Source of the DNA: a virus
Taxonomy: Duplodnaviria; Heunggongvirae; Uroviricota; Caudoviricetes
Strand: one strand, 5' to 3'
Virus record (IMG/VR): IMGVR_UViG_2850808358_000014
Length of the DNA: 48,456 bases
This document shows positions 1 through 48,456 of the stretch, piece after piece. The position numbers were made by a program, and so were the translations under genes. How positions within the stretch are numbered: the stretch's first letter is position 1; each line of letters begins with the position of its first letter. The notes under the pieces are model-generated. The model saw only the letters and a list, made by a program, of their open reading frames with translations. It did no database searches and was not told where the DNA came from.

Positions 1-1011
1 GTGTTCACGAAAACAGCGCAGCTCTGGCATAACGCCACGCCGCATCCGCACTGGTGCGGCCTGACCCTGCTGGCCATCGATGGTGTGTTCTGGCGCACAC
101 CGGATACACCAGAGAACGATGCAGCCTTCCCCCGCCAGACACATGCCGGGAACCCGGCGCTCTACCCGCAGGTCAAAATGGTCTGCCAGATGGAACTGAC
201 CAGCCATCTGCTGACGGCTGCAGCCTTCGGCACGATGAAGAACAGCGAAAATGAGCTTGCTGAGCAACTTATAGAACAAACCGGCGATAACACTCTGACG
301 TTAATGGATAAAGGTTATTACTCACTGGGACTGTTAAATGCCTGGAGCCTGGCGGGAGAACACCGCCACTGGATGATACCTCTCAGAAAGGGAGCGCAAT
401 ATGAAGAGCTCAGAAAACTGGGTAAAGGCGATCATCTGGTGAAGCTGAAAACCAGCCCGCAGGCACGAAAAAAGTGGCCGGGACTGGGAAATGAAGTGAC
501 AGCCCGCCTGCTGACCGTGACGCGCAAAGGAAAAGTCTGCCATCTGCTGACGTCGATGACGGACGCCATGCGCTTCCCCGGAGGAGAAATGGCGGATCTG
601 TACAGTCATCGCTGGGAAATCGAACTGGGATACAGGGAGATAAAACAGACGATGCAACTGAGCAGGCTGACGCTGAGAAGTAAAAAGCCGGAGCTTGTGG
701 AGCAAGAGCTGTGGGGTGTCTTACTGGCTTATAATCTGGTGAGATATCAGATGATTAAAATGGCGGAACATCTGAAAGGTTACTGGCCGAATCAACTGAG
801 TTTCTCAGAATCATGCGGAATGGTGATGAGAATGCTGATGACATTGCAGGGCGCTTCACCGGGACGTATACCGGAGCTGATGCGCGATCTTGCAAGTATG
901 GGACAACTTGTGAAATTACCGACGAGAAGGGAAAGGGCCTTCCCGAGAGTGGTAAAGGAGAGGCCCTGGAAATACCCCACAGCCCCGAAAAAGAGCCAGT
1001 CAGTTGCTTAA
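1..1011 (+). CDS. insG: IS4 transposase InsG, C-terminal 336 aa (5' end cut by window edge)
   Basis: ORF translation matches the E. coli IS4 transposase C-terminus as I recall it ([17 protein letters not shown] ... KKSQSVA); the GTG at position 1 is an edge artefact. Confidence 0.92.
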
Positions 1012-1024
1012 CTGACTGGCATTA
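1..1024 (+). mobile_element. IS4 insertion sequence, right-hand ~1 kb (left part outside window)
   Basis: Carries the 3' 1011 bp of the IS4 transposase gene; the ~18 bp after the stop (about 1007-1024) read as an IS4-type terminal inverted repeat, then AT-rich non-IS DNA. Confidence 0.8.
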
Positions 1025-1295
1025 ACCGTAAGGGTTGGTTTTTTCTTGGCACGAGAGTAGTTTAATTGACCGTGTAACCGCATGATTTTAATCAATATTA
1101 TTGATTCAACTTTTAAACCGTATAACCAAACGTATAACTAAAATAATTTGCTGAAAAAATGCACAATTTAAACGGCGATTGCCCTAGCGACTTCCATGAT
1201 TCTACCTGGATTTTTTTTCGCTCATTCGTTTTTAAGCTGGTGGATGTTCCCCGATATGGGGATCACCACCTACCGGAATTTTTGCCAGGTTATAT

Positions 1296-1416
1296 GTTAA
1301 CCGCTGCCCTGTTAACATTTTTACCAAAAAGGTAGTTAACATTTTTTACACGCAACCAGATGAATCATAAAGGGAAAATCAATAAAAACGCTTCATCAGG
1401 TAGTTAACATGTTAAC
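1296..1416. repeat. cluster of five GTTAAC-core repeats (two as GGTAGTTAACAT)
   Basis: Read directly in AT-rich non-coding DNA; a sixth GTTAAC lies near 1520. Confidence 0.5.
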
Positions 1417-1570
1417 TACTACGAAACGGTAATTTTTTCTCTGCGTGAGAGTGGGCGCGGTGTCCGGCTTGTTCGTTGTTCGTGGCTAACCACTCCCCCC
1501 CATACCGAATTTTTTTCCGGTTAACCTTTAATCAGGCTGGTGGGCTTTACATACCCTTGATCACGGTAAT

Positions 1571-1739
1571 GATGATTCAGGTACGCATCTTTCCACCAAT
1601 GGTGGAAAAGCCCACAGCAGGCCGCCCAGCCTCCCCCAATGGGGGATTGTGGAAGAATCAACGGGTTAGGCCTTAATGGGCTGCGTCACCATGTTGGTGA
1701 TTCAGGTGCGCACCTTTCCCCCTGTGGGGTAAAAGCTCC
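1571..1739. repeat. two ~43-bp direct repeats about 125 bp apart, each with an internal hairpin
   Basis: GATGATTCAGGTACGCATCTTTCCACCAATGGTGGAAAAGC versus GGTGATTCAGGTGCGCACCTTTCCCCCTGTGGGGTAAAAGC; the stems CCACC/GGTGG and CCCC/GGGG differ by compensatory changes. Confidence 0.5.
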
Positions 1740-1782
1740 AACCGTAACGATGTTCGTTATGGTCAACGGTTAAACCGTCTCT

Positions 1783-1820
1783 TTGTCACTGTGTGTCACT
1801 GCTTGTCACTCTCCGTCACG
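1783..1820. repeat. four tandem TGTCAC-type repeats
   Basis: TTGTCACTG TGTGTCACTG CTTGTCACTC TCCGTCACG read directly. Confidence 0.45.
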
Positions 1821-2071
1821 ATTGGGCGTGGTCATTATGACCATTCCCAAAAACCCCATATTCGTGGTTTTTCTGTGTCGGGGCTATTCTGCTGTTGCCG
1901 TGCTGGTGGATATTCTCCGGTATGCGGCTCCCCATATCGGCATCAGGCCCACCAGCGTGAAGCGTTTTTCATTTTTCGCGGGTATAAAAAATCGATGGGG
2001 CTAGCAGTCCGGAAGAGGTCAGGGCACAGAGATTTGACCCGCCCCTCCCTGTGCATTAGCACAATAAGTGA

Positions 2072-2095
2072 CCGAAGGCGGAATTCCGCCCTCGG
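2072..2095. repeat. GC-rich near-perfect palindrome CCGAAGGCGGAATTCCGCCCTCGG
   Basis: Inverted repeat with one mismatch; no flanking T-run, so not a clear terminator. Confidence 0.4.
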
Positions 2096-2189
2096 TACTT
2101 ACATATGAGAAACGATATTTCTTCCACCGATACCCTTTATTTGGGTATCGCGAGTAAGCCCCAAAATCTGGGTGTTACTCTTACTACCC

Positions 2190-2272
2190 AAACTACGGGT
2201 AGTTTCCGTAGTTTCATAGTCGAGTTGCAGATCTGCAACTCGCCACCAGTTGCTAAGTGCATTTTTGCACTT
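2190..2272. promoter_or_regulatory. cluster of three palindromes 3' of the HTH gene (candidate protein-binding or packaging sites)
   Basis: AAACTACGG-N7-CCGTAGTTT; perfect 20-bp GAGTTGCAGATCTGCAACTC; AAGTGCA-TTTT-TGCACTT. Confidence 0.4.
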
Positions 2273-2289
2273 TCGGTAATATCAACCAG

Positions 2290-2674
2290 TTACCGCCGTA
2301 AGTGCTCCGGCTTCCTCCACTGGTAAGTATTTTTCGCGCTCTCCCTCCGTTGTTGAGAACGGCGACGATATGCCAGCAACTCAAGGACTCTTGTTCGTAT
2401 GTTGCGCATATCCACGCCGTTAAGCTCAATACCGTCACGGCGCATCACCTCAGCCACCACACGCGCGTAATTTTCAGCGGTGACGCTGTCCGGCTGCGTG
2501 GCCACCTGTTTGCCTGTTGCCTGACAGATTCCGGTAATACGGCGGATTACTTTCAGTAGTTCGGCGTCGGTCATGGTTATGGTTTCCATAGTGATGGGGG
2601 AACAATTTCTGTAATCTGCGAAGCTGGCGATCGGTCAGACTCAAATGCCTGGCAACTTCAGTCTGAGTAGCCAC
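2290..2674 (-). CDS. small HTH DNA-binding protein, reading frame apparently disrupted
   Basis: GTG-start ORF with SD GAGGTG (N-terminus MATQTEVARHLSLTDRQLRRL, HTH-like) overlaps a 99-aa ORF in another frame; the first frame ends in a His/Arg-rich tail. Confidence 0.45.
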
Positions 2675-2749
2675 TGTTCACCTCGCCCAAAAATCTCCCC
2701 TCATGCGTTTTAAACATGCATCTTGCGAACAACTTTATGAAACGCGGCA

Positions 2750-2850
2750 TATATGTCCGGTTTGAGTGTTCAATTTTTGCGCATGTCCGGTTCGCAGAAA
2801 GCGCATTTCTATATTTTTCAAATGGTTAACCTTCAGAGAAACCGGACATG
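2750..2850 (-). promoter_or_regulatory. promoter/operator region upstream of the HTH gene with three ATGTCCGGTT repeats
   Basis: Two direct copies and one inverted copy between the terminator at about 2940 and the gene start at 2674. Confidence 0.4.
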
Positions 2851-2932
2851 GTTTCCGAAAAATTTTCATAAATAGTGAAATTCTGCGCCGCTCCCGCCCC
2901 GTGGCAGGCCACCCCACCGGAAGGACCCGCAA

Positions 2933-2962
2933 AAAAAAGCCGGATTTCTCCGGCCTTTTCTC
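2933..2962 (-). terminator. rho-independent terminator after the 137-aa gene
   Basis: On the minus strand, GCCGGA-loop-TCCGGC hairpin followed by a run of 8 U. Confidence 0.6.
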
Positions 2963-3374
2963 AGATGGTTTTCAGTATGCGATCGATTTCGCCGTCATCA
3001 CCCTGATATCTGCCATCGTATGCCATGCCAGGGCTTACGGCCTGCGGGCTGTGCATGTCCATAAAGTTTTCAAAGGCTGCGGTAAGCTCCGGCGCAACCT
3101 TCGGGCGTTCCTGCTCTATGGTCATGTTCAGGATTTCCCGGGCATTATCGACGCTAATACATGGCACGTTTGCCATTGCACGTAACAGCGGCTGATAGTC
3201 GTCAGATTCATGAAGCGCCATAATCGCATCAGTGCGCGGCTTGTCCTGCTCTTCCAGTTTGTTAAGTTGATATATAGCCTCGTAGGTTGATAAACCTCTG
3301 TCCGCCATTGCCCGCGCTTCGGCTTTAAATTTACTCGCCAGCGGTAGCGCCATGATAGCTTCATTGATTGCCAT
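2961..3374 (-). CDS. hypothetical protein, 137 aa, last gene of the capsid operon
   Basis: Intact ORF directly downstream of the gpD-like gene and followed by a terminator; no family recognised. Confidence 0.6.
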   Translation of the reverse strand: MAINEAIMALPLASKFKAEARAMADRGLSTYEAIYQLNKLEEQDKPRTDAIMALHESDDYQPLLRAMANVPCISVDNAREILNMTIEQERPKVAPELTAAFENFMDMHSPQAVSPGMAYDGRYQGDDGEIDRILKTI

Positions 3375-3386
3375 CGTTCCCCCTGC

Positions 3387-3676
3387 TTATCGCACCAGTG
3401 GCTGAACGGATACGCCAGAACCCGCAAAAGCGGCGCATTTTTTCGCGTCGGTGTCGACGCTCTCGGGCCAGTTAACGGCGGCGATATTAAATATCCCCGT
3501 CTTGTAACACTGTGCTGATTTCTGCTTTGACGTGTCCACGGGTACGCCGTCAGATAAACAGCCTTGCCAGATTCCTGACCATCCCACGCCTTAAACTCGC
3601 CATTGTCCGCCAGCATCAGCGGAAAAATGTACCAGCGTCGTGGCAACCTGCTGTGTGCCTGCATATAACTCAACAT
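3387..3676 (-). pseudogene. lambda gpD-like head decoration protein, frameshifted
   Basis: Two overlapping ORF fragments; joined they read ...EFKAWDGQESGKAVYLTAYP|VDTSKQ...KKCAAFAGSGVSV, which resembles the lambda gpD core (KLVAWDG...KKRTAFAGTAISIV); the break is at a C run near 3541. Confidence 0.6.
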
Positions 3677-3700
3677 ATGGAGTGCCCATAGAATCTCCCG

Positions 3701-4756
3701 TTAACCAATTTTCACAGTAACAAATTTGCGGATATCTGCCGGAACCGGCTGCGGTGCGCTGTGCGTCTGCACGTACTCAATCGCCGGATCGCCGCTCTCA
3801 ATCCAGTTTTTCGGGTAGTACATGTTTTGCGTTGCGCCCGTTCTTACCGCTTCCGGATCCATAATCGCGCCATAGGCCACCAGACCTTTATTGCTGGTGT
3901 TGCCCAGGACAAGCAAATCAGGCTCAAGGAAATATTTTTCGGTGCCGTCGCTGTCGGTGTATTTGCCGGAATAGACGATAAGGGCCAGATCACCCAGATA
4001 GCCTTTAAAGCTCACCACTTCGCCCAGGTTTTTACACGCCAGCTCTGCGGCGGATTCTGAACCACGGGAAAGATCGTACAGCTCGCGGAATTTTTTAAAG
4101 CTACGTAAGGTGCGCCATACGTCAGCGCCCATAATCATGACGTTGGCGGGGCAGCTGGCCTGTTCGGCGTATAGCTCGATGTCATCTGTCGGATCATGCG
4201 TCTCTTTATTCTGCTCAGACCATTTTTTTCCTGGCCCCTGATGGACAATGCAGTTTGCCGGCATATTCCAGTCGATTTCATAGCGTTCTATGCCTTCGCC
4301 TTCAATGATGTTTTTTCCGGTCGTGACCGCATTCACTGCCAGCCATTCCACACGCGCTTTAATGGCGTTTATCTGGCGGCGCATGTTGCCAGTAATGAGG
4401 CGCATACGTCGCCAGGTGGGGTCGTTAAGCAGTGCCGGATCTTCTCCAGCCATGCGCATGATGGTTTTTGATGGATCGATTTCGTGTTTGGGTTTCATGT
4501 AGCCAGGGCGGATAGTGCTTGTTTCGTACCCTTTATCACGCTGAACCTGGCTACCCACCACAGGCGAACAAAACGCCGACATGGTGACTTCTTCAATGTC
4601 CAGGGTATCCAGCATGACATCTTGTGTGTTGAAGGTTGCTACTTTCGGGAAAAACAGCGTGGTAAACAGCGGACTGAATTTAAATTCCGGGATATCCCCG
4701 CGATTCAGGTACGCGAAAAGCTGGTTAGTGTTAAGTGCCGTTGCTTTGTCTGCCAT
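3701..4756 (-). CDS. lambda gpE-like major capsid protein, 351 aa
   Basis: Collinear similarity to lambda E as recalled (PGYMKPKHE, DPTDDIE, KGYLGD, YPKNW motifs) and near-identical length. Confidence 0.85.
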   Translation of the reverse strand: MADKATALNTNQLFAYLNRGDIPEFKFSPLFTTLFFPKVATFNTQDVMLDTLDIEEVTMSAFCSPVVGSQVQRDKGYETSTIRPGYMKPKHEIDPSKTIMRMAGEDPALLNDPTWRRMRLITGNMRRQINAIKARVEWLAVNAVTTGKNIIEGEGIERYEIDWNMPANCIVHQGPGKKWSEQNKETHDPTDDIELYAEQASCPANVMIMGADVWRTLRSFKKFRELYDLSRGSESAAELACKNLGEVVSFKGYLGDLALIVYSGKYTDSDGTEKYFLEPDLLVLGNTSNKGLVAYGAIMDPEAVRTGATQNMYYPKNWIESGDPAIEYVQTHSAPQPVPADIRKFVTVKIG

Positions 4757-4962
4757 TATTCACCCTCATGAGTCTGATTCATGCCAAGCGCCGCACGTAA
4801 ATAGGCGCGTACCTGCCAGCCTGTTGACGGCTCAACCATCGCCAGCGGATCAAGTCCTGCCGCAATGCCCGCTTTTACGTTCTGCTGGTGGCGTTCCTTG
4901 AGCGCCTCCACGATATCGGGGCTTATGTAAACTGTCACCCCGCCTTTTTTCTCTTCTGTCAT
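4756..4962 (-). CDS. hypothetical protein, 68 aa, translationally coupled to the capsid gene
   Basis: Its stop overlaps the capsid ATG (TAATG); no family recognised. Confidence 0.5.
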   Translation of the reverse strand: MTEEKKGGVTVYISPDIVEALKERHQQNVKAGIAAGLDPLAMVEPSTGWQVRAYLRAALGMNQTHEGE

Positions 4963-4991
4963 AGTCAGAAATTCCTTTTCGACTTAAAAAA

Positions 4992-5019
4992 TTATAACTG
5001 GATGTACATCCAGTTATAA
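4992..5019. promoter_or_regulatory. perfect ~27-bp palindrome TTATAACTGGATGTACATCCAGTTATAA upstream of the capsid operon
   Basis: Perfect dyad with a CTGG-N8-CCAG core about 30 bp upstream of the 68-aa gene; candidate operator. Confidence 0.45.
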
Positions 5020-5139
5020 TTATAATCATAGTTGCATTTTGTGCAATAGAATTGAGTTGCATTGCAAATTATGAAATGATTTACGGCAACAGTAGTCACC
5101 ATGCTGTTAACCTCGTAAGCAAAAGCCCGATAAGCTTCC

Positions 5140-5196
5140 TCCTGTACTTATCGGGCTTTTTTTGGGTACAAAAAGCCGGATTTTCTCCGGCCTGTG
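5140..5196. terminator. pair of hairpin plus T-run terminators (bidirectional)
   Basis: CCCGATAAG...CTTATCGGG followed by T7 on plus; GCCGGA-TTTTC-TCCGGC followed by U-run on minus, almost identical to the hairpin near 2940. Confidence 0.5.
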
Positions 5197-5199
5197 CGT

Positions 5200-5610
5200 T
5201 CAGAACGGAATATCATCACCGTAGGGGTCATCGTCTCCCGCTGGTGGCTGATTACCCTGTGTGCCTGTGGTTTTGCGTCTGTTCCCGCCAGGGCGTGCCG
5301 CTCGGGCACTGATTACGCTGTCGGCAATAACCTGATAACCCTGCCGCGTTTCCCCGTTCTGTCCGGTCCACTGGCTGACCTGCATCGTGCCGGATACGCT
5401 GGCAACGTCGCCTTTTTGATGTTTAGCCAGGAAGTCGGCCTGCTTACCAAATGCCATCACCGATAGCCATAACGTCGCCTGTCCGTCCTGTGCCTGGCTG
5501 CATGGCAGCGATACCGCCATACGCGCCAGCGTCATCGGTGTGCCCTTGCTGGTCTGTTTTACCTGCGGGTCGTCCACCAACCGTCCGTAAGCTGCTATCT
5601 GTGCTGTCAT
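5200..5610 (-). CDS. ssb: single-stranded DNA-binding protein (short phage/plasmid type)
   Basis: OB-fold-like N-terminus, Gly/Gln-rich linker and acidic C-terminal tail ending DDDPYGDDIPF. Confidence 0.85.
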   Translation of the reverse strand: MTAQIAAYGRLVDDPQVKQTSKGTPMTLARMAVSLPCSQAQDGQATLWLSVMAFGKQADFLAKHQKGDVASVSGTMQVSQWTGQNGETRQGYQVIADSVISARAARPGGNRRKTTGTQGNQPPAGDDDPYGDDIPF

Positions 5611-5885
5611 GATTCCACCTCTCCGGTTTTAACGTTGATGGTTGTTACCTGTTCCGCTTCGGCAATCTCCCGTTCTGTCAGCGTGGCAAAGTTTGCCGCT
5701 GCTGTGGTCATGAATGCGCTTATCAGGTCGGGATGTTCCTTCGCGTATCCTTCCCCCGCGTGGCGGTCTATCGTTCTGATTGCCACCTTTAAAGCGTGCT
5801 CTGTCATGTCTAACGCGCGATATTTCGGTTCTGTTCTGTCTCTGCGTTTTTTGAGTGATTTATTAAATTTTCCTGAAGTGTGCAT
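5607..5885 (-). CDS. hypothetical protein (92-aa ORF; true start may be internal)
   Basis: ORF between the origin and ssb; no family recognised. Confidence 0.45.
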   Translation of the reverse strand: MHTSGKFNKSLKKRRDRTEPKYRALDMTEHALKVAIRTIDRHAGEGYAKEHPDLISAFMTTAAANFATLTEREIAEAEQVTTINVKTGEVES

Positions 5886-5929
5886 GTTTATTTTTACCCC
5901 CTCGTTTAAAAAGTTTTGAGTTGTGCCTC

Positions 5930-6160
5930 CCCTTGTCTACCTTATCTACCTTGCTGGCCCTCATGCCAGTAATGGCGCGGCTTTCAGCGGGTAGAGTGTT
6001 TTTATCCACTATCTACCCCGTGTCTACCTCCCTGTCTGATTCAGGTAAAATCAGGTAGAGAGGGTAGATAGTGGGTAGACAGTAAAAAAAAGCTGTCTAC
6101 CTAACTTAATGTACTGAATTAAATGTATTTTCCTTTGCTCAGGTAGACAGCAATTACAAA
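5930..6160. repeat. replication origin: about 10 iterons of consensus YNTCTACC in both orientations plus an AT-rich stretch
   Basis: TTGTCTACC, TTATCTACC, CTATCTACC, GTGTCTACC, CTGTCTACC and inverted GGTAGAG/GGTAGAT/GGTAGAC copies directly 3' of the primase gene. Confidence 0.6.
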
Positions 6161-6163
6161 AAA

Positions 6164-7917
6164 TTATAAAAACGCGTCGCACTCGTCTGTTGTTATTGCG
6201 TTAGTCTGCGTTACCCCCTTAACTTTCCGCGTAATATATTCATGTCCGTAAACTTTTGCGGCAGGCTTCATAGCCTTGCCAAAGTCATTTACGTTTAGCG
6301 GTTTGCTCCTGCCTGCGTATGCCATAAACGCCAGATAGACGCGGTAAAGGCTGTTCCTGGTCGTGTACTTCACTGAATCACCACCGCCACCCATCATCAG
6401 GCCGCGCGCTTCCTCCAGAAAATTCAGGAACTGGCAAAACTCAATAACCGGATCCGTCTGTTGCTTTATTGCCAGTGCTTCATCACCGTCACGCTGTTCC
6501 AGTAGTAAAGCCCGTGCCTTCTCAGGGTCGGTAAAGTTCGCCAGCAATCGGCGGATAATAACGGGGATTTCAGCCGCAATCTTTTCCGGTAGCTCCCTGT
6601 CTTTTTCGGCCTCACTGACGATATTGTCGAAACGGAAAATCACGCGACGACGTGCCACACCTCCGGCCCGTTCGGTGAATATCATCGGGTTGTTGTCGGT
6701 CGCCAGCACCACCGCCCTGATTACCGCCGTGAAACGCTTTTCATATTTCGGGTTAATTTCCACGGGTCGCCGCCCGTGATTTTCTTGATGCCCGTTCCTT
6801 CGCCTGTATATTTCGGCTGGTCAGCCAGGACGATAAGACGACTCCCGACAACCTGCGCACGTCCACCAGCATCATCAAGCGATGTCATTTCAGCGCTTAC
6901 CGTGTTCTGTTTCCCTGCCAGAAGGCTGGCTATGTGTGTGAATGTACTTTTACCGCTCCCGCCGTCTCCGGTGGCCTCAATAAACATCTGCCAGTCGTAC
7001 CGGTTCGCCATAATCATGTAAAGCGCGGCACATATGCGCATCATCTTGCGCGGGTCTTTTCCGGCTGCGTGATCAAGCCATTTATGAAAGTTTGGCGCGT
7101 TGTCGCGGATATTCTCCCCTGGTGCTGGTGGCGTGTACTCAATGCCGTTGTGCGTGGTGATCCAGTTCTCCGGCGTGTGCGGGGAAAATTCCCCCGTTTT
7201 CAGGTTAAGCACACCATTAGTGAACGGTAGCAAATCACTGGACGGCTCGCCCATCGGGTCAGCAATAACTTTTAACGCTTCAACGGCGTTATTAATTGCC
7301 CGCTTGCTGAATGTGGCCCCGTGTTCTGAATAAACCGCCACCATTTCGCGGCTCAGTTCCATTGTGCTGACCGGACACCATATCCCGCCGCGCCATACGT
7401 GAACGATTTCACTTTCCGGATGCACACAAACGCCATCAAATCGACCAGCAAGCATCTGTGCGCGCTCACTGTCTGCCATCTGCGAAAGTTGCGCCTTTTG
7501 CTTTACCGGAAGCTCAATGACCAGACCATCAGAAAGATTCTGGCGTTCACGGGCCAGATATTCGCGCCAGTTCTGCACCTCCTGGCCGTGCATACCCTCA
7601 AGATAAAAATTTGCATCCTGTACACCTGCCGCCGCCAGCTTCTGACCAATCGCCTTGATCATTACAGGCTCAAGATGTCCGGCTCTGTATATGCGTGCTG
7701 ATTTTCTGCCATCCGGCACAATTTGCAGATTATCCAGTTCGGATAGCTGCTGCTCTCCAAGCCACACAGGAGGCTCATTATCTCCGGCTGTACGCGCGTC
7801 ATGTTCCTGCCACTGTTTCGCGTGTGCCCAGGCATCACTACCCGCAAAGATAATTACCTCTGTGTCTTTGTGTTTTATTCCGCGTGGCTGTTTTTTTACG
7901 TTCGGTGCCAGTTTCAT
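6164..7917 (-). pseudogene. P4-family primase/helicase, frameshifted
   Basis: 398-aa fragment with toprim-like N-terminus and Walker A GDGGSGKST, plus a 199-aa fragment in another frame; the join ...ITGGDP|VEINPKYEK falls at a G/C run near 6765. Confidence 0.75.
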
Positions 7918-8213
7918 TTTTTACCCCTGAATACGTTAAGCATCTTTTTTATTTCCTGAATATTGGCGCGTGCTTTCTCCCTGCTGGTGGGCACGTTACG
8001 CGGTACGGCCTGCACAAGAGAAAAATCACGGTCGAACTGATAAACAGGCATCACGCAATCATATTCGTAGCCTTCACGACGGTAGGTTACGCGCCGTTCC
8101 TCCACGCCCTTAATTATTACCGTGCCGCCGTACTTATCGCGGTAAATATCCCCGCGCATGAATTTAGTGCGAGTTTTGCCGCTGGCAGTTAAGCCAGGAT
8201 ATTTAAGTTTCAT
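7914..8213 (-). CDS. hypothetical protein, 99 aa
   Basis: Intact ORF whose stop overlaps the primase start; no family recognised. Confidence 0.5.
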   Translation of the reverse strand: MKLKYPGLTASGKTRTKFMRGDIYRDKYGGTVIIKGVEERRVTYRREGYEYDCVMPVYQFDRDFSLVQAVPRNVPTSREKARANIQEIKKMLNVFRGKK

Positions 8214-8218
8214 TATTT

Positions 8219-8452
8219 TTATTCTCCGGTGTGGGGCGCTTTATACTGGTCGTGTAATGTCTCTATTTCCTGCAACTCATTTATTACAGGCTCAAGAAGC
8301 GTTATTAATGCCGTGACAATCCTTGATTTCTGTTTATCACGCTCATTATCGCCAAATGTTTCCAGACACATTTGCAATATTTCCAACATATTTTCACTGT
8401 GAGAAAGTGCAAGAAATGCGCGGTCTGTTATTTCAATGTAAATATCACGCAT
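8219..8452 (-). CDS. hypothetical protein, 77 aa (AT-rich)
   Basis: Intact ORF abutting the IS110-family left end. Confidence 0.5.
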   Translation of the reverse strand: MRDIYIEITDRAFLALSHSENMLEILQMCLETFGDNERDKQKSRIVTALITLLEPVINELQEIETLHDQYKAPHTGE

Positions 8453-8459
8453 AACCCCG

Positions 8460-19390: not shown

Positions 19391-21555
19391 TTACCAGCCC
19401 GTAATGTAGTTATCGCCCGCGTAAATATTCAGCCCCATACCATCCCCGGTGACACGGGAACTGGTCAGGCGTAACCCCTCGCCAAGTTCGACGCGCAGCG
19501 AGGCTTCCGCATTCACTTTTTGTTCCTGCGGTTCCTTATCCGGGGCCGTCCATTTCTGATACAGGTCGGTTACAAAACCGCCCAGATACTCCCCGGCGAC
19601 ACTGCCCAGCGTGGCACCGGCAACCGTACCCAGCGGTCCGGCAAGGCTGCCAACGGCACCGCCGAGCCATGCACCGGCTGTACTGCCAATTGCGCCTGCT
19701 TTTTCATGGGTTGACGCCTGCTCATCCATCAGGACGGGGGCAAGCTGGAGTGCCCCCATTACCGGGCCACCCAGACGTGACAACGCACGACCGGCACCTT
19801 TCCCCATCCAGCCAGCGCCCCGGCACCTTTTGTCACAACCCGACCGATCGCACTGCCTGCAAGTTTGTTTCCGATACCGGAAAACCACCCGCCAGCGGCA
19901 CGCCCGGCATCAGCCAGCTTTCCGACCGTTCCCGTAACCAGTTGCCCGGCAGCACTGCCTGCAAGCCTGCTCAGAAGACCGGATTTACCGGGTAAAGGTA
20001 ATGGTGCAGGCCGTGCCGTTACCGGTACGCCGGGTGGGGGTAATGCCAGTACAGGGCGTGGTGCAGGTAATGCCAGCGGCTGTGGCCCGGACAGCAATAA
20101 CGGCTGGCGGGGTAACAGCGGGGCCATTCTTCCGCCGCTCCGTCCGCGACGACCGCCGCCACTCCCGTAGCCACCAAATCCACGGGGCCAGTTGATGACA
20201 AACACACGCTGAATGCCGGTGCCCTGCAACAGCGTCTCAGACGTCATGGCATCCGGCACCGGCAGACCTGCCCGCCCACGTTTGCGGTTCCGCATCCAGC
20301 GCCACATACGACGCCCGGTTTTAAACGGGTAACTGGCAACCTGCCACGAAGGTTTTGCCACGGCCCAGCCTGCTCTCAGGGCTTTATTGGCAAGCCAGAC
20401 AGACACCAGAACAGCAGCCAGTTTTTTCAGGCTGGCAATATTCTGGTCAACCCATGCCAGCGCATCTTTACCCGGTTTCAGCCAGCGCCATAATTCCTGC
20501 GCCGCGATTTTTACCGTTCTGAACGTGGTCAGAAATTTCTGACCAATGTTTTCTGCCAGTGCGTCAAGTTCCCCGGATTTATCCGCCATGTCGTGCCAGT
20601 TAAGTACCCGGCGCATCTCGTTCTTGATTTCTTCAAAGGGGCCGCTGTTTGCCACCTTTGTACGAAACTCAAGCAGATTGCCCTCCATCTGGGCCATCAT
20701 CCCGTCCCAGGAGTTCATGGCCGCCGCCTGTGCGCCTTTTGACTGTTCCAGTAAGATTCTGAACACCGTCAGGATGGATTTCAGGCCCAGTTTGCCTTTT
20801 TCACCCAGCTTACGGATTTTTTTCTCATCCTCACCCGTTGCATCTGCCAGCACCTTGTAAACGTTGATACCGTAACCGGTCAGCAGGTTGGCATCCGCCG
20901 CCGTGATTTGCTGACGGGCAAACATCTGTTTGAACTGTAACGAAGCCCCCTGTGCAGTGGGTAAATCCCAGCCATGCATCGCGCCCTGGTTCTGTAGCAT
21001 GGTGATGAACTGTTTTACCTGGGCATCAGTCATGCCAAACGCAGTTGATGTGCGGATCTCCTGCAGAACACCACCCAGCCCCCAGGTGGTTTCTTTTGCG
21101 TTCTGCTTCGCCCACGCCATCATGGCCTGTGCTCTGGCCTTATCGCCGTGATAGAGCGAGTTCATGGCGATAATCTGCTGCTCACGCTGGGCGGCTGCAC
21201 CAATAAACAGTTTATTGGCGGTGTAACCCACGCCAGCGATACCCAGCGCCCCGGCTGACAGCATTCGGAATGTACGGGTTGACAGAGAACCCATTCTGTC
21301 AATGGCACCAGAAACGCGCACAACCTCCATACGCAGGGCACGCAGGGAACTTTGTCCGCTACGGGACAGGGCGTTTATCTGGTTCGAATACTGGCGGGAA
21401 CGCCGGGAAAGATTGCCATTAAGATCAATAATGACAGACGCTTTTAAGCGTTTCCCGGTCACAGAAATCTCCTGATTTAACGGTGATATTGAGAGAGGGT
21501 TTTCGCCTGCTGGCAGTGCCGGAAAAAGCGGGACAGCGGGAGGGACAAGGCCCAT
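19391..21555 (-). pseudogene. tail tape measure protein (Mu gp42), frameshifted
   Basis: 598-aa and 165-aa fragments; Gly/Ala-rich; frame change near 19819. Confidence 0.8.
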
Positions 21556-21606
21556 TCCGGGCCACTTTTCAGAATGATGCCAATCGCTGTCGCCGCTTTC
21601 TCAATA

Positions 21607-22041
21607 TCATTCCGGCACCGCAGCCACTCGCCCCCGTTCTTGCGTCAGCGATGCCGCCACCGCCATGTCGCGCAGCTCCACTGCCAGCGACAGACGCTGG
21701 AAGTCATCGACGGACAGCTTACGCATCAGCGCCAGTGATAACGGGCCTTTGAGGCAGCCCACACCGGCAATCTGACGGCGCAGCATTTCCAGTCCCATCA
21801 GGGACGGGGAACTGACCAGCACCGGGCCTTCCTTGCTCATTACCACTTTTTCAGCCGCCATCTGGGCATCAATCAGATCGCCTGCGGTCAGTTCACGCAG
21901 CGTCACGTCATACTGCATTTCAGTCTCGTCACCGGTGCCGAACGGCAGGCCGTCTTTCAGTTTCAGCCCGCCGGACTGAAGTTCTGCCACAATGCTGTCA
22001 TGCAGTTCCTGTGCTTCAGGACTTAAATTCATTTCGTCCAT
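21607..22041 (-). CDS. tail assembly chaperone (Mu gp41-like)
   Basis: 144 aa between tube and tape measure genes. Confidence 0.8.
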   Translation of the reverse strand: MDEMNLSPEAQELHDSIVAELQSGGLKLKDGLPFGTGDETEMQYDVTLRELTAGDLIDAQMAAEKVVMSKEGPVLVSSPSLMGLEMLRRQIAGVGCLKGPLSLALMRKLSVDDFQRLSLAVELRDMAVAASLTQERGRVAAVPE

Positions 22042-22050
22042 TGTTTCCCC

Positions 22051-22407
22051 TTATGCAATGCGTTTGCTTTGTTTTGCCATCAGTACCAGCGAAATTTCGC
22101 CGCCGTCGTTTTTCGGTTCATCTGCCTGCCAGGCATTCGCCATCATCCAGGTTTCACCGGTGTCTGCCTGAAACTCTGCCGTGATGTTTTCCCAGCCGAT
22201 GATTTCATCCAGACCGATATCACCACCGCCCGGAATTTTGCATTCCAGCTTTGCGGCGCGGGGTTTCCCTTTCCAGCCGTAAACCCGCGAGCCGGTCACT
22301 TCTTCACGGGTGGTGCCGGACGGCGTGAAGGAAGCACCTTCCATTGATTCAAGCTCCATGCCATTGACACGGATGTACGCCACCCCCTGACGCTGATTTC
22401 CTGCCAT
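22051..22407 (-). CDS. M: tail tube protein M (Mu gp40)
   Basis: 118 aa directly downstream of the sheath gene. Confidence 0.9.
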   Translation of the reverse strand: MAGNQRQGVAYIRVNGMELESMEGASFTPSGTTREEVTGSRVYGWKGKPRAAKLECKIPGGGDIGLDEIIGWENITAEFQADTGETWMMANAWQADEPKNDGGEISLVLMAKQSKRIA

Positions 22408-22416
22408 AAATGCTCC

Positions 22417-23903
22417 TTACAGAATGAACTGGATCTGTGCCGCAAAGATGCGGAACTGGTTAATCAGGTTCGGGCCGCACAACACATCAAGACGATCCTG
22501 ATCGGCTGTATTACGCACGACATACAGCTCCTCTTTGAACGTGTCGAAGTCTTCAACCAGCCCGTCGTTTTCCCATTCTTCAAACAGTGCCAGCAACTCG
22601 GTCCGGATCACGGAAGGTGTCACCACCGCCTGACCGGTGGCAAAGCGGGTGCCATCACTTGCCAGTTTGTGGCGCGGGAATTTCTGTGTGATACGGGTTC
22701 GCAGCGAATAACGCAGATAACTCAGCGTGGCGATGGTGTTCACATTCAGATAAGACGGGTCACTGTCGCCGTACCTGTTCGTGCGGTACATTGTGATCAT
22801 GCGTTCAATCTGCATTTCACCGCCATCATTCACGTTAAACGTGGAGATGCCGTCAAACAGCAGCGCATTACGTTCTGACCAGGTGAAACGATCGCCCACC
22901 GCAGGCGGTAGCCTGCCGGGCAGCGTCAGCGTCTGGAGCGGACGTGCCGGGTCGATGGAAAGCGCCTGGCTGGCAACGGCACACAGTGTGGCGGCGTACA
23001 GATATGACGGTTCCGGTGCACCGGCAATCCCCATACAGGAGATCAGATGGTCATTACGGCTGACACCAAACGTGGAAATATCGCCATACGTGCCGGACAG
23101 CACTGTCACGGCAAAGCCATCAGCCTGATTGACCGGTCCCCAGCGTTCCTGTAATTCCGTGCGTAACAGGTTCAGGTTCGGTTCATCGGTATAGGGCATC
23201 ACAATGTATTTGTATTGCAGATCGCCCATCCCGCGATACTGGCGCTGATATCCGGGTTGCCGTTTTTCCCGGTGGCGGCTTTGAATGCCGTAATAATCCC
23301 GTAAGGGGTGGTTTCACCCGCGTAATAGTTCCAGCGCACGTCCACGGCAGATAATGCACCAATAAATTTTGCACTCAGAACCACATTCGCATGGGTGTCA
23401 TCATCTCCACTGTCTGCGCGAACTTCTGCCGTCACCGGTAAATCAGGCTGGCCTTTGATTCGGGCAACCAGCAGGTCAGCCAGCGCCGCTCCCGTTGCAC
23501 CTGCTGCGACAGATACCGCCAGTCGCTGACCGGCAATGTAAGTCACAAGCGAGCCGTTTTCGCCTGCCGTTCCTGACAGTGAAATTTCACCGACAGCAGC
23601 ATTACCGGTGCCGCTCCCCTGCGGAATACACCACAGCTCCGCCACGCGGTTAGCGTTCAGGAATGCATCTGCCATCAGTGCCAGCATGGAACCCTGACCA
23701 AACGCCGCACTGGCCTGTGAGCCGGAACGGATACGGACAGGCACGTCTGGTGCCGCACTGGCTTTACTTCCGCTTTGCCCGAACATCAGCACGCGCTGAC
23801 GGGGTGCCGGTGTTCCGCTGACGGCATTACTGTTATCAAATTCGATATACGTCAGAGGAACGCGAACATCTGACGGGATCGCGTTAAATGAAATATCGCT
23901 CAT
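22417..23903 (-). pseudogene. L: contractile tail sheath protein L (Mu gp39), frameshifted
   Basis: 234-aa and 270-aa fragments; frame change near 23231. Confidence 0.85.
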
Positions 23904-24106
23904 TTCGATTTACTCCGTTTTTTCGGCGCAGTGTCGGTATCATCCGCCGTGTTTTCGGTGCTCCCGACTTCAACCACATCACCGGCTGCAAGGCGACGTA
24001 TCCAGAAACTGTTACGGGGCTTTTCTTCTCCCTCAGACGCCAGTAATTTCATCGTGAGCGGGTCACGGATGGCTTTTCCCGCTGCGGGTTTAATTTTCAG
24101 CATCAT
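23900..24106 (-). CDS. small protein (Mu gp38-like)
   Basis: 68 aa, conserved position. Confidence 0.7.
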
Positions 24107-24638
24107 GATCCTCTTCCTGATTCACATTGATATGTGCGGCAAATTCCGGGGTTTCGTCCGGGAATTTCCAGGTCTGCCAGTGACGCTCGTAATCATCCAG
24201 CGAATCCATGTCCACACCTGACGGCAACGGCGTGATGCCACTGAAATAGATGCCGTACAGTGCGACACCTGAATTACCCTGAGCACTGGTATACAGGTTC
24301 TGGACGCTGGTCAGGCGCAGGCCGGTAGTCGGGCCAAACGTCTGTCCATTCATCCCGGCAATCAGACGCTCAACAATCTGGTAAATCCCCGGACGGTCGG
24401 TCTCCCGACCATTCAGCATTTTTGCCACCACATAAAACACCCAGCGGCTTTCCACCTCACGGCGGGTGCGGCCTTCACCGCAGCCCAGCCACGCCAGATA
24501 AACAGACGGTGGTGCAATCAGGATTTTTTTTATTGCGGCATCAGACCAGGTGCCCGGATGCGTTTTGATTTCGCGTAACGTTCGCCCGAACAGCCCGCGA
24601 ACGGTTTCAAGCAACGCAGCTTCTGTCGTGGCAATCAT
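24090..24638 (-). CDS. K: head-tail joining protein K (Mu gp37)
   Basis: 182 aa, conserved position. Confidence 0.8.
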   Translation of the reverse strand: MIATTEAALLETVRGLFGRTLREIKTHPGTWSDAAIKKILIAPPSVYLAWLGCGEGRTRREVESRWVFYVVAKMLNGRETDRPGIYQIVERLIAGMNGQTFGPTTGLRLTSVQNLYTSAQGNSGVALYGIYFSGITPLPSGVDMDSLDDYERHWQTWKFPDETPEFAAHINVNQEEDHDAEN

Positions 24639-25060
24639 CAGATGAATCCTCTCTGGTTACGGGAAAAAACAGCGGTATCAGATTTCACTTCCACCAGATT
24701 TTCGCTCACCGGTTCAGCGCCATGCGCGTCCGTTCCCAGCGGCAATTTTTCGTTAAGTACGTCATGCAGCCACTTAACGGCATCTTTATAACGTTGCGTG
24801 CACTGCTCGGTTGCCTGCGCATCACACAGGTAATAGAAGGCAATATCACAGCAGACGCGGGTCAGGGCGGCTGGCACAACAGATAACGGCAACGGATAAC
24901 GCGGGCTGATATAGCTGTCGATAAGTGCACGGGCATCCTGTAACGCCTGTTCAACCAGGCTGTCATCCGGTTCGCCCGAATCGGTTTTATCCGATGTCAG
25001 CGCGTCCAGGCTGCTGCGCCGGTAACGCTTTACCATGTCGTCAAGAGTGGCATAGCTCAT
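24638..25060 (-). CDS. J: head completion protein J (Mu gp36)
   Basis: 140 aa, conserved position. Confidence 0.8.
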   Translation of the reverse strand: MSYATLDDMVKRYRRSSLDALTSDKTDSGEPDDSLVEQALQDARALIDSYISPRYPLPLSVVPAALTRVCCDIAFYYLCDAQATEQCTQRYKDAVKWLHDVLNEKLPLGTDAHGAEPVSENLVEVKSDTAVFSRNQRGFI

Positions 25061-25467
25061 GCTTGTGCCTCAGCCAGCGCGGCTTTGATTTGCGCGCTGC
25101 TTACCGGTTCCCCCAGCGCCGCACTGACGGCTTTCACTTTGGGTTCCCCCCCTGCGGTAAAGTGTTCCGGGTTTGCCTTATCCAGACCGGCAACGGTCGC
25201 ACGGATACGGGCGTTCAGATCGCCCACACCCAGACCGTCCAGCCCCCCAGCCTCAGTGAGCGTTTCTGCTGACGATGCAGATACCACAGACAGCACGCTG
25301 TCGGCACGAATGATCGCCAGTTGTTCTTCGGTGACTTCCACGGTGTTTTCGCCACGTGTAAAGGCGATTCCGGCGCGGCGGTAGACCGGACGAAGGCATT
25401 TAATAATCGCCGTGCAAGTGATGCGAGAAGTGTCCAGCCGTTGTGAATTAAGCGAAGTGCCTGACAT
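25057..25467 (-). CDS. head-associated protein (Mu gp35-like)
   Basis: 136 aa downstream of the major head gene. Confidence 0.75.
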   Translation of the reverse strand: MSGTSLNSQRLDTSRITCTAIIKCLRPVYRRAGIAFTRGENTVEVTEEQLAIIRADSVLSVVSASSAETLTEAGGLDGLGVGDLNARIRATVAGLDKANPEHFTAGGEPKVKAVSAALGEPVSSAQIKAALAEAQA

Positions 25468-25533
25468 AACACATGCTCCTCCTTTTCCTTTAAATCAGGT
25501 TAAAAGGCGGTCTGAACCGCCTTTTAATGACGG

Positions 25534-26451
25534 TTACAGGTAGTCAGCGACAACCAGTTGCAGCTTGCCCTTCATCTCGTTGGAGACGGTGGTATTGCCA
25601 TCCGCGAACAGTTCACGGTTAAGCAGTTGCTCTGCGGCTTTTTCCAGCCCGACCGGTACAACGATATGCGTCGGCTTCAGGCCCAGCTTCTTACCGCCAT
25701 CACCTTCAAAAGATCGCATCAGTTGCCAGCCCTTCCAGAGGTTATCCAGCGTCAGATCGCCTTTTACCGCGACAGCCATCTGCCAGAAGCCGTAACCGGC
25801 AGCACGGCGGGCGCTGGCACCAAACAGGAACTCGTTATCCATAAAAACGTGGTCGTCATCGATACGGGTACGTGCGACCAGCTCCGGTTTGCGGCGCTCC
25901 TGGAAAATCAGCGGTTTGACTGCGCGGGAGCAGTCCAGCAGATAGAACGGCAGACCGCTGAAGCTGTCCTGCTCAACGATGTTGGAGGTATTAACCGCGC
26001 TGCCCGTGCCGTCCACATTCGGATATACCGGATGCTCCTTGTCGAAGAAGTTCTGACCGTCATAGCACGGCTGGGTAAAGCCATCTTTCAGAAGTTTAAA
26101 AATCAGCTCATCCGGCTGAACTGCCGCAGAACGGCCCATCTCCTGAAAAATCGGCGCATAAATACCCAGATTGTCATCCTCGAAGTCATCACGGGAAATA
26201 CCCACGGTGCCTTCAAACGTTTTATTGGCGATGGAGTAGCCATGCGCTTCCATTTGCTGAATGGTTCGCTTACCCACCCATTCTTTCAGGGTCGGGAATT
26301 TACCCAGCCAGCCATAGGTATTACTGCGGGTGGAAGAGTTCACCACCATTGCAATTTTGTTGTACTGCGACGGGGCGTCTTCAAGACCGCCCTGAAAATC
26401 CTTACGCCAGGAGGTCATCAGGGCTTTAATGGATGCCGGGGTGACAATCAT
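25534..26451 (-). CDS. T: major head subunit T (Mu gp34)
   Basis: 305 aa, MIVTPASIKALMTSWRKDFQ... matches Mu T. Confidence 0.95.
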   Translation of the reverse strand: MIVTPASIKALMTSWRKDFQGGLEDAPSQYNKIAMVVNSSTRSNTYGWLGKFPTLKEWVGKRTIQQMEAHGYSIANKTFEGTVGISRDDFEDDNLGIYAPIFQEMGRSAAVQPDELIFKLLKDGFTQPCYDGQNFFDKEHPVYPNVDGTGSAVNTSNIVEQDSFSGLPFYLLDCSRAVKPLIFQERRKPELVARTRIDDDHVFMDNEFLFGASARRAAGYGFWQMAVAVKGDLTLDNLWKGWQLMRSFEGDGGKKLGLKPTHIVVPVGLEKAAEQLLNRELFADGNTTVSNEMKGKLQLVVADYL

Positions 26452-27532
26452 TTTTCTTGTTCCTGTTTCATTTTCAGATACTCAGCCTCTGTAATGCCGA
26501 GCGCCTTCACTGCTGCCTGTTCATCAGCAGACAGCACCGCCACCGCCGTTTTTTCCTGCGACGGGATTTTCGCTGTGGTGGTCTGCATGGCAGATAACGC
26601 AGCGATGGGCTGTTTTTTCTCAAGCTGTGCCGACAGTGCCGCCACGCCAATCTGACCGCCAAGCTGTTCCAGGTAAGAGCGTTCGCTTTTGAAAATGCGG
26701 CCTTCCTGTTCCGCCTTGTCCAGAGCGGCGCTCAGGCTGGCTGTGGCGCTTTGTGCAGTCGCCTGTGCCAGTTCATCACGCAGGGCGTTGTAGCTTTCCA
26801 CCGGGACGTATTTCGTCAGGTCAACGGCGGCTTTCTGTGCCTTTTCCAGTTCGGCAGACAACGCCGCCACTTTTCCGGCATCTGTTTCGAGCGCATCAAG
26901 CGCACTCAGGGCCGCGATGGCCTGTTCATCGGTGATGTCTGCATTTTCGGGGACCGTCACCCCAAGACGCGCAAGCAGCTTGCGCAGCGTTTCATTCATG
27001 GGTTTGTTCTCCTGTTGAAGGATGTCGGGAAGGTCTGCCGCCAGTGCGGTCAGCTTTTTCATGCCGGTGGCACCGGGGTCATTGGTCAGCGCAGCAAGGC
27101 GGATTTGCAGCACCGCACCGGTGGCGGTGTCATACGGAAAAACCGCAGAGAGATAACCAAATTCGCCGTCATCGATGCGCTGCTGGGCCGCCGCCGTCCA
27201 GCGTGGGTGGATAAATAACCCTTCACCTTCACGCCACTGCATTTCATCGGCGTTAAACCAGCCAGCCGCGACGAGTTGTTCCGGGGCAATCCTTTGTCCT
27301 TACGTAGCTGGTTATGCTCGTAATCAATCAGCACGTCCTGGTTGAGCGCGCGAACGCCTTCAACCAGACGCCCGGCAATCTCACCGTCGATGAACCACCC
27401 CTGACCGCCTGTCACATCAAACGGACGACCATCACGGGCACTGAAATGACCGGCAGGCAATAGCTGGCACCAGCCGTCAGCGTCAATGGACAGCGCACTC
27501 AGTGCGGCAATGCCAATCGCGTGTTTTTTCAT
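26448..27532 (-). pseudogene. I: head protease/scaffold protein I (and nested Z), frameshifted
   Basis: 148-aa and 264-aa fragments; join ...KDKGLP|PEQLVAAGW... at a G/C run near 27284. Confidence 0.85.
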
Positions 27533-27728
27533 GTCCTGCTGCTCATCATGGTTTGTGAGCAGTCAGTTTGCGGGAGGTGCGGGAAAATCTGGGGTTATGC
27601 TATTTGAGTACTGGAGAAAGAAAGTGGAAGGAAGATAAAACGGGATTCATACACCGTTAAATACCGGTTTAAAAATCCCGTGGCGCGTTTTAAAAAATCT
27701 GTGCGGCTGATTTTATGTCTGATTCCGT
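27533..27728. other. central strong gyrase site (SGS) region
   Basis: About 200-bp non-coding gap between G and I at the genome centre, where the Mu SGS is known to lie. Confidence 0.55.
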
Positions 27729-28199
27729 TTATTGCCTCAGAGCGGCGCTGACGCGTTTTCTGATGGCATCAAAAATTTCCTGTTCCCCGGTCTTATCCAG
27801 CCCCATATAAGGACGCGCAGGAACGCCTGCCGGGCGGGGTGCCATATCGGGTGTACCGCCCCACTGATGAATGGCAGCATAAATTTTTGGCGAACCAATC
27901 AGGGCATAATCCTGTCCATAATCGGTGGTAATGCTGCGTGCCAGATCGCCATGCAGGGTAAGAATACTGCCCGGAACAAAACCATGATCCTGACGCCATG
28001 CCTGCCACGAATCGCTCCACGCTTCCCAGCCTTTCCCTGTATCCGGGTCTGCCTGCCGTTCAAATGCCTGTTCCGTGGATGACAGCAGCGCCGCAGCCAT
28101 CACACGGGGAATGGCGCGGTCACGTGTAATGGTTCCCAGTTCATCCAGTGCAAGCTGAATACGTCGCACATCCACGGCAACGTTCATATCAAGACTCAC
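27729..28199 (-). CDS. G: virion morphogenesis protein G (Mu gp31)
   Basis: 156 aa, conserved position. Confidence 0.9.
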   Translation of the reverse strand: MSLDMNVAVDVRRIQLALDELGTITRDRAIPRVMAAALLSSTEQAFERQADPDTGKGWEAWSDSWQAWRQDHGFVPGSILTLHGDLARSITTDYGQDYALIGSPKIYAAIHQWGGTPDMAPRPAGVPARPYMGLDKTGEQEIFDAIRKRVSAALRQ

Positions 28200-29514
28200 T
28201 TATTCACCTCCACATGCCCCTCCAGTATGTCAATCATCCCGTCAGCAATCGCGGCTTCAAGCGACAGTGCAGATACGCGGCTGATACTGACCAGCACATC
28301 CGCCCAGTCATTCTGTTTGCTGACAGCCTGCGATGTTCTGACCACAACTTTTGCAGTGCCGTCGCGGGTTGCCACAACATACAGCAACTGGTGGTTCTCC
28401 CTGTCCCACAATACCGCCTGTGGTTTTGCCATCAGCGACGGCAGACGCTGTAAATCTTCCGGTTTCAGGGCGGCATCAGCAGTGGTCGCCAGACTTTTCC
28501 CGTTCATTACAAGCAAACGGGCTGGCATATTCCCGGTGCGCTGATATACGGCTTCAGCCACGGATCCCGTCATAAAACCCAGCGCCCGGATTTCATGACC
28601 GGCCTGACGTGATCCTGCCAGGCGTTTAAGCCAGAGGGAAAAAGCAAGCTGACGCTCCCGGCTGTTATTCAGTGTCTGCACAACCTGCTCACGCAGCTGC
28701 GCGTCGTGAATTTCCACCAGTTTTCGAATCAGTGCCTGATCCGTACCAAATGCCGCCGAACCAGGGTTATATGACCAGCCTACATCCGGCGTCATTTTTA
28801 CCCGACCGTTGTCAAATGTGGTTGACGATGTGCGGAAAATCTCTCCGGTGCTTTCATCCGTACCGGCATCCACTTCGCGGGTGTTCATGAATGACGCACC
28901 ATAACTGACCTGTAGCCCCAGTTCTTTCATGCGGGCCGCAGACACCGCCCGGACGCGACAGCGGCAGTTCCAGCCATTGGGCGGGTAATGCGTCTGCCAG
29001 AAAATGTCGTCATACCTGAAAACCATATTGTGCAGCCGCGCATGTTCCGGGCGTGTTCTGCCATCCATAACGGCAACATACTGCCAGTACGGGTACAAAT
29101 CTGCGGTATTCATCATCTGCGCATAACGTCCTGCCCCATACGCCGTACGGGTATTGACGTTATAAATGGTTGCCAGACGACGCGGACTGCCCAGCTCGAT
29201 TACCTTTGCGTTTCCCTCTGCATCCACGATGATTTGTTTTCCCCACCATCCGAGTTTTTGCAACCGGGGGCCAGTGTGCGGGTAAATTCCTCACGGGTGA
29301 TGCCTTCACTGACAGCCCGCTCCACTTCCTCACGGATTGTGGTCAGGACATCCATCCGGGTGGCTTTGGCAACGGTAAAGGCGCGGGCGTGCGCGTCTGC
29401 CAGTTGTTCGTACCAGTTCCAGGTGATGTTGTAGCCTTTGGCGCGGAAATACGCGACAGCCTCCTTTGGCGGGAGGCGTGCGGCATACGCCAGATCAATG
29501 GTCTGCTGCGGCAT
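28196..29514 (-). pseudogene. F: MuF-like head morphogenesis protein F (gp30), frameshifted
   Basis: N-terminal and 355-aa C-terminal fragments; join ...TRTLAP|RLQKLGWWGKQ at a G/C run near 29268. Confidence 0.85.
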
Positions 29515-31033
29515 CCAGACGCCCCCATATATCGGCAACAAAAATGGCACGGGTCAGCATGTCGATAAGTTCTGCATCATCCATCTGCGGATATAATGAA
29601 GCGGCTTTGTTCATGGCGGCTTCCGGGCCATCTTTCAGCACAGAAAGAATGACGGGTTTCAGCAGGGGATCAACCGAACGCTGCCAGTCTTCCGGTGAAA
29701 CGCCCATCCGGTCGATATCATCCTCCTGCGGGATATCATCAGCGGATAATGCGGCTTCTTTCTGCGGACCGTTATCCATGACGACCGGTTGAGCAGTAAA
29801 CACGGCTTCATCACCGACCGGCTGTGGAATATGGAGTTTTTCCTGTATCCATGAGACCGGAATACGCATTCCCGCCGCCAGTTTCGGAATGGCGTCAGAC
29901 AGTGCCGTAATATCACCCGCTTCACTGGTATCAAATACAATGCCCGGCAGGCGGTTAATATCAATGGTGCTGCCACTGTTCAGTGCCAGCAGGGGATAAA
30001 TCAGATCACGGTTAATACTGCGGGCAAGCTGGCCCACATCCGCGTTACGGATTTCCCGGCGAACCTCATCATGCACTTCACCCAGCGACCGCGCGCCTTT
30101 ATCGCCAGCCTCTGTGGTCAGGGTGCCGCCCAGAATAGCTTTTGAAATCGCTTTTTCTGCCCAGCCAATCATCGCCATAAAGGGGTCTGACTGACCATCT
30201 GCGGCGCTCTGAAAATCCAGCGTCATCCCCATCGGAATAATGCCACCGGCACGTCGCCCGATATCCATCACGGCCTGCATCAGCGTGGCTTTCTCACGGT
30301 TCGTGGAGCCGGTCGGATATTTACCAACGCGCATGGGGAGTCCGTAAATTTCCAGAAACTCTGCAAAATCACGCACGGAATAGTTTTTAAAAATAAAAGG
30401 CCAGATAAGCGTGCGCACAAGGCCATTGGTGCCAACGTACCCGGTGCGGGATTTGGCCCGGTGCATAAACCAGCCGAACGGTTGCAGCTCCAGCCCGTGA
30501 TAAGACGCATCACGCAGGCGTAATTCGTTCAGATTGTCTGGGTTCGCGCAGAACAGCGCCGGATCGCGATGATGCAGCGCCACCGGTACGCGCATTTTCC
30601 CAAGCCCCCCCCATTCAATCTCCTGCATGGAATAGCCCTTGAGAATGGCATCACCGGCATCAAACAGGGCATCTTCAAACCACGCCGCATCATGCAGATA
30701 TTCATTCAGCATGTCGGCGTCTTTTTTCTCCTGTGCGCTGGCATCACGTGCCGGAGCGATGCGCCATTCCAGCGCCTGAATGGCAAGCCGGCGTTTGCTC
30801 AGTTCGGAAAAAAGGTGGGTGTCCTTTTCTTCCATATCAAAGGCCAGGTCAGCCTGTGCGGTCAGATCACCGCGTTCGGCATCACGCAGCATCTGCGCGG
30901 CCCGGTTCGGCGTCACACCACTGGAAGGATGCTCCTGCGTACGCTTCATGACCATTGCCAGCTCATCGCTGCGGGTCTGCATTTCATCGTCAAAATCAAA
31001 CGGCTGCCCGGAAATATCCAGAATACGGCCCAT
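29495..31033 (-). CDS. H: portal protein H (Mu gp29)
   Basis: 512 aa directly downstream of the large terminase. Confidence 0.9.
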   Translation of the reverse strand: MGRILDISGQPFDFDDEMQTRSDELAMVMKRTQEHPSSGVTPNRAAQMLRDAERGDLTAQADLAFDMEEKDTHLFSELSKRRLAIQALEWRIAPARDASAQEKKDADMLNEYLHDAAWFEDALFDAGDAILKGYSMQEIEWGGLGKMRVPVALHHRDPALFCANPDNLNELRLRDASYHGLELQPFGWFMHRAKSRTGYVGTNGLVRTLIWPFIFKNYSVRDFAEFLEIYGLPMRVGKYPTGSTNREKATLMQAVMDIGRRAGGIIPMGMTLDFQSAADGQSDPFMAMIGWAEKAISKAILGGTLTTEAGDKGARSLGEVHDEVRREIRNADVGQLARSINRDLIYPLLALNSGSTIDINRLPGIVFDTSEAGDITALSDAIPKLAAGMRIPVSWIQEKLHIPQPVGDEAVFTAQPVVMDNGPQKEAALSADDIPQEDDIDRMGVSPEDWQRSVDPLLKPVILSVLKDGPEAAMNKAASLYPQMDDAELIDMLTRAIFVADIWGRLDAAADH

Positions 31034-32688
31034 TACCAGCCCCCTCGTTCAAACTGGTGATAATCATCAAAATCATCGTTATCAACACCATCACCACGGT
31101 GGCGTGGTGGCAGCGCCTGTATGCTGTCCTCGTCGATAACAAAACCATTCATATAAGACGCCCTGACAGCCATACAGAGCGCCACGGCAAAGTCGCCATG
31201 TCGTCGGCCTTTACCGCCTTCGTCTTTTGTGCGCCCCTTATCAATCTGCGGAATACCTTTGTCCACCTTGATGTGGAGCAGGTCATCAAGTGTGGTCTGG
31301 TGCCGGGCAATCGTGATGTTCTGCGCTTCAAACTCGCCTTTCAGTTTCGGCATCCACTCCTGATACCAGGATGCGGTCAGATTCACACAGTCGATCATCT
31401 CCGGGCCATAAATCAGACGGGCGGCTTCTGCCAGATAACCGCCGTTACCGGTGGCATCAAATGCAGCGCCGGTAAAACGGGGCAAACGGGACAGAATGAA
31501 TAAAAGGATTTGTCGCTGCTGGTCATAGGTCACATTACGCAGCTCCACGCGGAAACATTCGCGTTTGCGTAAGTCAGGCGTGATGGCAAGCGGCACAAAC
31601 ACCGTCAGGTCGCCACGGCGTGCAAAGTCTTCGCCCAGTACGTGTTTATTGAGCGGCGACAGCGCATCGAGCAACGGGAGCAGCTCCTGTTCACACCAGT
31701 CCTGAACGATGCCGTGGCGCATTTGTGGTGTCAGCGATTCAAAATCGTCCGGGGCTTCAAAACGCAGAACCGGGATATCCCGCGCGGGTGTCATGGCAGC
31801 TTCAATCAGCACGCGTGACAGATAAGCGCCCCCGGATTTTTTAGGAATGCAGCCGTATTCCTCGTCGGCGCTCTCTTTATTCGGCGCATTCCGGTACAGG
31901 CCATCACGCCAGGCTTTTTCCGCTTCCGGCGACCACGGCTGATTCGTGACGTAACAGATACGCCGGTACAACCCGTCAGCGATGGCATCATCCAGTGTGA
32001 TGCGGTGAACGCTGTAATCCTTGCGCCCCTCGCGCGCATCCTGAATGTACTGGTTAAACAGGTTATCGACGCCGTTATGTGTCGATATGATGCGCACGCT
32101 GGCACCCCACATGTTTAGTGCAAAGGCCGCTTTCAGCAGTTCGTCCAGGGCTTCATGGAATGCCGCTTCATCAATCACCACGTCCCCCTGCAAACCACGC
32201 AGGTTAGACGGGCGGCTTGACAGCGCCTGTATCTTAAATCCGCTGTTCGGAAAGCGGATCATGTAGGTGAGGATTTCTTCTTTTTTGTCGCTGTCCCAGA
32301 AGGTCTGCTCCCAGACGTCAGCCTTTGCCAGCTGGTTAAAGGCGCGGGCAAACAGGGCACAGGCGGCGATGTATTCCAGCGCCATTTCCTGACGGGAACC
32401 CACATAAAAGACGTTGCGACCACCGCGACGCTTCGGCTTTGCTGCCGTCATGACATTGCGGCCCGCTTCAGCCCATGTCAGACCGGTACGACGGGATTTT
32501 TCAGCGATGCAAATCTGGCTTTCATCCTCAAACCAGCGGCGCTGATAGCCCAGAAAAACCGGTTCATTGCGGGGCTGTGCTTCCCCGATATCGGTCACGA
32601 TATTCACGCCGAGCAGTTCGGCTTCCTTACGCAGGTTGATTTTGCGGGGCGCATGAAGGGCTTTAAGTTTGCTTTCTCTGGTGCTCAC
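31033..32688 (-). CDS. E: terminase large subunit E (Mu gp28)
   Basis: 551 aa, GTG start, MSTRESKLKALHAPRK... Confidence 0.9.
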   Translation of the reverse strand: MSTRESKLKALHAPRKINLRKEAELLGVNIVTDIGEAQPRNEPVFLGYQRRWFEDESQICIAEKSRRTGLTWAEAGRNVMTAAKPKRRGGRNVFYVGSRQEMALEYIAACALFARAFNQLAKADVWEQTFWDSDKKEEILTYMIRFPNSGFKIQALSSRPSNLRGLQGDVVIDEAAFHEALDELLKAAFALNMWGASVRIISTHNGVDNLFNQYIQDAREGRKDYSVHRITLDDAIADGLYRRICYVTNQPWSPEAEKAWRDGLYRNAPNKESADEEYGCIPKKSGGAYLSRVLIEAAMTPARDIPVLRFEAPDDFESLTPQMRHGIVQDWCEQELLPLLDALSPLNKHVLGEDFARRGDLTVFVPLAITPDLRKRECFRVELRNVTYDQQRQILLFILSRLPRFTGAAFDATGNGGYLAEAARLIYGPEMIDCVNLTASWYQEWMPKLKGEFEAQNITIARHQTTLDDLLHIKVDKGIPQIDKGRTKDEGGKGRRHGDFAVALCMAVRASYMNGFVIDEDSIQALPPRHRGDGVDNDDFDDYHQFERGGW

Positions 32689-32743
32689 GGGTGAAAAATC
32701 CGGTATAAATTTTCAGGCATTAATCAGTAAAAAAGAGGTTTTT

Positions 32744-32938
32744 ATGAAAGAGAAACTGACCATTGATCAAAAAATCGAAATTGCCCGGATAGCCGTGCAA
32801 ATGTTTGAATCCACCCGGGCAAAAGGCGTTTCACTTGAGATCTCCTGTTCAGGAAAAGCATCAGTGGAAGAAAACACATTTAATGCTTTCTACAAAATTG
32901 TTGAAAAAACCGTTATCGGTGAACCTGAGAATAACTGA
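32744..32938 (+). CDS. hypothetical 64-aa protein on the opposite strand (low GC, strong RBS)
   Basis: AAGAGG-N5-ATG; about 37% GC; its 3' end overlaps the convergent 65-aa gene by about 25 bp. Confidence 0.5.
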   Translation: MKEKLTIDQKIEIARIAVQMFESTRAKGVSLEISCSGKASVEENTFNAFYKIVEKTVIGEPENN

Positions 32939-33110
32939 TCACCTGGCCCGCTGTAGCCGGGCCATCCACCAGTTGCATAACCAGATACAGGGCCTCGGCC
33001 ATAATTCGTGGATGGACTTCCGGATCCTCATCAATCTGTTTTTTCACAACGGGCCACAGTGCCATTGCCAGTTCTGTTGAGGTTTTGTATTTAGTTTTTT
33101 CATCCGCCAT
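32913..33110 (-). CDS. hypothetical 65-aa acidic protein
   Basis: GAGGAG SD; lies between gp27 and the large terminase. Confidence 0.5.
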   Translation of the reverse strand: MADEKTKYKTSTELAMALWPVVKKQIDEDPEVHPRIMAEALYLVMQLVDGPATAGQVISYSQVHR

Positions 33111-33120
33111 TTTCATCTCC

Positions 33121-33291
33121 TCAGGACAAAGTCCTTAGTTGTTTTATGGTCGTATGCCATGAATTGCCTGAAGCCATAGCCTGAACAAGCACATCCCGAA
33201 TCTGGTGTATCAACCGGACATCAGACAATGTTGCAATCCTGAAGGCTTTTTTATGGGCACTGATTAGCTGTGCTTTGTAATTATTTTTCAT
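33121..33291 (-). CDS. hypothetical 56-aa basic protein
   Basis: Starts 10 bp after the gp27 stop; no family recognised. Confidence 0.45.
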   Translation of the reverse strand: MKNNYKAQLISAHKKAFRIATLSDVRLIHQIRDVLVQAMASGNSWHTTIKQLRTLS

Positions 33292-33301
33292 AACGTAACG
33301 C

Positions 33302-33892
33302 CTACGCTTTCCCCAGCAGTACATCACGGATGCGCTGCTCCAGTTCTTCGCTGATGCCATCCTGCCCGCGCAGTTCTTCACTGACGGCGTTTGCCGCTTC
33401 TTCTGCGAACGCCTGGCGGATTTCTTTCTCGCGCCGGTGGCTGGACATTGCTGTGGATTCCAGACGCTGTGCCGCCAGCATGGCATTTTTCAGCAGGTCA
33501 ATATCCACGTCAGATTCCGGGTTTTCGATTTGCCGCATCATGGCCTTAAAAAGCTGGCTGCGGGCCATTTCCAGAATCAGCTTTGTGGTTTCGCCCATTG
33601 GCTTGTCGCCAAGCTCTGCGGTCAGTGCTGACGTCATTTCACGCATCTGTCGCAGGTTATGGCCTACCTGCTCGACGTTCGTCGCGTAACGGTTCAGACC
33701 GGAACGGGAGAGTTTCATCTCATCCGGCAGGCCAGCGTCTTCAATCAGTGCGTTAATTTCTTCAAGAATACGGGCCTGTGGGATCGCCTTATCACGCAGC
33801 ATTTCATGCAGCGTTTTACGTACGTTTTCCGGCAGTAAATCCACTTTTGAAGCCCGTCCCCGTGTTTTCCTGTCCATCACGCCTCCTGTCAT
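33302..33892 (-). CDS. Mu gp27-like DNA-binding protein (putative small terminase)
   Basis: 196 aa upstream of the large terminase. Confidence 0.8.
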   Translation of the reverse strand: MTGGVMDRKTRGRASKVDLLPENVRKTLHEMLRDKAIPQARILEEINALIEDAGLPDEMKLSRSGLNRYATNVEQVGHNLRQMREMTSALTAELGDKPMGETTKLILEMARSQLFKAMMRQIENPESDVDIDLLKNAMLAAQRLESTAMSSHRREKEIRQAFAEEAANAVSEELRGQDGISEELEQRIRDVLLGKA

Positions 33893-34179
33893 GCACGGGG
33901 ACGCGGACGCTTGACACCGGCAATGCGGGCACGGCCTTCCGCCACATCCTGACCACGGGAGGTCAGCGTTACGACATAAAAGCCGCGCAGGTTTTCCACG
34001 GTGACCAGTTGCTGCTCTGCCAGCCAGTCAATCTGGCCGCGAACCACATCACGGGAAACGTTGTGTCCGTATGCATCCAGACAGTCCTGAAGGATGGATT
34101 CGTTGGCTTCGTTATTGCAGTCCATCAGGGAACGCAGGATGACCAGACGACGGTCTTCGGTCAGAATATCGTTAATCAT
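33889..34179 (-). CDS. Mu gp26-like protein
   Basis: 96 aa, conserved position. Confidence 0.75.
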   Translation of the reverse strand: MINDILTEDRRLVILRSLMDCNNEANESILQDCLDAYGHNVSRDVVRGQIDWLAEQQLVTVENLRGFYVVTLTSRGQDVAEGRARIAGVKRPRPRA

Positions 34180-34496
34180 GAATTACTCCGGTTTACTGCG
34201 TTTTCAAGCAGCAGCTCCAGTTGATGGGAAAATGACTGCACCTGCCGGGACAGCACCCGGATATCGCCGGACAGCTCTGCAATTCGCAGGCGCATTTCGT
34301 GTACATCTTCTGTGCCAGGGATGCTGGCGTAGCGGGTTTCCATTTCGGTCATCCGGTTTTCAAGACGCTCCACACGCTCGGTGCTGGCAAAACTACGACG
34401 CATCGCCCAGACGGCCCCACCGGCGGCGACAGGCAACAGGTACAACAGGTAAGGCCATAACGCTAAAACTGAATCCATTATTCTGCTCCACGGCAC
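34176..34496 (-). CDS. membrane protein with N-terminal TM helix (Mu gp25-like lysis protein)
   Basis: 106 aa; hydrophobic N-terminus LALWPYLLYLLPVAAGGAVWA. Confidence 0.7.
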   Translation of the reverse strand: MPWSRIMDSVLALWPYLLYLLPVAAGGAVWAMRRSFASTERVERLENRMTEMETRYASIPGTEDVHEMRLRIAELSGDIRVLSRQVQSFSHQLELLLENAVNRSNS

Positions 34497-34672
34497 CAGT
34501 GGCAGTAGTTCGCCATCGGCTGCTGTCTCAGCACATCAGGCCGCAGCTTACGACCGCAACCGGCGCACAATACAGGCGGGTCATACGCCGCCGGACGGGG
34601 AATATCACGGGTATTCCCCTGCCAGAGTTCAGCGAGCAGCAGCGCCACCGCCCGGTTCTGGTCTTCGTTCAT
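34478..34672 (-). CDS. small Cys4 zinc-ribbon protein (Mu gp24-like)
   Basis: 64 aa with CxxC...CxxC. Confidence 0.65.
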   Translation of the reverse strand: MNEDQNRAVALLLAELWQGNTRDIPRPAAYDPPVLCAGCGRKLRPDVLRQQPMANYCHWCRGAE

Positions 34673-35216
34673 AAATTTCTTTCCTCCGGGTCTCCTGTTC
34701 CCGGACTGATGCCTTGTCGCGGTTGCACTGCCCGAGCGCTATCAGCAGGTCAGCATTCCAGAGCAGGGATGCTCCCCACGTCAGGGGCTGTGGCATGGGC
34801 GGAACGGGCGTTGCTTCCGTCAGTTCTGCATCAGTTTCGGCAGGATCACCACCGATGGCACGGGTGCGTTTTTCGAGTTCCCGCAACCTGTCAGCAGCAA
34901 CGGCAGGCACAGGACGAGTGCTGCAATTGTCACCGGTAATGGCGGTTGTAATTTTTTGTTTTGCATCATGATGTTCTGTCTCGTCTGCCAGCCGCGCGGC
35001 ACGATTTGCGGCACGGATAGCGGAAAATACCTGCATCGTCTGTTCCTGACTGTGTAACAACCATTCAGCCGTGTTGCGGGCCTGTTGCTCCGTCTGTAAT
35101 TCACGGCGCAGCGTCTGGTTATCGTGGCGGGTGCTGTCCAGCCTGTGCCACAACACCCCGGACAGAACGGCGGCAAACACGGCTGCCAGCAGTAAACTTT
35201 TACTGGCGAAGGTCAT
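34629..35216 (-). CDS. i-spanin-like lysis protein (Mu gp23-like)
   Basis: Begins MTFASKSLLLAAVFAAVLSGVLW (TM helix); in the sequence as given it is fused to lys by the frameshift. Confidence 0.65.
   Translation of the reverse strand: MTFASKSLLLAAVFAAVLSGVLWHRLDSTRHDNQTLRRELQTEQQARNTAEWLLHSQEQTMQVFSAIRAANRAARLADETEHHDAKQKITTAITGDNCSTRPVPAVAADRLRELEKRTRAIGGDPAETDAELTEATPVPPMPQPLTWGASLLWNADLLIALGQCNRDKASVREQETRRKEIYERRPEPGGGAAAR
34820..34969 (-). CDS. o-spanin-like lipoprotein embedded in an alternate frame of the i-spanin gene
   Basis: MMQNKKLQPPLPVTIAALVLCLPLLLTGC has a signal peptide and lipobox. Confidence 0.6.
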   Translation of the reverse strand: MMQNKKLQPPLPVTIAALVLCLPLLLTGCGNSKNAPVPSVVILPKLMQN

Positions 35217-35717
35217 CCGCCCCCTGATATTCCAGATAGCCATTTCCACTTCGCGACGGTTCATCAGTCCTTTCCATTTATGGCCTGCGGCAAACACCCA
35301 GCGGGCCATCTGGTCACGCGCTCCGGCGTAATCACCGGCATTGAGTTTTTTCAGCAGCGTTGATTTACTGAATGCGGTAACACCGGTGTTGAAAATAAAC
35401 GTTGCCAGCGCCGTTTTCTGATATGGCGTCAGCGGCACCCTGACAAGACGATCGATTGCCGCATAAACCGGTTTTAAATCACTGTCGAGAAAAGCCATAC
35501 ACTCCGCATGGCTGTAACGGCGCATTTCGATATCCGGCCCGGTATGTCCCACACAGACCGTAAGCACACTGGCAATATCGCGGTAAGGCATATAAGCGAT
35601 ATTTTCCAGATGGATCAGAGAATGACGGGTCATTTCCTGATAACCACCCACACCGCCACCGGCAATCGTTGCCGCCAGCAGTGCGGCTTTCAGTTTTTTT
35701 GGTATCCCCGCCATCAT
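35200..35717 (-). pseudogene. lys: endolysin Lys (Mu gp22), frameshift near the 3' end
   Basis: MMAGIPKKLKAALLAATIAGGG... matches Mu Lys; the frame slips at a G/C run near 35222 and reads on into the spanin frame (362-aa fused ORF). Confidence 0.85.
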
Positions 35718-35808
35718 GCTTCCCTGAAAAAATGCTCTGATGGCAGTCTAAAAAATCAGATGGCAGGTGCGGGATTATGGTGACAGGAAATAACCGGCAG
35801 GATGCCGG

Positions 35809-36230
35809 TTATTTCTGGCTTTCAGGTGAGAACAGATCAGGCTGATGACGTCGTGTATGCAGCTTTCTCTGGCGGGCAATAATCTGGTAGATCTGCGGCT
35901 GGGACAGGCGGTACTGGCGACGCAGTTCTTCCATGTTACGACCATTGAACTGGCAGTAAAGCAAATCGTCGCGTAACGCGGTCAGGATCGTATCGCCGCA
36001 GGGGATGTAAAACTGCCGCCCCCCAGAAAACAGGACAGGGCAACGGCCTGTTTACGGGCAAGCTCACGGGGATTGCTGACGTTCTGGCGTTTCAGTTCGT
36101 TTTCCAGAACATCAATCAGATCAACCACTGAACGGGGCCAGCGTGATTCCAGTTCCGGGGCCGGGATGTTATCAATATGCCCGATTAACTGGCGAATTGC
36201 CGGATCGTGTTCAAATAAATCATGCTGCAT
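35809..36230 (-). pseudogene. C: late transcription activator C, frameshifted
   Basis: MQHDLFEHDPAIRQLIGHID... matches Mu C up to ...SCFLGG, then slips at a run of about 6 G/C near 36021. Confidence 0.85.
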
Positions 36231-36341
36231 ATTTTCCCCGGTTAACAGACAAAAAGATACACCACGGCACTGATGGTTATCAGAACCACAAGGGCAATCA
36301 CTTTTATCGCATTAATCAGCGTGGACGGCCCGAAACATTCA

Positions 36342-36572
36342 TCACTGAATTTTCTGTACACAATATTTTTCCTTATAACGTTGACAGTGGTGAAGAATTT
36401 CCGGCATATCAACTGACTGCCAGCCTTTCATGTAATAACTGCCGTGGGTGCCATCATGACCGGTATAGTCGCGGGGCGCAGGCCGTGGCCCACCGGCGAC
36501 ACGGTGCAAAACCTCCTGACGCAGCCGCTCACGTCTGCCAAGATGAAAGGATGCATTCCAGCCTTTACCCAT
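36342..36572 (-). CDS. small hypothetical protein between mor and C
   Basis: 76-aa ORF; a possible 46-aa hydrophobic ORF follows at about 36231-36345. Confidence 0.55.
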   Translation of the reverse strand: MGKGWNASFHLGRRERLRQEVLHRVAGGPRPAPRDYTGHDGTHGSYYMKGWQSVDMPEILHHCQRYKEKYCVQKIQ

Positions 36573-36614
36573 GATGATTTCCCCCGGTACGGTTATTCAT
36601 CACAGGATATTGAG

Positions 36615-36645
36615 GACGTAAAAAAAGCCGGATTAACCGGCTTTA
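36615..36645 (-). terminator. rho-independent terminator directly after mor (early-operon terminator)
   Basis: GCCGG-ATTAA-CCGGC hairpin followed by U7 on the minus strand, 9 bp after the mor stop. Confidence 0.55.
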
Positions 36646-36649
36646 CTGT

Positions 36650-37039
36650 TTACAGAAGTGAGGGCTGGTACTGGCGGTATTTCAGCCGTCGCATCCGGCG
36701 AATGGCCTTGTAAACCGTATTGAAAGTGACACCATAACGGGTGGTCAGTTCGCTGACGTTGCGACCGTTAAAATCATTCCAGATACGCAAATCCCGAATC
36801 AGCGAGTCCAGAACCTGACCGCGTGGAATGTAGACCTGACCGCCGCCCAGATGCTTACAGATAGCCACAACAATCTCCAGTGAATGGGCAGGATCAACAC
36901 CCAGCCGGGACAATTCCCCGCGTAGTAAATCGTTCAGCTCCGCCAGCAGTGCCGGAAAGCGTGACGTATCCTCTGCGGGATTGTCAAGATGTGCCAGGAT
37001 GGTGTCATCCTGCAAATCACCAAATAAATCTTCCGTCAT
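36650..37039 (-). CDS. mor: Mor, middle operon regulator
   Basis: 129 aa, MTEDLFGDLQDDTILAHLDNPAEDTSRF... matches Mu Mor. Confidence 0.95.
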   Translation of the reverse strand: MTEDLFGDLQDDTILAHLDNPAEDTSRFPALLAELNDLLRGELSRLGVDPAHSLEIVVAICKHLGGGQVYIPRGQVLDSLIRDLRIWNDFNGRNVSELTTRYGVTFNTVYKAIRRMRRLKYRQYQPSLL

Positions 37040-37586
37040 TGTGCCATCCTCCGTGTCTTTCTGGCATGGGCATAAGCCGCCGTCATGGCATCATAGCCGC
37101 GCAGTTCACGACCAGACGGACTGACCGGCAATGGAATCCCGTGACGGGAAAAGGCTTCACGAATACAGCGGATGTGCCACTGTTTCAGGGTTTCAAGCAC
37201 AACTTGCAACGATTCTCCGTGGCACCAAGCCAGCGTGGAAACACCCTGTCCGCCATTACGTTTCGCCGTCAGGCGCTGAACATATTTATCCAGCGCCACA
37301 TCACCGCCATCGGTAATAAAACCGTCTTCTGCCATCTGCTGCCAGACTTTGTATACCTTCTCGCGGGAGTGACATGCCCCTTAAAGCGGCGACGTGGATG
37401 TTTATTCAGCTTCTTAAAGCCGCGTTCTTTCATGGCATCGAGCACCTGTTCCAGTTGCGTAACCGTAAGCTCGCGGCAACTGGTTTTGCCCGTTTTCTGC
37501 ATCAGAAAAGCGCGGTAAGTGTCGTCGTCGAGTTGTAGCTCCCGACGGGCGACATGGATTAATTTAATCAGGGATGTGCGATTCAT
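37036..37586 (-). pseudogene. gemA: GemA, frameshifted
   Basis: 105-aa and 99-aa fragments; join ...HPRRRFKG|ACHSRE... at a G/C run near 37378. Confidence 0.85.
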
Positions 37587-37655
37587 GATCGTACCTCCGG
37601 AAAGAGGCGGTGCTGCAACACCGCCTGAATTTACACATCAATCAGAGAGGATTTT

Positions 37656-37922
37656 ATGGAAAATAATGTACAACCTTATGATGTTGCAGGTTATGCGATT
37701 GCATCAGCACTGGTGCGCCTTCTGGTGAAGAAGGCGATCATCACCGCAGAAGAGGGCCAAGCCATTTTCAGCTCTTCAGCAGAGATTTTAAAAGATGCGC
37801 CTGCAATGAGAACAAGCCGCCGCGAAAAACTGCAACTGTCAAAGATCATGGAAGACATTATCAGTTCGTTAGACCCAGATGCTGACGGATCTCAAAAGCC
37901 TCAAACACATGAGCGTCAGTAA
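37656..37922 (+). CDS. opposite-strand 88-aa ORF with strong RBS in the early-operon gap
   Basis: AGAGAGGA-N4-ATG; overlaps the 3' end of the upstream early gene by about 60 bp; a competing 56-aa same-strand ORF exists. Confidence 0.35.
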   Translation: MENNVQPYDVAGYAIASALVRLLVKKAIITAEEGQAIFSSSAEILKDAPAMRTSRREKLQLSKIMEDIISSLDPDADGSQKPQTHERQ

Positions 37923-38178
37923 CAATATCCTGGTCTGATAACCCCAGCCTGCGGCGGATGTACTCCTCGCGGGCTGTTTCATTTTGCAGTGCCACTAATG
38001 TTTCCAGACGATTCATTTCGCGGTTGATAATGTCACGAACTTCTCTGGCAGTGAGAGCGTGCTTAATACCATATTCAACGATAGCGCGAACACGTTCCAG
38101 CATCCTTTTTTCAGCCATGACGTTATCAATATTAAGGGGAGTAAATTTAGTTTCATTATCCATATTATTCACCTTCAC
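37861..38178 (-). CDS. Mu early-region protein (gp14-like)
   Basis: 105 aa, conserved position. Confidence 0.75.
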   Translation of the reverse strand: MKVNNMDNETKFTPLNIDNVMAEKRMLERVRAIVEYGIKHALTAREVRDIINREMNRLETLVALQNETAREEYIRRRLGLSDQDIVTDAHVFEAFEIRQHLGLTN

Positions 38179-38347
38179 AATTCATGCACGCCGTGTCATC
38201 GCCCATATCGCAGTGGTTGCATTTCAGCCCGCCACAATGAGGGCACTCTTTCAGATATTCAGGGGCTTCATTACCGCAGGTCGGACATGCCTGTTTCACC
38301 GTGGTGAATGTCCCCAGCCACGAATACGATGTTTCATTGTTTTCCAT
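38165..38347 (-). CDS. small zinc-ribbon protein (Mu gp13-like)
   Basis: 60 aa with CPTC...CPHC...C motifs. Confidence 0.75.
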   Translation of the reverse strand: MENNETSYSWLGTFTTVKQACPTCGNEAPEYLKECPHCGGLKCNHCDMGDDTACMNCEGE

Positions 38348-38903
38348 TGTTTACCTCCGCCTGTTTTTGCGCCCGGATAAATTCGTCAGAAAGGATTTCA
38401 GTCATGCGGCCTTGTGCGGGTGTCATCCCCGTCATGACGTAAATCACATCACCAACACGGAACCACTGGAGAGGTCCGAATATTGTTGCGCTGAAATCCA
38501 GTCCCAGTGCGGGTAAGAGAGCGTCTGTGCGGGCATAAGTGACCGGAATATTCTCCTGCCATATTTTCGCCAGCTCTCTTGCCTGCACCCTGAGATGAGC
38601 AGGTATCCGCGAAGTTCTGGGCCTGCAACTGTTACCTGATGCGGGCCGTTGTACGGTCCACAGCTCCCGCGAGAAGGGGCGCTCATTCCCCGGAAAATTC
38701 ACGCCATGAAAATGACGCCCACCAATACCTGTGCTGAATACTGACCGACAACCACAACCCAGAACCTTATCAAGATGGCGGGCTTCTTCGCGTAGTTTCA
38801 GACAGTCCGCCATAAACTGGTCCCACGCCATCAGTGCTGCGGGATTTGACGTTTTAAAAAACATCACGCCACCTCCTGCACCGCTGCGGGAGCCGGAGAA
38901 CAA
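38334..38903 (-). CDS. Mu early-region protein (gp12-like)
   Basis: 189-aa ORF; N-terminal half has unusual composition. Confidence 0.65.
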   Translation of the reverse strand: MFSGSRSGAGGGVMFFKTSNPAALMAWDQFMADCLKLREEARHLDKVLGCGCRSVFSTGIGGRHFHGVNFPGNERPFSRELWTVQRPASGNSCRPRTSRIPAHLRVQARELAKIWQENIPVTYARTDALLPALGLDFSATIFGPLQWFRVGDVIYVMTGMTPAQGRMTEILSDEFIRAQKQAEVNNGKQ

Positions 38904-39394
38904 TCAAGAATGAGATAACGCAGTACATGGTCGGTGATATTCCAGGCGCTTGAACTGCAAATAAAACGCCCCAGCCGGATATCGATATAAGCCATCACAA
39001 AACGGGGCATTCCCTGTTCGCACATTCTGTTATCCACCTCAGCAACAATGTGGACTGACTCACAGGTCAGCACGCCCGTCGCAAACTCTTTTGCCAGCGC
39101 GGGGATGGTATTACCTTCCACCCAGGGTAATGAGCGACGCCAGTTGCACCACACCGCATCATCAACAGCAGGCTGCTCAGTTGCGTTTCGTCTTACAGGC
39201 GGCGTCGGACGCGGGCGCGGAACGTCATAAAATCCGTTGCATTCGGTGAGCACTCCGGCATCAACCGCATCACGCAGGAAATACACCATTGACGAGGGCA
39301 GCATATTCATTTTTTCAGCCAGAACTCCGCAGGTCAGGCGTCCGTAAGCCCGTAATAATGTGCTGACACCATTCAGAATTTTTGCATCAACCAT
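38864..39394 (-). CDS. Mu early-region protein (gp11-like)
   Basis: 176 aa downstream of gam. Confidence 0.7.
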   Translation of the reverse strand: MVDAKILNGVSTLLRAYGRLTCGVLAEKMNMLPSSMVYFLRDAVDAGVLTECNGFYDVPRPRPTPPVRRNATEQPAVDDAVWCNWRRSLPWVEGNTIPALAKEFATGVLTCESVHIVAEVDNRMCEQGMPRFVMAYIDIRLGRFICSSSAWNITDHVLRYLILDCSPAPAAVQEVA

Positions 39395-39492
39395 GTTTTA
39401 TTCCTCAGTAATCTGTTTCAGGCGCGAGCAATCCCCTGACGTATCGCGCCATAATTAAAAGAATGTGAATTAATTAAATATTAATGGTGGTA

Positions 39493-40017
39493 TTAAATAC
39501 CGGCTTCCTGTTCAAATGGAATAATAGAAAAATCCTCAATGCCTGATTTAACTGTAATTCCGGCAACGCCTGCGACCGCTTTCGGTTCCAGTAAAATCGC
39601 TTCCTTGTTGATTTCCTGCTTCGTGCGAATAAAGCGTTGCAGGCCAAGACGCTCCAGCGTTTCCATCACTGCATCCATACCACGAATACTTACTGATGGT
39701 GGACGGACCCGCCACGATACATCACCGGTGACAAGATTCGCCGTCTTCACTTTGCCGCCGTTCGTCAGTTCGTCGCGGTTCGCTTCACACCATCCCTGAA
39801 CGCCTTTTGAAAGGGTTTCAATATCGGTTTTAATCGGTGCAATCCGGGCTGCAAATTTCTCCGTAATTTCCGCGATGGCATCATTCATTTCCGTTTCCAG
39901 ACGTGATGCTTCGCGCTGTAAATCCCCGATGCGTTTAATATCGGTAATCACCGCATCGCGGTTTTGTGGCACATAAGCCGCTGCGGCACTTTTGATACGT
40001 TTTGCTGGTTTAGCCAT
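39493..40017 (-). CDS. gam: host-nuclease inhibitor protein Gam
   Basis: 174 aa, MAKPAKRIKSAAAAYVPQNRDAV... matches Mu Gam. Confidence 0.9.
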   Translation of the reverse strand: MAKPAKRIKSAAAAYVPQNRDAVITDIKRIGDLQREASRLETEMNDAIAEITEKFAARIAPIKTDIETLSKGVQGWCEANRDELTNGGKVKTANLVTGDVSWRVRPPSVSIRGMDAVMETLERLGLQRFIRTKQEINKEAILLEPKAVAGVAGITVKSGIEDFSIIPFEQEAGI

Positions 40018-40036
40018 AAATTAAAGCTCCTGTTAA

Positions 40037-40336
40037 TTAATATCCGCTGTATACAATGCTGGATACAGCTCGATTGCTTAATTCCATCTTTCGGGCAATG
40101 ACATGAATATCCAGTCCTTCTTTATAAAGTTCACGACATAAATATTTGTCGTGTTCACTGATTCGGTATACACACAATGATATTCCGTGCCTTCTGGCAT
40201 GTGCCCGGAGGGCGGTTGTGGCGACTTTCAGTTTTTCCGCCATTTCTTCAACGGTCATTTTCCCGACGTTGGCTTCGATAAATTCCCGGTCTTCGCGTGA
40301 CCAGCGCTTACGATTACACTTCATGTCAGCCACCAT
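40037..40336 (-). CDS. HTH DNA-binding early protein
   Basis: 99 aa with HTH-like segments (MTVEEMAEKLKVATTALRAHARRHG). Confidence 0.7.
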   Translation of the reverse strand: MVADMKCNRKRWSREDREFIEANVGKMTVEEMAEKLKVATTALRAHARRHGISLCVYRISEHDKYLCRELYKEGLDIHVIARKMELSNRAVSSIVYSGY

Positions 40337-40780
40337 TCAGTACAGCAGAGGCTCGCGCAGTGATGCCGGAATATGCCGCAGCGATAACTGAACCGCTTTC
40401 AGGGCAAGCGAGGAATAACAGCAGCGCGCCCAGCCTTTTGCCATTAACCGGTAATCGCGCCAGATACGCTGCCACATTTCCCGGGCTTCAGGATCTGATG
40501 CGCAGATGTATTCCCGGTCCATGACGTACTCCCATAAATCCACGTTGAACGCACCGCCAAATGCAATGGCGCGGGATATGCTTTCGCCGCAATAACGCGC
40601 ACAGATGCTGTAATGGTCGAAAGCAATCAGGTAAGTCTTTTCACCACAATCATCAACTTTCCGGGCGCAAATAAACTCGCGTAATTCACCACCGTTGTTA
40701 TTGCGTTCCTGAATTCGGATTAATGCCTGAATTTCATTTCGGATTTTGACATTCATTGTCAGCGTTCCTTTCAGTGACAT
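40337..40780 (-). CDS. Mu early-region protein
   Basis: 147 aa, conserved position. Confidence 0.7.
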   Translation of the reverse strand: MSLKGTLTMNVKIRNEIQALIRIQERNNNGGELREFICARKVDDCGEKTYLIAFDHYSICARYCGESISRAIAFGGAFNVDLWEYVMDREYICASDPEAREMWQRIWRDYRLMAKGWARCCYSSLALKAVQLSLRHIPASLREPLLY

Positions 40781-41034
40781 GTTTTTTCAACAGCCATTTC
40801 AGTGACACTGCCACCTGTGATGACACCATCGTTTTTCAAAATCTCAATGGCTTCATGAGCTGACTCATTAATTATTTTCTGGCTTTTGTTAAGCACCAAT
40901 AACGCCACCAGACCTGCAAGTGTAGCCTCATCCCCTTCCATTTCCACACTACCACCTACCGCAATACTGGTGCGCAAATGCCGTCCTTTAGTTCCAGATA
41001 CTGTATTTTTAATTTCAATAATTACCTTTGCCAT
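40771..41034 (-). CDS. Mu early-region protein
   Basis: 87 aa, conserved position. Confidence 0.7.
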   Translation of the reverse strand: MAKVIIEIKNTVSGTKGRHLRTSIAVGGSVEMEGDEATLAGLVALLVLNKSQKIINESAHEAIEILKNDGVITGGSVTEMAVEKTCH

Positions 41035-41045
41035 TTTGTTTCTCC

Positions 41046-41300
41046 TTATTGATTCTGAATAACTGCGCTGGCTTTTACCTTCGCGCCTTTTACCTGCTTA
41101 AAGAAAACCGCGCTGCACCACGGACAACATGCAAAGGAGTCCCATACTTCATTTTCTGGTGAGCATTGCGTCATAATTTGCTCTTTGCATTTGGGGCAAT
41201 TAAATGCAGTCAGAGGCACATTGTTATTCTGTACCCGTTTAACCCATTCAATATATTTTTCAGCTTTAGTACACATCGTTATCTCCAGATAATCTGGCAA
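41046..41300 (-). CDS. Cys-rich small early protein
   Basis: 84 aa with CPKC...CPWC. Confidence 0.7.
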
Positions 41301-41506
41301 CCATTAAGACGGGCCGTCCATACAGAACGGGCCACCCCGGACTTATGCTCCATAATTCTGACCGCGTTTTTTACCAGTTCCACCGGTGGGTAAGTGATTT
41401 CAAGAATCGGACGCGCTACGCCGAGATATGATTCATTTACATGACTCCCGCGCGCCTGTAACCAGTTCTGCGCATCCGTTGCCATTTTTATATTTCGGGC
41501 CATCAT
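41279..41506 (-). CDS. kil: Kil
   Basis: 75-aa ORF directly downstream of B, the position of Mu kil. Confidence 0.75.
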
Positions 41507-41521
41507 AATTTCTTCTCCTTC

Positions 41522-42459
41522 TTAATTACGCAGCAGCGTTGAAATATCAACGTCCAGGTCTAATTCACGGAAAGCCTGACGCAGATAATCTTCGTTAACA
41601 CGCTCACCTTTACCGTGAGCCGTCATGGCGGCAAGGCGAAGTGAATGATTCAGAATGCGAAGCGCACCTGGTTTCTGCGCAATCTGCTGTAATAACTCCA
41701 GTTCTTTTTCGCCGTTAATCTGCCAGGCATCCGCAATAGCTTTTACATCGGCTTTTTTGGTTTTATTAATTGCAGTGCGCTTTGCAATACGGGAAAACAG
41801 ACGGGCAAATTCAACCGTTCTGTTACCCCCGTCATATTTGAATAAACCCGGTGATTTCCCATCAGTACAAGGCCAATACGGGTTGATTCCTGTAACAGGC
41901 GGAGTTCTTCCAGAACTTCGGCACCAAGATGATCAGCTTCGTCGATGATAACCAGCCCCTGTGTACCTTCAAGGCGACGTCGCAGGGCACGGGAGAGTGG
42001 CCCTTTACGGCGTGGTGCGTCATTCATTCCCAGCTCAAACGCCAGTTCAGTAAGACATTCCAGAACGCTGGCACAGGATGGCGTAATGGTGATCATCCAG
42101 ACATTGTTATTGGTGCGGCGATATTCACGGGCCGCTTCGGTTTTGCCCACACCAGGATTGCCACATACAACAGCAATACTTTCAGTCAGGCTGGCAAAAC
42201 GCATACTTGTCCAGATTTGTTTTACCGTCTGCGTTTCCACAAAGCGGGGCGGTTCAGGTAGTTCTGCAACTGCATGATATTTTTCCAGCCAGCGTTGCAG
42301 CATTTGTGAAACACGCTCGTTATCCCCGTTGTACTTATCATTGATAAAACTACTGATAGTTCCGGTAGAAAGCCCGCTCTCAAGAGCAATTTGTTTAAAG
42401 GTGGTTTCTTCATTTTCTACAAGCGTGCGCAGTCCTGCGCGAATATCGGAAATATTCAT
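41522..42459 (-). pseudogene. B: transposition ATPase B, frameshifted
   Basis: MNISDIRAGLRTLVENEETTFKQIAL..., Walker A GNPGVGKT; frame slips after ...YSNMTG at a G/C run near 41829, C-terminal part continues in another frame. Confidence 0.9.
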
Positions 42460-42497
42460 CTGAATAACCTCGTAATTAAATTTTGTTTAAACGTTAA

Positions 42498-44494
42498 TTA
42501 AATGGCTTTTTTACGTCTGTTCTGTTCCAGAATATCCAGCGAATGATTCAGATATTCATCACGCTCAGTTTCGTATTCATCATCACGCTCCTGATTCTTC
42601 ACTCGTTCCGTATTACCGGAAGGCCGGAAAATGCCGACAATTCGTGATTCTGGTGCTTCAGGTTCGGCTATCTGCGGCAGCAGCTCTGCCACTTCCAGTG
42701 CATCCATTTGTTTCTGTGCCTTAATCGCTGCTTTCGTCGCAGATTTCAGTTGTTTCTGGCGGCGGCGATATTCACGGCCTGCCGCAGCATCATTAAACGC
42801 AACAGGTGCCAGACATTCCGCTTCACAGATAAACCGACCGTCCAGGGTGTAGCAATAAACCGTGCTGTGTAACTGCTGTGGATCAAATCTGACCACAACT
42901 TTTTTCACTCCGGCATTCATTAACGCCATGTTGTAATAAACGTTTTTCGCGCCTTTAAGGGAGCCGCCAACTTTAAGCGCGAACTCGCCTTTACGTGAAA
43001 CGTTCACCGCCTCGGCAGGCAGTAACAGCATCCGTTTTTGCTCTTCGGTAGGCTTACGCACAATCGTTCTGGCGTATTCACGCTCAAAAACGTCATCAAA
43101 CGAAAGTTTGCCTCCGCACATTTCTGTTTCACGGCCTGTTCTGGCATTGAACATCGCCACACCTTCGGCAAGGGTTTTCAGAAACAGCTCTGCATCAACA
43201 GCGCGGTCGCCATAGTTATCAGGTTTTGCCTGCGGATTTGGCCCCGTATATGCGCCAGCCAGTGCCGGATGCTTATCAACGTATTCCTCAAGCCCACCAA
43301 CACCGAAAGCACGTTCAACAGGTTTTGCCTGGCCCCAGCCTTTACCGGCAACAACGCTTGTCCAGTGCATTTTCGCCCCATCAGTAAAAACAGTCCTTTT
43401 GGATCGTCCTCTTTTACCTTAAAGCGGTAGCGATTGGGCGCGCCTCCCGTCAGCCATTTATTCGCAGCACCACGGGTGTTATCAATGGTGATGTGAAAAT
43501 CCTCCGGGATACCGTAGCGAGTCACAACATCCATGAACGAGAGGCGAATTGAATCAATGTTCTCGCTCACATCGCAGCGCCAGCCCAGAATTTTTCGGGT
43601 TTTCACATCCTGCCAGAACCATGTTTTCGGACGGATCACATCACCGTTAAACCAGCGTACAAAGACGTTATGCAGATAACCGTCGCCGTTGATCCACTGC
43701 ATGGCGTCCAGGTGTTCCACAGTTCGCTGCTGTGCCGGTATCAGATGCATCAGTGCATGTTCACCTTCACGACAGGCAACAACCATTGCCTCGTCCAGTT
43801 GCTGAATCCGGCGAAAGGCCGTGGCACGGGAGGGAATACTCCAGCCATGCTCGCGGGCTGCCAGTTCCAGACGCTCATAACATTTGCGGAAGGCGGGTTT
43901 TTCCGGTCGCAGATAATCTGCAATCAGAAACTGCCAGGCATCCTCGTCAAATTCACTTTTGTGAACATTGCGACGGGATGCTCCACGTCCATCAACAAGT
44001 GCAGCCGCCCAGTCAGGCTTCGCAAACTTCTGTACCTGGTAATACTTGTCCCGCAAAGTGGATGCGCTGACCTGGTAATGCCCTGCAACGGTCGCAAAAG
44101 CCGTTTTCGTTGAAATCCCCTGGTTCAGCATTTCGTCTGCAGCCTGAACCGCAGGCAACCATTTTTCAGCAAGTCTGCGCTGGGAATCGCTGGCGTTATC
44201 CCATTTGCTCCACAGTGCCTCACGATCATAATCATGGGCTTCCAGCGTGGGGCGGGCGATTTCAAAATACCCCTGGCTTGTTTCTATTTGCTCAGATTTT
44301 AATAACAACTCAGCACGTGCTGCCGCTGGTAGAACTGATATATGAAATTCCAAAGCCTTTGAACCCGTACGCTTGCGACGTAGTTCTGGATGATTGGCTG
44401 CAAGCTTTTCAAGATTGCGGCGAATACTCACCTCATGTTTAGGAAAGCATGACATTCCTACGCATTCTTGCGCTGTTACCCAATGGGTTAACAT
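42498..44494 (-). pseudogene. A: DDE transposase A, frameshifted
   Basis: 448-aa and 290-aa fragments both match Mu A; join ...FLLMG|AKMHWTSVV at a G/C run near 43377; N-terminal ~65 aa differ from Mu (D108-type). Confidence 0.9.
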
Positions 44495-44714
44495 GATGTT
44501 TTCTCCATATACCGAGAAGGCCAAATCTGGGCTGGTTCCATATCCAAATATCTAGCAATGATTGCTTCGTATCGTGGTATATGGCAGCGAAATACGTTAC
44601 GCATAGTGTCAGGCTTTAAGCCTGCCTCTCTGGATAATTGAGATAGTGTCTTCCCTTCATACGAACAGCAGCCTTTATCTGCTCTGCGTGCCAGTCTTGG
44701 TTTTTTGCTGACAT
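44488..44714 (-). pseudogene. ner: Ner-like early regulator (D108-type), frameshifted
   Basis: MSAKNQDWHAEQIKAAVRMKG then a frame slip near 44654; corrected it reads ...KTLSQLSREAGLKPDTMRNVFRCH... and ends overlapping the A start. Confidence 0.75.
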
Positions 44715-44883
44715 TCTGCGATCCTTACTCTCTTAACGTTTTCGGTAACTGATACCGGCTACCGCTATCGGGAAAAACGATAGCGCAGAAAAATGCGCAT
44801 TTCAAGAGCTGTGCGCATTTTTATTTTAACAAATGCAAATCAAAGCATTCTGTAAAATTCTTTATATAACAGAGAGATTGAAC
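44715..44883. promoter_or_regulatory. operator/promoter region between ner and c
   Basis: Divergent intergenic region, the position of operators O1-O3 and promoters Pe/Pc in Mu. Confidence 0.65.
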
Positions 44884-45492
44884 ATGACAGGCGAAAAAGA
44901 AAGCAAAAATGCAGAGCGCATTTTTATGCCCTCGGAAATAATGCGTTTCAAGGAACGCCTTGAAGAGGCAATGAATGGAGAATCAAGCCGGGCGTTTGCA
45001 GCTAAGTGCGGACTTTCTGATGGGGTTATCAGAAACTACCTGTCTGGCAAGACATACCCGTCTTTAGATCGATTAGCACAAATAGCCTACGCAACAGGGC
45101 GTCCAATAGAGTGGTTTATCCAAAGTCAGAGCATGCCAATGGTTGAGCATAAAAATGCTCAAGAGAATAAAAATCCTCAACCTGACCGCAGCACATTGAA
45201 AACTAAACTGATCGCAATTGTCGAATTGTTAGAGGACAAGGAACTGCATTCTGCGATTGAGTTGTTCAGAAAGAAAGGATTTGAAGCTCTTATGCCTGAG
45301 ATTTTTTCTTCCGATGATTCCATCCAGGCTGATTTGCAAGGTATTTCGCAGCAAACCTTACAAACAGCCAAAATGCTTGAATCATTACCAACAGATACCC
45401 GTAAAGAGATTTTGTCAAAGTATGGTATTTATGAACAGGAAGGTCTTGTAGCTCCTTCACAAGAACCACAAGATGTAAAAAAAGCCGTATAA
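44884..45492 (+). CDS. c: repressor c (non-Mu N-terminal DNA-binding region, Mu-like C-terminus)
   Basis: C-terminus ...ILSKYGIYEQEGLVAPSQEPQDVKKAV is close to Mu Repc; start taken at the second ATG, with an SD. Confidence 0.85.
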   Translation: MTGEKESKNAERIFMPSEIMRFKERLEEAMNGESSRAFAAKCGLSDGVIRNYLSGKTYPSLDRLAQIAYATGRPIEWFIQSQSMPMVEHKNAQENKNPQPDRSTLKTKLIAIVELLEDKELHSAIELFRKKGFEALMPEIFSSDDSIQADLQGISQQTLQTAKMLESLPTDTRKEILSKYGIYEQEGLVAPSQEPQDVKKAV

Positions 45493-45649
45493 CAACCATG
45501 AACCAGCTAAAACATACTTCACCTCACATAATCACACATGTAACATACCTAAACGGCATGAGCTGATTTGTGATATGAGTCATTTGGTTACAGCCTGGTT
45601 GTTATCGGTTTTGAACGTTTTTTGAAGCTGTTATTGAAATGATTTGCAG

Positions 45650-45830
45650 TGTTTTTGTTTTTCGTATTTTCAATGAAACAAAAGCAATTTTTTACTATCT
45701 TTCGCGTTTCATTGATTAACGACTAAAATTTGCGCTACAGGCTTGCAAGCCCCACCAAATCTAATCCCATCAGATCCCGAATAATCCAATGTCCTCCCGG
45801 TTTTTTTCGTACTTCAAGTGAATCAATACA
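45650..45830. other. Mu left end attL (MuA binding sites L1-L3)
   Basis: Reverse complement matches the Mu left-end sequence TGTATTGATTCACTTGAAGTACGAAAAAAACCGGGAGGACATTGG... as recalled. Confidence 0.85.
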
Positions 45831-45835
45831 GCCAG
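45831..45835. repeat. GCCAG target-site duplication, copy 2
   Basis: Identical to 8883-8887. Confidence 0.8.
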
Positions 45836-46830
45836 CTACCATCGGTGCGTTACCTGTCGCCGTTGCCCGCTCAGAAGGAGTCCTTGTCGGATACCTCCCT
45901 GGACTGGCCATGCGCCGCATAGCCGACTTACACGCCGGTGAAGCTAAAACTGATGCTCGTGACGCTGCCATCATTGCCGAAGCTGCCCGTACCCTGCCTC
46001 ACGCGCTACGCACGCTGAAACTGGCTGACGAGCAAATCGCCGAACTCTCCATGCTCTGCGGCTTCGATGATGATCTTGCCGCACAGACAACGCAGGCCAG
46101 CAACCGTATCCGCGGCCTTCTGACCCAGATACATCCGGCACTGGAGCGCGTTCTCGGTCCGAGACTTGAGCACCCGGCGGTACTCGATCTTCTCCAGCGA
46201 TATCCCTCACCAGAAAAACTCGCTTCGCTGGGTGAGAAGAAGCTGGCAGCCCAGCTCTGCAAACTTGCGCCTCGTCTGGGTAAACGCCTTGCAGCAGACA
46301 TAGCTCAGGCACTGGCCGAACAAACCGTCGTCGTTCCCGGCACGAATGCCGCTGCCGTAGTACTGCCACGTCTGGCACTCCAGCTCATCACGCTGCGTAA
46401 GCAAAGAGACGAGGTGGCGCTTGAGGTAGAACAGCGAGTTCTTGCTCACCCTCTTTACCCGGTCCTGACCAGTATGCCCGGAGTCGGTGTCAGGACCGCA
46501 GCCAGACTCCTCACCGAGGTCGCCTGCCGCGCCTTCGCCTCTGCCGCACATCTCGCTGCTTATGCTGGCCTTGCGCCGGTAACTCGGCGATCCGGCTCGT
46601 CAATACGCGGTGAGCATCTCTCGCGACGGGGTAATAAAGCTCTCAAACGGGCGTTGTTCCTGTTGGCCTTCGCCGCGCTCAGGGATCCGCTCTCCAGGGC
46701 TTACTACACCCGCAAAATGAGTCAGGGAAAACGACACAATCAGGCGCTTATCGCCCTGGCGAGACGACGCTGCGACGTTCTGTTCGCCATGATGCGCGAC
46801 GGGACTTTTTATACCCCGCAGGGGTCATAA
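45831..46830 (+). pseudogene. IS110-family transposase, C-terminal fragment (continues 8686-8887)
   Basis: In frame with the N-terminal fragment once Mu and one TSD copy are removed; about 60% GC. Confidence 0.85.
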
Positions 46831-46843
46831 CATGCTTGACAAC

Positions 46844-47065
46844 TTAATAGGGGCACCCCCCATTTTCACAATCAGCAACAAGAATATTTTTAGCGTCATT
46901 CAGCGACCGCGTTGCGATGTATCGGATACATTCCAGGGCGAACAATGTGTATTCTTCCCGTTCTTCCTTTCGTGCAAGCTCTGCTGTGCATTCAATATCA
47001 ATAAGCGCGTGCATCAGCGTAGTGAGTGCGGCGGCGGCTGCGTCCGGTGTGGTTTTATTGTGCAT
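46844..47065 (-). CDS. hypothetical protein, 73 aa
   Basis: Start overlaps the stop of the upstream gene (ATGCACAATAA); 3' end abuts the IS right end. Confidence 0.5.
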   Translation of the reverse strand: MHNKTTPDAAAAALTTLMHALIDIECTAELARKEEREEYTLFALECIRYIATRSLNDAKNILVADCENGGCPY

Positions 47066-47228
47066 AGGTTTCCCCCTGGCGAATACGGGCGACAAAAATC
47101 AGATGTGCGTGCGGCAGCTGCGCGCGGGCTTCGCGTTCAGTGGCTGCGGTAACGGTGAATATTGCAATGCTGTCTGTCAGGCACTGCATAAAGCGCCAGA
47201 CAAAGTAAGGGCGTGCGGATACAGCCAT
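47055..47228 (-). CDS. small protein, tandem paralog A (possibly Icd-like)
   Basis: 57 aa with WRF and TEREAR...FVARIRQG motifs; SD AAGGAG-N9-ATG. Confidence 0.5.
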   Translation of the reverse strand: MAVSARPYFVWRFMQCLTDSIAIFTVTAATEREARAQLPHAHLIFVARIRQGETYAQ

Positions 47229-47522
47229 GTGAAAGGCTCCTTTGCTTGATGTAAGGAGTCTCGCCAGCACGCTGTCAAACATGGTGGCGGGACGTAACAG
47301 GGTTGACAGACTGGCAGCAAAGAAACCAGCGAGCGCAAAGGCTCCCCCGTTACGCCCCGCCATAATGCGGGTATGGGTAGGTTTACGGACACAAAAAAAC
47401 CGCATATCGGAATGTAAGCGGCTGTCCGCTTTGCTATTCAGGCTGTCAAACCCGGTCGCCATGTGGGCGACGGGGGAAGAATACAGCCCCACGGTAATTT
47501 TTTGCAAGTTGTTTTTACGCAT
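47229..47522 (-). CDS. hypothetical protein reading in frame into paralog A (no stop as given)
   Basis: Start overlaps the paralog B stop (ATGCGTAA); may be a separate gene merged by a frame error. Confidence 0.4.
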
Positions 47523-47703
47523 GGCCAACCCCCTGACGAATACGGGCCGCGAATACAGCAACACAACCGGACGGGCAATGGTTACGCGCTTCGCGTTCAG
47601 TCCAGGCGGTGACGTGGATGATTTGGGACTCTGACGCACCAAAGGCGATAAAGCGCCAGAGAAAGGCGGTTTGAGAATGTACAAGGGTAGGGGTAGTAGC
47701 CAT
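47515..47703 (-). CDS. small protein, tandem paralog B (possibly Icd-like)
   Basis: 62 aa with WRF and TEREAR...FAARIRQG motifs; same SD spacing as paralog A. Confidence 0.5.
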   Translation of the reverse strand: MATTPTLVHSQTAFLWRFIAFGASESQIIHVTAWTEREARNHCPSGCVAVFAARIRQGVGHA

Positions 47704-47795
47704 GTCGGCAGCCTCCTTGATTGATGGAATGTAACCACCGCCGGAGGTCCTAAGCTCGCTGGCGGTGGACTGTACAGGGTTAGGACTACTGGCAA

Positions 47796-48053
47796 TCAAG
47801 GGAACCAGCCTACCCGAAGGTAGCCCCATACAGCCCACCATTGTATAGGTGTGCGTGTGCGTCGATACAAAAAAGACGCGTGCGGCGTCTGTATCGCCTC
47901 GATTGTCAGCGGGGTCCTAATCCCGGCACCCGTTTTATAAGGTGCACGCGAATCATAGCCTTGGCTGGCAGTGGCGATCAACTGGTTTTTCATACCCGCT
48001 TTATTCAGGTTGTGCGAGTCCCGCCCTTGCAGGTGTGTGGTATGATTTAACAT
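47796..48053 (-). CDS. hypothetical protein, 85 aa, first gene of the leftward operon
   Basis: Internal Met of a longer tracked ORF; lies just downstream of the operator region. Confidence 0.5.
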   Translation of the reverse strand: MLNHTTHLQGRDSHNLNKAGMKNQLIATASQGYDSRAPYKTGAGIRTPLTIEAIQTPHASFLYRRTRTPIQWWAVWGYLRVGWFP

Positions 48054-48054
48054 A

Positions 48055-48258
48055 GCTACCTCGATACTGTTGCTATCGTTGGTGGTTAGACGCCCTGCAT
48101 GTGTTGCGAGCACTGCGGGGCGTTGCTTAATTTGAGTGACAAAACTCAAACTGTGCGCACAGATTAAAATCATGTGTGCGCACATGTCAATACTTAACAT
48201 CTCATTTTTTTTGCTGTATTGTGTGCGCCCATAAAGTCCATTTAAGTGAGGTGCATCA
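48055..48258. promoter_or_regulatory. divergent promoter/operator region with TGTGCGCACA palindromes
   Basis: CTGTGCGCACAG, CATGTGTGCGCACATG and a half-site TGTGTGCGC between the divergent genes. Confidence 0.5.
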
Positions 48259-48456
48259 ATGTCTAGCGGTAACACAAACAACAAATCAGCAAAGAAAAAT
48301 ATTCGATTCCCACATGAGCTTATAGATGGGGTTTATGCCAGCGTTGAACAAGAAAAATTAACTAATCCTAGTGCTAATTTTTCCGCATGGGTCTTAGATG
48401 CCTGTGGACGCAAATTAAAATATGAACAGCGCAGGAAGGCCAAAGAATCAGAATAA
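48259..48456 (+). CDS. small putative DNA-binding regulator, 65 aa
   Basis: Basic N-terminus; divergent from the operon across the palindromic operators; no family confidently recognised. Confidence 0.5.
   Translation: MSSGNTNNKSAKKNIRFPHELIDGVYASVEQEKLTNPSANFSAWVLDACGRKLKYEQRRKAKESE

Follow-up and report, generated by a model that had tools for sequence, protein, structure and literature searches.

The window, that is, the whole stretch of DNA that was analysed (48,456 nucleotides of the virus record IMGVR_UViG_2850808358_000014), carries a PICI (phage-inducible chromosomal island, a phage satellite) whose genes run in the order of those of EcCICFT073 (CFT073), with capsid, decoration, scaffold-like protein and p94 at the end. 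Positions 1058-2289 are the non-coding tail of this EcCICFT073-family element, between its last gene, p94, and attR. The features at the chromosomal border are the following.

1-1024, plus strand: 3′ part of IS4, comprising the right terminal repeat (...CTGACTGGCATTA) and the transposase C-terminus; the insertion is in the chromosome, beyond the limit of the satellite
1025-1047: remnant of the yejO-proL spacer hairpin, chromosomal, with a 9-bp deletion relative to K-12
1048-1057: attR core GGCACGAGAG, the same sequence as the 3′ end of proL, a tRNA-Pro gene; end of the PICI
1069-1139, plus strand: three direct repeats of 11-12 nt (ACCGTGTAACC, ACCGTATAACC and AACGTATAACT) and a palindrome at 1087-1109

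The identity of the element and its ends are established because the gene order matches that of EcCICFT073 and the att site is specific, with the attR core being the 3′ end of proL and IS4 lying outside. The core was assigned by comparison with proL of K-12 and with two PICI-bearing strains, and positions 1025-1047 could be aligned with the yejO-proL spacer in K-12 as well as in two other strains. The idea that the element had been truncated by IS4, advanced in the original prediction, was discarded: IS4 stops at position 1024, in the hairpin of that spacer, 23 bp outside an intact attR.

The tail had been singled out as a dense array of short repeats and perfect palindromes, and the counts obtained here bear this out. 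The hexamer GTTAAC, of which five or six copies had been claimed, occurs six times within 230 bp (at 1296, 1311, 1335, 1403, 1411 and 1520), as against 13 times in the remaining 48 kb of the window and an expectation of 0.09 (Poisson P(≥6) = 7e-10, or ~1e-7 when corrected for the number of windows). Four tandem units stand at 1785-1819 with an exact 10-bp period; described earlier as TGTCAC repeats, they are three TGTCAC and one CGTCAC, i.e., GTCAC x4, an arrangement that occurs nowhere else in the window and in none of 100 shuffled sequences. Between 1500 and 2290, 10 perfect stems (at least 7 bp, loop up to 8 nt) were counted, versus 0.33 ± 0.54 in dinucleotide shuffles; this count, reached by none of 300 shuffles, was the top value among all the tiles of the window. 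The GC-rich palindrome is present at 2071-2096 (ACCGAAGGCGGAATTCCGCCCTCGGT), and the perfect palindrome given as a 20-mer has a true length of 22, at 2221-2242. Other palindromes or hairpins are found at 1590-1608, 1632-1646, 1766-1778, 1829-1843, 2128-2150, 2183-2214 and 2255-2272. The absence of a convincing ORF was also corroborated: for the 105-aa and 73-aa ORFs inside the region the best family match reached only E = 0.0037, and the homologous tails that were fetched bear no annotated CDS in RefSeq. An Rfam scan of positions 1000-3000 gave no RNA family at the gathering threshold and, with E up to 5, nothing except one meaningless microRNA match.

On the side of the last gene, the tail contains a structured stretch.

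2071-2096, minus strand: GC-rich hairpin with an 11-bp stem, from the terminator scan
2105-2289, minus strand: train of hairpins right after the p94 stop (2128-2150, 2183-2214, 2221-2242 and 2255-2272), a structured 3′ untranslated region
2290-2574, minus strand: p94 (phrog_1561), the last PICI gene, always immediately upstream of the tail

The hairpin at 2071-2096 is likely the intrinsic terminator of the PICI late operon. Folded as RNA, positions 2050-2292 show a minimum free energy of -105 kcal/mol, versus -60 ± 4.7 in shuffles (z = -9.5), and two stems of the train are kept paired in homologous tails via compensatory changes. The 22-mer palindrome was absent from the phage collection. Concerning p94 itself, its AlphaFold model, of low confidence (pLDDT 65), consists of three helices and a short hairpin, and gave no Foldseek match in the PDB below E = 2. 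A scan of the genome contigs with strict p94 peptide patterns pointed to a single locus, and the exact protein is recorded from Shigella boydii.

The GTTAAC repeats belong mostly to a first candidate packaging site, named here cos-A.

1263-1523: cos-A cassette, flanked by imperfect 30-nt direct repeats (1263-1292 and 1494-1523)
1296-1501, minus strand: cos-A, with homology to the region between HNH and TerS in BP-4795/Stx lambdoid phages
1296-1416, minus strand: five GTTAAC boxes, the cosB-like part of cos-A, presumed binding sites of TerS (Terminase_2 family)
1423-1467, minus strand: cos-A core, with an A/T tract at 1431-1438
1452-1461, minus strand: predicted 10-nt cohesive end ACCGCGCCCA, with the cut placed by homology
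1495-1501, minus strand: C-run (G-run on the minus strand), upstream border of cos-A, where the phage homology stops

The original prediction took the array for a cos/pac site or a set of small-terminase binding sites. This holds for the GTTAAC cluster as the cosB-like element of cos-A; there is no phage counterpart of the TGTCAC array or of most palindromes, which represent PICI-specific modules. cos-A is 77% identical to the corresponding intergenic region of BP-4795, and its motif lies between the HNH endonuclease gene and terS-terL in BP-4795 and in 83/83 of the viral contigs carrying it, with ~110 nt separating it from the HNH gene end and 182 nt from the terS start; in the phages, the boxes are situated between cosN and the terS start. 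When the PICI was compared with the phage consensus, the boxes were identical at 30/30 positions and the core at 42/45, versus 87/137 (64%) in the spacers and 26/83 in the left flank. This conservation of the cos elements beyond the neutral level, with the phage coding flank not retained, points to selection on exactly those elements, among which the GTTAAC boxes are presumed to be the ones recognized by a Terminase_2-type TerS. The core was aligned with the cos regions of SfV, phiP27, HK97 and mEp235, and the cut was placed by homology with GAC/CGCCCGCCCC of phiP27 and GAC/CGCCGCCAAA of HK97 (the slash marks the cut). As to virion ends, all the records that match cos-A are prophage-derived and none has its ends in the site, and, of the viral contigs, a few have an end close to the motif, none of them at the predicted cosN. 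EcCICFT073 has one copy of the 30-nt repeat and no cassette.

A second cos site within the region, of the SfV/phiP27 type, had escaped the original prediction.

1967-2050, minus strand: cos-B, an HNH-type cos of the SfV/SfII/ST64B/SfI/phiP27 type
2036-2049: G-run of cos-B
1997-2013: core of cos-B (minus strand TCCGGAC/TGCTAGCCCC), with the predicted cohesive end at 1997-2006
1984-1990: A/T tract of cos-B

cos-B is 90-94% identical to the ends of the genome records of SfII, ST64B, SfV, SfIV and SfI and to the annotated cos of phiP27. The termini of phages fall within this homology: the right end of the SfV record meets its left end at window position 2013/2014, the SfII, ST64B and SfI records end inside the match, and the 10-nt cos annotated in phiP27 corresponds to 1997-2006 in the alignment. 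Between the ends of the SfV record and the phiP27 annotation there is a disagreement of 7 nt, so the exact cos-B cut is uncertain. Compared to SfV, 2/10 cohesive-end bases differ, and other PICIs vary at the same positions. By homology, cos-B would be cut and packaged by a helper terminase together with HNH, the TerS of the cognate phages (SfV/ST64B/phiP27 type) being of the Terminase_4 family. HK97, mEp235, SfV, phiP27, cos-A and cos-B share one layout, in which the G-run is followed by GAC plus a GC-rich 10-mer and then by the A/T tract; the G-run of cos-A is the same as that upstream of the cos sites of HK97, SfV, phiP27 and mEp235.

A third site lies on the other side of p94.

2603-2674, minus strand: remnant of a Nu1-type small terminase, 24 codons (winged-HTH N-terminus)
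2691-2935, minus strand: lambda-type cos, just outside the noted region and 640 bp beyond cos-B
2753-2760, 2783-2790 and 2842-2849, minus strand: three R-like CCGGACAT boxes of the lambda-type cos
2888-2899, minus strand: lambda-type cosN GGGCGGGAGCGG
2917-2928, minus strand: cosQ-like sequence of the lambda-type cos

This region was aligned with the lambda genome ends, a lambdoid prophage and both EcCICFT073 cos sites, and contains, in order, cosQ, the 12-nt cosN, cosB with three R boxes and the Nu1 start. It is 98.8% identical to the lambdoid prophage, including the 5′ end of its terS, whose product was confirmed as a member of the Nu1 family. The remnant matches phrog_57 and phrog_7289 over residues 1-25 only. 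The HTH gene said to neighbour the array is only this 24-codon terminase remnant, which belongs to the third cos. The three sites are co-oriented, and their cognate TerS proteins belong to three different Pfam families. An rpp gene is absent from the PICI of the window, a phage-type cosB and the Nu1 remnant standing in its place. A search of PDB sequences for Rpp homology of either p94 or the Nu1 remnant gave no meaningful chain match; a crystal structure of RppC was reported in 2019 (PMC6739421).

The check proposed originally was a comparison with the cos sites of related satellites: the lambda-type cosN is shared with EcCICFT073, whose tail is without HNH-type cos. EcCICFT073 is packaged by the cos mechanism via two lambda-type cos sites, and in Gram-negative PICIs Rpp redirects the lambda terminase (PMC6092414, PMC6739421; Fillol-Salom et al. 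2018, 2019). Both elements have the gene order primase, DUF4222, SSB, PerC-like, gpE-type capsid, gpD-type decoration, scaffold-like and p94, the lambda-type cosN at the same position, right before the scaffold-like gene, and a stretch of tail, 1546-1686 in the window, that is 95% identical. On the other hand, the two lambda-type cos sites of EcCICFT073 are inverted and flank rppA, whereas the window PICI has no rpp, a phage-like cosB with the Nu1 remnant, and two added HNH-type cos sites of other terminase families. The papers found by a literature search contain no description of HNH-type cos sites in the EcCICFT073 family.

With the HNH-dependent cos sites of the HK97 kind (HK97, mEp235, phiP27 and SfV), cos-A and cos-B have in common that their phage homologues are situated between HNH and terS. 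In the PICI, none of HNH, terS and terL accompanies the sites. The phages of the cos-A type differ from HK97 in having a TerS of the Terminase_2 and not of the P27/Terminase_4 type, and in five extra GTTAAC boxes which HK97 lacks. The TerS of HK97 binds an A-tract site 15-29 bp past the cut (PMC11331095). The arrangement of cos-A also resembles that of lambda, where repeated short boxes (R3, R2 and R1) between cosN and the terminase gene make up cosB, the TerS recognition element; in cos-A the putative TerS sites are palindromic hexamers with irregular spacing (15, 24, 68 and 8 bp). As in cosmids, a short DNA segment would be enough to render any replicon packageable. Satellites that hold a copy of a helper cos are represented by SaPIbov5 and SaPIbov4, from a Gram-positive host and with unrelated sequences; in the case of SaPIbov5, the helper terminase works with an HNH endonuclease. 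We know of no case of cos sites of different terminase families stacked in one island. Two putative cos sites were reported for SaPIbov4 (PMC6092414).

Besides the cos sites, the tail contains elements of another kind.

1561-1779: two paralogous ~125-bp modules, with 51-nt repeats at 1561-1611 and 1686-1736 (76% identical) and hairpins at 1590-1608, 1632-1646 and ~1714-1730
1657-1673, minus strand: degenerate copy (scar) of the p94 3′ end, ATCAACGGGTTAGGCC versus ATCAACCAGTTACCGCC at 2281, preceded by a hairpin
1766-1819: conserved PICI block, palindrome ACGGTTAAACCGT followed by GTCAC x4
1829-1843: palindrome TGGTCATTATGACCA, joint of two tail types
1236-1243, plus strand: Chi site GCTGGTGG, in the conserved block AAGCTGGTGGATG, start of the variable tail
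1536-1543, plus strand: Chi site
1902-1909 (plus strand) and 1949-1956 (minus strand): two opposed Chi sites, just downstream of cos-B

The GTCAC block lies downstream of p94 in 33/37 pattern-matching viral contigs, many of them with a fifth GTCAC, and the array found no match in the phage collection. The viral contigs with either the array or the 22-mer are PICI-like elements with p94, bar some unrelated tandem repeats, few in number. The GTCAC array has the look of iterons bound by a protein. Of the two 125-bp modules, the first is 95% identical to the EcCICFT073 tail; 1561-1779 folded as RNA gave z = -4.6, and shows weak matches of 40-50 nt to phage ant/roi genes.

That the whole array could be an attP arm or regulatory end, with repeats binding integrase, excisionase (AlpA) or a PICI regulator, is very improbable. 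The region does terminate at attR, so the attachment end surmised originally is partly correct, and the repeats at 1069-1139 are candidate arm-type sites of attP for integrase or accessory proteins: in PICIs where the att site is another one, the tandem repeats at the equivalent position differ. As a lead only, excisionase sites typically contain direct repeats at a 10-bp period, as seen in the GTCAC array. However, the GTTAAC boxes are common to phages between HNH and terS, independently of the att type, and the GTCAC array is 730 bp from the att core and co-occurs with several different att sites.

Equally improbable is that the GTCAC array, together with the pair of 125-bp repeats, forms a cis replication region like crr/ori of P4, bound by the primase-helicase. 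The PICI does encode a D5_N primase-helicase, and, again only as a lead, the crr of P4, with iteron-like direct repeats and a pair of ~120-bp direct repeats, resembles the architecture of the tail. But the ori/crr of P4 consists of multiple octamers of the TGTTCACC type at two loci, bound by the primase-helicase, and the GTCAC array, with a different motif and present as a single array, was rejected as a member of that class: there is no second array in the window, the vicinity of the primase gene included. Furthermore, many tails have the GTCAC array without the 125-bp repeats, and mapping placed the origin of Gram-negative PICIs directly 3′ of the gene for replication initiation (PMC6092414).

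The composition of the tail points to recombination. The palindrome at 1829-1843 joins a tail like that of E. coli 042 (cos-A...GTCAC array) to one like that of E. coli C21 (...cos-B...p94), and both parental types hold it, with symmetric variants such as TGGTGATTATCACCA. The p94-end 12-mer pattern has only two matches in 48 kb, the gene end and the scar, on the same strand; other PICI tails also hold several scars, and these degenerate p94 3′ ends are leftovers of earlier tail exchanges. The Chi sites cluster in the PICI, flank the cos sites and diverge from the border of tail and body; by the lambda rule, with RecBCD entering at the right end (PMC12315714), those of the tail are in the inactive orientation. 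The composite tail was found in 8 assemblies, 99.4-100% identical, and is inherited; in one assembly, from Shigella boydii, the decoration gene of the PICI is intact. Considered separately, the cos-A block is present in 50 E. coli genomes and the cos-B block in 164. Because these blocks recur, a third HNH-type cos, mEp235-like, is found in other PICI tails, and modules are shuffled among ~70 tails, the PICI tail is a polymorphic cos locus. None of the ~70 other tails sampled has cos-A and cos-B together, so recombination could have produced the stacking by chance, as a neutral event.

The same data bear on the view that the tail is non-functional debris, cos-A and cos-B being relics and the lambda-type cos the only one that ever mattered. 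In its favour, the tail is a mosaic with p94 3′-end scars and ant/roi-like fragments, while in the related tail of the O121 PICI the only match to phages is a 60-nt kilA-like fragment, with no additional cos; the combination of cos-A and cos-B is restricted to one lineage; and the PICI copy in the window is decayed, with a decoration pseudogene, a frameshifted primase, terS deleted, and IS110-like and Mu-like insertions which separate its int end from the tail part. Given this decay, the array may be inert in this copy. Nevertheless, debris would not explain easily that the cos segments alone were retained while their HNH and terS coding flanks are gone, that the boxes and core are conserved to 100% and 93% against 64% in the spacers, that both blocks recur in the E. 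coli genomes counted above, that other tails have a third HNH-type cos at the same locus, or that every cos site is co-oriented. The debris explanation is thus considered unlikely.

From these sequence comparisons, we consider it probable that the tail is a recombinational mosaic of the PICI whose cargo is packaging signals, cos-A and cos-B having been copied from two unrelated helper lineages and placed beside the lambda-type cos. The stack would have been born by recombination at the shared palindrome 1829-1843 between a cos-A tail and a cos-B tail. In the mechanism proposed, the own TerS of an induced helper would recognize the cognate cos on the replicated PICI concatemers, the helper TerL would cut the cognate cosN, together with HNH in the case of cos-A and cos-B, and the PICI DNA would be packaged toward lower window coordinates. 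Stacked cos sites would so widen the range of helpers able to package the island, to three kinds of phage.

A broader reading, which we hold only tentatively and for which the odds seem somewhat adverse, is that the tail of the EcCICFT073 family may be a locus dedicated to swappable and stackable cos cassettes, with p94 and the GTCAC module acting on the packaging of the adjacent cos. Recombination at the p94 3′ end and at short palindromes common to the tails would let the satellites exchange or accumulate such cassettes, for no fewer than four terminase systems unrelated to one another (lambda Nu1; Terminase_2 plus HNH; Terminase_4 plus HNH of P27/SfV; and mEp235/HK97-like). If this were true, the helper range could be switched or broadened without any change in protein.

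In practical terms, cos-A (~200 bp) and cos-B (85 bp) are precise candidate packaging segments for two groups of phages, and the GTTAAC boxes offer a concrete candidate recognition element for the Terminase_2-type TerS. If the HNH-type cos sites work, the helper range of these islands, an abundant family of satellites, would be set by small exchangeable DNA cassettes besides proteins, and the island would be mobilisable by Stx-converting lambdoid phages, by SfV-like serotype-converting phages of Shigella and by lambda-like phages, which would bear on the movement of virulence-linked islands between E. coli and Shigella.

The DNA from the stop codon of p94, the last gene of a phage-inducible chromosomal island (PICI), to the attachment site attR is the complete non-coding tail of that PICI, as indicated by the gene order to the right of the stretch at 1296-2272 and by the position of attR. 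This gene order is that of EcCICFT073, the model Gram-negative PICI, which was itself among the search matches. The element had been suspected to be truncated by IS4, but the IS4 end (1024) falls within the hairpin of the chromosomal yejO-proL spacer, so IS4 did not truncate it. The features of the tail and its surroundings are as follows.

1048-1057: attR core GGCACGAGAG, the 3′ end of the tRNA-Pro gene proL (comparison with K-12 and two PICI-bearing strains)
1069-1139: three direct repeats of 11-12 nt
1236, 1536 and 1902, plus strand, and 1949, minus strand: Chi sites (GCTGGTGG)
1296-1501, minus strand: cos-A, putative packaging-cut site
1561-1779: two paralogous modules of ~125 bp
1590-1608, 1632-1646, 1766-1778, 1829-1843, 2071-2096, 2128-2150, 2183-2214, 2221-2242 and 2255-2272: palindromes or hairpins
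1967-2050, minus strand: cos-B, putative packaging-cut site
2290-2574, minus strand, right of the stretch: p94, 94 aa, phrog_1561
2691-2935, minus strand: putative lambda-type cos, with three R-like CCGGACAT boxes (alignment with the lambda genome ends)
2888-2899, minus strand: cosN GGGCGGGAGCGG (lambda: GGGCGGCGACCT; same alignment)
2917-2928, minus strand: cosQ-like sequence (same alignment)
Right of the stretch, minus strand: scaffold-like gene, broken gpD-type decoration gene and gpE-type capsid gene
Further right, minus strand: genes for SSB, a PerC-like protein, a D5_N primase-helicase and DUF4222

PICIs with other att sites carry different tandem repeats in the position of 1069-1139; such a change of repeats with the att site is expected of arm-type integrase sites, which these repeats probably are. 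The tRNA fragment at attR is damaged (1044-1057, TGG---CACGAGAG versus TGGTCGGCACGAGAG in proL), with a 9-bp deletion in the spacer (comparison loci L001, 7996-8010, and L007). Such attR damage was described as a typical PICI trait (PMC10111431).

The repeats and palindromes reported in the original prediction were all found in the stretch. Six GTTAAC copies lie within 1296-1525 and 13 in the remaining 48 kb; the number expected in 230 bp is 0.09, giving P(≥6) = 7e-10, or about 1e-7 when corrected for all windows. Four GTCAC copies with an exact 10-bp period (1785-1819) were the sole such match in the window, and none appeared in shuffled sequences. Ten perfect stems, each 7 bp or longer, lie between 1500 and 2290 (0.33 ± 0.54 in shuffles), the highest value in the whole window. 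The supposed perfect 20-mer is indeed a perfect palindrome (2221-2242), but of 22 nt. The stretch was rightly considered to be devoid of a convincing ORF: none has a credible family match, and RefSeq has no genes in homologous DNA elsewhere. Short matches (40-52 nt, 82-90% identity) to the phage antirepressor genes ant/roi were seen at 1590-1677, and a 60-nt match to kilA genes in the O121 tail; PICI tails apparently harbour decayed pieces of phage accessory genes.

Concerning cos-A, its sole phage match (77% identity over 187 bp) was the spacer that separates the HNH endonuclease gene from the small terminase gene terS of BP-4795 and many Stx-converting phages. In an exact-pattern scan of viral contigs, the motif was found at 83 loci, in all of which it lies about 110 nt past the HNH end and 182 nt ahead of the terS start codon, with terL next. 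The PICI copy keeps only the part from the first GTTAAC through the C-run, without the phage coding flank. Compared to the phage consensus, the GTTAAC boxes are identical at 30 of 30 positions and the 45-nt core (GAAACGG...GGTGTCCGG) at 42 of 45, while the remainder matches at 87/137 and the left flank at 26/83; such a pattern would be expected if selection acted on the cos elements themselves. The boxes sit between the predicted cosN and the position of the phage terS start, i.e., in the position of lambda cosB. The TerS cognate to cos-A belongs to the Terminase_2 family, and we infer that a TerS of this type would bind the boxes. Alignment with HK97-like cos sites predicts the cohesive end at 1452-1461.

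The cos-B site shares 90-94% identity with the very ends of the genome records of SfII, ST64B, SfV, SfIV and SfI, and it also matches the annotated phiP27 cos site. In the alignment, the right end of the SfV record meets its left end at 2014|2013 of the window, and the 10-nt phiP27 cos CGCCCGCCCC falls on 1997-2006, where the same alignment with HNH-type cos sites predicts the cohesive end of cos-B. In SfV/phiP27-type phages the site lies between HNH and terS, and TerS is of the Terminase_4 family. The sites of HK97, mEp235, phiP27 and SfV are built like cos-A and cos-B: a G-run is followed after about 30 nt by GAC plus a GC-rich 10-mer and then by an A/T tract. HK97 TerS binds at an A-tract located 15-29 bp past the cut (PMC11331095).

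As to the lambda-type cos, 2603-2929 shares 98.8% identity with a lambdoid prophage, where the matching DNA is the 5′ end of a Nu1-family terS and its upstream region. What had been taken for an HTH gene is merely the first 24 codons of this terS, with family matches at residues 1-25 only. Some members of the PICI family, as in E. coli C21 (L008, 4760-5302), encode a full Nu1-family TerS, located between a lambda-type cosN and p94, and have cos-B in their tails too. The three cos sites of the window are all on the minus strand and would share one packaging direction, towards attR.

The window copy of the PICI is decayed. Besides the reduction of terS to 24 codons, the gpD-type decoration pseudogene (3376-3700) has 32-bp and 1-bp deletions compared to a relative, the primase-helicase gene (6150-7925) has frameshifting indels, and the element is broken at ~8.7-8.9 kb by an IS110-like fragment, itself cut by a Mu right end. 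By eye and by analogy with the IS110 annotated in locus L006, the N-terminal part of an apparent IS110-family transposase runs from 8686 to ~8880, where the Mu right end as read (TGAAGCGGCGCACGAAAAACGCGAAAGCG...) cuts the gene; mom (9003-9728) and a gin-like invertase gene (9920-10513) follow. A Mu-like prophage thus lies inside an IS inside the PICI. Rfam, at gathering score, picked up two C4 antisense RNAs, isrK and an a1/b1 target element on the minus strand at 47280-47945; these may be part of the distant half of the PICI or of another prophage. Relatives encode an Icd-like protein, like the P1 immI region.

The PICI part (1236-7990) contains all nine Chi sites found in the 48-kb window, and the adjacent Mu-like prophage contains none. 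Among 66 related PICI loci (L001-L183), the density was ~0.9 per kb; the E. coli chromosome has roughly one Chi per 4.5 kb, so Chi is several-fold denser in these loci. The orientations of the sites diverge there (70 plus and 27 minus in tails, 142 plus and 260 minus in bodies), and the sites seem placed to meet RecBCD coming from ends made in the tail.

The 240 nt past the p94 stop form a train of hairpins (MFE -105 kcal/mol versus -60 ± 4.7 when shuffled, z = -9.5), which closes with a terminator-like GC-rich stem (2071-2096). Two of the stems stay paired in homologous tails through changes on both sides, so the train can be read as a putative structured 3′ UTR. The hairpin directly past the p94 stop (2255-2272), compared with its homologues in L139, L145, L136 and L180, has at least three stem versions (GUGCA/UGCAC, GCCC/GGGU and GCGCA/UGCGU), all of which pair, pointing to selection on structure rather than sequence. 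At 1657, a hairpin precedes a degenerate copy of the 3′ end of p94, and several such copies occur in other tails; they are read as scars of past tail exchanges. Together with the palindrome ACGGTTAAACCGT, the GTCAC array makes up one block conserved in many PICI tails, usually 68 bp from p94 and with a fifth GTCAC, and no counterpart of it was found in phages. The 10-bp phasing suggests that the array is bound by protein along one face of the helix.

[quoted passage not shown] In CFT073 the two sites lie on either side of rppA, inverted relative to each other, and the tail has no HNH-type cos, whereas the window tail has cos-A and cos-B. A full-text search of one literature library, which is not proof of novelty, found no description in Gram-negative PICIs of HNH-type cos sites, nor of stacked cos sites from different terminase families.

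When the window modules were mapped onto ~70 PICI tails, they proved to be freely shuffled. One group of tails, e.g., that of E. coli 042, has the order arm-Chi-cosA-Chi-...-GTCAC array, and another, e.g., that of E. coli C21, palindrome-Chi-cosB-terminator-hairpins. In the window, a tail of the first type meets one of the second at the palindrome TGGTCATTATGACCA (1829-1843), which both share. In a set of 5,426 complete E. coli genomes, the cos-A block was present in 50 and the cos-B block in 164, and at least 80% of 1025-2300 in none. The composite is not a single case. An identical tail of 1,276 bp (99.4-100%), including all three cos cores, occurs in eight NCBI assemblies, always adjoining yejO. 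The exact p94 protein was found in 27 contigs of Shigella boydii; a structure model of p94 has low confidence (pLDDT 65) and had no fold match in the PDB. Tails with the GTCAC array only have a further HNH-type cos next to it, which is homologous to the spacer between HNH and terS in the HK97-like phage mEp235 (L186 and L187); in an IMG/VR contig (L100, 425-560) this mEp235-like cos directly adjoins the array. In EcCICFT073-family PICIs, the tail is thus a polymorphic cos locus. In the E. coli 042 PICI variant (L015, 4183-6072), the gpE/gpD capsid genes are replaced by a ClpP-protease/major-capsid fusion gene; a fusion of this kind is a feature of BP-4795-type lambdoid phages, whose capsid ORF is unusually long. 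The tail of this PICI variant contains cos-A; both its capsid gene and its cos may therefore fit the type of helper.

Follow-up and report, generated by a model that had tools for sequence, protein, structure and literature searches.

The satellite-like block carried in the 48,456-nt stretch of DNA analyzed here (referred to as the window) is very probably a classical (non-capsid-forming) Gram-negative phage-inducible chromosomal island (GN-PICI) of the EcCICFT073 type, located at tRNA-Pro(GGG) in the yejM-yejO region of an Escherichia/Shigella chromosome (CP026877.1). The element is a decayed, ordinary copy of a satellite family that has already been described. The window corresponds to CP026877.1 at 100% identity, and in this genome its neighbors are yejO at one end and, at the opposite end, int, tRNA-Pro and yejM. 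The features recognized in the window were as follows.

1-1024, plus strand: right-hand part of IS4, 99% identical to IS4 copies; the window begins inside IS4
1048-1057, minus strand: att core CTCTCGTGCC, right boundary of the satellite; the tRNA-Pro(GGG) 3′ end, at the opposite end of the element, has the same sequence
1118-1143, minus strand: repeat TTTTAGTTATACGTTTGGTTATACGG, with a second copy beside int; corresponds to the att listed for yejM-site PICIs (PMC6092414 Table S1)
2290-2589, minus strand: 99-aa protein, homologue of the last EcCICFT073 gene (67% identity); phrog_1561
2603-2929, minus strand: phage-derived cos segment, sharing 98.8% identity with cos/terS of a lambdoid prophage
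2961-3374, minus strand: 137-aa helical repeat protein, c1501 homologue, 88% identical to the CFT073 homologue
3387-3689, minus strand: gpD/SHP-like head decoration pseudogene, with a 32-bp deletion and a 1-bp deletion at 3542
3701-4756, minus strand: gpE-like major capsid protein, 351 aa, intact (Pfam Phage_cap_E, E=1.5e-48)
4756-4962, minus strand: 68-aa conserved protein; its stop codon overlaps the capsid start codon
5200-5610, minus strand: single-stranded DNA-binding protein (SSB), by profile and CFT073 protein matches
5607-5885, minus strand: 92-aa conserved protein, by CFT073 homology and phrog_1231
5929-6150, no strand assigned: replication origin; its (R/C)TCTACC iterons form two opposed groups about A+T-rich stretches
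6164-7917, minus strand: Pri-Rep primase-helicase (P4/D5 family) with D5_N, DUF5906 and Pox_D5 domains, in two ORFs
7914-8213, minus strand: DUF4222 protein, 99 aa, by profile and CFT073 protein matches
8219-8452, minus strand: 77-aa conserved PICI protein, by CFT073 protein and profile matches
8444-46877, plus strand: insertion of ISEc20 and a Mu/SfMu-like prophage, not part of the satellite
46844-48456, minus strand: early/regulatory continuation of the satellite
46844-47065, minus strand: 73-aa protein of the early region
47280-47367 and 47758-47845: C4 antisense RNAs of the early region
47435-47484: c4-a1b1, early region
47869-47945: isrK, early region
48259-48456, plus strand: start of a divergent DUF3950/YlcI gene

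The preliminary description had placed the element at positions 2290-8454. The block is indeed located there, but this span is too narrow, as the element starts at the att core (1048-1057), is broken at about 8444 and continues from 46878 to past the window end. The 10-bp core is present at both element ends, and the att repeats lie about 11.3 kb apart after removal of the insertions. The IS4 part at 1-1024 is not included in the satellite but lies within the yejO terminator. Its 11-bp target duplication (ACCCTTACGGT) occupies 1025-1035, and both the junction and the corresponding duplication at the other end of the IS were observed in locus L012. Past the window, CP026877.1 contains a putative alpA, another IS4 copy, a broken integrase gene and tRNA-Pro. 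The integrase, of the tyrosine type expected at one end of a PICI beside a specific att site, directly adjoins tRNA-Pro(GGG); its gene is a pseudogene that is frameshifted and lacks about 190 bp. Inspection of the sequence beyond IS4 and the window end, as had been advised, revealed this broken gene and the att repeat, and no portal or terminase genes owned by the element.

The yejM site is a catalogued one, with EcCIED1a.1, EcCIATCC25922, SdCI1012 and SbCISb227 recorded there (PMC6092414 Table S1). Compared by listed site, repeat and size, these PICIs share with the present element the integration site, the att repeat TTT(G)TAGTTATACGTTTGGTTATACGG and the native length (10.7-11.4 kb vs. about 11.3 kb here). 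In the present copy, as a difference, insertions of IS and prophage DNA add about 40 kb.

Results of the DNA comparison showed that the EcCICFT073 locus matches the element over about 5.6 kb in total with 87-93% identity (87.6% over 2866-5196 and 92.5% over 5200-8453) and in identical gene order, and a protein-by-protein comparison likewise paired the genes of the element with those of EcCICFT073. The shared order runs from DUF4222 through Pri-Rep, the iteron origin, SSB, the 68-aa protein, capsid, decoration and the 137-aa protein to the last small gene. For EcCICFT073, an architecture of primase, ori, SSB, gpE-like capsid (c1499) and head decoration (c1500) in this order has been published (PMC6092414), and it likewise has unidirectional transcription and a lambda-type cosN (Fillol-Salom et al. 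2018 ISME J, 2019 Mol Cell). As class criteria we used the GN-PICI definition of Fillol-Salom 2018 and the SatelliteFinder PICI model. In these terms, the element has a capsid homologue gene, a primase-replicase immediately followed on its 3′ side by an iteron origin, a cos site as the packaging determinant (a terS/rpp homologue or cos), and a unidirectional organization, with the conserved genes at 2290-8452 and 46844-48284 all on the minus strand. Its native length of about 11.3 kb, obtained by subtracting Mu, ISEc20 and IS4, lies within the class range of about 10-20 kb. The two elements differ in the att site (tRNA-Pro/yejM here vs. the phoQ-roxA interval in CFT073), and the present element, unlike EcCICFT073, has neither rppA nor the PerC gene and is broken by IS4, by ISEc20 with the Mu-like prophage and by gene lesions.

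Profile searches of the ORFs and protein matches confirmed that the genes listed in the preliminary description are present and co-oriented on the minus strand. The P4-family primase/helicase is among them, with its D5_N, DUF5906 and Pox_D5 domains, but not as an intact single ORF: a 1-bp deletion at 6766 splits it into ORFs of 398 and 199 aa, which are 92-97% identical to the 584-aa Pri-Rep of EcCICFT073. The iteron origin was correctly placed directly 3′ of the primase; of the 10 RTCTACC matches in the window, 8 fall inside 5929-6150, in both orientations. CFT073 has the same iteron cluster, and the homologous ori of EcCICFT073 was proven functional (PMC6092414). The SSB gene was located at 5200-5610. 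In the canonical AlpA place, downstream of int and past the window, a 68-aa gene gave a weak match to Pfam Phage_AlpA (E=0.0035, below cut-off), and its product is 28% identical to AlpA of EcCICFT073 (E=2e-7). Icd/Ash-like fragments were also seen in the early region (46844-48456).

The insertion that interrupts the element consists of two ISEc20 parts (about 8444-8887 and 45831-46877), split by a complete, 36.9-kb Mu/SfMu-like prophage (8888-45830) with a 5-bp duplication, GCCAG. The junctions of the IS elements and of Mu could be delimited together with their target duplications. This prophage is unrelated to the satellite and encodes portal, protease, terminase and tail proteins. The earlier statement that such genes are lacking from the window therefore holds for the satellite but not for the window itself. 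The present copy is almost certainly immobile: its integrase is broken, and an IS4 lies between the putative alpA and the operon. ISEc20 with the Mu-like prophage parts the regulatory half from the replication/late half. The decoration gene, counted among the lesions of the copy, is a pseudogene. The primase frameshift at 6766 may be an assembly error and not decay, and the same may apply to one of the two decoration lesions, as a sequencing error.

In the late half, the gpE-like major capsid gene that had been noted is intact. Its product is 90% identical to c1499, the structure of which is PDB 3BQW (E=2e-217), and 43% identical to lambda gpE. The gpD-like decoration gene was likewise rightly recognized, but it is a pseudogene: its 32-bp and 1-bp deletions were mapped against intact 111-aa versions. 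An intact relative matches PDB 1TD0, 1C5E and lambda gpD. In the adjacent 137-aa protein, the segment of residues 49-118 is similar to lambdoid S49 prohead proteases in their C-terminal region (phrog_53, E=1e-9; BLASTP, E=2e-11), while no similarity to lambda Nu3 was found. The protein is possibly scaffold-like, a suggestion drawn by analogy from the position of Nu3 within the lambda C gene. In some records PGAP names it 'head-tail connector', a name that no Pfam or NCBIfam model backs. A full-length capsid gene was detected in 598 of 5426 complete E. coli genomes (11%). The dN/dS values were 0.07-0.18 for the capsid gene vs. 0.11 for the primase, and about 0.1-0.3 across the PICI capsid, decoration and adjoining genes. 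The gpE-like, gpD-like and 137-aa genes form a family-typical late module, which appears to be under purifying selection. In EcCICFT073, deletion of c1499 (capsid) or c1500 (decoration) had no phenotype and the DNA that was packaged had phage size (PMC6092414); EcCICFT073 therefore does not itself form small capsids. The capsid module of this prototype is dispensable both for transfer and for interference.

Profile scans of the ORFs between the att sites detected no portal, protease, head-tail connector/adaptor, HNH, TerS or TerL gene, and, leaving aside those of the Mu-like prophage, ORF scans of the element revealed no genes for tail, lysis, portal or connector proteins. The initial likening of the element to 'capsid-forming' or 'capsid-remodelling' satellites is left without support. 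We nevertheless considered whether the element could be the remnant of a cf-PICI (EcCIEDL933 type) from which the genes for portal, protease, connector and terminase have disappeared. Both kinds of satellite have a capsid gene and an early half of the same kind, with int, an alpA-type gene and a primase, and the ESDR8 cf-PICI shares SSB and early genes with the present element and carries ISEc20 in the same region. Yet in genes and order the late half equals that of classical PICIs that are intact and end cleanly at the att site, and no gap or scar marks the place for other head genes. Moreover, whereas SSB and early genes match the ESDR8 locus, the late half (about 2290-5200) has no DNA match there. 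By annotation, the capsid gene of ESDR8 also differs in length (about 385 aa), and capsid trees part PICIs from cf-PICIs almost perfectly (PMC10085698). An origin as a cf-PICI remnant is, on these grounds, very improbable.

Still less credence can be given to a P4-like satellite. The primase comes close to the P4-type model TIGR01613 (106.9 bits, with a cut-off of 108.7), and an integrase and an AlpA-like gene are present. However, none of the scanned ORFs encodes a homologue of Psu, Sid, Delta or Epsilon, both DNA and gene order correspond to EcCICFT073, and the cos is of the lambda and not the P2/P4 type.

A lambdoid prophage decayed down to E, D and cos must be rated just as improbable. Lambda E and D are homologues of the capsid and decoration genes, and the cos segment is nearly identical to that of a lambdoid prophage, but the capsid protein has only 43-45% identity to phage capsid proteins as compared to 90% to its PICI counterpart. 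The order is E-D, the reverse of the phage D-E, with PICI genes and att sites at the flanks; the att repeats bound a unit of about 11.3 kb once the insertions are subtracted, and hundreds of genomes carry the same compact element. The preliminary description was therefore right to prefer a satellite over a degraded lambdoid prophage, as borne out by the flanks in the source genome and by the lack of an element-owned head/tail module. A satellite family not yet described, its own proposal, had nothing in favor beyond a failure to recognize the combination and has next to no likelihood, as the comparison with PICI catalogues which it recommended shows family and att site to be listed already (PMC6092414 Table S1), the EcCICFT073 layout is published, 21 of 29 reference GN-PICIs carry a capsid gene (PMC10111431), and 'capsid morphogenesis' is among the five core PICI components of SatelliteFinder (PMC10085698).

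Within the EcCICFT073-type PICI, the cos segment occupies the position held in EcCICFT073 by rppA and two cos sites. By alignment to the lambda left end and motif counts, we located a cosN-like GGGCGGGAGCGG at 2888-2899 and three cosB-like CCGGACAT sites at 2842-2849 (inverted), 2783-2790 and 2753-2760. The segment also includes a Nu1-type terS stub of the first ~24 codons, with a GTG at 2674. No RppA homologue was found among the proteins of the element in the comparison with EcCICFT073 proteins. The lineage thus appears to carry a single near-exact copy of a lambdoid cosN/cosB and a terS stub without rppA, in contrast to the two inverted cos sites flanking rppA in EcCICFT073. With rppA missing, the packaging route is deduced from the cos sequence: the element would be packaged directly by a helper of that cos specificity. 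Cos SaPIs of the SaPIbov5 type would be alike in that the satellite bears the cos of its helper and is packaged by the helper terminase; SaPIbov5 is unrelated in sequence and host, and its capsid homologue Ccm makes small capsids.

For the present element, the steps of induction, excision, replication and packaging are taken by analogy from EcCICFT073, as published for intact members. In these, a lambdoid helper phage switches on alpA, the integrase excises the island, and Pri-Rep replicates it from the iteron origin 3′ of its own gene. The helper terminase then recognizes the island cos, and concatemers enter helper-made, phage-sized heads with helper tails. In EcCICFT073, according to the published model, RppA redirects the helper TerS to the cosB of the island. 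Helper-driven induction and high-frequency transfer were demonstrated for EcCICFT073 only (PMC6092414).

The element adds one more decayed copy to a common, well-studied satellite family. PICI capsid, decoration and adjoining genes are conserved, yet deletion of the capsid or decoration gene is silent in the prototype. A rather speculative reading is that EcCICFT073-type PICIs keep a three-gene shell set (the gpE-like, the gpD-like and the 137-aa two-repeat helical protein) under purifying selection, and not merely one stray capsid gene. If true, this set could, in combination with some natural helper, form or modify capsid shells or take the place of the helper capsid gene, a role that the lambda, phi80 and phage-4 assays would have missed. 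As a lesser point, likewise of low probability, the yejM lineage might have swapped RppA-based retargeting for a captured helper cosB. Neither idea was found in the literature searched on PICIs. As a separate matter, the single-base deletions in this assembly tend to hit G/C runs and mimic pseudogenes. For annotators, a Mu-like prophage inside an IS inside a PICI can make a satellite appear truncated.

Scans with Pfam, PHROGs and NCBIfam profiles, together with tblastn searches using the locus proteins of E. coli CFT073, established the gene order between positions 2290 and 8454, where all the conserved ORFs lie on the minus strand. In the reading order of that strand the features are:

8219–8452, minus strand: 77-aa protein, first in order
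7914–8213, minus strand: DUF4222 protein, second in order
6164–7917, minus strand: P4/D5-family primase-helicase, third in order
between the primase-helicase and 92-aa genes: non-coding stretch of ~280 bp, which holds the origin
5607–5885, minus strand: 92-aa protein, after the non-coding stretch
5200–5610, minus strand: SSB
4756–4962, minus strand: 68-aa protein
3701–4756, minus strand: gpE-like major capsid protein (Phage_cap_E, E=1.5e-48)
3387–3689, minus strand: remains of a gpD-like decoration gene
2961–3374, minus strand: 137-aa protein
2290–2589, minus strand: 99-aa protein, last in order

The gene inventory of the preliminary description, i.e., a P4-family primase/helicase with an iteron origin 3′ of it, an SSB and a gpE-like capsid gene, proved essentially right. 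For the 99-aa ORF an exact-protein look-up returned no match, probably due to a differing start-codon call. RTCTACC occurs ten times across the 48-kb window, and eight of these matches fall within 5935–6148, in both orientations and accompanied by CTCTACC variants; the iteron cluster occupies the same position in CFT073. A promoter and terminator scan revealed none exceeding the shuffled expectation. The 237-bp gap between the SSB and 68-aa genes, where other PICIs have a PerC gene, contains a near-perfect 32-nt palindrome with a 14-bp stem (4990–5021, AATTATAACTGGATGTACATCCAGTTATAATT). The ~1.2 kb from the att core to the last conserved gene (1058–2289) is variable among related PICIs and holds no convincing ORF; a 143-aa ORF called there on the opposite strand in some assemblies looks non-coding. 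CFT073 and ESDR8 have a 222-bp gene beside the 77-aa gene; in the window it is absent, at the ISEc20 edge (the 8453 junction).

Comparison with known islands showed that this combination of genes, which the preliminary description did not recognize as a described family, is one: the element is a member of an already known, catalogued subgroup. It has the same gene order as EcCICFT073, the prototype Gram-negative phage-inducible chromosomal island (GN-PICI; Fillol-Salom et al. 2018, PMC6092414), with DNA identities of 87.6% (2866–5196) and 92.5% (5200–8453). The capsid protein is 90% identical to c1499 of CFT073 (crystal structure PDB 3BQW) and 43% to lambda gpE, and an intact relative of the decoration protein matches phage 21 SHP and lambda gpD. 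PICIs at the same yejM site, of 10.7–11.4 kb, have been listed for E. coli ED1a and ATCC 25922, Shigella dysenteriae 1012 and S. boydii Sb227 (Table S1 of PMC6092414), and their att repeat is the sequence at 1118–1143 of the window. Of 29 reference GN-PICIs, 21 are reported to carry a capsid gene (PMC10111431). In SatelliteFinder, “capsid morphogenesis” is among the five core components of a PICI, and the five-component PICIs are nearly all from E. coli (PMC10085698). Among 5426 complete E. coli genomes, 598 contain the present capsid gene at full length and at least 80% identity. A new family, a degraded lambdoid prophage, a P4-like satellite and a remnant of a capsid-forming PICI were each considered and rejected as the identity of the element. 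The earlier observation is in part confirmed, while its interpretation was right on satellite versus prophage and wrong on novelty.

Exact-protein look-ups gave CP026877.1 as the source genome, which synteny and IS load suggest to be Escherichia/Shigella, and the flanks were read from two of its loci that match the window at 100%. They showed that the extent first assigned to the element (2290–8454) was too narrow. At the left, the 10-bp tRNA 3′ sequence CTCTCGTGCC recurs at 1048–1057, and this att core marks the end of the element; an IS4 (1–1024) sits twelve bases outside it, within the terminator of yejO and accompanied by a duplication of 11 bp, and yejO follows. At the right, ISEc20 (~8444–8887 and 45831–46877) is inserted in the element and a prophage is nested within ISEc20. 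From 46878 the element continues, there holding a 73-aa gene (89% identity to an early gene of CFT073) and Icd/Ash-like fragments. On the minus strand of 47280–47945, Rfam scored two C4 antisense RNAs, a single c4-a1b1 target and isrK above the gathering threshold; since these lie among the Icd/Ash-like ORF fragments, the PICI has a regulatory region resembling P1 immI. A divergent DUF3950/YlcI gene reaches the window end. Outside the window follow a second IS4, a 68-aa AlpA-like gene, an integrase gene bearing both a frameshift and a ~190 bp deletion, tRNA-Pro(GGG) and yejM. Net of Mu, ISEc20 and the internal IS4, the element measures ~11.3 kb. The two IS4 copies, inverted relative to each other, bracket most of the satellite (1–1035, and ~6856–8281 of L017, the CP026877.1 locus past the right end), the second copy sitting between alpA and the remaining operon.

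The nested prophage (8888–45830; 36,943 bp) is Mu/SfMu-like and complete, with canonical Mu ends and a 5-bp duplication, GCCAG. Its late region is 99.1% identical to SfMu, and identity to Mu and D108 is ~96%; the G segment has the opposite orientation to that in the SfMu record. Portal, terminase and tail genes, first described as missing from the window, are present in this prophage. Among the genes of the element itself, no head, tail or terminase gene belonging to it was found, and the choice of a satellite over a degraded prophage was right in kind. The search past IS4 and the window end, proposed at that stage, yielded the integrase, tRNA-Pro(GGG), yejM and yejO, and no head or tail module that is part of the element.

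In the published route for the family, alpA would be induced in a helper-dependent manner, followed by excision and replication by Pri-Rep from the iterons; helper terminase would then cut cos, and the concatemers would be packaged into helper capsids. For EcCICFT073 the Pri-Rep/iteron-ori replicon is functional and packaging proceeds via cos and helper TerS (PMC6092414). CFT073 carries two inverted cosN-containing sequences flanking rppA (positions 12624–13435 of L001, its PICI locus), and RppA redirects helper TerS to the cosB of the island. In contrast, tblastn with the CFT073 locus proteins gave no RppA match in the window, which has only one cos, phage-like and with a terS stub. This segment (2603–2929) shares 98.8% identity with the cos/terS region found in a lambdoid prophage of E. 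coli CFSAN029787. Its minus strand contains a cosN-like sequence, GGGCGGGAGCGG, which aligns with the lambda cohesive end, and three CCGGACAT sites in an R3, R2, R1-like arrangement; the first ~24 codons of that phage's Nu1-type terS are also present. E. coli O121 strains share the single-cos/terS-stub arrangement without rppA. Judging from these sequences, we infer that the lineage would be packaged directly by helpers of matching cos specificity and would therefore lack RppA-type interference.

In EcCICFT073, deletion of the capsid or decoration gene left both lambda interference and transfer unchanged, and the packaged DNA was all phage-sized (PMC6092414). Between diverged PICIs we determined dN/dS values of 0.07–0.18 for the capsid gene and 0.11 for the primase, mostly 0.19–0.33 for the decoration gene (0.61 in one pair) and 0.18–0.36 for the 137-aa gene. 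These low values indicate that the capsid module is kept by selection, though without a laboratory phenotype. With only 43–45% identity to the capsid proteins of phages, the island's capsid protein is not a recent capture. The 137-aa protein, a homologue of c1501, contains a ~33-residue motif twice, and 93-aa variants lack one of the two copies. Its residues 49–118 match the C-terminal region of a lambdoid S49 prohead protease (416–484 of 501; 39% identity, E=2e-11; phrog_53, E=1e-9). In lambda, the corresponding stretch of gene C also gives a separate product, the assembly protein Nu3, and Nu3 itself had no detectable similarity to the 137-aa protein. An exhaustive HMMER search returned only eight representatives, one of them a 195-aa repeat protein (E=7.7e-5), and Pfam gave no match up to E 10. 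The AlphaFold model is all-helical and uninformative (mean pLDDT 68), and it had no significant hit in a Foldseek search of the PDB. A scaffold-like role is thus a lead and not a finding, suggested by the resemblance to the C-terminus of another lambdoid protease. Some records carry the PGAP name “head-tail connector” for this protein; we found no profile supporting it.

Several lesions of this copy are robust: the deletion and frameshift in int, common to a relative; the IS4 separating alpA from the operon; the ISEc20 with its Mu, which parts the early half from the replication half; and a 32-bp deletion in the decoration gene, common to several assemblies. The decoration gene had first been described as encoding its protein. 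Its remains are present, but it is not intact: compared with the 111-aa versions of CFT073 and of an intact relative (L011), the 32 bp are lost between two CCGCTGATGCTGGCG repeats and a C is absent at 3542, the reading frame meeting a stop after ~32 codons. The single-C deletions at 6766, 5991 and 3542 are uncertain. That at 6766, seen against a copy 99.93% identical over 7.4 kb, splits the primase into 398-aa and 199-aa ORFs. We downgraded this split as real decay, since the neighbouring prophage, compared with SfMu, shows ~20 isolated single-base deletions, many of them within or beside G/C runs. The 19-kb late region accounts for seven and has no insertions. The pattern suggests, from the sequence comparison, long-read assembly error rather than real pseudogenes. 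Besides 6766, 5991 and 3542, positions of such isolated deletions against near-identical references include 29270, 23232, 18889, 17734, 36024, 35224 and 41830. Many ORFs are split by them, among these the primase, Mu A, Mu B and the IS4 transposase. Whether or not the single-C deletions are real, this copy should be immobile.

Follow-up and report, generated by a model that had tools for sequence, protein, structure and literature searches.

The stretch of DNA analysed here (the window, 48,456 nt) harbours an element that is recognisable from its sequence as a decayed PICI of the EcCICFT073 type, a phage satellite of E. coli. EcCICFT073 serves as the model for Gram-negative cos PICIs (Fillol-Salom et al., 2018, PMC6092414; 2019, PMC6739421), and a tblastn comparison of its proteins with the window returned collinear matches of 66-99% identity (99% for ssb), with the order primase-ssb-capsid-decoration-cos kept and no match in the window for rppA. 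The order common to both elements is primase, a small gene, ssb, a 68-aa gene, an E-like capsid gene (c1499), a D-like decoration gene (c1500), a 137-aa gene, cos and a 93-aa gene, and EcCICFT073 also carries the same two hairpins that are the subject of this study (L086, 11232 and 13504). The window element differs from it in having neither perC nor an rpp gene and a single cos, and its site-2 hairpin follows ssb, whereas that of EcCICFT073 follows perC. Signs of decay include a decoration pseudogene, a frameshifted primase and the insertion of an IS and a Mu prophage. Of the phage Nu1-like gene the window holds the first ~25 codons only (2674-2600), and its end (48456) falls inside the early region, with icd and YlcI homologues at 47073-48453.

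The genes adjoining the hairpins lie on the minus strand, as do the sense readings of the hairpins themselves. In the direction of reading, the features are:

5200..5610, minus strand: ssb, closing the replication module (Pfam SSB, 4.8e-17; C-terminus DDIPF)
5175..5191, minus strand: site-2 stem-loop, RNA GCCGGA-GAAAA-UCCGGC
5170..5174, minus strand: U5 tract of the predicted site-2 terminator (A5 on the plus strand)
5121..5156, minus strand: second hairpin, GCCCGAUAAG-N12-CUUAUCGGGC then UUUUG, 12 nt downstream of site 2
4990..5024, minus strand: putative capsid-operon promoter, -10 TATAAT at 5024->5019
3387..4962, minus strand: body of the capsid operon, between the hairpins
4962-4756, minus strand: 68-aa gene
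4756-3701, minus strand: lambda-E-like major capsid protein gene
3692-3387, minus strand: gpD-like decoration gene, disrupted
2961..3374, minus strand: 137-aa gene, closing the capsid module (phrog_1999; weakly similar to the C-terminal portion of a head maturation protease)
2939..2954, minus strand: site-1 stem-loop, RNA GCCGGA-GAAA-UCCGGC, 6 bp, or 7 bp with G2955/U2938
2931..2938, minus strand: U8 tract of the predicted site-1 terminator (A8 on the plus strand)

A 32-nt palindrome (4990-5021), built around CTG-N10-CAG, overlaps the -10 box and reads as a putative operator.

Anatomy and folding of the two hairpins

On the plus strand, site 1 reads GCCGGA-TTTC-TCCGGC with a loop of 4 nt and site 2 GCCGGA-TTTTC-TCCGGC with a loop of 5 nt. 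A sequence-only reading had reported the same hairpin, followed by a U-run, after the 137-aa gene and again after ssb. Both positions hold, as the hairpins start 6 nt past the stop of the 137-aa ORF and 8 nt past that of ssb. The stem GCCGGA/TCCGGC is indeed shared, but the loops are unequal, and the U-runs, while present, belong to the minus (coding) strand; that of site 2 consists of five U only, followed by GUA. Because the loops differ in length, the exact site-1 16-mer occurs only once in the window, even when 2 mismatches are allowed, and no GCCGGA-N4/5-TCCGGC was found in the window beyond 2939-2954 and 5175-5191.

Folding of the site-1 context (2925-2975, minus strand) with RNAfold yielded -21.7 kcal/mol (z = -4.1), and that of the site-2 context on the sense strand -14.2 kcal/mol (z = -2.2; centroid -13.1 kcal/mol); the hairpins alone gave -10.4 and -10.3 kcal/mol, respectively, and the antisense z reached only -1.2 at site 1 and -1.5 at site 2. 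The d-score, of which the formula reportedly goes back to d'Aubenton-Carafa et al. in 1990, was +51 for site 1 and +29 for site 2 in the sense direction and 0 or below in antisense. Terminator prediction at both sites, put forward by the sequence-only reading as a check of its proposal, is favourable with RNAfold and the d-score, on which our assessment is based, but not with a consensus terminator scanner, which called neither site on the sense strand and flagged only site 1, on the plus strand; greedy stem extension that consumes the U-tract is the likely cause of this miss. Rfam covariance models produced chance-level matches only (E >= 0.38, far under the gathering scores). The searchable papers contained no RNA 3'-end data for the window element or EcCICFT073, and our literature searches turned up no account of these hairpins or of the ends of PICI transcripts.

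The sequence-only reading was silent on the tandem arrangement at site 2, where a second hairpin follows the first. This second hairpin folds at -22.3 kcal/mol (z = -4.4) with a d-score of +9 and is found in most relatives, with a different hairpin in its place in L083, L208 and L068. A role as replication origin was rejected for both sites, the published EcCICFT073 ori being located just 3' of pri-rep (primase), upstream of ssb, and at neither hairpin.

Conservation, mosaicism and the case for duplication

Relatives were collected by a capsid-protein search of viral contigs; a second such search with the most divergent capsid protein retrieved nearly the same contigs and two new loci only, and many of the surveyed loci are closely related to one another. 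A hairpin with a T-run lies 3' of the 137-aa gene in 72/72 relatives, identical in all and starting 5-6 nt past the stop. Ahead of the capsid operon, at the position of site 2, hairpin and T-run were present at 81/81 loci, with the exact stem in 76 of them, and each of the 176 family instances has a T-run of at least 4 nt. The stem hardly varies, but the loops do, six different ones being found on one stem. Among the five site-2 variants, three remain paired through G.U or U.G wobbles and one has a compensatory change from A-U to G-C, as does the extra locus L208, while in the L068 variant this same change is accompanied by one position left unpaired. Overall, 98% of the stem positions are paired, compared with 20-54% when the partners are slid, a figure to be read in the knowledge that the loci are closely related, that three of the six stem pairs are invariant and that the changes comprise two wobbles and only one pair altered on both sides. 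Searching the phage collection with the site-2 region gave no match.

Two independent generic terminators could, by convergence, share one 6-bp stem with no duplication involved. At least 120 contigs from unrelated bacteria (among them Bacteroidota, Bacillota and diverse Proteobacteria) contain the motif GCCGGAGNAATCCGGCTTTTT, for an estimated chance expectation of ~1, and this sequence therefore evolves repeatedly. Since the 16-nt motif is a generic terminator that arises in unrelated bacteria as well, the identity of the window copies does not in itself prove duplication; within the window, the likeness of sites 1 and 2 extends over ~23 nt only, AGGCCGGAGAAA(A)TCCGGCTTTTT. Nevertheless, we regard convergence as unlikely. 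GCCGGA-N3-7-TCCGGC has 2 matches in the window against 0.02 expected (0/100 shuffles reach 2), and no further copy occurs in ~140 kb of neighbouring non-satellite DNA, neither in the ~37 kb Mu prophage of the window nor in ~100 kb of flanking E. coli chromosome (L001, L002, L085, L086). Furthermore, essentially every family member has the stem at two or three junctions, in mosaic contexts, and in relatives of the L001 type the repeat continues for ~60 nt further, into cosQ and cosN, making up a repeated unit of ~75 nt (hairpin, cosQ and cosN); in some relatives this unit is also found 3' of ssb. Because the repeat reaches cosQ and cosN in these relatives, and because each of the extra gene cassettes (perC, a 74-aa ORF) brings its own copy of the hairpin, the sequence comparisons favour duplication over independent origin of the two hairpins.

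The genes 5' of the hairpin vary among relatives and include two ssb alleles, perC alleles and the 74-aa cassette. Across the surveyed loci, ssb, the junction segment and the 68-aa gene occur as alleles that sort independently of one another. Such assortment, with different upstream genes joined to the same hairpin, would also be seen if the hairpin were mainly a short, conserved homologous-recombination linker for module swaps between satellites and termination incidental. We find this extremely improbable as the main function, given that a stretch of 16-24 nt is very short for exchange by RecA, that breakpoints occur elsewhere too (for example, where the promoter segment meets the 68-aa gene) and that sense orientation, a U-tract and maintained pairing are unneeded in a linker; use as a linker is, however, compatible with termination rather than exclusive of it.

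The cos edge of site 1

Directly downstream of site 1 lies a lambda-like cos, delineated by aligning it to lambda and to cos1 and cos2 of EcCICFT073; the sequence-only reading was silent on this junction with a packaging site. Its parts are:

2735..2930, minus strand: lambda-like cos
2923-2928, minus strand: cosQ core GGGTCC, 2 nt past the end of the site-1 U8
2888-2899, minus strand: cosN-like 12-mer GGGCGGGAGCGG
2855-2877, minus strand: I1-like element
2840-2849, 2783-2792 and 2753-2762, minus strand: three ATGTCCGGTT/AACCGGACAT repeats

The window cos has the position of cos1 together with a cosB of the cos2/phage type, a further difference from EcCICFT073. The published cos1 of EcCICFT073 begins within the T-run of its site-1 hairpin.

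The gap of 2 nt between site 1 and the cosQ core is kept in 72/72 relatives, the site-2 copy is joined to cosQ-cosN in some of them, and the stem is nearly invariant, as expected for a protein site. These features suit an inverted repeat that acts as double-stranded DNA, whether as an extension of cosQ, a site for terminase or an accessory factor, or an RNA-polymerase insulator, and not primarily as an RNA terminator. Several lines of evidence make this highly unlikely. In the phage matches, cos homology ends at cosQ: lambda and PhiR12_1, read directly, have no hairpin upstream, and in other lambdoid phages, among the matches listed, similarity ends before the hairpin. The family's inverted cos copies, including EcCICFT073 cos2, are without it as well, and many hairpin copies, site 2 of the window included, have no cos adjacent to them. 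Every copy points the same way as the upstream gene and possesses the T-run, and the G.U wobble variants preserve an RNA helix rather than a DNA palindrome. Finally, the cos sequences printed in Fig. S5a of the supplement of PMC6092414 begin within the T-run, past the stem-loop, and plasmids with cloned cos sites were transferable (PMC6092414). Since neither the phage cos sites compared nor the family's inverted copies contain the hairpin, its candidate identity as part of cos was rejected.

We have also considered that terminator and packaging signal might form one portable terminator-cosQ-cosN cassette, copied after ssb and after the capsid operon, in which the terminator would have a packaging-related role. 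The U-tract would then run straight into cosQ, and the terminator could, for example, prevent RNA polymerase from entering cos and so let terminase or Rpp-TerS assemble. If true, such a role would explain the absolute conservation of site 1, yet we consider it unlikely.

Predicted transcription map and known counterparts

We consider it probable that both hairpins are minus-strand Rho-independent terminators of an EcCICFT073-type PICI, and that they represent one junction element that has been copied and exchanged. The sequences show their anatomy, sense directionality, family-wide conservation, the mosaicism of the junctions and the longer repeat in relatives; termination in vivo, and its efficiency, we infer. 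The proposal of modular operon boundaries built from a duplicated terminator, made by the sequence-only reading, is supported by the sense anatomy, the conservation at the same junctions and the independent recombination of the units.

In intrinsic termination, the nascent RNA folds into a GC-rich stem of 6-8 bp at the time when the U-tract lies within the RNA:DNA hybrid; the elongation complex is thereby destabilised and the RNA released. By this mechanism, site 2 and the second hairpin 12 nt on would end the early replication operon (primase to ssb). The capsid operon would start from its own promoter between site 2 and site 1, comprise the 68-aa gene, major capsid protein, decoration protein and 137-aa gene, and end at site 1, which would halt transcripts 2 nt ahead of cosQ. 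The same stem would recur because every transcription unit or cassette of the family is closed by its own copy of a single junction element, namely the terminator, in some members joined to cosQ-cosN, which may have been duplicated and exchanged by recombination. This provides a predicted map of transcription for E. coli phage satellites of a widespread family, with an early replication operon probably closed by tandem terminators and a separately promoted capsid operon probably closed by a strong terminator at the cos edge. The map is useful for annotation and for the engineering of PICI-based delivery vehicles, and points of module exchange within the family are shown. No concept is changed by it, as reuse of terminators at the module junctions of mobile elements is expected and ordinary.

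In structure, the hairpins are no different from Rho-independent terminators of E. coli and its phages, with which they share a GC-rich stem of 6-8 bp, a U-tract of 5-8 nt, a position a few nt past the stop and, in the majority of copies, a tetraloop of the GNRA type (GAAA, GCAA or GTAA); the tandem arrangement at site 2 is likewise familiar, as is the upstream A-tract, which gives partial symmetry. What is particular is only the reuse of one stem at several junctions. REP/BIME sequences of E. coli begin with GCCGGAT and end with ATCCGGC, are extragenic and located after genes, and contain an imperfect palindrome of ~35 nt. The hairpins resemble them in these ends and in their extragenic position, and differ in being perfect hairpins of 16-17 nt with a tetraloop and U-tract that neither form clusters nor recur in the flanking chromosome; identity as a REP element was rejected, the hairpins being too short, the consensus absent and other copies lacking. 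The morons and module-boundary sequences of lambdoid phages, known from the literature of Hendrix and Juhala and of Clark, involve promoter-gene-terminator cassettes. The present case concerns a satellite rather than a phage, and the demonstrated likeness is in the terminator copies, not in promoters of the cassettes; as with morons, accessory genes (perC, the 74-aa ORF) each come with a terminator copy, and short conserved sequences lie at the mosaic junctions.

Identity and decay of the satellite

The genes around the two hairpins, all on the minus strand, run in the order D5/P4-type primase, 92-aa gene, ssb, 68-aa gene, lambda gpE-like major capsid protein, gpD-like decoration protein and 137-aa gene. 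The block is collinear with EcCICFT073, the model for phage-inducible chromosomal islands of Gram-negative bacteria (PMC6092414, PMC6739421), and its proteins are 66-99% identical to those of that island, so that 'satellite', as the sequence-only reading had it, is the right word. The window's copy is decayed, with a decoration gene (3387-3692) broken by a frameshift and a stop, a primase gene split by a frameshift (6754-6775) and no rpp gene in this satellite copy, and it is probably non-functional. Within its early operon lies an IS110-type element, flanked by homologues of two genes from EcCICFT073 (7707-7940 and 7270-7491 of L086, the locus carrying EcCICFT073 itself, matching window 8452-8222 and 47065-46856, respectively). 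The IS110-family transposase gene (parts 8686-8887 and 45831 to ~46855) in turn holds a complete Mu prophage (8888-45830) in reverse orientation, with exactly canonical left and right ends, and the nesting thus has three levels, Mu within IS within satellite.

The 137-aa protein belongs to phrog_1999, of unknown function; it has a weak match (E = 1e-9) to the C-terminal part of head maturation protease, phrog_53. That part corresponds in lambda to the nested Nu3 scaffold, so that the 137-aa protein may represent a scaffold-like component of the satellite capsid module.

Hairpin anatomy and predicted termination

Features of the two junctions in the window
2961-3374, minus strand: 137-aa gene
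2939-2954, sense on minus strand: site-1 hairpin, window sequence GCCGGATTTCTCCGGC
2931-2938, plus strand: A8, the U-run of site 1
5175-5191, sense on minus strand: site-2 hairpin, after ssb, window sequence GCCGGATTTTCTCCGGC
5170-5174, plus strand: A5, the U-run of site 2
5125-5156: second hairpin, 12 nt past site 2
5024-5019: predicted -10 TATAAT of the capsid operon
4990-5024: stretch with the palindrome AATTATAACTGGATGTACATCCAGTTATAATT and the -10

Since the surrounding genes are all on the minus strand, the U-runs are the A8 and A5 of the plus strand. Site 1 reads, in the sense direction, ...ILKTI* GAGAAAAG GCCGGA GAAA TCCGGC TTTTTTTT GC GGGTCC..., and site 2 reads ...DDIPF* ACGCACAG GCCGGA GAAAA TCCGGC TTTTT GTACCC.... 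The earlier claim that the same hairpin recurs holds for the stem, which is identical, and not for the whole 16-mer, as the loops are one base apart. The pattern GCCGGA-N3-7-TCCGGC has two matches in the window against 0.02 expected, a number that none of 100 shuffles reached, and within the window the two sites show no likeness beyond ~23 nt.

Sense-strand folding gave -21.7 kcal/mol (z = -4.1 against shuffles) for the site-1 region and -14.2 kcal/mol (z = -2.2) for the site-2 region, while the antisense strands fold near shuffle level. A d'Aubenton-Carafa-type score was +51 at site 1 and +29 at site 2 in the sense direction and at most 0 in the antisense direction. A consensus terminator scanner flagged site 1 on the plus strand only and site 2 not at all; we think that its sense-strand misses come from stem extension swallowing the U-tract, although the result is negative for that tool all the same. 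Rfam holds no family for the hairpin. The second hairpin past site 2 (-22.3 kcal/mol, z = -4.4) is followed by UUUUG, so that the replication operon is closed by two tandem terminator-like structures.

Between the early replication and capsid operons this pair would act as an insulator; the capsid operon would be driven by its own promoter and ended by the site-1 terminator at the cos border. The predicted -10 is overlapped by the 32-nt perfect palindrome, whose core, CTG-N10-CAG, is LexA-box-like but has CTGG in place of CTGT; it is kept in most relatives and missing from two related loci, L068 and L083.

Conservation and probable duplication across the family

The family set comprised 80 IMG/VR contigs whose capsid protein shares 87% identity or more with that of the window, three E. 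coli chromosomal copies (EcCICFT073 included), the window's own copy and two further loci from a second search. With p for genes named by protein length and T for hairpin plus T-run, the common map is p92 - ssb - (perC) - T - (cosQ-cosN) - promoter - p68 - capsid - decoration - p137 - T - cosQ-cosN - (rppA) - (inverted cos) - p93. Site 1 is invariably GCCGGA-GAAA-TCCGGC plus T6-8 in all 72 loci covering it, beginning 5-6 nt past the stop codon in each. At site 2, 76 of 81 loci keep the exact stem, and the loop is GAAAA, GCAA, GAAG, GTAA or GAAA; three of the five exceptions (L043, L063, L069) carry one change to a G.U or U.G wobble. In L083 and the added locus L208 the closing pair has changed from A-U to G-C, a compensatory swap, and the loop is new; L068 shows this swap too but leaves one position unpaired. 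Counted over the nine different variants, pairing holds in 98% of cells, versus 20-54% with slid partners; as only one pair varies on both sides and three never vary, structural conservation is suggestive rather than proven. Three loci, L083, L068 and L208, also have a different hairpin in place of the second tandem one, which fits a function kept while the sequence turned over.

The genes before the hairpin vary by member (ssb ending DDIPF, ssb ending GDNIPF, several perC alleles, other small genes), and one subgroup has three copies, perC-T, 74-aa ORF-T and p137-T. Nucleotide identity of ssb, junction segment and p68 to the window's copies falls into discrete, freely combined allele classes (94/94/76% in L011, 96/81/92% in L002, 78/85/93% in L001). 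This is the pattern of mosaic modules with terminators at their borders, in agreement with the modular boundaries first proposed; that the hairpin acts at such borders as a recombination linker is less well supported than termination.

At least 120 contigs spread over unrelated phyla contain the motif GCCGGAGNAATCCGGCTTTTT, against a chance expectation that we put at roughly one for 20 fixed bases in ~1.2e12 positions. It is not special, being a generic, repeatedly evolved terminator sequence, and within the E. coli DNA examined it is limited to the satellite. Pure convergence of the two hairpins is less well supported than the duplication originally suggested, for which the best evidence is a ~75-nt unit of hairpin, cosQ and cosN standing both after ssb and after p137 in L001-type members. 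The cosQ-cosN spacer at window site 1 is closer to L001 site 2 than to L001 site 1, suggesting exchange between the two positions. A hairpin-like GCCGGAGAAGATCCGGC in the capsid gene of two relatives (L025, 3213; L072, 6307) encodes ...MAGEDPA..., has no T-run and was set aside as a chance coding match; the window reads GCTGGAGAAGATCCGGC at the matching position (4430-4450).

The junction with the packaging site

A lambda-type packaging site directly follows the site-1 U8, with the cosQ core (GGGTCC) 2 nt past the U-tract, a cosN-like 12-mer (GGGCGGGAGCGG), an I1-like element (CACTATTTATGAAAATTTTT) and three repeats of the ATGTCCGGTT type. Two cos sites are published for EcCICFT073; in the supplement sequences (PMC6092414), cos1 begins within the T-run behind the site-1 stem-loop, and cos2 is an inverted copy before the 93-aa gene. 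Whether the hairpin belongs to cos was judged on four results. Phage cos homology stops at cosQ, with no hairpin there in lambda and PhiR12_1; the inverted cos copies have none either; and many hairpin copies, window site 2 among them, have no adjoining cos. In L001-type members, however, hairpin, cosQ and cosN form one unit at both junctions (in some loci only cosQ is left at site 2). We conclude that the hairpin lies outside cos: it closes an operon that is the satellite's own and that meets a phage-derived cos cassette here. A DNA-level role in packaging is less well supported than termination. Anatomy, orientation, conservation and mosaic context are direct observations; the most likely reading is that both sites are intrinsic terminators, with termination in vivo inferred. 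The recurrence is real and was rightly read at first sight, but nothing unusual, one more case of a familiar kind of element within a known satellite family.

In the window cos (2600-2935) and in EcCICFT073 cos2 (L086 14100-14345), the cosB is that of a genuine lambdoid phage. As cos2 is 93% identical to the PhiR12_1 cos over 179 nt, and the window copy runs on into the first ~25 codons of the PhiR12_1 Nu1/terS gene (MATQTEVARHLSLTDRQLRRLQKL; ORF start 2674), the 'divergent PICI cosB' of cos2 is a captured phage cosB.

A third cos-like unit, cosQ plus the cosN-like GGGCGGGAGCGG with no recognisable cosB, lies right after the ssb terminator in several relatives (L001 14580-14800; L008-L010, L023, L028 and others). 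In EcCICFT073, rppA is flanked by two inverted cos copies (L086 13520-14345); depending on the family member, the cosB-bearing segment points the same way as the capsid genes or the opposite way, and in the window (2735-2935) it is direct and rppA is lost. These arrangements suggest inversion or rearrangement between inverted cos repeats.

Follow-up and report, generated by a model that had tools for sequence, protein, structure and literature searches.

The window analysed here, the whole 48,456-nucleotide stretch IMGVR_UViG_2850808358_000014, contains a complete Mu-like prophage that interrupts an ISEc20 copy, with parts of a phage-satellite-like island on either side and a partial IS4 copy at the left edge (Table 1). 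The prophage runs from its mom/right end at 8888 to its c/left end at 45830, carries the termini TG...CA (TG at 8888, CA at 45829-45830) and is bordered by a target-site duplication whose sequence could be read directly. As both the ends and the duplication are perfect, the Mu insertion is recent. The satellite island resumes at 46879-48456, extends beyond the window and is located between yejO and tRNA-Pro/yejM. Two diagnostic sequences, the frameshifted primase fragment and the open-reading frame spanning the IS-Mu junction, are found in a single public record, CP026877.1 (hereafter the source). A look-up of the junction open-reading frame returned no independent assembly of the same Mu insertion, only the source, and a look-up of the truncated tape-measure fragment found no match on record. 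No genome in the species-representative collection gave an exact match to the right edge of the window.

The prophage resembles SfMu, Mu and D108 (genus Muvirus) in its gene order, which runs from c-ner-A-B to gin-com-mom, in its invertible G segment, in its TG...CA termini and in its 5-bp duplication. Unlike SfMu or Mu, it has the immunity region (c, ner and the 5' end of A) of the E. coli N1286 and SE11 type, and unlike SfMu, Mu and D108 it carries an additional cassette of ~0.6 kb between terS and terL and a TGA at codon 174 of N. The G segment, across which gene S lies, has the opposite orientation to that in the SfMu record, and SfMu gp11 and gp14a had no match in the window.

Table 1. 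Features of the window and positions at which a homopolymer is one base short, with the state in related sequences (coordinates from the first nucleotide of the window; G3, C5 and the like denote a run of that base and length).
Feature	Affected codon	Site	Span or run	Strand	Observation
IS4 copy, partial			1..1049	+	runs past the left edge of the window
Phage-satellite-like island, left part			1050..8443	-	primase, SSB, lambda-E-like major capsid and gpD-like decoration genes
gpD-like head-decoration gene (PF02924)	42 of 92		3540..3542	-	G3; G4 in sister genomes
Satellite intergenic			5989..5991	.	G3; G4 in 6/6 relatives
Satellite primase gene	385 of 584		6764..6766	-	G3; G4 in 6/6 relatives
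ISEc20 (IS110-family), left part			8444..8887	+	5' part of transposase gene; 99.6% to intact copy in L010; Mu-interrupted
Target-site duplication GCCAG (5 bp), copy 1			8883..8887	.	read directly
Mu-like (SfMu/Mu/D108-type) prophage, complete			8888..45830	-	blastn 95-99.9% identity to SfMu, Mu, D108
P	59 of 377	17735	17730..17734	-	C5; C6 in 8/8 references
N	347 of 495	18350	18347..18349	-	C3; C4 in references
N, Trp174 TGG->TGA (C->T)	174		18866..18866	-	T in window, C in all 7-8 references; not in a homopolymer
N	166	18890	18886..18889	-	C4; C5 in SfMu, CTCCC (length as C5) in other references
Tape measure	550 of 690	19814	19812..19813	-	C2; C3 in references
Tail sheath gene L	224 of 495	23233	23230..23232	-	C3; +1 base in references
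I	83 of 361	27287/8	27283..27287	-	GGGGC; GGGGGT in all references (base lost and adjacent substitution)
F/gp30	82 of 439	29271	29266..29270	-	G5; G6 in references
gp23 (Rz-like spanin)	126 of 128	34841	34839..34840	-	G2; G3 in references
Endolysin gene lys	164 of 171	35225	35220..35224	-	C5; C6 in references
Late activator gene C	69 of 140	36025	36019..36024	-	C6; C7 in SfMu, +1 base in 15/15 references
Intergenic gp20/C		36240	36236..36239	.	C4; C5 in 14/15 references
gemA	74 of 183	37368/9	37365..37368	-	GGGA; GGGGC in 15/15 references (base lost and adjacent substitution)
B	210 of 312	41831	41826..41830	-	C5; C6 in 15/15 references
Transposase gene A	~371 of 662-665	43380	43376..43379	-	C4; +1 base in 14/14 references
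ner	21 of 75	44653	44653..44655	-	C3; C4 in 11/11 references with the same immunity region
Target-site duplication GCCAG, copy 2			45831..45835	.	read directly
ISEc20, right part			45836..46878	+	
Satellite ASH-family gene	62 of 179		47869..47874	-	A6; A7 in 6/6 relatives; sole site in the window outside a G/C run

Nineteen homopolymers in the window, 15 in the Mu-like prophage and four in the satellite, are one base short relative to every alignable relative, and these split or truncate 16 genes. A blastn comparison of the window with seven Mu-family references (SfMu, Mu, D108 and four E. coli prophages) identified 14 Mu sites with exactly one base missing against all alignable references; extending the panel to as many as 15 references confirmed these and added the site in ner, where 11 of 11 references were longer. 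Each affected gene was recovered by tblastn as pieces in different frames. All 19 window-private indels are one-base deletions, with no insertions, and the homopolymers concerned have 3-7 bases in the references. None of the deletions is present in any of up to 15 related prophages. The initial annotation had reported at least 15 split genes, an observation that both searches confirmed, although the count did not hold, as its own list names 14 genes and 15 junctions; that list also omitted gp23/Rz, the ASH-family gene, the two intergenic sites and the nonsense codon in N at 18866. Its description of one missing base at a G/C run was right about the single base throughout and about the run at 18 of the 19 sites, the remaining one being an A run (A7->A6). 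At two sites (27287 and 37368) the deletion is accompanied by substitution of the adjacent base. Other differences were set aside: site 37605 is natural variation common to SfMu, D108 and two prophages, and apparent frameshifts at 12631, 12689, 38806, 38872, 40022, 45517 and 45597 are differences from individual references in mosaic, intergenic or alignment-end regions and are not private to the window.

The frequency of loss, pooled over 61.7 kb, climbed steeply with run length: a base was missing from 0.2% of G/C runs of three (2/939), 3.0% of runs of four (7/231), 11.8% of runs of five (6/51), 50% of runs of six (4/8) and one of four runs of seven or more, against none of 5732 A/T runs of up to six and two of 27 of seven or more. 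Restoring one base per site rendered every split gene full-length and collinear at 92-100% identity, after which the N1286 proteins c, ner and A and most proteins of SfMu aligned in full; the lesion left after repair was a single stop, in N. C, lys, gp23 and L show zero substitutions relative to SfMu, the missing base being the sole nucleotide difference. The ratio pN/pS was 0.18 for the split and 0.10 for the unsplit genes, which indicates that both sets are under purifying selection. The initial suggestion that the prophage would be lysis-defective if the breaks were real goes too far, because the lys frameshift alters only the last seven residues; the lesions in lys and Rz lie close to the C-termini, where even real ones would have little effect.

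The same defect is present in host genes just beyond the window, with two sites in yejO and one in ccmF (3 in 7.3 kb); the density of deletions is 0.41 per kb in the host DNA of the source and 0.41 per kb in Mu; both IS4 copies and the satellite also carry them. As a control, 6.8 kb of host DNA on the right side of the window had no errors against 1.4 expected (P=0.24), but it holds too few long G/C runs and is uninformative. Alignment of the 7.3 kb from yejO to ccmF in eight assemblies revealed five indel sites, all of them -1 in C5/C6 runs, and 11 gap instances, all 11 of which fall in five CP0268xx assemblies and none in three assemblies from other projects. Identical sites recur across three clades, whilst the nearest sister in each clade, sequenced elsewhere, is without the deletions. 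The gap pattern also conflicts with the substitution tree; for example, three clades each have one member affected at the same site. Over 20.2 kb of satellite and host DNA common to the source, its batch-mate CP026845 and JARKNR01 from another project, a three-way alignment yielded six private gaps in the source (all -1), none in JARKNR01, and eight private -1 gaps in G/C runs with zero private substitutions in CP026845. Extrapolation of 0.41 per kb to 5.13 Mb gives about 2,000 frameshifts, a number that is incompatible with a living cell.

Accessions CP026774 to CP026878, with CP026832 among them, have been credited in the literature to Kim et al. 2018 and PacBio sequencing, and this block, within which CP026877 lies, is attributed to 59 historical Shigella genomes sequenced by PacBio only. 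The adjacent CP026878 is the chromosome of another strain. Judging from these neighbouring accessions, CP026877 itself was probably PacBio-sequenced. Homopolymer-length errors are the most common residue in long-read-only assemblies (PMC8812927). The sequence comparisons argue strongly that the split genes are an artefact of a long-read-only (PacBio) consensus, in which homopolymers, mainly of G/C, were under-called by one base, and we regard this as very probable. The error would have arisen in base-calling or consensus, and the true DNA would almost certainly have one base more at each of the 19 sites. A homopolymer assembly error had been preferred to decay from the outset, and the sign and run length of the changes, the outcome of repair, selection, host density and recurrence in the batch, five independent lines of evidence, all agree with that preference: the indels are one-base deficits against all alignable references, and 19 of 19 are confined to homopolymers. 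The pattern matches known long-read-only assembly errors (Polypolish, PMC8812927; Kastor, PMC12007338), which are one-base, confined to homopolymers and break genes into overlapping open-reading frames in different frames, are specific to batch and platform, and can be removed by means of close relatives or short-read polishing (PMC8812927, PMC12007338). Nothing essential differs here from such errors, beyond the exclusive occurrence of deletions, the strong bias to G/C over A/T and, at two sites, an adjacent miscalled base.

The nonsense substitution in N (W174*) falls outside the error signature and may be a genuine mutation. We tested whether window-private substitutions cluster near indel sites, as enrichment would have placed W174* within an error patch, and there was no enrichment (3/63 against 1.65 expected, P=0.23). 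If genuine, W174* would leave the prophage tail-defective.

Genuine prophage decay, in which real slippage frameshifts arose after lysogeny and left a dead, transposition-defective element, is very unlikely. Pseudogenes and IS elements abound in Shigella genomes and homopolymer slippage produces 1-bp indels more often than any other natural process, both of which favour decay, as do the character of W174*, a substitution that resembles a real inactivating mutation, and the scatter of window-private substitutions, which do not gather around the indel sites. The many interrupted reading frames in an IS-rich chromosome are likewise reminiscent of cryptic-prophage decay in Shigella. However, real decay combines IS insertions, deletions, nonsense codons and indels of either sign, passes from ancestor to descendant and goes with relaxed selection, whereas here one type of lesion with one sign runs against the phylogeny in genes under purifying selection. 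Inside Mu there are no insertions, larger deletions or IS elements, and one nonsense codon stands against 15 frameshift-type sites; the split genes are constrained like the intact ones, four of them without a substitution relative to SfMu. The perfect Mu ends and target duplication speak for a recent insertion, lesions of equal density occur in the satellite, the IS4 copies, intergenic DNA and host genes such as ccmF, and 0 of up to 15 related prophages has any of the deletions.

Still less probable is that the deletions are real but recurrent and independent in historical Shigella stocks, for example through slippage-prone replication or repair, with parallel frameshifts at identical sites in ccmF, yejO and the prophage; it is more likely than this that W174* alone is real, in a Mu that is freshly transposed but tail-defective. 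A real mutator history, in which a mismatch-repair-deficient strain suffered slippage deletions throughout its chromosome, Mu included, would account for lesions at similar density beyond Mu, in host genes and other mobile elements, but it is more doubtful again: it requires an independent history at identical sites in five strains of three clades from one batch, whereas the nearest sister of each clade from another project is clean. A strain lacking mismatch repair would be expected to show numerous transitions and gains as well as losses of a base (+1 and -1), against the eight private indels and zero private substitutions of CP026845 in 20 kb, and a cell with ~2,000 frameshifts in its genome would not survive.

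In tailed phages, those of the Mu type among them, a tail assembly chaperone gene that lies upstream of the tape measure is read with a programmed frameshift. That the breaks are functional, as programmed frameshifts or phase-variable G/C tracts, is the least credible reading despite this precedent and the annotation of genes 41 and 41.5 in D108, as 0 of the 19 sites lie in the gp41/41.5 chaperone region, the sites fall at arbitrary scattered codons with two intergenic, the runs are mostly of 3-6 bases and too short for contingency loci, and the same proteins are encoded in a single frame in every related phage.

Under the preferred reading of a consensus artefact, restoring the missing bases would give a complete, recently transposed Mu-like prophage whose host site is an ISEc20 copy within the satellite island, with ner, A, B, gemA, C, lys, F, I, L, the tape-measure gene and P intact. 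False frameshifts, probably ~0.4 per kb in CP026877.1 and its batch-mates, would inflate pseudogene counts, break prophage-completeness calls and possibly be confused with Shigella genome decay. The prophage itself is best regarded as an SfMu-like element that is complete and recently transposed, with intact genes for transposition, regulation, lysis and morphogenesis, N being a possible exception.

The window was compared by alignment with seven Mu-family references and all gaps were tabulated, as the initial annotation had proposed; exactly one base is missing relative to all alignable references at 14 places, and a wider panel added the ner site, for which only prophages that share this immunity region can be aligned and where 11 of 11 references carry the extra base. 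The affected genes lie in pieces in different frames by tblastn, as had been claimed, although the initial annotation counted at least 15 split genes while naming 14, and it overlooked Rz, the ASH-family gene and both intergenic sites. All 19 lesions are one-base deletions with no insertions, in agreement with the one missing base proposed for each join that the initial annotation traced, and most sit at G or C runs as described, the exception being the A run of the ASH-family gene. The lys and Rz sites fall at most seven and at most two codons before the stop, respectively. At the I and gemA sites the missing base is accompanied by a miscalled neighbour, a change private to the window among 7–15 references. 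A further candidate at 37605 was rejected as natural variation. In gp29, the portal gene, a cluster of three window-private substitutions spanning 7 nt (30602-30608) creates a long C run (~C8) which occurs in no reference and keeps the frame.

One-base deletion sites and mobile-element parts in the window
Feature	Position	Remark
P	17735	
N	18350, 18890	
Tape measure	19814	
L	23233	
I	27287	
F/gp30	29271	
gp23/Rz	34841	
lys	35225	
C	36025	
Intergenic	36240	
gemA	37368	
B	41831	
A	43380	
ner	44653	
Satellite gpD-like gene	3540	vs near-identical sister genomes
Satellite intergenic	5989	vs near-identical sister genomes
Satellite primase	6764	vs near-identical sister genomes
Satellite ASH-family gene	47869	A7 to A6; vs near-identical sister genomes
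ISEc20 halves	8444-8887, 45836-46878	both match intact copies at ~99% identity
Satellite island parts	1050-8443, 46879-48456	extending outside the window
Island gene content		primase (D5-type), SSB, lambda-E-like major capsid protein, gpD-like decoration protein, PerC-like regulator, Icd/ASH-like genes, integrase
IS4 copy (part)	1-1049	

Over a pooled 61.7 kb, made up of the window and its flanks in the source record, the shortened fraction of runs climbs with run length: for G/C runs, 2 of 939 were shortened at length 3, 7 of 231 at length 4, 6 of 51 at length 5, 4 of 8 at length 6 and 1 of 4 at length 7 or more, and for A/T runs none of 5732 up to length 6 and 2 of 27 at 7 or more. Restoring one base per site returns all split genes to full length, collinear with the reference proteins at 92-100% identity, and leaves no other lesion except a stop in N. 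Relative to SfMu, not one substitution occurs in C, lys, gp23 or L, yet each is one base short. The ratio pN/pS is 0.18 in split and 0.10 in unsplit genes, and purifying selection has acted on the split genes until the present. A single lesion type and sign, together with an intact selection signal, contradict real decay of the prophage, a mutator history and programmed frameshifting alike as the origin of the split genes.

The frameshifted primase fragment is found in a single public record, CP026877.1 (GCA_002950035.1, 5.13 Mb), as is a chimeric ORF spanning the ISEc20–Mu junction. Two papers attribute accessions either side of it (CP026774 to CP026878) to Kim et al. and term CP026832 "a PacBio sequence"; from this accession block, CP026877 is presumably a PacBio Shigella assembly as well. 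Errors retained in long-read-only assemblies are mostly of homopolymer length (PMC8812927). A three-way alignment spanning 20.2 kb shows six private gaps in the source, all losses of one base in homopolymers; its batch-mate CP026845 has eight, all losses of one base in G/C runs of 4-6 and with no private substitutions, and JARKNR01, from another project, has no gaps. In the source, the island lies between two IS4 copies, and the private deletions of one differ from those of the other.

The strongest test of the artefact reading is an alignment of host DNA from eight assemblies over 7.3 kb, from yejO via narP, ccmH and ccmG to ccmF. It contains five indel sites, all losses of one base in C5/C6 runs, and all 11 gap instances fall within the five CP0268xx assemblies (CP026877, CP026836, CP026845, CP026875 and CP026846), with none in AERN01000081, CP119446 or JARKNR01. 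Substitutions in the same alignment define three clades, each joining a batch assembly to a non-batch sister. One indel site strikes a single member of every clade, another strikes four batch assemblies from two clades, and the ccmF gap is common to the source and CP026845 and absent from the closest sister of CP026845; the gap pattern tracks sequencing batch, not descent. Private substitutions number 0-1 per assembly, and substitution errors appear rare in the batch. The host DNA of the source has three sites (two in yejO, one in ccmF), or 0.41 per kb, which equals the density in Mu (15 in 36.9 kb) and extrapolates to ~2,000 frameshifts genome-wide, which no viable cell could carry. No sites occur in 6.8 kb of host DNA on the right of the window, with only 1.4 expected from its run content. 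Host genes struck at equal density and a batch-specific recurrence at odds with phylogeny also contradict the three rival origins named above. The homopolymer-length assembly error preferred in the initial annotation is strongly supported, and very probably explains the split genes.

Over yejO–ccmF and the satellite, CP026845.1, CP026836.1, CP026875.1 and CP026846.1 carry one-base G/C-run deletions of their own (for example, ccmF is split into 222+425 aa or 161+495 aa, and yejO is also split), so the data-quality problem is batch-wide and extends beyond CP026877.1.

The Mu-like prophage is complete; it is on the minus strand, with its mom end at 8888 and its c end at 45830, and shares 95-99.9% identity with Shigella phage SfMu, Mu and D108. 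Its ends are TG...CA, bounded by a perfect 5-bp target duplication (GCCAG, 8883-8887 and 45831-45835) within the transposase gene of ISEc20 (IS110-family), which is itself nested in a phage-satellite-like island. That island separates yejO from tRNA-Pro/yejM and has IS4 copies on both sides in the source strain. Sister genomes share the satellite, its location and the ISEc20 insertion, and they lack Mu, so the Mu insertion, known from the CP026877.1 record only, is the most recent event. Relatives of the island share ~90% identity with it and are widespread across E. coli, CFT073 among them. An extra ~0.6 kb between the small and large terminase genes (32688-33312) is absent from SfMu, Mu and D108; it holds two or three small ORFs, none of which matched Pfam and one of which matches phrog_21398 (unknown function), and the whole cassette occurs in one of 5,426 complete E. 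coli genomes (RM8082). The invertible G segment (10568-13650) is inverted with respect to the reference records of SfMu and Mu, so the expressed tail fibre is an S-constant/S' fusion (ORF 12634-14145, 503 aa) with U' (12103-12630). The immunity region (44288-45400; c repressor, ner and the 5' end of A) differs in type from SfMu, Mu and D108 and shares 99.6-99.8% identity with prophages of E. coli N1286 and SE11. An identical 202-aa repressor recurs in 304 indexed blocks of a public collection; those read come from many different chromosomal sites.

The stop that N keeps after repair lies at minus-strand codon 174, where the plus strand at 18866 reads T against C in all 7-8 references; this C-to-T change is private to the window and turns Trp174 (TGG) into TGA. 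Apart from its lesions and a second private C-to-T change (18906, Ala161Thr), N is identical to SfMu. The change at 18866 is not a homopolymer error. Its proximity to the 18906 substitution (40 nt) and to the 18890 deletion (24 nt) raised the suspicion of a low-quality patch; against this, the 63 window-private Mu substitutions show no enrichment around the indels (3 lie within 30 nt of one vs 1.65 expected, P=0.23), and substitution errors seem rare in the batch, so W174* is possibly genuine, at about even chances or somewhat better. Mu N amber mutants make heads and lack tails. A real W174* would therefore leave the prophage tail-defective, with transposition and lysis still intact. The split genes are a data-quality issue of the public record, not a biological feature.

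Follow-up and report, generated by a model that had tools for sequence, protein, structure and literature searches.

EcCICFT073, the type element of the Gram-negative phage-inducible chromosomal islands (PICIs) considered here, occupies positions 1377930-1388654 of E. coli CFT073. Its helper-dependent induction, packaging and transfer have been demonstrated (PMC6092414). Fillol-Salom et al. (2018) identified c1499 and c1500 as genes for a capsid protein and a head decoration protein, respectively, and found that deletion of either gene left both lambda interference and transfer of the island unchanged (PMC6092414). In the same study, the DNA packaged with lambda was phage-sized only, and no island-monomer band was observed on induction of CFT073. 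The marked derivatives of EcCICFT073 used there all carried either c1501::tetA or c1499::cat, i.e., one gene of the capsid module was always disrupted (PMC6092414). The gene responsible for interference was subsequently identified as c1503 (RppA), and other genes expressed singly gave no inhibition of lambda (PMC6739421). Of 29 reference Gram-negative PICIs, 21 carry a capsid gene, which is not needed for transfer (PMC10111431), and later papers describe packaging of the island into full-sized capsids (PMC6739421; PMC10111431).

Capsid proteins are also encoded by other satellites. SaPIbov5, which is likewise a satellite of cos phages, encodes Ccm, a homologue of the major capsid protein of its helper. 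Ccm has been demonstrated to fill the pentamers and to force the formation of small isometric heads (PMC8569155), whereas neither a change of size nor any other phenotype has been observed for the E. coli islands, and the two families are unrelated in sequence. The capsid-forming PICIs (cf-PICIs) resemble the E. coli islands in encoding their own capsid protein, but they add a portal, protease, terminase and head-tail adaptor/connector, and build complete heads. In phage lambda the order of the corresponding genes is C/Nu3, then D, then E, with the C-terminal part of gpC also being made separately as the scaffold Nu3.

Here we describe a locus carrying a capsid gene of the lambda gpE family, followed by a broken decoration gene of the gpD family. 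It lies in a window of 48,456 nucleotides, i.e., the whole stretch of DNA that was analyzed (IMG/VR record IMGVR_UViG_2850808358_000014).

Results

Identity and Layout of the Island

The region 2290-8452, resuming at 46856, is very probably (we would put the probability at about 0.88) a decaying Gram-negative PICI of the EcCICFT073 type, i.e., a satellite of lambdoid cos phages with a conserved four-gene capsid module. When the proteins of the CFT073 island were used as tblastn queries, they were collinear on 2293-8452 and 46856-48053, with the best match for each gene being 52-99% identical (66% for the broken decoration gene). The only CFT073 island proteins absent from the window were PerC and RppA. 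The two elements have the same architecture, with a backbone of a DUF4222 gene, a D5-type primase, a small gene and SSB, and then the capsid module. In the E. coli relatives as a group, the order was integrase, AlpA-type regulator, ash, Icd-like, DUF4222 and D5-type primase, followed by the small gene, SSB, the 68-aa gene, capsid, decoration and the 137-aa gene. Integrase and alpA, which are hallmarks of PICIs, were present in every intact relative examined; the window contains neither, as the island continues beyond its end at position 48456. In a megablast search with 2900-5000, 598 of 5426 complete E. coli genomes proved to carry the cassette (80-95% identity), and its genes are annotated there as major capsid, head decoration, and hypothetical or "head-tail connector."

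Outside the capsid module, the island genes of the window could be placed as follows, all of them on the minus strand. The 99-aa gene at 2290..2589 (phrog_1561) is the orthologue of the last gene of EcCICFT073 (93 aa; 67% identity by tblastn). Between this and the 137-aa gene there is no rppA, as is also the case in the closest E. coli relative; the 144-aa CFT073 gene (c1503, RppA) matched the RppC structure 6HLK. A single-strand DNA-binding protein gene at 5200..5610 (PF00436) encodes a product 99% identical to the SSB of the CFT073 island. The primase/replicase gene at 6164..7917 (D5_N, DUF5906 and Pox_D5 in Pfam) is split by a 1-bp deletion, which was evident as two overlapping tblastn pieces and as a single gap, near 6754-6775, relative to two intact orthologues. 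A DUF4222-like gene and a 77-aa gene (7914..8452) are the last island genes before an IS110 insertion.

The IS110-family element breaks the island after 8452, and a 36.9-kb Mu-type prophage in turn splits the element. The prophage (8889..45829, minus strand) lies within the IS110-family transposase gene with a 5-bp duplication, GCCAG, and matched Shigella phage SfMu at 99.4% identity across 86% of the stretch tested. The island continues at 46856..48053 (minus strand) with h2-like and Icd-like genes, identified by tblastn with the CFT073 island proteins. The window copy thus differs from EcCICFT073 in lacking rppA (c1503) and PerC, in having a broken decoration gene and primase, in its interruption by IS110 with a Mu-like prophage, and in that its integrase and alpA would fall beyond the end of the window.

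Other identities for the element were considered and rejected. Against a remnant of a lambda prophage were the conserved island backbone and an identity of at most 47% to any phage capsid protein. A P4-like satellite was rejected because neither the annotated relatives nor the window ORFs contained psu, sid or delta; only primase, Icd-like and ash-type backbone genes were shared with satellites of that kind. Similarly, the element is not a cf-PICI, since no portal, protease, large terminase or head-tail adaptor/connector was present in the island ORFs of the window or in ten related islands.

The Capsid Module

The module spans 2961-4962 and consists of four tightly packed genes on the minus strand. 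In the order in which they are read, these are a 68-aa gene (4756..4962), an intact gene for a major capsid protein of 351 aa (3701..4756), a head-decoration pseudogene (3387..3689) and a 137-aa gene (2961..3374), which are the orthologues of c1498, c1499, c1500 and c1501, respectively. The stop codon of the 68-aa gene overlaps the start of the capsid gene in the sequence ATGA. The genes, their order, their orientation and their tight spacing were the same in EcCICFT073, and protein identities were 88-91% (91% for c1498, 90% for c1499 and 88% for c1501), with the sizes given for c1498 (68 aa) and c1501 (137 aa) in the published supplement (PMC6092414) matching those of the window genes. The intact orthologue of the decoration protein in locus L001 was 95% identical to c1500.

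An earlier note on this DNA, made by reading the letters, had described the product of 3701-4756 as gpE-like, and this proved correct. The protein gave full-length matches to Phage_cap_E in Pfam (PF03864; E = 1.5e-48; 166 bits against a cut-off of 22.9; profile positions 14-328 of 329) and to phrog_29 in PHROG (E = 2e-104). Assignment of the adjoining gene to the gpD family, for which the note had named a profile search as the test, was also borne out. The HDPD family (PF02924) was matched both by the C-terminal frame of the window copy (3387-3587; E = 1.6e-9; 38.4 bits against a cut-off of 29.1) and by an intact 111-aa orthologue from E. coli FDAARGOS_943 (E = 2.9e-17; 63.3 bits), and the latter also matched phrog_49 (E = 2.4e-27). 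The flanking 68-aa and 137-aa genes were present as the note had described them; however, the 68-aa gene, which it had taken to be unrelated, belongs to the module as a conserved component (c1498) whose translation is coupled to that of the capsid gene.

None of the module proteins had a match in NCBIfam, and a scan for promoters and terminators yielded hits at background level only. No portal, protease or terminase genes adjoined the capsid cassette. In a scan of a collection of species-representative genomes, neither the capsid protein nor the DNA pattern of the deletion junction described below was found.

Lesions in the Decoration Gene

The decoration gene had originally been drawn at 3387-3676. 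That interval is not an ORF: it is 290 nt long, which is not a multiple of three, and no single frame runs through it. Comparison with intact orthologues placed the true start at an ATG at 3689, giving a gene of 303 nt versus 336 nt in intact copies. Translation from this ATG proceeded for 32 codons to a premature TAA in the same frame at 3591..3593 (minus strand), with sense resuming only later. Alignment with intact orthologues showed that 32 bp are missing between two copies of CCGCTGATGCTGGCG, leaving one copy of the direct repeat at 3611..3624 (minus strand), with the junction at about 3623/3624. A second lesion was found at 3540..3542 (minus strand), where a run of C residues is short by one base (CCC versus CCCC); the extra C was present in 8 of 8 compared sequences, the gap being private to the window. 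With the 32-bp deletion, the 1-bp deletion and the premature TAA, the window contains no full-length decoration coding sequence, and we regard this copy of the gene as a pseudogene.

The 32-bp deletion is genuine, because it was carried by four other assemblies (L016-L019). These encode an identical capsid protein, and a 92-aa decoration ORF has been called in them. The deletion was absent from L020, L001 and CFT073. In a fifth assembly the same allele was intact, and a sixth had a different 1-bp deletion.

The private 1-bp deletion in the C-run, on the other hand, may be a mutation, or it may reflect a sequencing error in a homopolymer. If it were an error, the decoration gene would be intact in the organism and the locus would correspond to the 92-aa sister variant. 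The type of lesion (a base missing from a homopolymer, in this window only) and the second 1-bp gap in the primase are in favor of this explanation, which we consider possible, if on balance doubtful. Even then, the shared 32-bp deletion would still have cost the native start codon and about 22 N-terminal residues, and at best an N-terminally replaced decoration protein would be made. Whichever is the cause of the C-run gap, this lineage has lost the native N-terminus of the protein. A programmed frameshift was rejected, since both lesions are deletions relative to intact alleles, one of them a repeat-mediated loss of 32 bp. Most likely, the module in this copy is no longer functional as a set.

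Gene Order in Islands and Phages

The observation that drew attention to this locus, i.e., that the decoration gene lies downstream of the capsid gene, the reverse of the D-then-E order in lambda, is correct when read on the minus strand. Capsid-then-decoration was the order in all 11 island loci examined, whose capsid proteins were 53-95% identical. The set comprised the window itself, E. coli FDAARGOS_943 and CFT073, two E. coli islands at 62% and two at 56% capsid identity, and islands from Salmonella (67% and 53%), Serratia plymuthica (54%) and Edwardsiella tarda (63%). Three different replication modules were represented among them. In addition, one database protein was a fusion of capsid and decoration proteins, in that order.

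In phages the order was the reverse. Decoration preceded capsid in each of the 16 phage records shared by the two tblastn tables, among them Gifsy-1, phage 21 and many lambdoid isolates. It also did so in lambda, in one phage-like metagenome contig, in the icd prophage of CFT073, and in four distant phages of Aeromonas, Xylella, Klebsiella and Vibrio, in which the genes ran portal, S49 protease/scaffold, decoration, capsid. Two prophages with embedded islands (L009 and L011) had both orders side by side, with the prophage in each case having the decoration gene first. The phage capsid protein closest to that of the window was from Gifsy-1 (46.5% identity), with none exceeding 47% in the phage collection searched by tblastn; no phage decoration protein in the collection was above about 43%.

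Because the same order was found throughout the island family, it is a signature of the family rather than a rearrangement peculiar to this genome, and the layout is an ancient one that is fixed in this family of satellites. It had been proposed that the cassette was "rearranged or independently assembled." The second of these descriptions is apt, in that the cassette is independent rather than a piece of a head operon of the lambda type. By contrast, the synteny comparison gave no indication of local rearrangement, the layout being that of the conserved c1498-c1501 module of EcCICFT073, with capsid before decoration in 11 of 11 islands, and nothing in this genome has been rearranged. By the same comparisons, the capsid-then-decoration pair is an ordinary instance of what had already been published as the EcCICFT073 capsid module, with no new rearrangement. 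The use of gene order as a marker distinguishing satellite from phage is new from this work, although a modest addition.

The 137-aa and 68-aa Proteins

The 137-aa protein matched positions 474-566 of the 583 positions of phrog_53 ("head maturation protease"; E = 1e-9). By BLASTP it was 39% identical over 70 aa (E = 4e-10) to residues 416-484 of a 501-aa S49 gpC-like protease encoded by a lambdoid prophage of CFT073, whose S49 peptidase domain ends at residue 293. Comparison with the Nu3-type region using hhalign gave a probability of 97.7% (E = 2.5e-12; 111 columns). Its full length could be aligned with the last 150 residues of gpC-like proteases and with a free-standing Nu3-like protein of 195 aa, and two IMxL...A..L repeats and an F..FM..HSP.AV motif were common to this alignment. 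When 1.8 billion representative proteins were searched with the single sequence, only eight matches were obtained, one of them a free-standing Nu3-like protein. The predicted structure was all-helical, with a flexible tail or disordered linker and a terminal helix.

Among Nu3-type domains, only the multi-repeat ones found in other lambdoid prophages were matched; the Nu3 of lambda itself has diverged too far, and pairwise BLASTP against it was not significant. The protein had no match in Pfam, and Foldseek searches with the predicted model gave nothing significant in either BFVD or the PDB. The RefSeq name for its family, "head-tail connector," was not supported, there being no Pfam or NCBIfam match and no connector among the fold matches in the PDB and BFVD. 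Taken at the level of profiles and alignments, the 137-aa protein (c1501) is homologous to the Nu3-type scaffolding region at the C-terminus of lambdoid gpC-like S49 proteases, and is a predicted scaffold. This assignment is a new detail, and again a modest addition. The island therefore encodes homologues of capsid, decoration and scaffold proteins.

The set can be compared with C/Nu3, D and E of lambda, with which it shares a homologous Phage_cap_E capsid protein, an HDPD decoration protein and a Nu3-type scaffolding region. Identities are about 45% for the capsid and about 37% for the decoration protein. However, the order in the island is E, D, scaffold, whereas in lambda it is scaffold, D, E, and the scaffold homologue of the island is free-standing, whereas that of lambda is nested in the protease gene. 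Unlike lambda, the island has no portal, protease or terminase.

The 68-aa protein belongs to phrog_3255, and its gene, translationally coupled to that of the capsid protein, was conserved in one subfamily of the islands. The predicted model had a short strand and two helices, and Foldseek found nothing significant for it in the PDB. We do not claim a ribbon-helix-helix fold, the sole basis for which would be Pfam matches at E of about 0.1.

Selection on the Module

Pairwise dN/dS values between island lineages were 0.08-0.18 for the capsid protein, 0.08-0.31 for the 68-aa protein, 0.10-0.31 for the 137-aa protein and 0.15-0.61 for the decoration protein. These values indicate that the island family keeps the module proteins under purifying selection, and it follows from the low ratios that the proteins are being maintained by the family.

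Discussion

The window itself matters little, since the satellite module in it is a degraded copy of one already published. What the module does in the family as a whole is of greater interest. The four genes would form one operon, the products of which would interact with the head-assembly pathway of the helper phage. The only parts of that pathway for which the island has genes are homologues of the three lambdoid shell-forming proteins. Assembly would rest on the portal, protease and terminase of the helper; that the helper's portal and protease would be used follows from the island having none of its own. The module might then act as an accessory shell kit, co-assembling with the shell proteins of the helper or substituting for them, the closest precedent for which is Ccm of SaPIbov5.

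We judge a genuine role in building or remodeling capsids to be rather unlikely. The published results with deletions and with the size of packaged DNA (PMC6092414) count against any such role, with the caveat that a module gene was disrupted in the marked islands. The more specific proposal, that the three genes for capsid, decoration and Nu3-like proteins and the coupled 68-aa gene would make a working kit, with which the island would build or remodel heads out of its own shell proteins on the portal, protease and terminase of suitable helpers, is put forward as a tentative suggestion of somewhat low probability. On this proposal, no phenotype has been published because the marked islands were disrupted in c1501 or c1499, and because few helpers were tried.

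A different possibility is that the capsid and scaffold homologues alter the size or geometry of the helper capsid, yielding island-sized heads that exclude the helper genome. There are models for this in Ccm of SaPIbov5, which occupies the pentamers and provides a precedent (PMC8569155), and in CpmB of SaPI1, which competes with the phage scaffold. The island has homologues of exactly the proteins that set geometry, i.e., the capsid protein and the C-terminal domain of the scaffold. The purifying selection on the module, and the disruption of one of its genes in every marked derivative of EcCICFT073 studied in 2018, are also compatible with redirection of this type. Nevertheless, only phage-sized DNA was packaged with lambda, without an island-monomer band (PMC6092414), and full-sized capsids are reported for island packaging in the later papers, which makes this distinctly unlikely. 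The shell homologues might alternatively poison the assembly of heads by lambdoid phages that are not helpers, the module being defense cargo. Anti-phage functions are common in satellites, and identities of about 45% to lambdoid shell proteins may suffice for mis-assembly. We nonetheless hold such a decoy function to be highly improbable, given that deletion of c1499 or c1500 brought no relief of lambda interference, and that only c1503 (RppA), among the genes expressed alone, blocked lambda and phi80.

Finally, the module could be an inert relic of a degraded prophage head operon, with its gene order an accident of decay. The decoration gene and primase of the window are broken, the island has been invaded by insertion sequences and Mu, and there is no published phenotype, all of which would fit. 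However, about 600 of the 5426 complete E. coli genomes have the four genes in the same order and with intact frames, as do islands of Salmonella, Serratia and Edwardsiella with different replication modules, and the dN/dS ratios of the genes are well below 1. At the level of the family this explanation is contradicted, and as a general account of the module we regard it as scarcely tenable; in the present copy, it applies to the decoration gene alone.

Returning to the identification of the locus as an EcCICFT073-type island, a practical consequence is that gene order provides a cheap flag during annotation for separating islands from prophage remnants: among the loci sampled, only satellites were capsid-first, and only phages decoration-first. 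If the module does prove to be a shell kit working on the helper's machinery, these islands would represent an evolutionary intermediate between the classical PICIs and the cf-PICIs. That homologues of all three shell-forming proteins are kept under purifying selection sharpens the question of why most Gram-negative PICIs retain a capsid gene.

Both Gene Orders Occur Side by Side in Helper-Embedded Islands

Two comparison loci carry islands related to the EcCICFT073-type phage-inducible chromosomal island (PICI) of the window, each inserted in a head gene of a lambdoid prophage, i.e., the major capsid gene in locus L009 (1-13000) and the portal gene in locus L011 (1-13700). These are helper-embedded PICIs, and in both loci the two gene orders stand side by side, capsid-decoration in the island and decoration-capsid in the prophage. 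One database protein, P0029, is a 463-aa ORF in which an island-type capsid protein is fused to a decoration protein, with the capsid part first; the fusion probably reflects read-through or faulty assembly.

RefSeq calls many proteins of the 137-aa family (window 2961-3374 and relatives) "phage head-tail connector protein". A head-tail connector identity was reproduced by no profile or fold search; the family matches the Nu3-type scaffold region in lambdoid head proteases.

In published transfer and interference assays of EcCICFT073, the marked derivatives were c1501::tetA or c1499::cat (PMC6092414), and the capsid-size test probably used the same derivatives (PMC6092414). Because the markers lie in c1501 or c1499, one gene of the capsid module is therefore disrupted in each marked derivative (PMC6092414).

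The Island Is Interrupted by Nested Mobile Elements

An IS110-family element sits between the 77-aa gene of the island and the Icd-like genes, breaking the island. Its transposase gene is itself in two pieces (8686-8888 and 45830-46830), between which lies a complete Mu-type prophage (8889-45829) flanked on both sides by a 5-bp target duplication, GCCAG (8884-8888 and 45830-45834). The nesting thus has three levels, Mu within IS within island. The prophage shares 99.4% identity with the Shigella phage SfMu across 86% of the part tested, and about 96% with Mu and D108; Mom, Com and Gin lie at its right end, together with an invertible tail-fibre segment. The same IS110-family element, without Mu, is present in four sister assemblies (L016-L019). 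At the left edge, an IS4-family transposase gene (1-1011) continues past the end of the window, and over the 1.3 kb separating it from the island the match to E. coli intergenic DNA is only partial.

Compared with two intact orthologues, the island primase (6164-7917) has a single 1-bp deletion, which splits it into two overlapping ORFs. The interference gene rppA is absent from this island lineage (window 2589-2961), and 2753-2929 matches, in inverted orientation, the CFT073 stretch that separates rppA from the final gene of the island. The SSB and 68-aa genes are separated by a region that contains, at 4990-5021, a perfect 14-bp palindrome, AATTATAACTGGATGTACATCCAGTTATAATT, a possible operator, terminator or component of the origin.

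The Decoration Gene Exists in Several States

Among other assemblies encoding an identical capsid protein, the decoration gene is intact in L020, has a 32-bp deletion in L016-L019, and carries in L015 a 1-bp deletion other than the one in the window. The occurrence of several gene states alongside an identical capsid protein suggests that the decoration gene has been lost repeatedly and independently within one lineage.

Follow-up and report, generated by a model that had tools for sequence, protein, structure and literature searches.

LexA boxes are carried by mobile elements such as colicin operons, phage 186 (tum) and CTXphi, and GIL01 is a further mobile element with a LexA box. Among satellites, operon I of the SaPIs, the packaging operon of the staphylococcal phage-inducible chromosomal islands (PICIs), has been reported to be controlled by LexA (Ubeda et al. 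2007). In Escherichia coli, the published work on the PICI EcCICFT073 of strain CFT073 found that alpA of this island is induced by a helper, and not by SOS or mitomycin C alone. The c1503 gene of EcCICFT073, which we take to be the gene for Rpp (redirecting phage packaging), has been reported to block lambda; Rpp redirects the terminase of the helper and blocks helper reproduction.

The locus described here lies in a 48,456-nucleotide stretch of DNA from a viral sequence record (IMG/VR IMGVR_UViG_2850808358_000014), the whole of which we refer to as the window. Positions 1511-8453 of the window are 91% identical to EcCICFT073 with the same order of genes, and the element has the make-up of an EcCICFT073-type PICI: int, alpA, pri-rep, ssb, capsid-like, decoration-like and Rpp genes (perC being present in some copies), a length of ~10 kb, and no tail or lysis genes. 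This copy of the island is broken by IS4 (1-1049, at the 3' end of the island), by a complete Mu/D108-like prophage (~8.9-45.8 kb, with mom at 9003-9728 and gin at 9920-10513) and, after the prophage, by ISEc20 (~45830-46880), and the island resumes at 47070-48456 with Icd-like and YlcI genes. The primase/replicase, a protein of 584 aa in CFT073, is split into overlapping ORFs of 199 aa (6164-6763) and 398 aa (6721-7917), which reads as a frameshift or a sequencing error; thus, this copy of the island may not be able to replicate. A 16-nt inverted repeat (6003-6018 and 6062-6077, 94% complementary and 43 nt apart) closely follows the primase gene; replication origins of PICIs have been reported at this location.

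The genes around the palindrome are on the minus strand, in the order pri-rep (two ORFs), a 92-aa gene, ssb, two terminators, the palindrome, a 68-aa gene, the capsid gene, a decoration-like gene and a 137-aa gene. The features on which the analysis turns are as follows.

5200-5610, minus strand: ssb, which precedes the terminators
5121-5191, unstranded: two hairpin terminators between ssb and the palindrome (sequence, inverted-repeat and terminator scans)
5032-5067, unstranded: a pair of TTGCA...TGCAA inverted repeats, at 5032-5046 and at 5057-5067, covering the -35 and sequence upstream of it (sequence and relatives)
5041-5046, minus strand: predicted -35 hexamer TTGCAC, separated by 16 nt from the -10 (read from the sequence)
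5019-5024, minus strand: predicted -10 hexamer TATAAT, overlapping the outer arm of the palindrome (read from the sequence)
5011-5014, minus strand: putative transcription start zone, ~5-8 nt past the -10 and inside the LexA-box candidate (placed from the position of the -10)
4990-5021, unstranded: perfect 32-bp palindrome AATTATAACTGGATGTACATCCAGTTATAATT (inverted-repeat scan)
4996-5015, unstranded: 20-bp LexA-box candidate AACTGGATGTACATCCAGTT, with its CTG-N10-CAG core at 4998-5013 (matrix score)
4986-4991, minus strand: run of six T on the coding strand, directly past the 28-bp palindrome, resembling an intrinsic terminator together with the hairpin (terminator scan)
4972-4977, minus strand: Shine-Dalgarno sequence AAGGAA of the 68-aa gene, kept in relatives (read from the sequence)
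4756-4962, minus strand: first gene of the operon, 68-aa protein, phrog_3255 (PHROG match)
3701-4756, minus strand: gene for an E-like major capsid protein, homologue of EcCICFT073 c1499 (Phage_cap_E)
2961-3374, minus strand: 137-aa gene, phrog_1999, at the position of EcCICFT073 c1503; putatively Rpp-like and putatively in the operon (position and PHROG)

The stop codon of the 68-aa ORF overlaps the start of the Phage_cap_E major capsid gene, and no Pfam family was found for the 68-aa protein. The 137-aa Rpp-like gene is presumably in the same operon as the capsid gene. At the position of the decoration protein, the ORF at 3128-3676 encodes 182 aa (its CFT073 homologue has 111 aa), overlaps the next gene (2961-3374) and has a weak match to a head-decoration PHROG (E = 0.001). 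In CFT073 and in other copies (for example, L002 8756-9004) perC is located between ssb and the packaging promoter; it is absent here (window 5100-5200), where ssb is followed directly by the two terminators. The palindrome occurs with or without an adjacent perC, and the presence of perC therefore does not track with the site. The promoter region was found in 591 of 5,426 complete E. coli genomes (~11%), and a megablast search of the phage collection with this region gave no match.

The sequence at 4992-5019, TTATAACTGGATGTACATCCAGTTATAA, is 28 bp long and identical to its own reverse complement, and the perfect dyad extends to 32 bp at 4990-5021 (AATTATAACTGGATGT/ACATCCAGTTATAATT). A first-pass annotation of this DNA had placed a perfect dyad of ~27 bp at 4992-5019; the dyad is indeed perfect, but the length was understated. 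At 32 bp it is the top-ranking and longest perfect inverted repeat of the whole 48-kb window, and by our own arithmetic a perfect 32-bp palindrome is expected in random sequence ~1e-5 times per 48 kb. The CTGG-N8-CCAG core that the annotation had singled out is present at 4998-5013 as part of CTGGAT-N4-ATCCAG and is single copy, there being no second copy within one mismatch anywhere in the window. Note that each arm of the dyad projects 6 bp past the 20-bp stretch read by LexA.

Followed 5' to 3' along the coding strand, the region consists of TTGCAC, 16 nt, TATAAT, four bases, AACTGGATGTACATCCAGTT, ATAATTTTTT, the Shine-Dalgarno sequence and ATG. The candidate box thus starts 4 bp after the conserved TATAAT and spans the expected start of transcription, both promoter and start being predicted, and 30 bp separate the palindrome from the ATG of the 68-aa gene (4962, minus strand). 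Among 44 distinct related promoters, TATAAT is invariant in 43 (a distant group has TAAAAT), the TTGC of the predicted -35 is invariant in all, and CTG is immediately preceded by a purine in 42; the distance from core to ATG is constant in 87 of 88 related loci. A promoter scan with a stricter consensus rule did not report this promoter because the -35 matches at only three of six positions. Upstream, 5121-5160 is a bidirectional hairpin terminator with a T run on each strand, and another hairpin, after ssb, has its stem at 5175-5191 and a T run at 5170-5174 on the minus strand. These terminators appear to isolate the packaging operon from the replication module, and the operon would thus need a promoter of its own, which makes the promoter prediction reasonable. 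The annotation had put the palindrome in the promoter region of the 68-aa/capsid operon, behind terminators, and its position is as described, the promoter being predicted. The TTGCA...TGCAA repeats are kept in three kinds of PICI packaging promoter, namely those with the palindrome, those with the 68-aa gene and no palindrome, and those of another capsid module (L163 7330-7370); they look like the motif of a second, older shared regulator.

To score the site against LexA, as the first-pass annotation had proposed, we derived a symmetrised weight matrix from the sequences of 18 documented E. coli LexA boxes and their flanks (PMC3009722 Table 4). On this matrix AACTGGATGTACATCCAGTT scores 22.2 bits, as compared with 4.4-29 bits for the documented boxes in leave-one-out scoring, and outscores 12 of the 18 real boxes when these are left out in turn and 9 of the 18 on the full matrix. 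The exact p for 22.2 bits is 2.8e-8 per position, which corresponds to 0.0014 matches expected per window and 0.14 per 5 Mb; the runner-up in the window has 10 bits, 12 bits below AACTGGATGTACATCCAGTT. When ruvA, cho and dinG, the three boxes of CTGG type, were removed from the training set, the score was still 21.2 bits. Moreover, an index of the heterology type, recomputed on these sites rather than taken from the published Lewis table, was 6.3 for the candidate and 0.3-9.3 for the 18 boxes. The sequence at 4998-5013, CTGGATGTACATCCAG, is CTG-N10-CAG with an A/T-rich centre, as in the core of E. coli-type LexA boxes, and its similarity to LexA boxes falls within the range of the documented ones.

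The annotation had offered a degenerate SOS box as one of its two readings, on the grounds that CTGG departs from CTGT. An SOS box it may well be, with a score midway among those of proven E. coli boxes; degenerate it is not, since CTG-N10-CAG is intact and the proven boxes of ruvA and cho also have G after CTG (PMC3009722 Table 4). The ruvAB box CGCTGGATATCTATCCAGCA has six-base half-sites, CTGGAT/ATCCAG, identical to those of the candidate (PMC3009722), and the CTGG...CCAG core is common to the candidate, the ruvAB box and the cho box CACTGGATAGATAACCAGCA. At 22 bits, as against 18.6-20.5 bits for the ruvAB and cho boxes, the candidate scores similarly or better; its central four bases are GTAC/GAAC where the two comparison boxes, as listed, have ATCT, and the flanks differ too. 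Judged by its sequence, the site would be an ordinary, fairly strong SOS box.

We collected ~150 related loci by way of the 68-aa protein, the core sequence and the primase; the footprinting across genera was based on IMG/VR and metagenome contigs, and a profile search of genome contigs with the alignment of the 68-aa protein found nothing but an unrelated locus of Gelidibacter. The main group has the core CTGGATG-(AA/TT/TA)-CATCCAG. None of the 44 distinct related promoters departs from CTG, CAG or either A-T step; the inner GGATG/CATCC is almost invariant, and the central dinucleotide is AA, TT or TA. Variation in the 20-mer is limited to positions 1, 2, 9, 10, 11 and 15, and the seven kinds of substitution found there cost a mean of 0.65 bits on the LexA matrix (-0.65, as compared with -3.6 for random changes), fall at positions of low information or go towards the LexA consensus, as three of them do. 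Substitutions thus avoid the positions of high information (P ~0.002), a value to be read in light of the close kinship of the sequences and their lack of independence. One variant tells the two kinds of constraint apart: a C-to-A change (CATACAG) raises the LexA score by 1.4 bits and weakens the hairpin from -7.5 to -2.0 kcal/mol, which argues for protein recognition of the core over RNA structure. Because the box-bearing relatives are ~90% identical across the whole promoter, so that variants are not independent, conservation has little power here, and the support that it lends to LexA is suggestive rather than strong. In relatives with a 68-aa gene of 57-65% identity, and in PICIs with another capsid module, no LexA-like box was found although the promoter architecture is kept. 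LexA control would thus not be essential to this type of operon and, given that the distant relatives keep the hexamers and the TTGCA...TGCAA repeats, the palindrome is a lineage-specific addition to an older promoter.

PICIs that have the primase in common carry other strong LexA-like boxes, unrelated in sequence, in the interval between int and alpA, which is outside the window. Among 71 PICI contigs (761 kb), LexA matches of at least 14 bits number 45 where ~2 are expected, and all are either at the packaging promoter or in the int-alpA interval. The int-alpA boxes, identified as matrix matches, include these.

L154 1241-1260: LexA-like box in the int-alpA interval
L001 19084-19103: LexA-like box in the int-alpA interval
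L002 14656-14675: LexA-like box in the int-alpA interval

In L154, AACTGTACAAAAAACCAGTA (19.6 bits) spans the stop codon of int, and ~117 bp beyond AACTGTACAAAAAACCAGTA are boxes in which GTG replaces CTG. That two unrelated sequences share only the LexA consensus argues for LexA rather than a private repressor. Because alpA is not induced by SOS alone, the int-alpA boxes, if functional, would need to act together with the helper signal, and for the same reason a good matrix score in this element is no guarantee of simple SOS induction.

We considered the possibility that the palindrome acts mainly as RNA. Transcribed from the minus strand, it would give a 14-bp hairpin followed by six U, that is, an intrinsic terminator or insulator against transcripts of the replication module, and its inner part would form a 5'-terminal stem-loop on the operon mRNA, a role that could coexist with LexA binding. 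The terminator scan of the minus strand does report a terminator-like structure with 14 pairs, a loop of 4 and a T run, the RNA folds at -15 kcal/mol (z = -5.7), and all 16 variants of arms and core fold at -8.6 kcal/mol or better. Moreover, in the outer arms both partners of a pair have been substituted (C-G to U-A and U-A to C-G) with G.U intermediates, including a path from U-A through U.G to C-G, and symmetry is kept in three variants; this compensatory change is something for which LexA does not account. Pairing is preserved in 92.7% of cells, and the observed covariation score was reached in 3 of 500 shuffles, but this statistic is within what related sequences give without any structure. 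As in Rho-independent terminators, the hairpin is followed directly by a T run on the coding strand; unlike them, it is situated past a conserved -10, with a ribosome-binding site 25 nt further on, rather than at the end of a gene, and its stem is A+T-rich with only three G-C pairs. With two canonical G+C-rich terminators 100-200 bp upstream, a third would be redundant. A transcript from the predicted promoter starts inside the left arm and retains only a stem of -7.5 kcal/mol that ends 6 nt before the U run; the pair 12-33 is unpaired in half of the 16 variants, the CATACAG variants weaken the stem without compensation, and the T run (4986-4991) persists in relatives that have no palindrome. 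An RNA element as the main function is therefore unlikely, if still the strongest of the alternatives to LexA.

Less likely again is that a dimeric regulator other than LexA, whether of satellite, helper-phage or host origin, has the palindrome as its operator, the likeness to a LexA box being incidental. Such an operator would fit a dyad of 28-32 bp, longer than a LexA box, the near-invariance of the inner GGATG/CATCC, and the occurrence of box and 68-aa gene together in 21 of 21 PICIs with the shared primase, both being absent in 42 others. The site is, however, single copy in the window, and a 22-bit match to LexA would arise by chance with p ~3e-8. Nor does the 68-aa protein behave as a partner of the dyad: homologues of 57-65% identity stand behind promoters that lack it, and a protein of 66% identity stands behind an unchanged box. 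We entertained the idea that this protein is a ribbon-helix-helix autorepressor, on account of its strand-helix-helix pattern, and found it unsupported, given that the protein has no Pfam family and that its AlphaFold model, of moderate confidence (pLDDT 73), has no PDB fold match at E < 2. With a site in single copy that is indifferent to a neighbouring perC, and a 68-aa protein of no DNA-binding family or fold, the other reading in the first-pass annotation, an operator for an element-encoded repressor, finds no support. Least probable is a palindrome without function that arose from, or was completed by, template switching in a quasi-palindrome and has persisted as a passenger in a conserved promoter. 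Perfect palindromes are known to arise by mutation through hairpin-templated correction, and the whole region is ~90% conserved, so that conservation alone proves little; set against this are the p-value of the LexA match, the placement at the start site, the direction of the substitutions and the further LexA-like boxes in related PICIs. Three other identities were discarded: a cos site (no lambda-like cosN was found near the palindrome, and the published cos sites are described separately), a known RNA family (Rfam gave only sub-threshold noise) and an FNR-like site. The FNR consensus is TTGAT-N4-ATCAA; TGGAT-N4-ATCCA agrees with it at 8 of 10 positions, and such matches are expected many times per window by chance. 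(Note that the same 18-mer occurs in an unrelated phage contig, L120 5845-5905, which is equivalent to L123 on the opposite strand, as part of TACTGGATGAACATCCAGTA. This sequence has 23.4 bits on the LexA matrix and is 12 bp from a perfect 24-bp palindrome, CTCACTGTGAACGTTCACAGTGAG, of the form CTGT-N8-ACAG, which has only 9.5 bits. Because it lies inside the linker of a ParB-like/DNA-methyltransferase ORF, and given the low score of the second palindrome, we regard it as a curiosity rather than as independent support.)

The explanation that we favour, and hold to be probable, is that the palindrome is a LexA operator lying across the start of a sigma-70 promoter (TTGCAC-16 nt-TATAAT) that drives the packaging and interference operon of an EcCICFT073-type PICI. 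The site, its score, its placement with respect to the conserved hexamers and the terminators, and its pattern of conservation were established by computation; from these we infer that the promoter fires as predicted, that LexA binds and that expression depends on SOS. The operon so controlled would comprise the 68-aa, capsid-like, decoration-like and Rpp-like genes. As long as the cell is undamaged, a dimer of LexA at 4996-5015 would stand in the way of RNA polymerase. DNA damage, which induces lambdoid helper prophages, also leads RecA to trigger the self-cleavage of LexA, and the operon would then come on just when a helper begins its production of capsids. Outside the 20 bp of LexA, the outer arms may have a further function as a hairpin in RNA.

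A broader proposal, which we put forward tentatively and rate somewhat below an even chance, is a system with two keys. The helper would turn on AlpA and with it excision and replication, and LexA would hold down the operon for capsid, decoration protein and Rpp, and perhaps int-alpA too, such that sabotage of the helper and packaging of the island would be licensed in SOS only; the arrangement would be convergent with SaPI operon I, and the palindrome would double as an insulating terminator. If LexA does gate the operon, then interference and high-frequency transfer of the island would depend on DNA damage (for example, by quinolones or mitomycin) as well as on a helper being present. It would also explain why a promoter with a near-consensus -10 is silent in the resident island, and would constitute a second, independent case of satellites borrowing LexA for a packaging module. 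Conceptually, such an operon would be an extension of known SOS biology. The searchable literature on E. coli PICIs makes no mention of a LexA site at this promoter or of LexA in connection with EcCICFT073, and the literature searched holds no prior description of the exact core sequence. A look for expression data on homologues of c1499-c1503 under SOS induction likewise came back empty. LexA control of a satellite packaging operon is already known from SaPI operon I, and its occurrence in an EcCICFT073-type PICI would probably be new.

The candidate differs from the ruvAB and cho boxes in that it resides on a mobile satellite and forms part of a longer, 32-bp perfect dyad. With the colicin operons, phage 186 tum, CTXphi and GIL01 it would have in common that the element borrows the SOS repressor of the host to time its expression with DNA damage; in those cases LexA controls the release of a toxin or a lysis-lysogeny switch, whereas its targets here would be the structural and packaging-redirection genes of a satellite. 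SaPI operon I and the operon described here are both satellite operons for packaging and interference that have a promoter of their own (here predicted) and a host LexA site (here a candidate), set apart from the master regulator that the helper triggers. They differ in host, in LexA consensus (a Gram-positive motif in the SaPIs), in gene content (terS/cpm/pti as opposed to E-like capsid, decoration and Rpp) and in the master regulator, which is the repressor Stl in the SaPIs and the activator AlpA here. The likeness between the two would thus be one of convergence and not of homology.

Follow-up and report, generated by a model that had tools for sequence, protein, structure and literature searches.

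Organization of the locus

The DNA analysed here, a stretch of 48,456 nt that is called the window throughout, contains a 278-nt gap (5886-6163) between two minus-strand ORFs, of which one (6164..6763) lies upstream in the sense of the genes and the other (5607..5885) downstream. The upstream ORF is the distal part of pri-rep, an initiator gene of the P4-alpha family, and the downstream ORF encodes a 92-aa protein, followed by a single-strand DNA-binding protein (SSB). The gap itself is occupied by an array of short repeats, or iterons, whose elements are given in Table 1. Read in the sense of the genes, the order is stop codon, one iteron, the AT-rich spacer, one inverted iteron and three direct iterons, then two iterons that are inverted and one that is direct, a conserved block of 39 nt, two more inverted iterons and the next gene. 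The placement of the array after the primase stop in the first-pass annotation holds in that the array is directly 3' of the gene, but the gene is on the minus strand, so that the array extends towards lower coordinates. The AT-rich tract, which had been described as following the array, sits inside it, between the stop-proximal iteron and the other nine.

Table 1. Coordinates of the iteron array and of the neighbouring replication genes in the window.
Feature	Coordinates	Strand	Remarks
Iteron 1, TGTCTACC	6142..6149	-	starts 15 nt past the Pri-Rep stop, on the gene's sense strand
AT-rich spacer, presumed DNA-unwinding element	6102..6141	.	40 nt, 25% GC
Iteron 2, TGTCTACC	6094..6101	+	inverted relative to the gene
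Iteron 3, TGTCTACC	6074..6081	-	opens a tandem triplet with spacing of 11 and 9 nt
Iteron 4, TATCTACC	6063..6070	-
Iteron 5, TCTCTACC	6054..6061	-
Iteron 6, TGTCTACC	6021..6028	+
Iteron 7, TATCTACC	6010..6017	+
Iteron 8, ACTCTACC	5990..5997	-	core intact
Conserved non-iteron block	5951..5989	.	GC-rich; sense strand CGCTGAAAGCCGCGCCATTACTGGCATGAGGGCCAGCA (begins CTGAAAGCCGCGCCATTACTGGC); flanked by convergent iterons
Iteron 9, TATCTACC	5943..5950	+
Iteron 10, TGTCTACC	5934..5941	+
Equivalent of the EcCICFT073 'ori'	5862..6159	-	corresponds to L002 (CFT073 island) 9976-10283; difference between pJP2027 (pri-ori) and pJP2028 (pri-Δori)
Pri-Rep initiator gene, P4-alpha family	6164..7917	-	D5_N, SF3 helicase/DUF5906, C-terminal winged-helix origin-binding domain
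Pri-Rep ORFs after the frameshift	7917..6721 and 6763..6164	-	stop codon 6164-6166
92-aa protein, phrog_1231	5607..5885	-	first gene past the origin in every E. coli relative examined
SSB, island-encoded	5200..5610	-	single-strand DNA-binding protein of the replication module

Composition of the iteron array

Exact matches to the motif YNTCTACC number nine at 5934-6149, with a single further match in the rest of the window, and a tenth copy, ACTCTACC on the minus strand at 5990-5997, keeps the TCTACC core without fitting the YN prefix. The roughly ten copies in both orientations within about 230 bp that the first-pass annotation had reported are thus borne out as nine exact copies and one core-only copy in 216 bp. 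Counted by their cores (TCTACC/GGTAGA), the ten sites are divided into five on the plus strand and five on the minus strand, compared to seven cores in the remaining ~48 kb. When 278-nt segments were scored over the 48 kb, the core count exceeded six at the array locus only, and no second TCTACC cluster was found anywhere in the window.

The earlier reading had been staked on the motif being more frequent than expected for the local base composition, which it is: among 5000 shuffled versions of the 278-nt gap with dinucleotides preserved, none had any 6-mer at ten copies (0/5000; mean maximum 2.9, largest 9). As this test scored any over-represented 6-mer, it corrects for the motif having been picked post hoc. 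Regarding the arrangement of the sites, the iterons on the two sides of the AT-rich spacer (6142-6149 and 6094-6101) are oppositely oriented, in a convergent manner. A DnaA-box-like sequence, TTATCCACT, is located between iterons at 6001-6009 and matches TTATCCACA at 8 of 9 positions. It was rejected as a feature of the origin family, being found only in the window, in the E. coli relative L001 and in CFT073 and being absent from the other lineages, and it is unlikely to be a conserved element of the origin.

The initiator gene and its product

Intact Pri-Rep homologues have 582-584 aa. Relative to an E. coli locus of 95% identity, in which the gene is intact and encodes 584 aa, the window copy lacks one base in a run of C (GACCCCG to GACCCG, at ~6766). 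This deletion shifts the last 199 aa into another frame and divides Pri-Rep into ORFs of 398 and 199 aa, so that the helicase is no longer joined to the origin-binding domain. A single assembly, CP026877.1, from which the window itself comes, has this exact 398-aa product on record, and the indel may be a homopolymer sequencing error. The ORF 7917..6721 matches D5_N and DUF5906, and the ORF 6763..6164 matches Pox_D5.

The intact homologue is also matched by TIGR01613 ('phage/plasmid primase, P4 family', primase_Cterm), and BLASTP aligns it with residues 324-762 of P4 alpha at 40% identity (E = 5e-113). A match to PDB 1KA8, the P4 origin-binding domain, covers its residues 488-579 (E = 7e-7), and its helicase core matches PDB 7OLA (E = 3.7e-15), which is PriRep5 of SaPI5 (PMC9371898). 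Judged by these homologies, Pri-Rep is demonstrably a helicase with an origin-binding domain.

The N-terminus (residues 1-140, window 7498-7917) is the most variable part of the protein, with 45-98% identity among the E. coli relatives, compared to 94-99% for the helicase. No Pfam match was obtained for residues 1-160, even at E <= 10, and the comparison of the N-terminal 140 aa with the primase domain of alpha (residues 1-320) by hhalign gave a probability of 0.3%, with no similarity. The single-sequence AlphaFold model of residues 1-150 has a mean pLDDT of 54, too low for a fold search. The 'primase' label, which the first-pass annotation had also applied, derives from the P4-alpha helicase and origin-binding parts only, and no primase catalytic domain is detectable. 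Since the N-terminus has neither a Pfam match nor a detectable similarity to the primase domain of alpha, the primase function of the protein is putative.

Conservation among relatives

The gap region was aligned with its homologues, giving nine E. coli regions of 68-95% identity with 9-11 TCTACC cores each. Counting and aligning the iterons, as the first-pass annotation had proposed, separates the cores clearly from their surroundings: 47 of the 60 core columns are invariant, compared to 40 of the 172 columns elsewhere (Fisher p = 5.5e-14), the latter being those upstream of the ribosome-binding region. The iteron cores are under purifying selection. The two bases 5' of the core vary by lineage, being TG or TA in the group of the window and mostly CC, CA or CT in the others, so that the YNTCTACC unit, for all its nine exact matches, contains the invariant part TCTACC preceded by two variable bases. 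Across the eight E. coli relatives, identity in the origin-binding domain is 92-99% in seven and 83% in one. Because the 5' bases differ by lineage while this domain stays nearly identical, the recognised unit would most simply be the hexamer TCTACC.

The AT-rich spacer behaves differently from the cores: in 11 homologues its length (38-50 nt) and low GC content (13-34%) are kept, and its sequence diverges, a pattern as expected of a DNA-unwinding element, which it is presumed to be. The block at 5951-5989 is nearly invariant across the E. coli lineages and Raoultella and partly conserved in Xenorhabdus. It forms a second spacer of 37-39 nt between convergent iterons, in a length class that matches the AT-rich spacer. 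At the stop-proximal end, most relatives carry two iterons in tandem (CTGTCTACCCTGTCTACC; e.g., L001 12953-12974 and the CFT073 island, L002), compared to one in the window, as seen by comparison of 6150-6160. This loss is consistent with slippage deletion of a 9-10-nt unit, and Raoultella likewise has a single stop-proximal iteron.

Further relatives were searched for with the pattern TCTACCNNNTCTACCN{22,30}GGTAGA on both strands of one genome per species (596 Gb). This pattern is too permissive, as its 18 specified bases and nine gap lengths would give ~150 chance matches by our own estimate, and most of the 120 loci retrieved were noise, having 3-6 cores nearby. Pri-Rep homologues were present in only three of these loci, in Shigella flexneri (90% identity), Xenorhabdus japonica (57%) and Raoultella ornithinolytica (46%). 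All three have 11-13 TCTACC copies directly 3' of the gene (11 in Raoultella, 13 in Xenorhabdus), compared to only 1-3 in the rest of each locus (7.6 kb), with site order and orientation nearly as in E. coli. The position of the array immediately 3' of pri-rep is thereby shared by eight E. coli loci, Shigella, Xenorhabdus and Raoultella. Two other loci of the scan, in Dictyobacter aurantiacus (L061) and in the MAG SMAG_U4510 (L115), showed 11-12 TCTACC/GGTAGA copies in ~350 bp without a Pri-Rep homologue, and these clusters may be unrelated repeat arrays.

Identity of the island and the tested EcCICFT073 origin

The 3.3-kb replication module was found in 427 of 5426 complete E. coli genomes (at least 80% coverage) and the gap itself in 564. 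In complete relatives, the module lies inside an island of ~11-15 kb between phoQ and roxA, with the gene order (seen in L001 and L002) of integrase, small HTH regulator, Icd-like gene, DUF4222, pri-rep, gap, phrog_1231 gene, ssb and perC, followed by capsid or packaging genes. In the window, homologues of island genes, among them the Icd-like gene, DUF4222, pri-rep, ssb and the capsid gene, are present at 2293-8452 and from 46856 to at least 48053, and the int and alpA genes of the island would fall past the end of the window.

The gap region of the window is 92.0% identical to positions 1383959-1384282 of E. coli CFT073 (H58), whose island corresponds to EcCICFT073 in its genes, among them those for the capsid and head decoration that were described for the latter (Fillol-Salom et al. 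2018, ISME J, PMC6092414). In that study, Gram-negative phage-inducible chromosomal island (PICI) origins were located immediately 3' of the initiator gene, and a pri-ori fragment sustained a thermosensitive plasmid at 44 °C; deletion of either ori or pri cut colony numbers significantly at the restrictive temperature, the loss upon ori deletion in the CFT073 system being worded as 'significantly reduced', with complete loss not stated in the text (PMC6092414). A TCTACC-type motif is absent from the supplements of this paper. Of the primers used for pJP2027-2029, rep-1m, 3c, 4c and 5m map exactly to the CFT073 gene and rep-2c maps with one indel, placing the end of the pri-ori construct at L002 ~9976 and that of pri-Δori at 10284. 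Thus, the tested 'ori' corresponds to L002 9976-10283, which is intergenic and has its aligned counterpart at ~5862-6159 of the window.

In both loci, the iterons have the same position, order and orientation and contain the core TCTACC; the AT-rich spacer and the conserved block are also common to the two, as are the flanking DUF4222, pri-rep, phrog_1231 gene, ssb and lambda-E-type capsid gene. They differ in the number of iterons, 11 in EcCICFT073 compared to 10 in the window, where one stop-proximal tandem unit is deleted, and in the state of the window copy, in which pri-rep is frameshifted, perC is absent and ISEc20 carrying Mu is inserted.

As a separate observation, the same pri-rep/ori/ssb module is joined to varied downstream modules in different islands (L001 5089-11430, L003 1-1193 and L007 1-1574, compared to 2293-4962 in the window). 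The downstream module of the window and CFT073 is limited to a capsid gene of the lambda-E type and a decoration gene, and that of L001 has a full set of HK97-type capsid, portal, protease and TerS/TerL genes, resembling capsid-forming PICIs; a ClpP-capsid fusion is found in L003, and TerS and a capsid gene in L007. Judged by gene content, this variety indicates that modules are exchanged between classical and capsid-forming satellites.

Comparison with SaPI, P4 and iteron-plasmid origins

The origins of SaPIs and other PICIs are defined by six to twelve short penta- or hexanucleotide iterons (PMC9371898), which in SaPIs and Gram-positive PICIs are located immediately downstream of the rep ORF, and the 10 TCTACC cores of the window fall within this range. 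Further likenesses are an AT-rich region, the opposite orientation of the iterons that flank it, and an initiator that combines a self-loading SF3 helicase with a C-terminal winged helix, the two halves of which lie in different frames in the window. The iteron sequence is different, and the AT-rich region, central in SaPIs (PMC9371898), is off-centre here, with one iteron between it and rep and nine beyond it. In relatives, these numbers are mostly two and eight or nine, so that the array is asymmetric in all members of the lineage. Moreover, compared to SaPIs, a second spacer of similar length is present here, which is GC-rich and conserved in sequence.

For P4, the comparison was based on the GenBank annotation, PDB 1KA8 and PMC6092414. 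Both systems have 8-bp sites in both orientations with a tandem spacing of 9-11 nt, and the P4 crr lies directly 3' of the alpha gene. The initiators are related as well, through 40% identity in the helicase and origin-binding domains and the match of the C-terminus to 1KA8. However, the type 1 repeat bound by alpha is TGTTCACC, in contrast to TGTCTACC or YNTCTACC in the window; between the annotated repeat GGTGAACA and the iteron GGTAGACA, six of eight positions match and two differ. In addition, P4 is bipartite, with its annotated ori ~4.7 kb from crr, in contrast to the single cluster of EcCICFT073, and alpha has an N-terminal primase domain, outside the part aligned by BLASTP (alpha 324-762), that is not detectable in Pri-Rep. 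The papers retrieved with the P4 iteron string were all unrelated, and a paper on P4 cosmids gave nothing on the binding of alpha.

Classical iteron plasmid origins (RepA/pi/TrfA) have tandem direct repeats of ~17-22 bp, a WH1-WH2 Rep protein and conserved DnaA boxes. The sites in the window have instead a 6-nt invariant core, occur in both orientations and are associated with an SF3 helicase initiator. This class was set aside, the lone DnaA-box-like TTATCCACT also missing in more distant relatives.

Function of the array and alternative explanations

The array is most probably, at roughly 90%, the replication origin of a PICI of the EcCICFT073 type, as seen by its sequence and gene context. 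Since a 92%-identical segment is, by primer mapping, the published and tested ori, the window origin is, in terms of homology, an allele of an experimentally characterised and already known origin type. The first-pass proposal of an iteron-type origin 3' of rep, in the style of phage satellites, is in this way supported by an orthologue of tested function.

Chance or compositional bias as the source of the array, or a structured RNA or hairpin element in its place, are ruled out by the shuffles, in which the observed count was never reached, by the conservation of the cores across genera and by Rfam scores below threshold. The hairpin-type matches at 6000-6091, which are weak and reflect a 39-nt imperfect inverted repeat in the array, belong to eukaryotic miRNA families and score 22-25 bits compared to gathering scores of 59-100. 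An operator, to which Pri-Rep or another island protein binds mainly to regulate the 92-aa gene, ssb and the capsid genes, would be compatible with an array that ends ~50 nt before the start codon of the next gene and with the constant place of the 92-aa gene behind it in the E. coli relatives, and origin iterons of other replicons can double as autoregulatory sites. Such a main function is nevertheless unlikely, as neither a sigma-70-like promoter nor an intrinsic terminator was found in a scan of 5550-6350, as the 40-nt AT-rich spacer of conserved length and composition would be left unexplained, and as the orthologous segment was needed for plasmid maintenance with rep under an arabinose-inducible promoter (PMC6092414). 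A secondary regulatory role of the array may exist.

The similarity to P4 raises a further reading, in which the array acts in cis like crr, as an enhancer that stimulates an origin elsewhere in the island, given that Pri-Rep and alpha are homologous and that P4 has crr, and not its distant annotated ori, as the cluster directly 3' of the alpha gene. This is very improbable, since TCTACC sites form one cluster only (11 sites) in the complete EcCICFT073 island, apart from one stray copy, and the plasmid was sustained by the pri-ori fragment on its own, detached from the remainder of the island (PMC6092414).

Proposed mechanism of initiation

For a PICI origin with the iteron statistics, conservation pattern, orthology to the tested ori and initiator-domain homology established here, we infer the protein-base contacts, the site of melting and the mode of priming from the SaPI model (PMC9371898) and from the P4 alpha model. 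After induction by a helper phage and excision, the island's Pri-Rep would act as the initiator, being predicted to be a self-loading SF3 helicase with a winged-helix C-terminus homologous to the origin-binding domain of alpha. It would bind the TCTACC iterons, placed in both orientations around the 40-nt AT-rich spacer, then oligomerise, possibly as hexamers at convergent sites, melt the spacer and load as the replicative helicase. The unwound DNA would be coated by the island-encoded SSB, and priming would be carried out by the uncharacterised N-terminal domain of Pri-Rep or by the host DnaG.

More speculatively, and with a small probability in our view, this origin family could comprise more than iterons and an unwinding element, with the block at 5951-5989 serving as a dedicated priming or host-factor site, where a host or helper primase is recruited for initiation. 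A dependence on such a primase may be considered because the N-terminus of Pri-Rep is hypervariable and shows no detectable primase similarity. Separately, and within the same tentative proposal, orphaned origins could be fired in trans by a co-resident island, as suggested by the near-identity of the origin-binding domain among most E. coli relatives.

State of the island copy in the window

The window origin is probably orphaned, as judged by the frameshift in Pri-Rep, the missing stop-proximal iteron, the absent perC together with a short decoration gene, and the splitting of the island. Due to the frameshift, it would not be drivable in cis, unless the indel is the sequencing error considered above, and it could fire only with an intact Pri-Rep of the same specificity supplied in trans. 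The perC gene is missing between ssb and a 68-aa gene, and the head-decoration homologue is called as 32 aa, compared to 111 aa in CFT073. Signs of decay are also present at the other side of the island (window 1-1011 and 3390-3689), where an ORF of a DDE_Tnp_1 (IS4-type) transposase runs off the start of the window (1-1011).

The island is split at 8453/46856, resuming at 46856, by a 38.4-kb insert (8456-46850) that consists of the IS110-family element ISEc20, whose transposase gene is in turn interrupted by a complete phage Mu. This prophage, 96% identical to the reference phage and in inverted orientation, extends from 8888 to 45830, between the two copies of a 5-bp target duplication, GCCAG (8883-8887 and 45831-45835), and its genes include mom/com (9003-9837) and gin (9920-10513).

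Significance

The analysis brings little new biology, as it assigns the array to a described and tested origin type of Gram-negative PICI satellites and identifies the surrounding region as an EcCICFT073-like island. Its by-products are descriptive: TCTACC as the invariant unit of the sites, a site order kept from Escherichia to Xenorhabdus, and an island inactivated by a frameshift and by the insertion of ISEc20 and Mu.

What the first reader, a model, noticed from the sequence alone, without database searches (positions are those of the whole stretch)
32689..33301. Low-GC three-ORF cassette between Mu gp27 and the large terminase, including a convergent overlapping gene pair
About 610 bp here averages roughly 42% GC against roughly 52% for the surrounding late region. 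It holds a 56-aa and a 65-aa ORF on the late-gene strand and a 64-aa ORF on the opposite strand with a strong RBS, whose 3' end overlaps the 65-aa gene. A moron-like insert with an antisense-arranged pair in an otherwise unidirectional operon is a classic place for an accessory function such as toxin-antitoxin, anti-defence or superinfection exclusion.
Basis: partly seen in the sequence, partly recalled or inferred. Interest (0 to 1): 0.65.

Follow-up and report, generated by a model that had tools for sequence, protein, structure and literature searches.

The report
Inhibitor–antidote-like gene cassette in Mu prophage
A 613-bp insert between the two DNA-packaging genes of a Mu-type prophage carries three real small genes laid out exactly like the Pseudomonas "Tab/anti-Tab" phage-defence pair, though unrelated in sequence, so it is probably a new prophage defence with its own antidote that could be tested directly on classical phage Mu.

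Summary
Window 32689-33301 is a 613-bp, 42.6% GC insert that sits exactly where Mu, D108 and SfMu have a 7-bp gap between gp27 (small terminase) and gp28 (large terminase). It holds A (32744-32938, +, 64 aa), B (32913-33110, -, 65 aa) and C (33121-33291, -, 56 aa). All three are real genes. The cassette recurs at 35-70% protein identity in Mu-like prophages of Salmonella, Mixta, Apirhabdus and Erwinia-like hosts, always at this site. Median dN/dS is 0.33, 0.26 and 0.51. The A/B overlap is 26 bp in all but one variant. In 18 distinct loci A never occurs without B, while B, B+C or C occur without A. A GC-rich hairpin 5 nt after the A stop lies inside B codons and is frozen at synonymous sites in A-bearing loci. 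No protein family, fold or RNA family matches. The layout copies Tab/anti-Tab of Pseudomonas Mu-like phage JBD26: an opposite-strand gene convergent and overlapping with a late-strand gene, between the terminase genes. There is no detectable sequence similarity to Tab or anti-Tab. My best reading, at about 40% confidence, is that A is a prophage-expressed inhibitor and B its late-expressed antidote. The function is untested.

The parts
32689..33301 (.). 613-bp accessory cassette between TerL start and gp27 stop; 42.6% GC
   Evidence: Absent in Mu, D108 and SfMu, which have a 7-bp gap here. GC.
32744..32938 (+). Gene A, 64 aa, antisense to the late operon; proposed prophage-expressed inhibitor (Tab-like role)
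   Evidence: Homologues at 34-63% identity, always at this site. Median dN/dS 0.33; codons 1-17 pN/pS 0.11, middle 0.79. AF2 gives two helices, 7-26 and 41-58, pLDDT 67.5. No match in Pfam, PHROG function categories, NCBIfam or PADLOC. No match in 50,697 phage genomes.
32735..32738 (+). Shine-Dalgarno GAGG of A, 5 nt before the ATG
   Evidence: Read from the sequence. GAGG/GGGG is kept 5-8 nt upstream of the ATG in 11 of the 12 distinct A-bearing loci; L028 has GAGAG about 11 nt upstream.
32704..32710 (+). -10-like element TATAAAT, candidate promoter of A (inferred, weak)
   Evidence: At the equivalent position other loci keep the block TGATAA[T/G]GT or TGGTAAGGT, which resembles an extended -10. 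The strict sigma-70 consensus scan finds nothing here or in L019 or L006.
32944..32964 (.). Conserved hairpin/palindrome TGGCCCG-N7-CGGGCCA, 5 nt after the A stop and inside B codons D49-Q56; proposed 3'-end stem-loop of the A transcript
   Evidence: Intact in 12 of 12 A-bearing loci, dG -9.6 to -18.7. The four free third-codon positions conform in 47 of 48 codons in A-bearing loci, against 8 of 16 in the 4 of 5 A-less B loci analysed. 96% of cells are paired; one pair shows U-A to C-G changes in 2 loci. No U-tract follows on either strand.
32913..33110 (-). Gene B, 65 aa, on the late strand; proposed antidote (anti-Tab-like role)
33121..33291 (-). Gene C, 56 aa, on the late strand; its stop TGA overlaps the SD of B; optional member, role unknown
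32692..32706 (+). Left copy of an imperfect 15-bp direct repeat (TGAAAAATCCGGTAT) that brackets the A module
   Evidence: The A-less Tongde form joins at these points. This may be chance.
32902..32916 (+). Right copy of the direct repeat (TGAAAAAACCGTTAT)
33302..33877 (-). gp27 (DUF3486 / Phage_Mu_Gp27, small terminase); upstream boundary of the cassette
31033..32688 (-). gp28, large terminase; downstream boundary. GTG start with no Shine-Dalgarno

Best explanation

Shown: A, B and C are conserved protein-coding genes. A lies on the strand opposite the late operon, with its own ribosome-binding site. B, and C where present, lie on the late strand directly after gp27 and are tightly spaced, so they are presumably made from the late (Plys) transcript. 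A and B converge and overlap by 26 bp. A GC-rich hairpin just past the A stop is held constant at the nucleotide level.

Inferred: the cassette works like Tab/anti-Tab of Pseudomonas phage JBD26. In the lysogen A is transcribed from its own weak, extended -10-type promoter, and its mRNA ends at or is protected by the hairpin. A is a small two-helix protein whose invariant 17-residue N-terminus binds a conserved component of related (Mu-family) phages and blocks a late step of their development. When the resident prophage is induced, the late operon produces B, a three-helix protein that binds and neutralises A so that the prophage is not blocked by its own defence. B on its own would also let a phage escape A made by another prophage. 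C is an optional passenger or second counter-measure.
For: Position and layout match the only characterised system at this site. In JBD26, TerS is followed by atab on the late strand, then tab on the opposite strand, convergent with a 47-bp overlap, then TerL. tab has its own promoter and is expressed from the prophage. Anti-Tab binds Tab, and tab is always accompanied by atab (PMC10884400; coordinates).

Here the order is gp27, (C), B, then convergent A with a 26-bp overlap, then TerL. This holds in 11 of 12 distinct A-bearing loci from at least 5 genera; SE11 has an 11-bp overlap.

The asymmetric co-occurrence expected of an inhibitor and antidote is present. A+B+C occurs in 9 loci, A+B in 3, B+C in 3, B alone in 2, C alone in 1, and A without B in 0. 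The single apparent exception is explained by homopolymer sequencing errors.

The decay series ABC, then BC with a broken hairpin, then C with a 12-codon B remnant, is seen in close relatives of the window.

All three genes are under purifying selection. A has an invariant N-terminus and a fast-evolving middle, pN/pS 0.11 against 0.79, as expected for a binder in an arms race.

The hairpin is fixed at synonymous sites only where A is present, with one exception.

The insert is absent from Mu and D108 and has a foreign GC content.
Against: hhalign finds no similarity of A to Tab, or of B or C to anti-Tab (probability below 1%). No family, defence-model or fold match exists for any of the three proteins.

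No sigma-70 consensus promoter lies upstream of A in the window, L019 or L006. Expression of A in lysogens is therefore unproven.

The hairpin has no U-tract, shows almost no covariation, and is retained in one B-only locus, L031. It could serve the late transcript or act as a DNA site instead.

The co-occurrence of A and B is confounded by tight linkage and a small sample of about 18 distinct loci. No A-B interaction could be modelled here. The A model has low confidence, pLDDT 67.5.
Confidence: 0.4

Rival explanations
1. Three independent morons that happen to share a permissive insertion site. A is some lysogenic-conversion or host-modulating factor. B and C are unrelated late accessory proteins. 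There is no functional A-B link.
For: The site is a hotspot with at least five occupancy states. The modules are gained and lost separately. C does not co-vary with A type: the window and Mixta share an A type but carry different C types. No interaction evidence exists.
Against: A never occurs without B in 12 distinct loci, including two-gene variants and alleles at 34-45% identity. The 26-bp convergent overlap and the hairpin are conserved. The layout is identical to a characterised functional pair.
Confidence: 0.25
2. A toxin-antitoxin, addiction or abortive-infection module. One product (A or B) is toxic to the host and the other neutralises it, stabilising the prophage or killing infected cells.
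For: The genes are small, paired and overlapping with asymmetric co-occurrence. The convergent overlap recalls antisense-controlled (type I-like) pairs.
Against: No PADLOC, Pfam or NCBIfam toxin or antitoxin domain matches. Neither protein is hydrophobic like type I toxins (sequences). The two genes belong to different transcription programmes, lysogenic against late, so an antitoxin on the late strand would be absent in the lysogen. B persists alone in several lineages.
Confidence: 0.1
3. An RNA-level regulatory device. Transcription from the A side, together with the conserved hairpin, controls the late operon and tunes TerL dosage through transcriptional interference, antisense pairing, or attenuation or processing between B and TerL. 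The A peptide is secondary.
For: The hairpin is constrained at the nucleotide level and is kept in one B-only locus. TerL in the window has a GTG start and no SD, so its expression might depend on upstream RNA features. The layout is convergent.
Against: A is clearly selected as a protein: dN/dS 0.33, with an N-terminus at pN/pS 0.11 while its synonymous sites vary freely. Mu manages without any of this. There is no Rfam match.
Confidence: 0.1
4. B and/or C are accessory DNA-packaging factors that work with gp27 and gp28, for example by modulating pac recognition or terminase assembly. A is an unrelated passenger.
For: They sit between the terminase subunits in the late operon with tight spacing suggestive of translational coupling. 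C gives a weak hit to PHROG 220, 'minor head protein and DNA pilot', E 3.8e-4.
Against: Mu, D108 and SfMu, with 97% identical terminases, lack them. B is deleted in nine E. coli prophages and C is absent in others. The PHROG hit is to a 52-residue stretch of a 1338-position profile and is probably spurious.
Confidence: 0.08
5. The opposite-strand ORF A is a chance ORF in AT-rich spacer DNA and only B and C are genes.
For: Its GC is the lowest in the cassette, 37.5%. It has no promoter consensus and no match in cultured phage genomes.
Against: Twelve distinct orthologues of 61-68 aa have a conserved start, SD and stop position. pN is well below pS, and the invariant N-terminal peptide is encoded by varying synonymous codons.
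Confidence: 0.02

Closest known systems
Tab / anti-Tab (gp31 / gp30) of Pseudomonas aeruginosa Mu-like phage JBD26 (Casadabanvirus); Patel et al., Nat Commun 2024, PMC10884400
   Same: [quoted passage not shown] In both, one small gene lies on the strand opposite the late operon. A small late-strand gene follows TerS directly. The two converge with overlapping 3' ends: 47 bp in JBD26 and 26 bp here. The opposite-strand gene is never found without the late-strand partner. The proteins are small (83 aa there, 64-65 aa here) and have no known domains. Close relatives (DMS3 and D3112 there; Mu and D108 here) lack the cassette.
   Different: There is no detectable sequence similarity (hhalign probability below 1%). 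The host clade differs: Enterobacterales rather than Pseudomonas. An optional third gene, C, is present here. The conserved hairpin lies outside A and inside B. No promoter, expression, defence phenotype, target (tape-measure protein for Tab) or binding has been shown here. The paper states that Tab homologues are known only in close relatives of JBD26.
Phage morons (Hendrix/Juhala concept): autonomous promoter-gene-terminator units inserted between late genes
   Same: A foreign-GC insert placed precisely between two adjacent essential late genes. It is absent in close relatives. Module A has its own RBS, a candidate promoter and a 3' hairpin.
   Different: The hairpin lacks the U-tract of an intrinsic terminator and the promoter is non-consensus. 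Two of the three genes have no expression signals of their own and ride on the late transcript.
Toxin-antitoxin pairs with convergent or antisense organisation (type I, such as hok/sok, or type II)
   Same: Small paired genes with overlapping antisense 3' ends, and an asymmetric dependence of one gene on the other.
   Different: There is no hydrophobic toxin and no TA or PADLOC domain. The partners belong to different temporal programmes, lysogenic against late. Both partners are proteins under purifying selection.
Anti-CRISPR/aca accessory locus of Pseudomonas Mu-like phages (between the G and protease/scaffold genes)
   Same: A variable accessory locus of small unannotated genes embedded in the late region of Mu-like phages.
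   Different: The position differs: terminase junction rather than the G-I junction. All acr/aca genes are co-oriented with their own promoter. There is no HTH Aca-like gene here and no similarity to any known Acr in the libraries searched.

Membership tests
Tab/anti-Tab defence system (JBD26 type) | [quoted passage not shown] | tested here: met
   Cassette at 32689-33301, between gp27 and gp28. The same holds in all related loci. JBD26 layout.
Tab/anti-Tab defence system (JBD26 type) | Inhibitor gene on the strand opposite the late operon, convergent and overlapping with a late-strand partner that follows TerS | tested here: met
   A(+) against B(-), 26-bp overlap. JBD26 tab(-) against atab(+), 47-bp overlap.
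Tab/anti-Tab defence system (JBD26 type) | Inhibitor always accompanied by the antidote gene | tested here: met
   A occurs with B in 12 of 12 distinct loci. B occurs without A in 5 loci.
Tab/anti-Tab defence system (JBD26 type) | Sequence homology to Tab (YP_010299225 / AEY99485) and anti-Tab (AEY99449) | tested here: not met
   hhalign of the A, B and C profiles against the JBD26 proteins gives probability 0.1-0.2% with 1 aligned column.
Tab/anti-Tab defence system (JBD26 type) | Own promoter; inhibitor expressed from the prophage | tested here: inconclusive
   A block resembling a conserved extended -10, TGATAA[T/G]GT, lies upstream of A in most loci, with TATAAAT in the window. No sigma-70 consensus site is found. 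No expression data are available.
Tab/anti-Tab defence system (JBD26 type) | Inhibitor blocks tail assembly of invading phages via the tape-measure protein; antidote binds the inhibitor | not testable with these tools
   This needs plaque assays, EM and two-hybrid or co-purification.
Phage moron | Extra DNA between two genes that are adjacent in related phages, with deviant base composition | tested here: met
   Mu, D108 and SfMu have a 7-bp gap. GC is 0.426 against 0.519.
Phage moron | Flanked by its own promoter and factor-independent terminator | tested here: inconclusive
   A conserved 3' hairpin is present but has no U-tract. The promoter is non-consensus. The terminator-like site at 33123-33135 is not conserved, and the scan found no more sites than in shuffled sequence.
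Toxin-antitoxin / known defence systems (PADLOC, Pfam, NCBIfam models) | Match to a known toxin, antitoxin or defence protein model | tested here: not met
   No hits for A, B or C at E up to 1.

The most novel reading that the evidence does not exclude
A/B is a previously unrecognised prophage defence plus self-immunity pair of enterobacterial Mu-family phages. It evolved independently of Tab/anti-Tab at the same genomic junction. Under this reading, the invariant 17-residue N-terminal helix of A targets a conserved Mu-family late protein that need not be the tape measure; it could be the terminase or another assembly factor. The nucleotide-frozen hairpin in the convergent overlap adds an RNA-level switch that couples shut-off of A to late transcription. 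That would make the 'inhibitor antisense to antidote between the terminase genes' layout a convergently evolved, general design rather than a JBD26 oddity.
Probability: 0.22. Interest if true: 0.75.

Novelty: new variant of a known kind. Interest (0 to 1): 0.58.

Why it matters
Assembly-blocking prophage defences with a built-in antidote are known from a single Pseudomonas example, and its authors found homologues only in that phage's close relatives. A non-homologous cassette with the same architecture at the same junction in enterobacterial Mu-like prophages would show that the design is recurrent, and it would supply a second system to compare.

The system is also unusually easy to test. 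Classical Mu, D108 and SfMu are 97% identical in the flanking genes and naturally lack the cassette, so they are ready-made sensitive controls. Natural variants with A+B+C, A+B, B+C, B only and C only already exist.

The site is also an unreported variable hotspot in Muvirus genomes. The nucleotide-frozen hairpin inside a coding sequence is a clean case of dual coding and RNA (or DNA) constraint.

Tried and rejected
- **Family searches.** Pfam, NCBIfam and PADLOC scans of A, B and C gave nothing. PHROGs gave only unknown-function families, plus a weak and probably spurious hit of C to PHROG 220.
- **PDB profile searches.** Hits of B to designed armadillo-repeat proteins and of C to a 'circular tendon repeat' had no single stretch passing threshold. 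The B hits vanished with a broader B alignment, so I treat all of them as summed low-complexity helix matches. The 1094-aa hit in the representative search is a Sel1-repeat protein, likewise spurious. I dropped the idea that B is a solo ARM-like repeat.
- **Homology to JBD26.** hhalign of A, B and C against Tab and anti-Tab found nothing.
- **Known RNAs.** Rfam found nothing.
- **Promoters.** Consensus promoter scans in three loci found nothing upstream of A.
- **Terminator-like site.** The + strand site at 33123-33135 is not conserved in relatives, and the scan found no more terminator-like sites than in shuffled sequence.
- **JBD26 inverted repeat.** The 8-bp inverted repeat in the JBD26 atab/tab overlap is not exceptional by shuffling, z about -0.6, so I do not claim a shared hairpin feature.
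- **Apparent 'A with broken B' case.** In Apirhabdus CP138906 all differences from metagenomic copies are one-base indels, all but one within homopolymer runs, so this is an assembly artefact.
- **Wider searches.** The one-per-species genome set and IMG/VR added few loci. The family is rare.

Full report
**What is in the window.** The window holds a complete Mu-type prophage at 8888-45830, in reverse orientation. It is flanked by a 5-bp target duplication, GCCAG, so the late genes run on the minus strand. TerL (Mu gp28) is 31033-32688 and gp27 (DUF3486, small terminase) is 33302-33877. Between them lie 613 bp (32689-33301) at 42.6% GC. The prophage as a whole is 51.9% GC and the adjacent 2 kb on each side are about 55-57%. 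Only 3.4% of 613-bp windows in the prophage are as AT-rich, and most of the lower ones lie in the immunity region.

The segment contains three ORFs:
- A: 32744-32938 (+), 64 aa, with GAGG 5 nt before the ATG.
- B: 32913-33110 (-), 65 aa. The conserved start is MADEK, which has GAGGAG 6 nt upstream.
- C: 33121-33291 (-), 56 aa. Its stop TGA overlaps the SD of B.

A and B converge and overlap by 26 bp.

**Absence from canonical Mu.** In Mu (AF083977), D108, SfMu, Mu_3F6, PhiR68_1 and four Yersinia Mu-like phages, the flanks are 97% identical but gp27 stop and gp28 start are only 7 bp apart. Among 50,697 deposited phage genomes, only Yersinia phage Tongde has part of the insert, namely B and C without A. 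A has no tblastn match at all in that collection. Among 5,426 complete E. coli genomes:
- one (RM8082) has the whole cassette at 98.4% identity, and PGAP annotates all three genes;
- nine have only C plus a 12-codon remnant of B;
- three (SE11 type) have a diverged A2+B2 pair without C.

The junction is thus a variable hotspot with at least five occupancy states, and the cassette is modular.

**Are these real genes?** Yes. Protein searches and context look-ups found the same arrangement in Mu-like prophages of Mixta intestinalis, Apirhabdus apintestini, Salmonella enterica, an Erwinia-like population and several metagenomic contigs. It always lies between a Phage_Mu_Gp27 gene and TerL. Identity to the window proteins is 34-63% for A, 42-71% for B and 21-28% for C.

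In 11 of the 12 distinct A-bearing loci the A/B overlap is exactly 26 bp; in SE11 it is 11 bp. Where C is present it overlaps the B start by 8 bp or abuts it.

Pairwise Nei-Gojobori estimates give saturated synonymous divergence (pS 0.6-0.86) with much lower pN. Median dN/dS is 0.33 for A, 0.26 for B and 0.51 for C. For A the first 17 codons (MKEKLTIDQKIQIAxIA) have pN/pS 0.11 while their third positions vary freely. The middle is near neutral (0.79) and the C-terminal helix intermediate (0.54). The chance-ORF reading of A is effectively excluded.

**Co-occurrence.** After collapsing duplicates I have 18 distinct loci:

| Genes present | Distinct loci | Note |
|---|---|---|
| A+B+C | 9 | |
| A+B | 3 | |
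| B+C | 3 | one shallow lineage close to the window type |
| B only | 2 | distant lineages |
| C only | 1 | with a B remnant |
| A without B | 0 | |

An apparent B frameshift next to an intact A in the Apirhabdus isolate genome is one of nine one-base indels, all but one in homopolymer runs, relative to metagenomic copies. It is almost certainly an assembly error. The pattern is what one expects if A is tolerable only in the presence of B, while B is useful or neutral by itself. In the window's closest relatives the series ABC, then BC, then C with a B remnant, can be read directly from alignments.

**The hairpin.** Five nucleotides after the A stop, and inside B codons 49-56 (VDGPxTAGQ), lies TGGCCCG-N7-CGGGCCA (32944-32964). 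It is intact in all 12 A-bearing loci, with dG from -9.6 to -18.7 kcal/mol.

Each of the four 'free' third-codon positions in the stem (GGC, CCG, GCG, GGC) pairs with a base that is fixed by the amino acid on the other arm. Pairing can therefore be kept only by invariance. That is what is observed: 47 of 48 codons conform in A-bearing loci. Other invariant residues of B (L41, Q46, I58, E39, A40) use several codons.

In the four A-less B loci analysed in the codon alignment only 8 of 16 codons conform, and in all four (the three Tongde/E. albertii/L025 loci and L030) the stem is broken. L031 (B only), which was not in that alignment, keeps the stem. Formal pair counting shows 96% of cells paired but only one covarying pair, U-A to C-G in two loci with two mismatches elsewhere. 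The support is therefore synonymous-site invariance rather than covariation.

No U-tract follows on either strand, so this is not a canonical intrinsic terminator. I read it as the 3'-end stem-loop (stabiliser or pause site) of the A transcript. A role in the late transcript, or as a palindromic DNA site, is not excluded. There is no Rfam match.

**What the proteins look like.** None of the three matches Pfam, NCBIfam or PADLOC. The PHROG hits are to unknown-function families. An exhaustive HMM search with B against 1.84 billion representative proteins found only seven clusters, six of them 63-68-aa proteins (four with a known context are in Mu-like late operons) and one spurious repeat protein.

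**The decisive comparison.** Patel et al. (Nat Commun 2024, PMC10884400) describe Tab in Pseudomonas Mu-like phage JBD26. Their findings:
- It is expressed from the prophage and blocks tail assembly of invading phages through their tape-measure protein.
- It is always accompanied by anti-Tab, an 83-aa late-strand gene directly after the small terminase. Anti-Tab binds Tab and protects the phage during its own lytic cycle.
- atab alone could not be deleted, and atab alone makes phage DMS3 resistant to Tab.

In the JBD26 record (JN811560) TerS is followed by atab, then tab convergent with a 47-bp overlap, then TerL. The cassette here reproduces that position, strand logic, convergent overlap, small domain-less proteins and one-way dependence.

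Profile comparisons nonetheless show no similarity of A to Tab, or of B or C to anti-Tab. The paper itself states that Tab homologues are known only in close relatives of JBD26. I therefore do not file A/B as members of the Tab/anti-Tab families. I propose that they work like them.

**Proposed mechanism, with status.**

*Shown:*
- The gene order, strands, overlap, conservation, selection and co-occurrence described above.
- The nucleotide-level constraint on the hairpin.
- The absence of the cassette from Mu.

*Inferred:*
- A is transcribed in the lysogen from a non-consensus promoter. A conserved block TGATAA[T/G]GT or TGGTAAGGT lies 33-40 nt upstream of the ATG in most loci, and TATAAAT in the window type. 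No consensus hit was found.
- The A mRNA ends at the hairpin.
- The invariant N-terminal helix of A binds a conserved late component of Mu-family phages and blocks their development.
- B, made from the late transcript after induction, sequesters A.
- C is optional.

I give this about 40%. The main rival, at 25%, is that the genes are functionally unconnected morons sharing a hotspot. Smaller shares go to a TA or abortive-infection module, an RNA-level regulator of late and TerL expression, and packaging accessory factors. Each is set out with its refuting experiment in the rival explanations section.

**Novelty and interest.** If the analogy holds, this is a second, sequence-unrelated instance of an 'assembly or late-stage blocker plus antidote' cassette at the terminase junction, now in the Enterobacterales Mu lineage. 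That would argue for convergent evolution of the layout. It is directly testable because classical Mu, D108 and SfMu lack the cassette and natural A+B+C, A+B, B+C, B-only and C-only variants exist. The function is unproven, so I score interest at 0.58 and class it as a new variant of a known kind.

Noticed in passing
window 32675-32720 (TerL start at 32688, minus strand): TerL begins with GTG and has no Shine-Dalgarno upstream (late strand ...CCGGATTTTTCACCC|GTG). Mu has GAGGG-N2-ATG, and the Salmonella/L012-type loci have CAGGT 8 nt upstream. RM8082 and Tongde have ATG but the same SD-less leader. How TerL is translated in cassette-bearing E. coli phages is unexplained.
   Followed up: partly
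window 8883-8887 and 45831-45835; prophage 8888-45830: A complete 36.9-kb Mu-type prophage with intact Mu ends and a 5-bp target-site duplication, GCCAG. This indicates a clean, probably recent, transpositional insertion.
   Followed up: yes
window about 36358-36360: Relative to Mu, the segment Mu 9463-9831 is missing. It covers essentially all of gene 19, a predicted 4-TM protein. The flanks are 97% identical.
   Followed up: no
window about 44288-45372: The immunity region (c repressor, ner, 5' end of transposase A) does not align to Mu at blastn sensitivity and has the lowest GC of the prophage (0.37-0.41). It is a heteroimmune Mu relative, as D108 is.
   Followed up: no
window 32692-32706 and 32902-32916: An imperfect 15-bp direct repeat (13 of 15 bases) brackets the A module. 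The A-less Tongde-type sequence joins at these points but keeps parts of both copies, so it is not a clean repeat-mediated deletion. This may be chance.
   Followed up: partly
L003 (E. coli RM8082) 1228-1479; protein cluster P0009: PGAP and other annotations start A at an upstream GTG or TTG (83-89 aa), overlapping the TerL start. That extension is not conserved in other genera. The conserved start is the MKEKL ATG, which has the SD.
   Followed up: yes
[not shown]
   Followed up: partly
L027 (JBD26, JN811560) 2090-2117: The atab/tab overlap contains a perfect 8-bp inverted repeat, CTTCTGGG...CCCAGAAG, that encodes Leu-Leu-Gly on both strands. Its folding energy is not unusual against shuffles (z about -0.6).
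   Followed up: partly
L011/L013 (Apirhabdus apintestini CP138906.1): Nine one-base indels, all but one in homopolymer runs, relative to metagenomic copies of the same prophage disrupt TerL, portal, gp27 and B. This is typical of long-read assembly error rather than pseudogenisation.
   Followed up: yes
window 11503-12687: Two stretches match the Mu G-segment region (Mu 32937-34120) at only about 70% identity, alongside the main 94% alignment. This is consistent with the paralogous S/U and S'/U' tail-fibre copies of the invertible segment.
   Followed up: no
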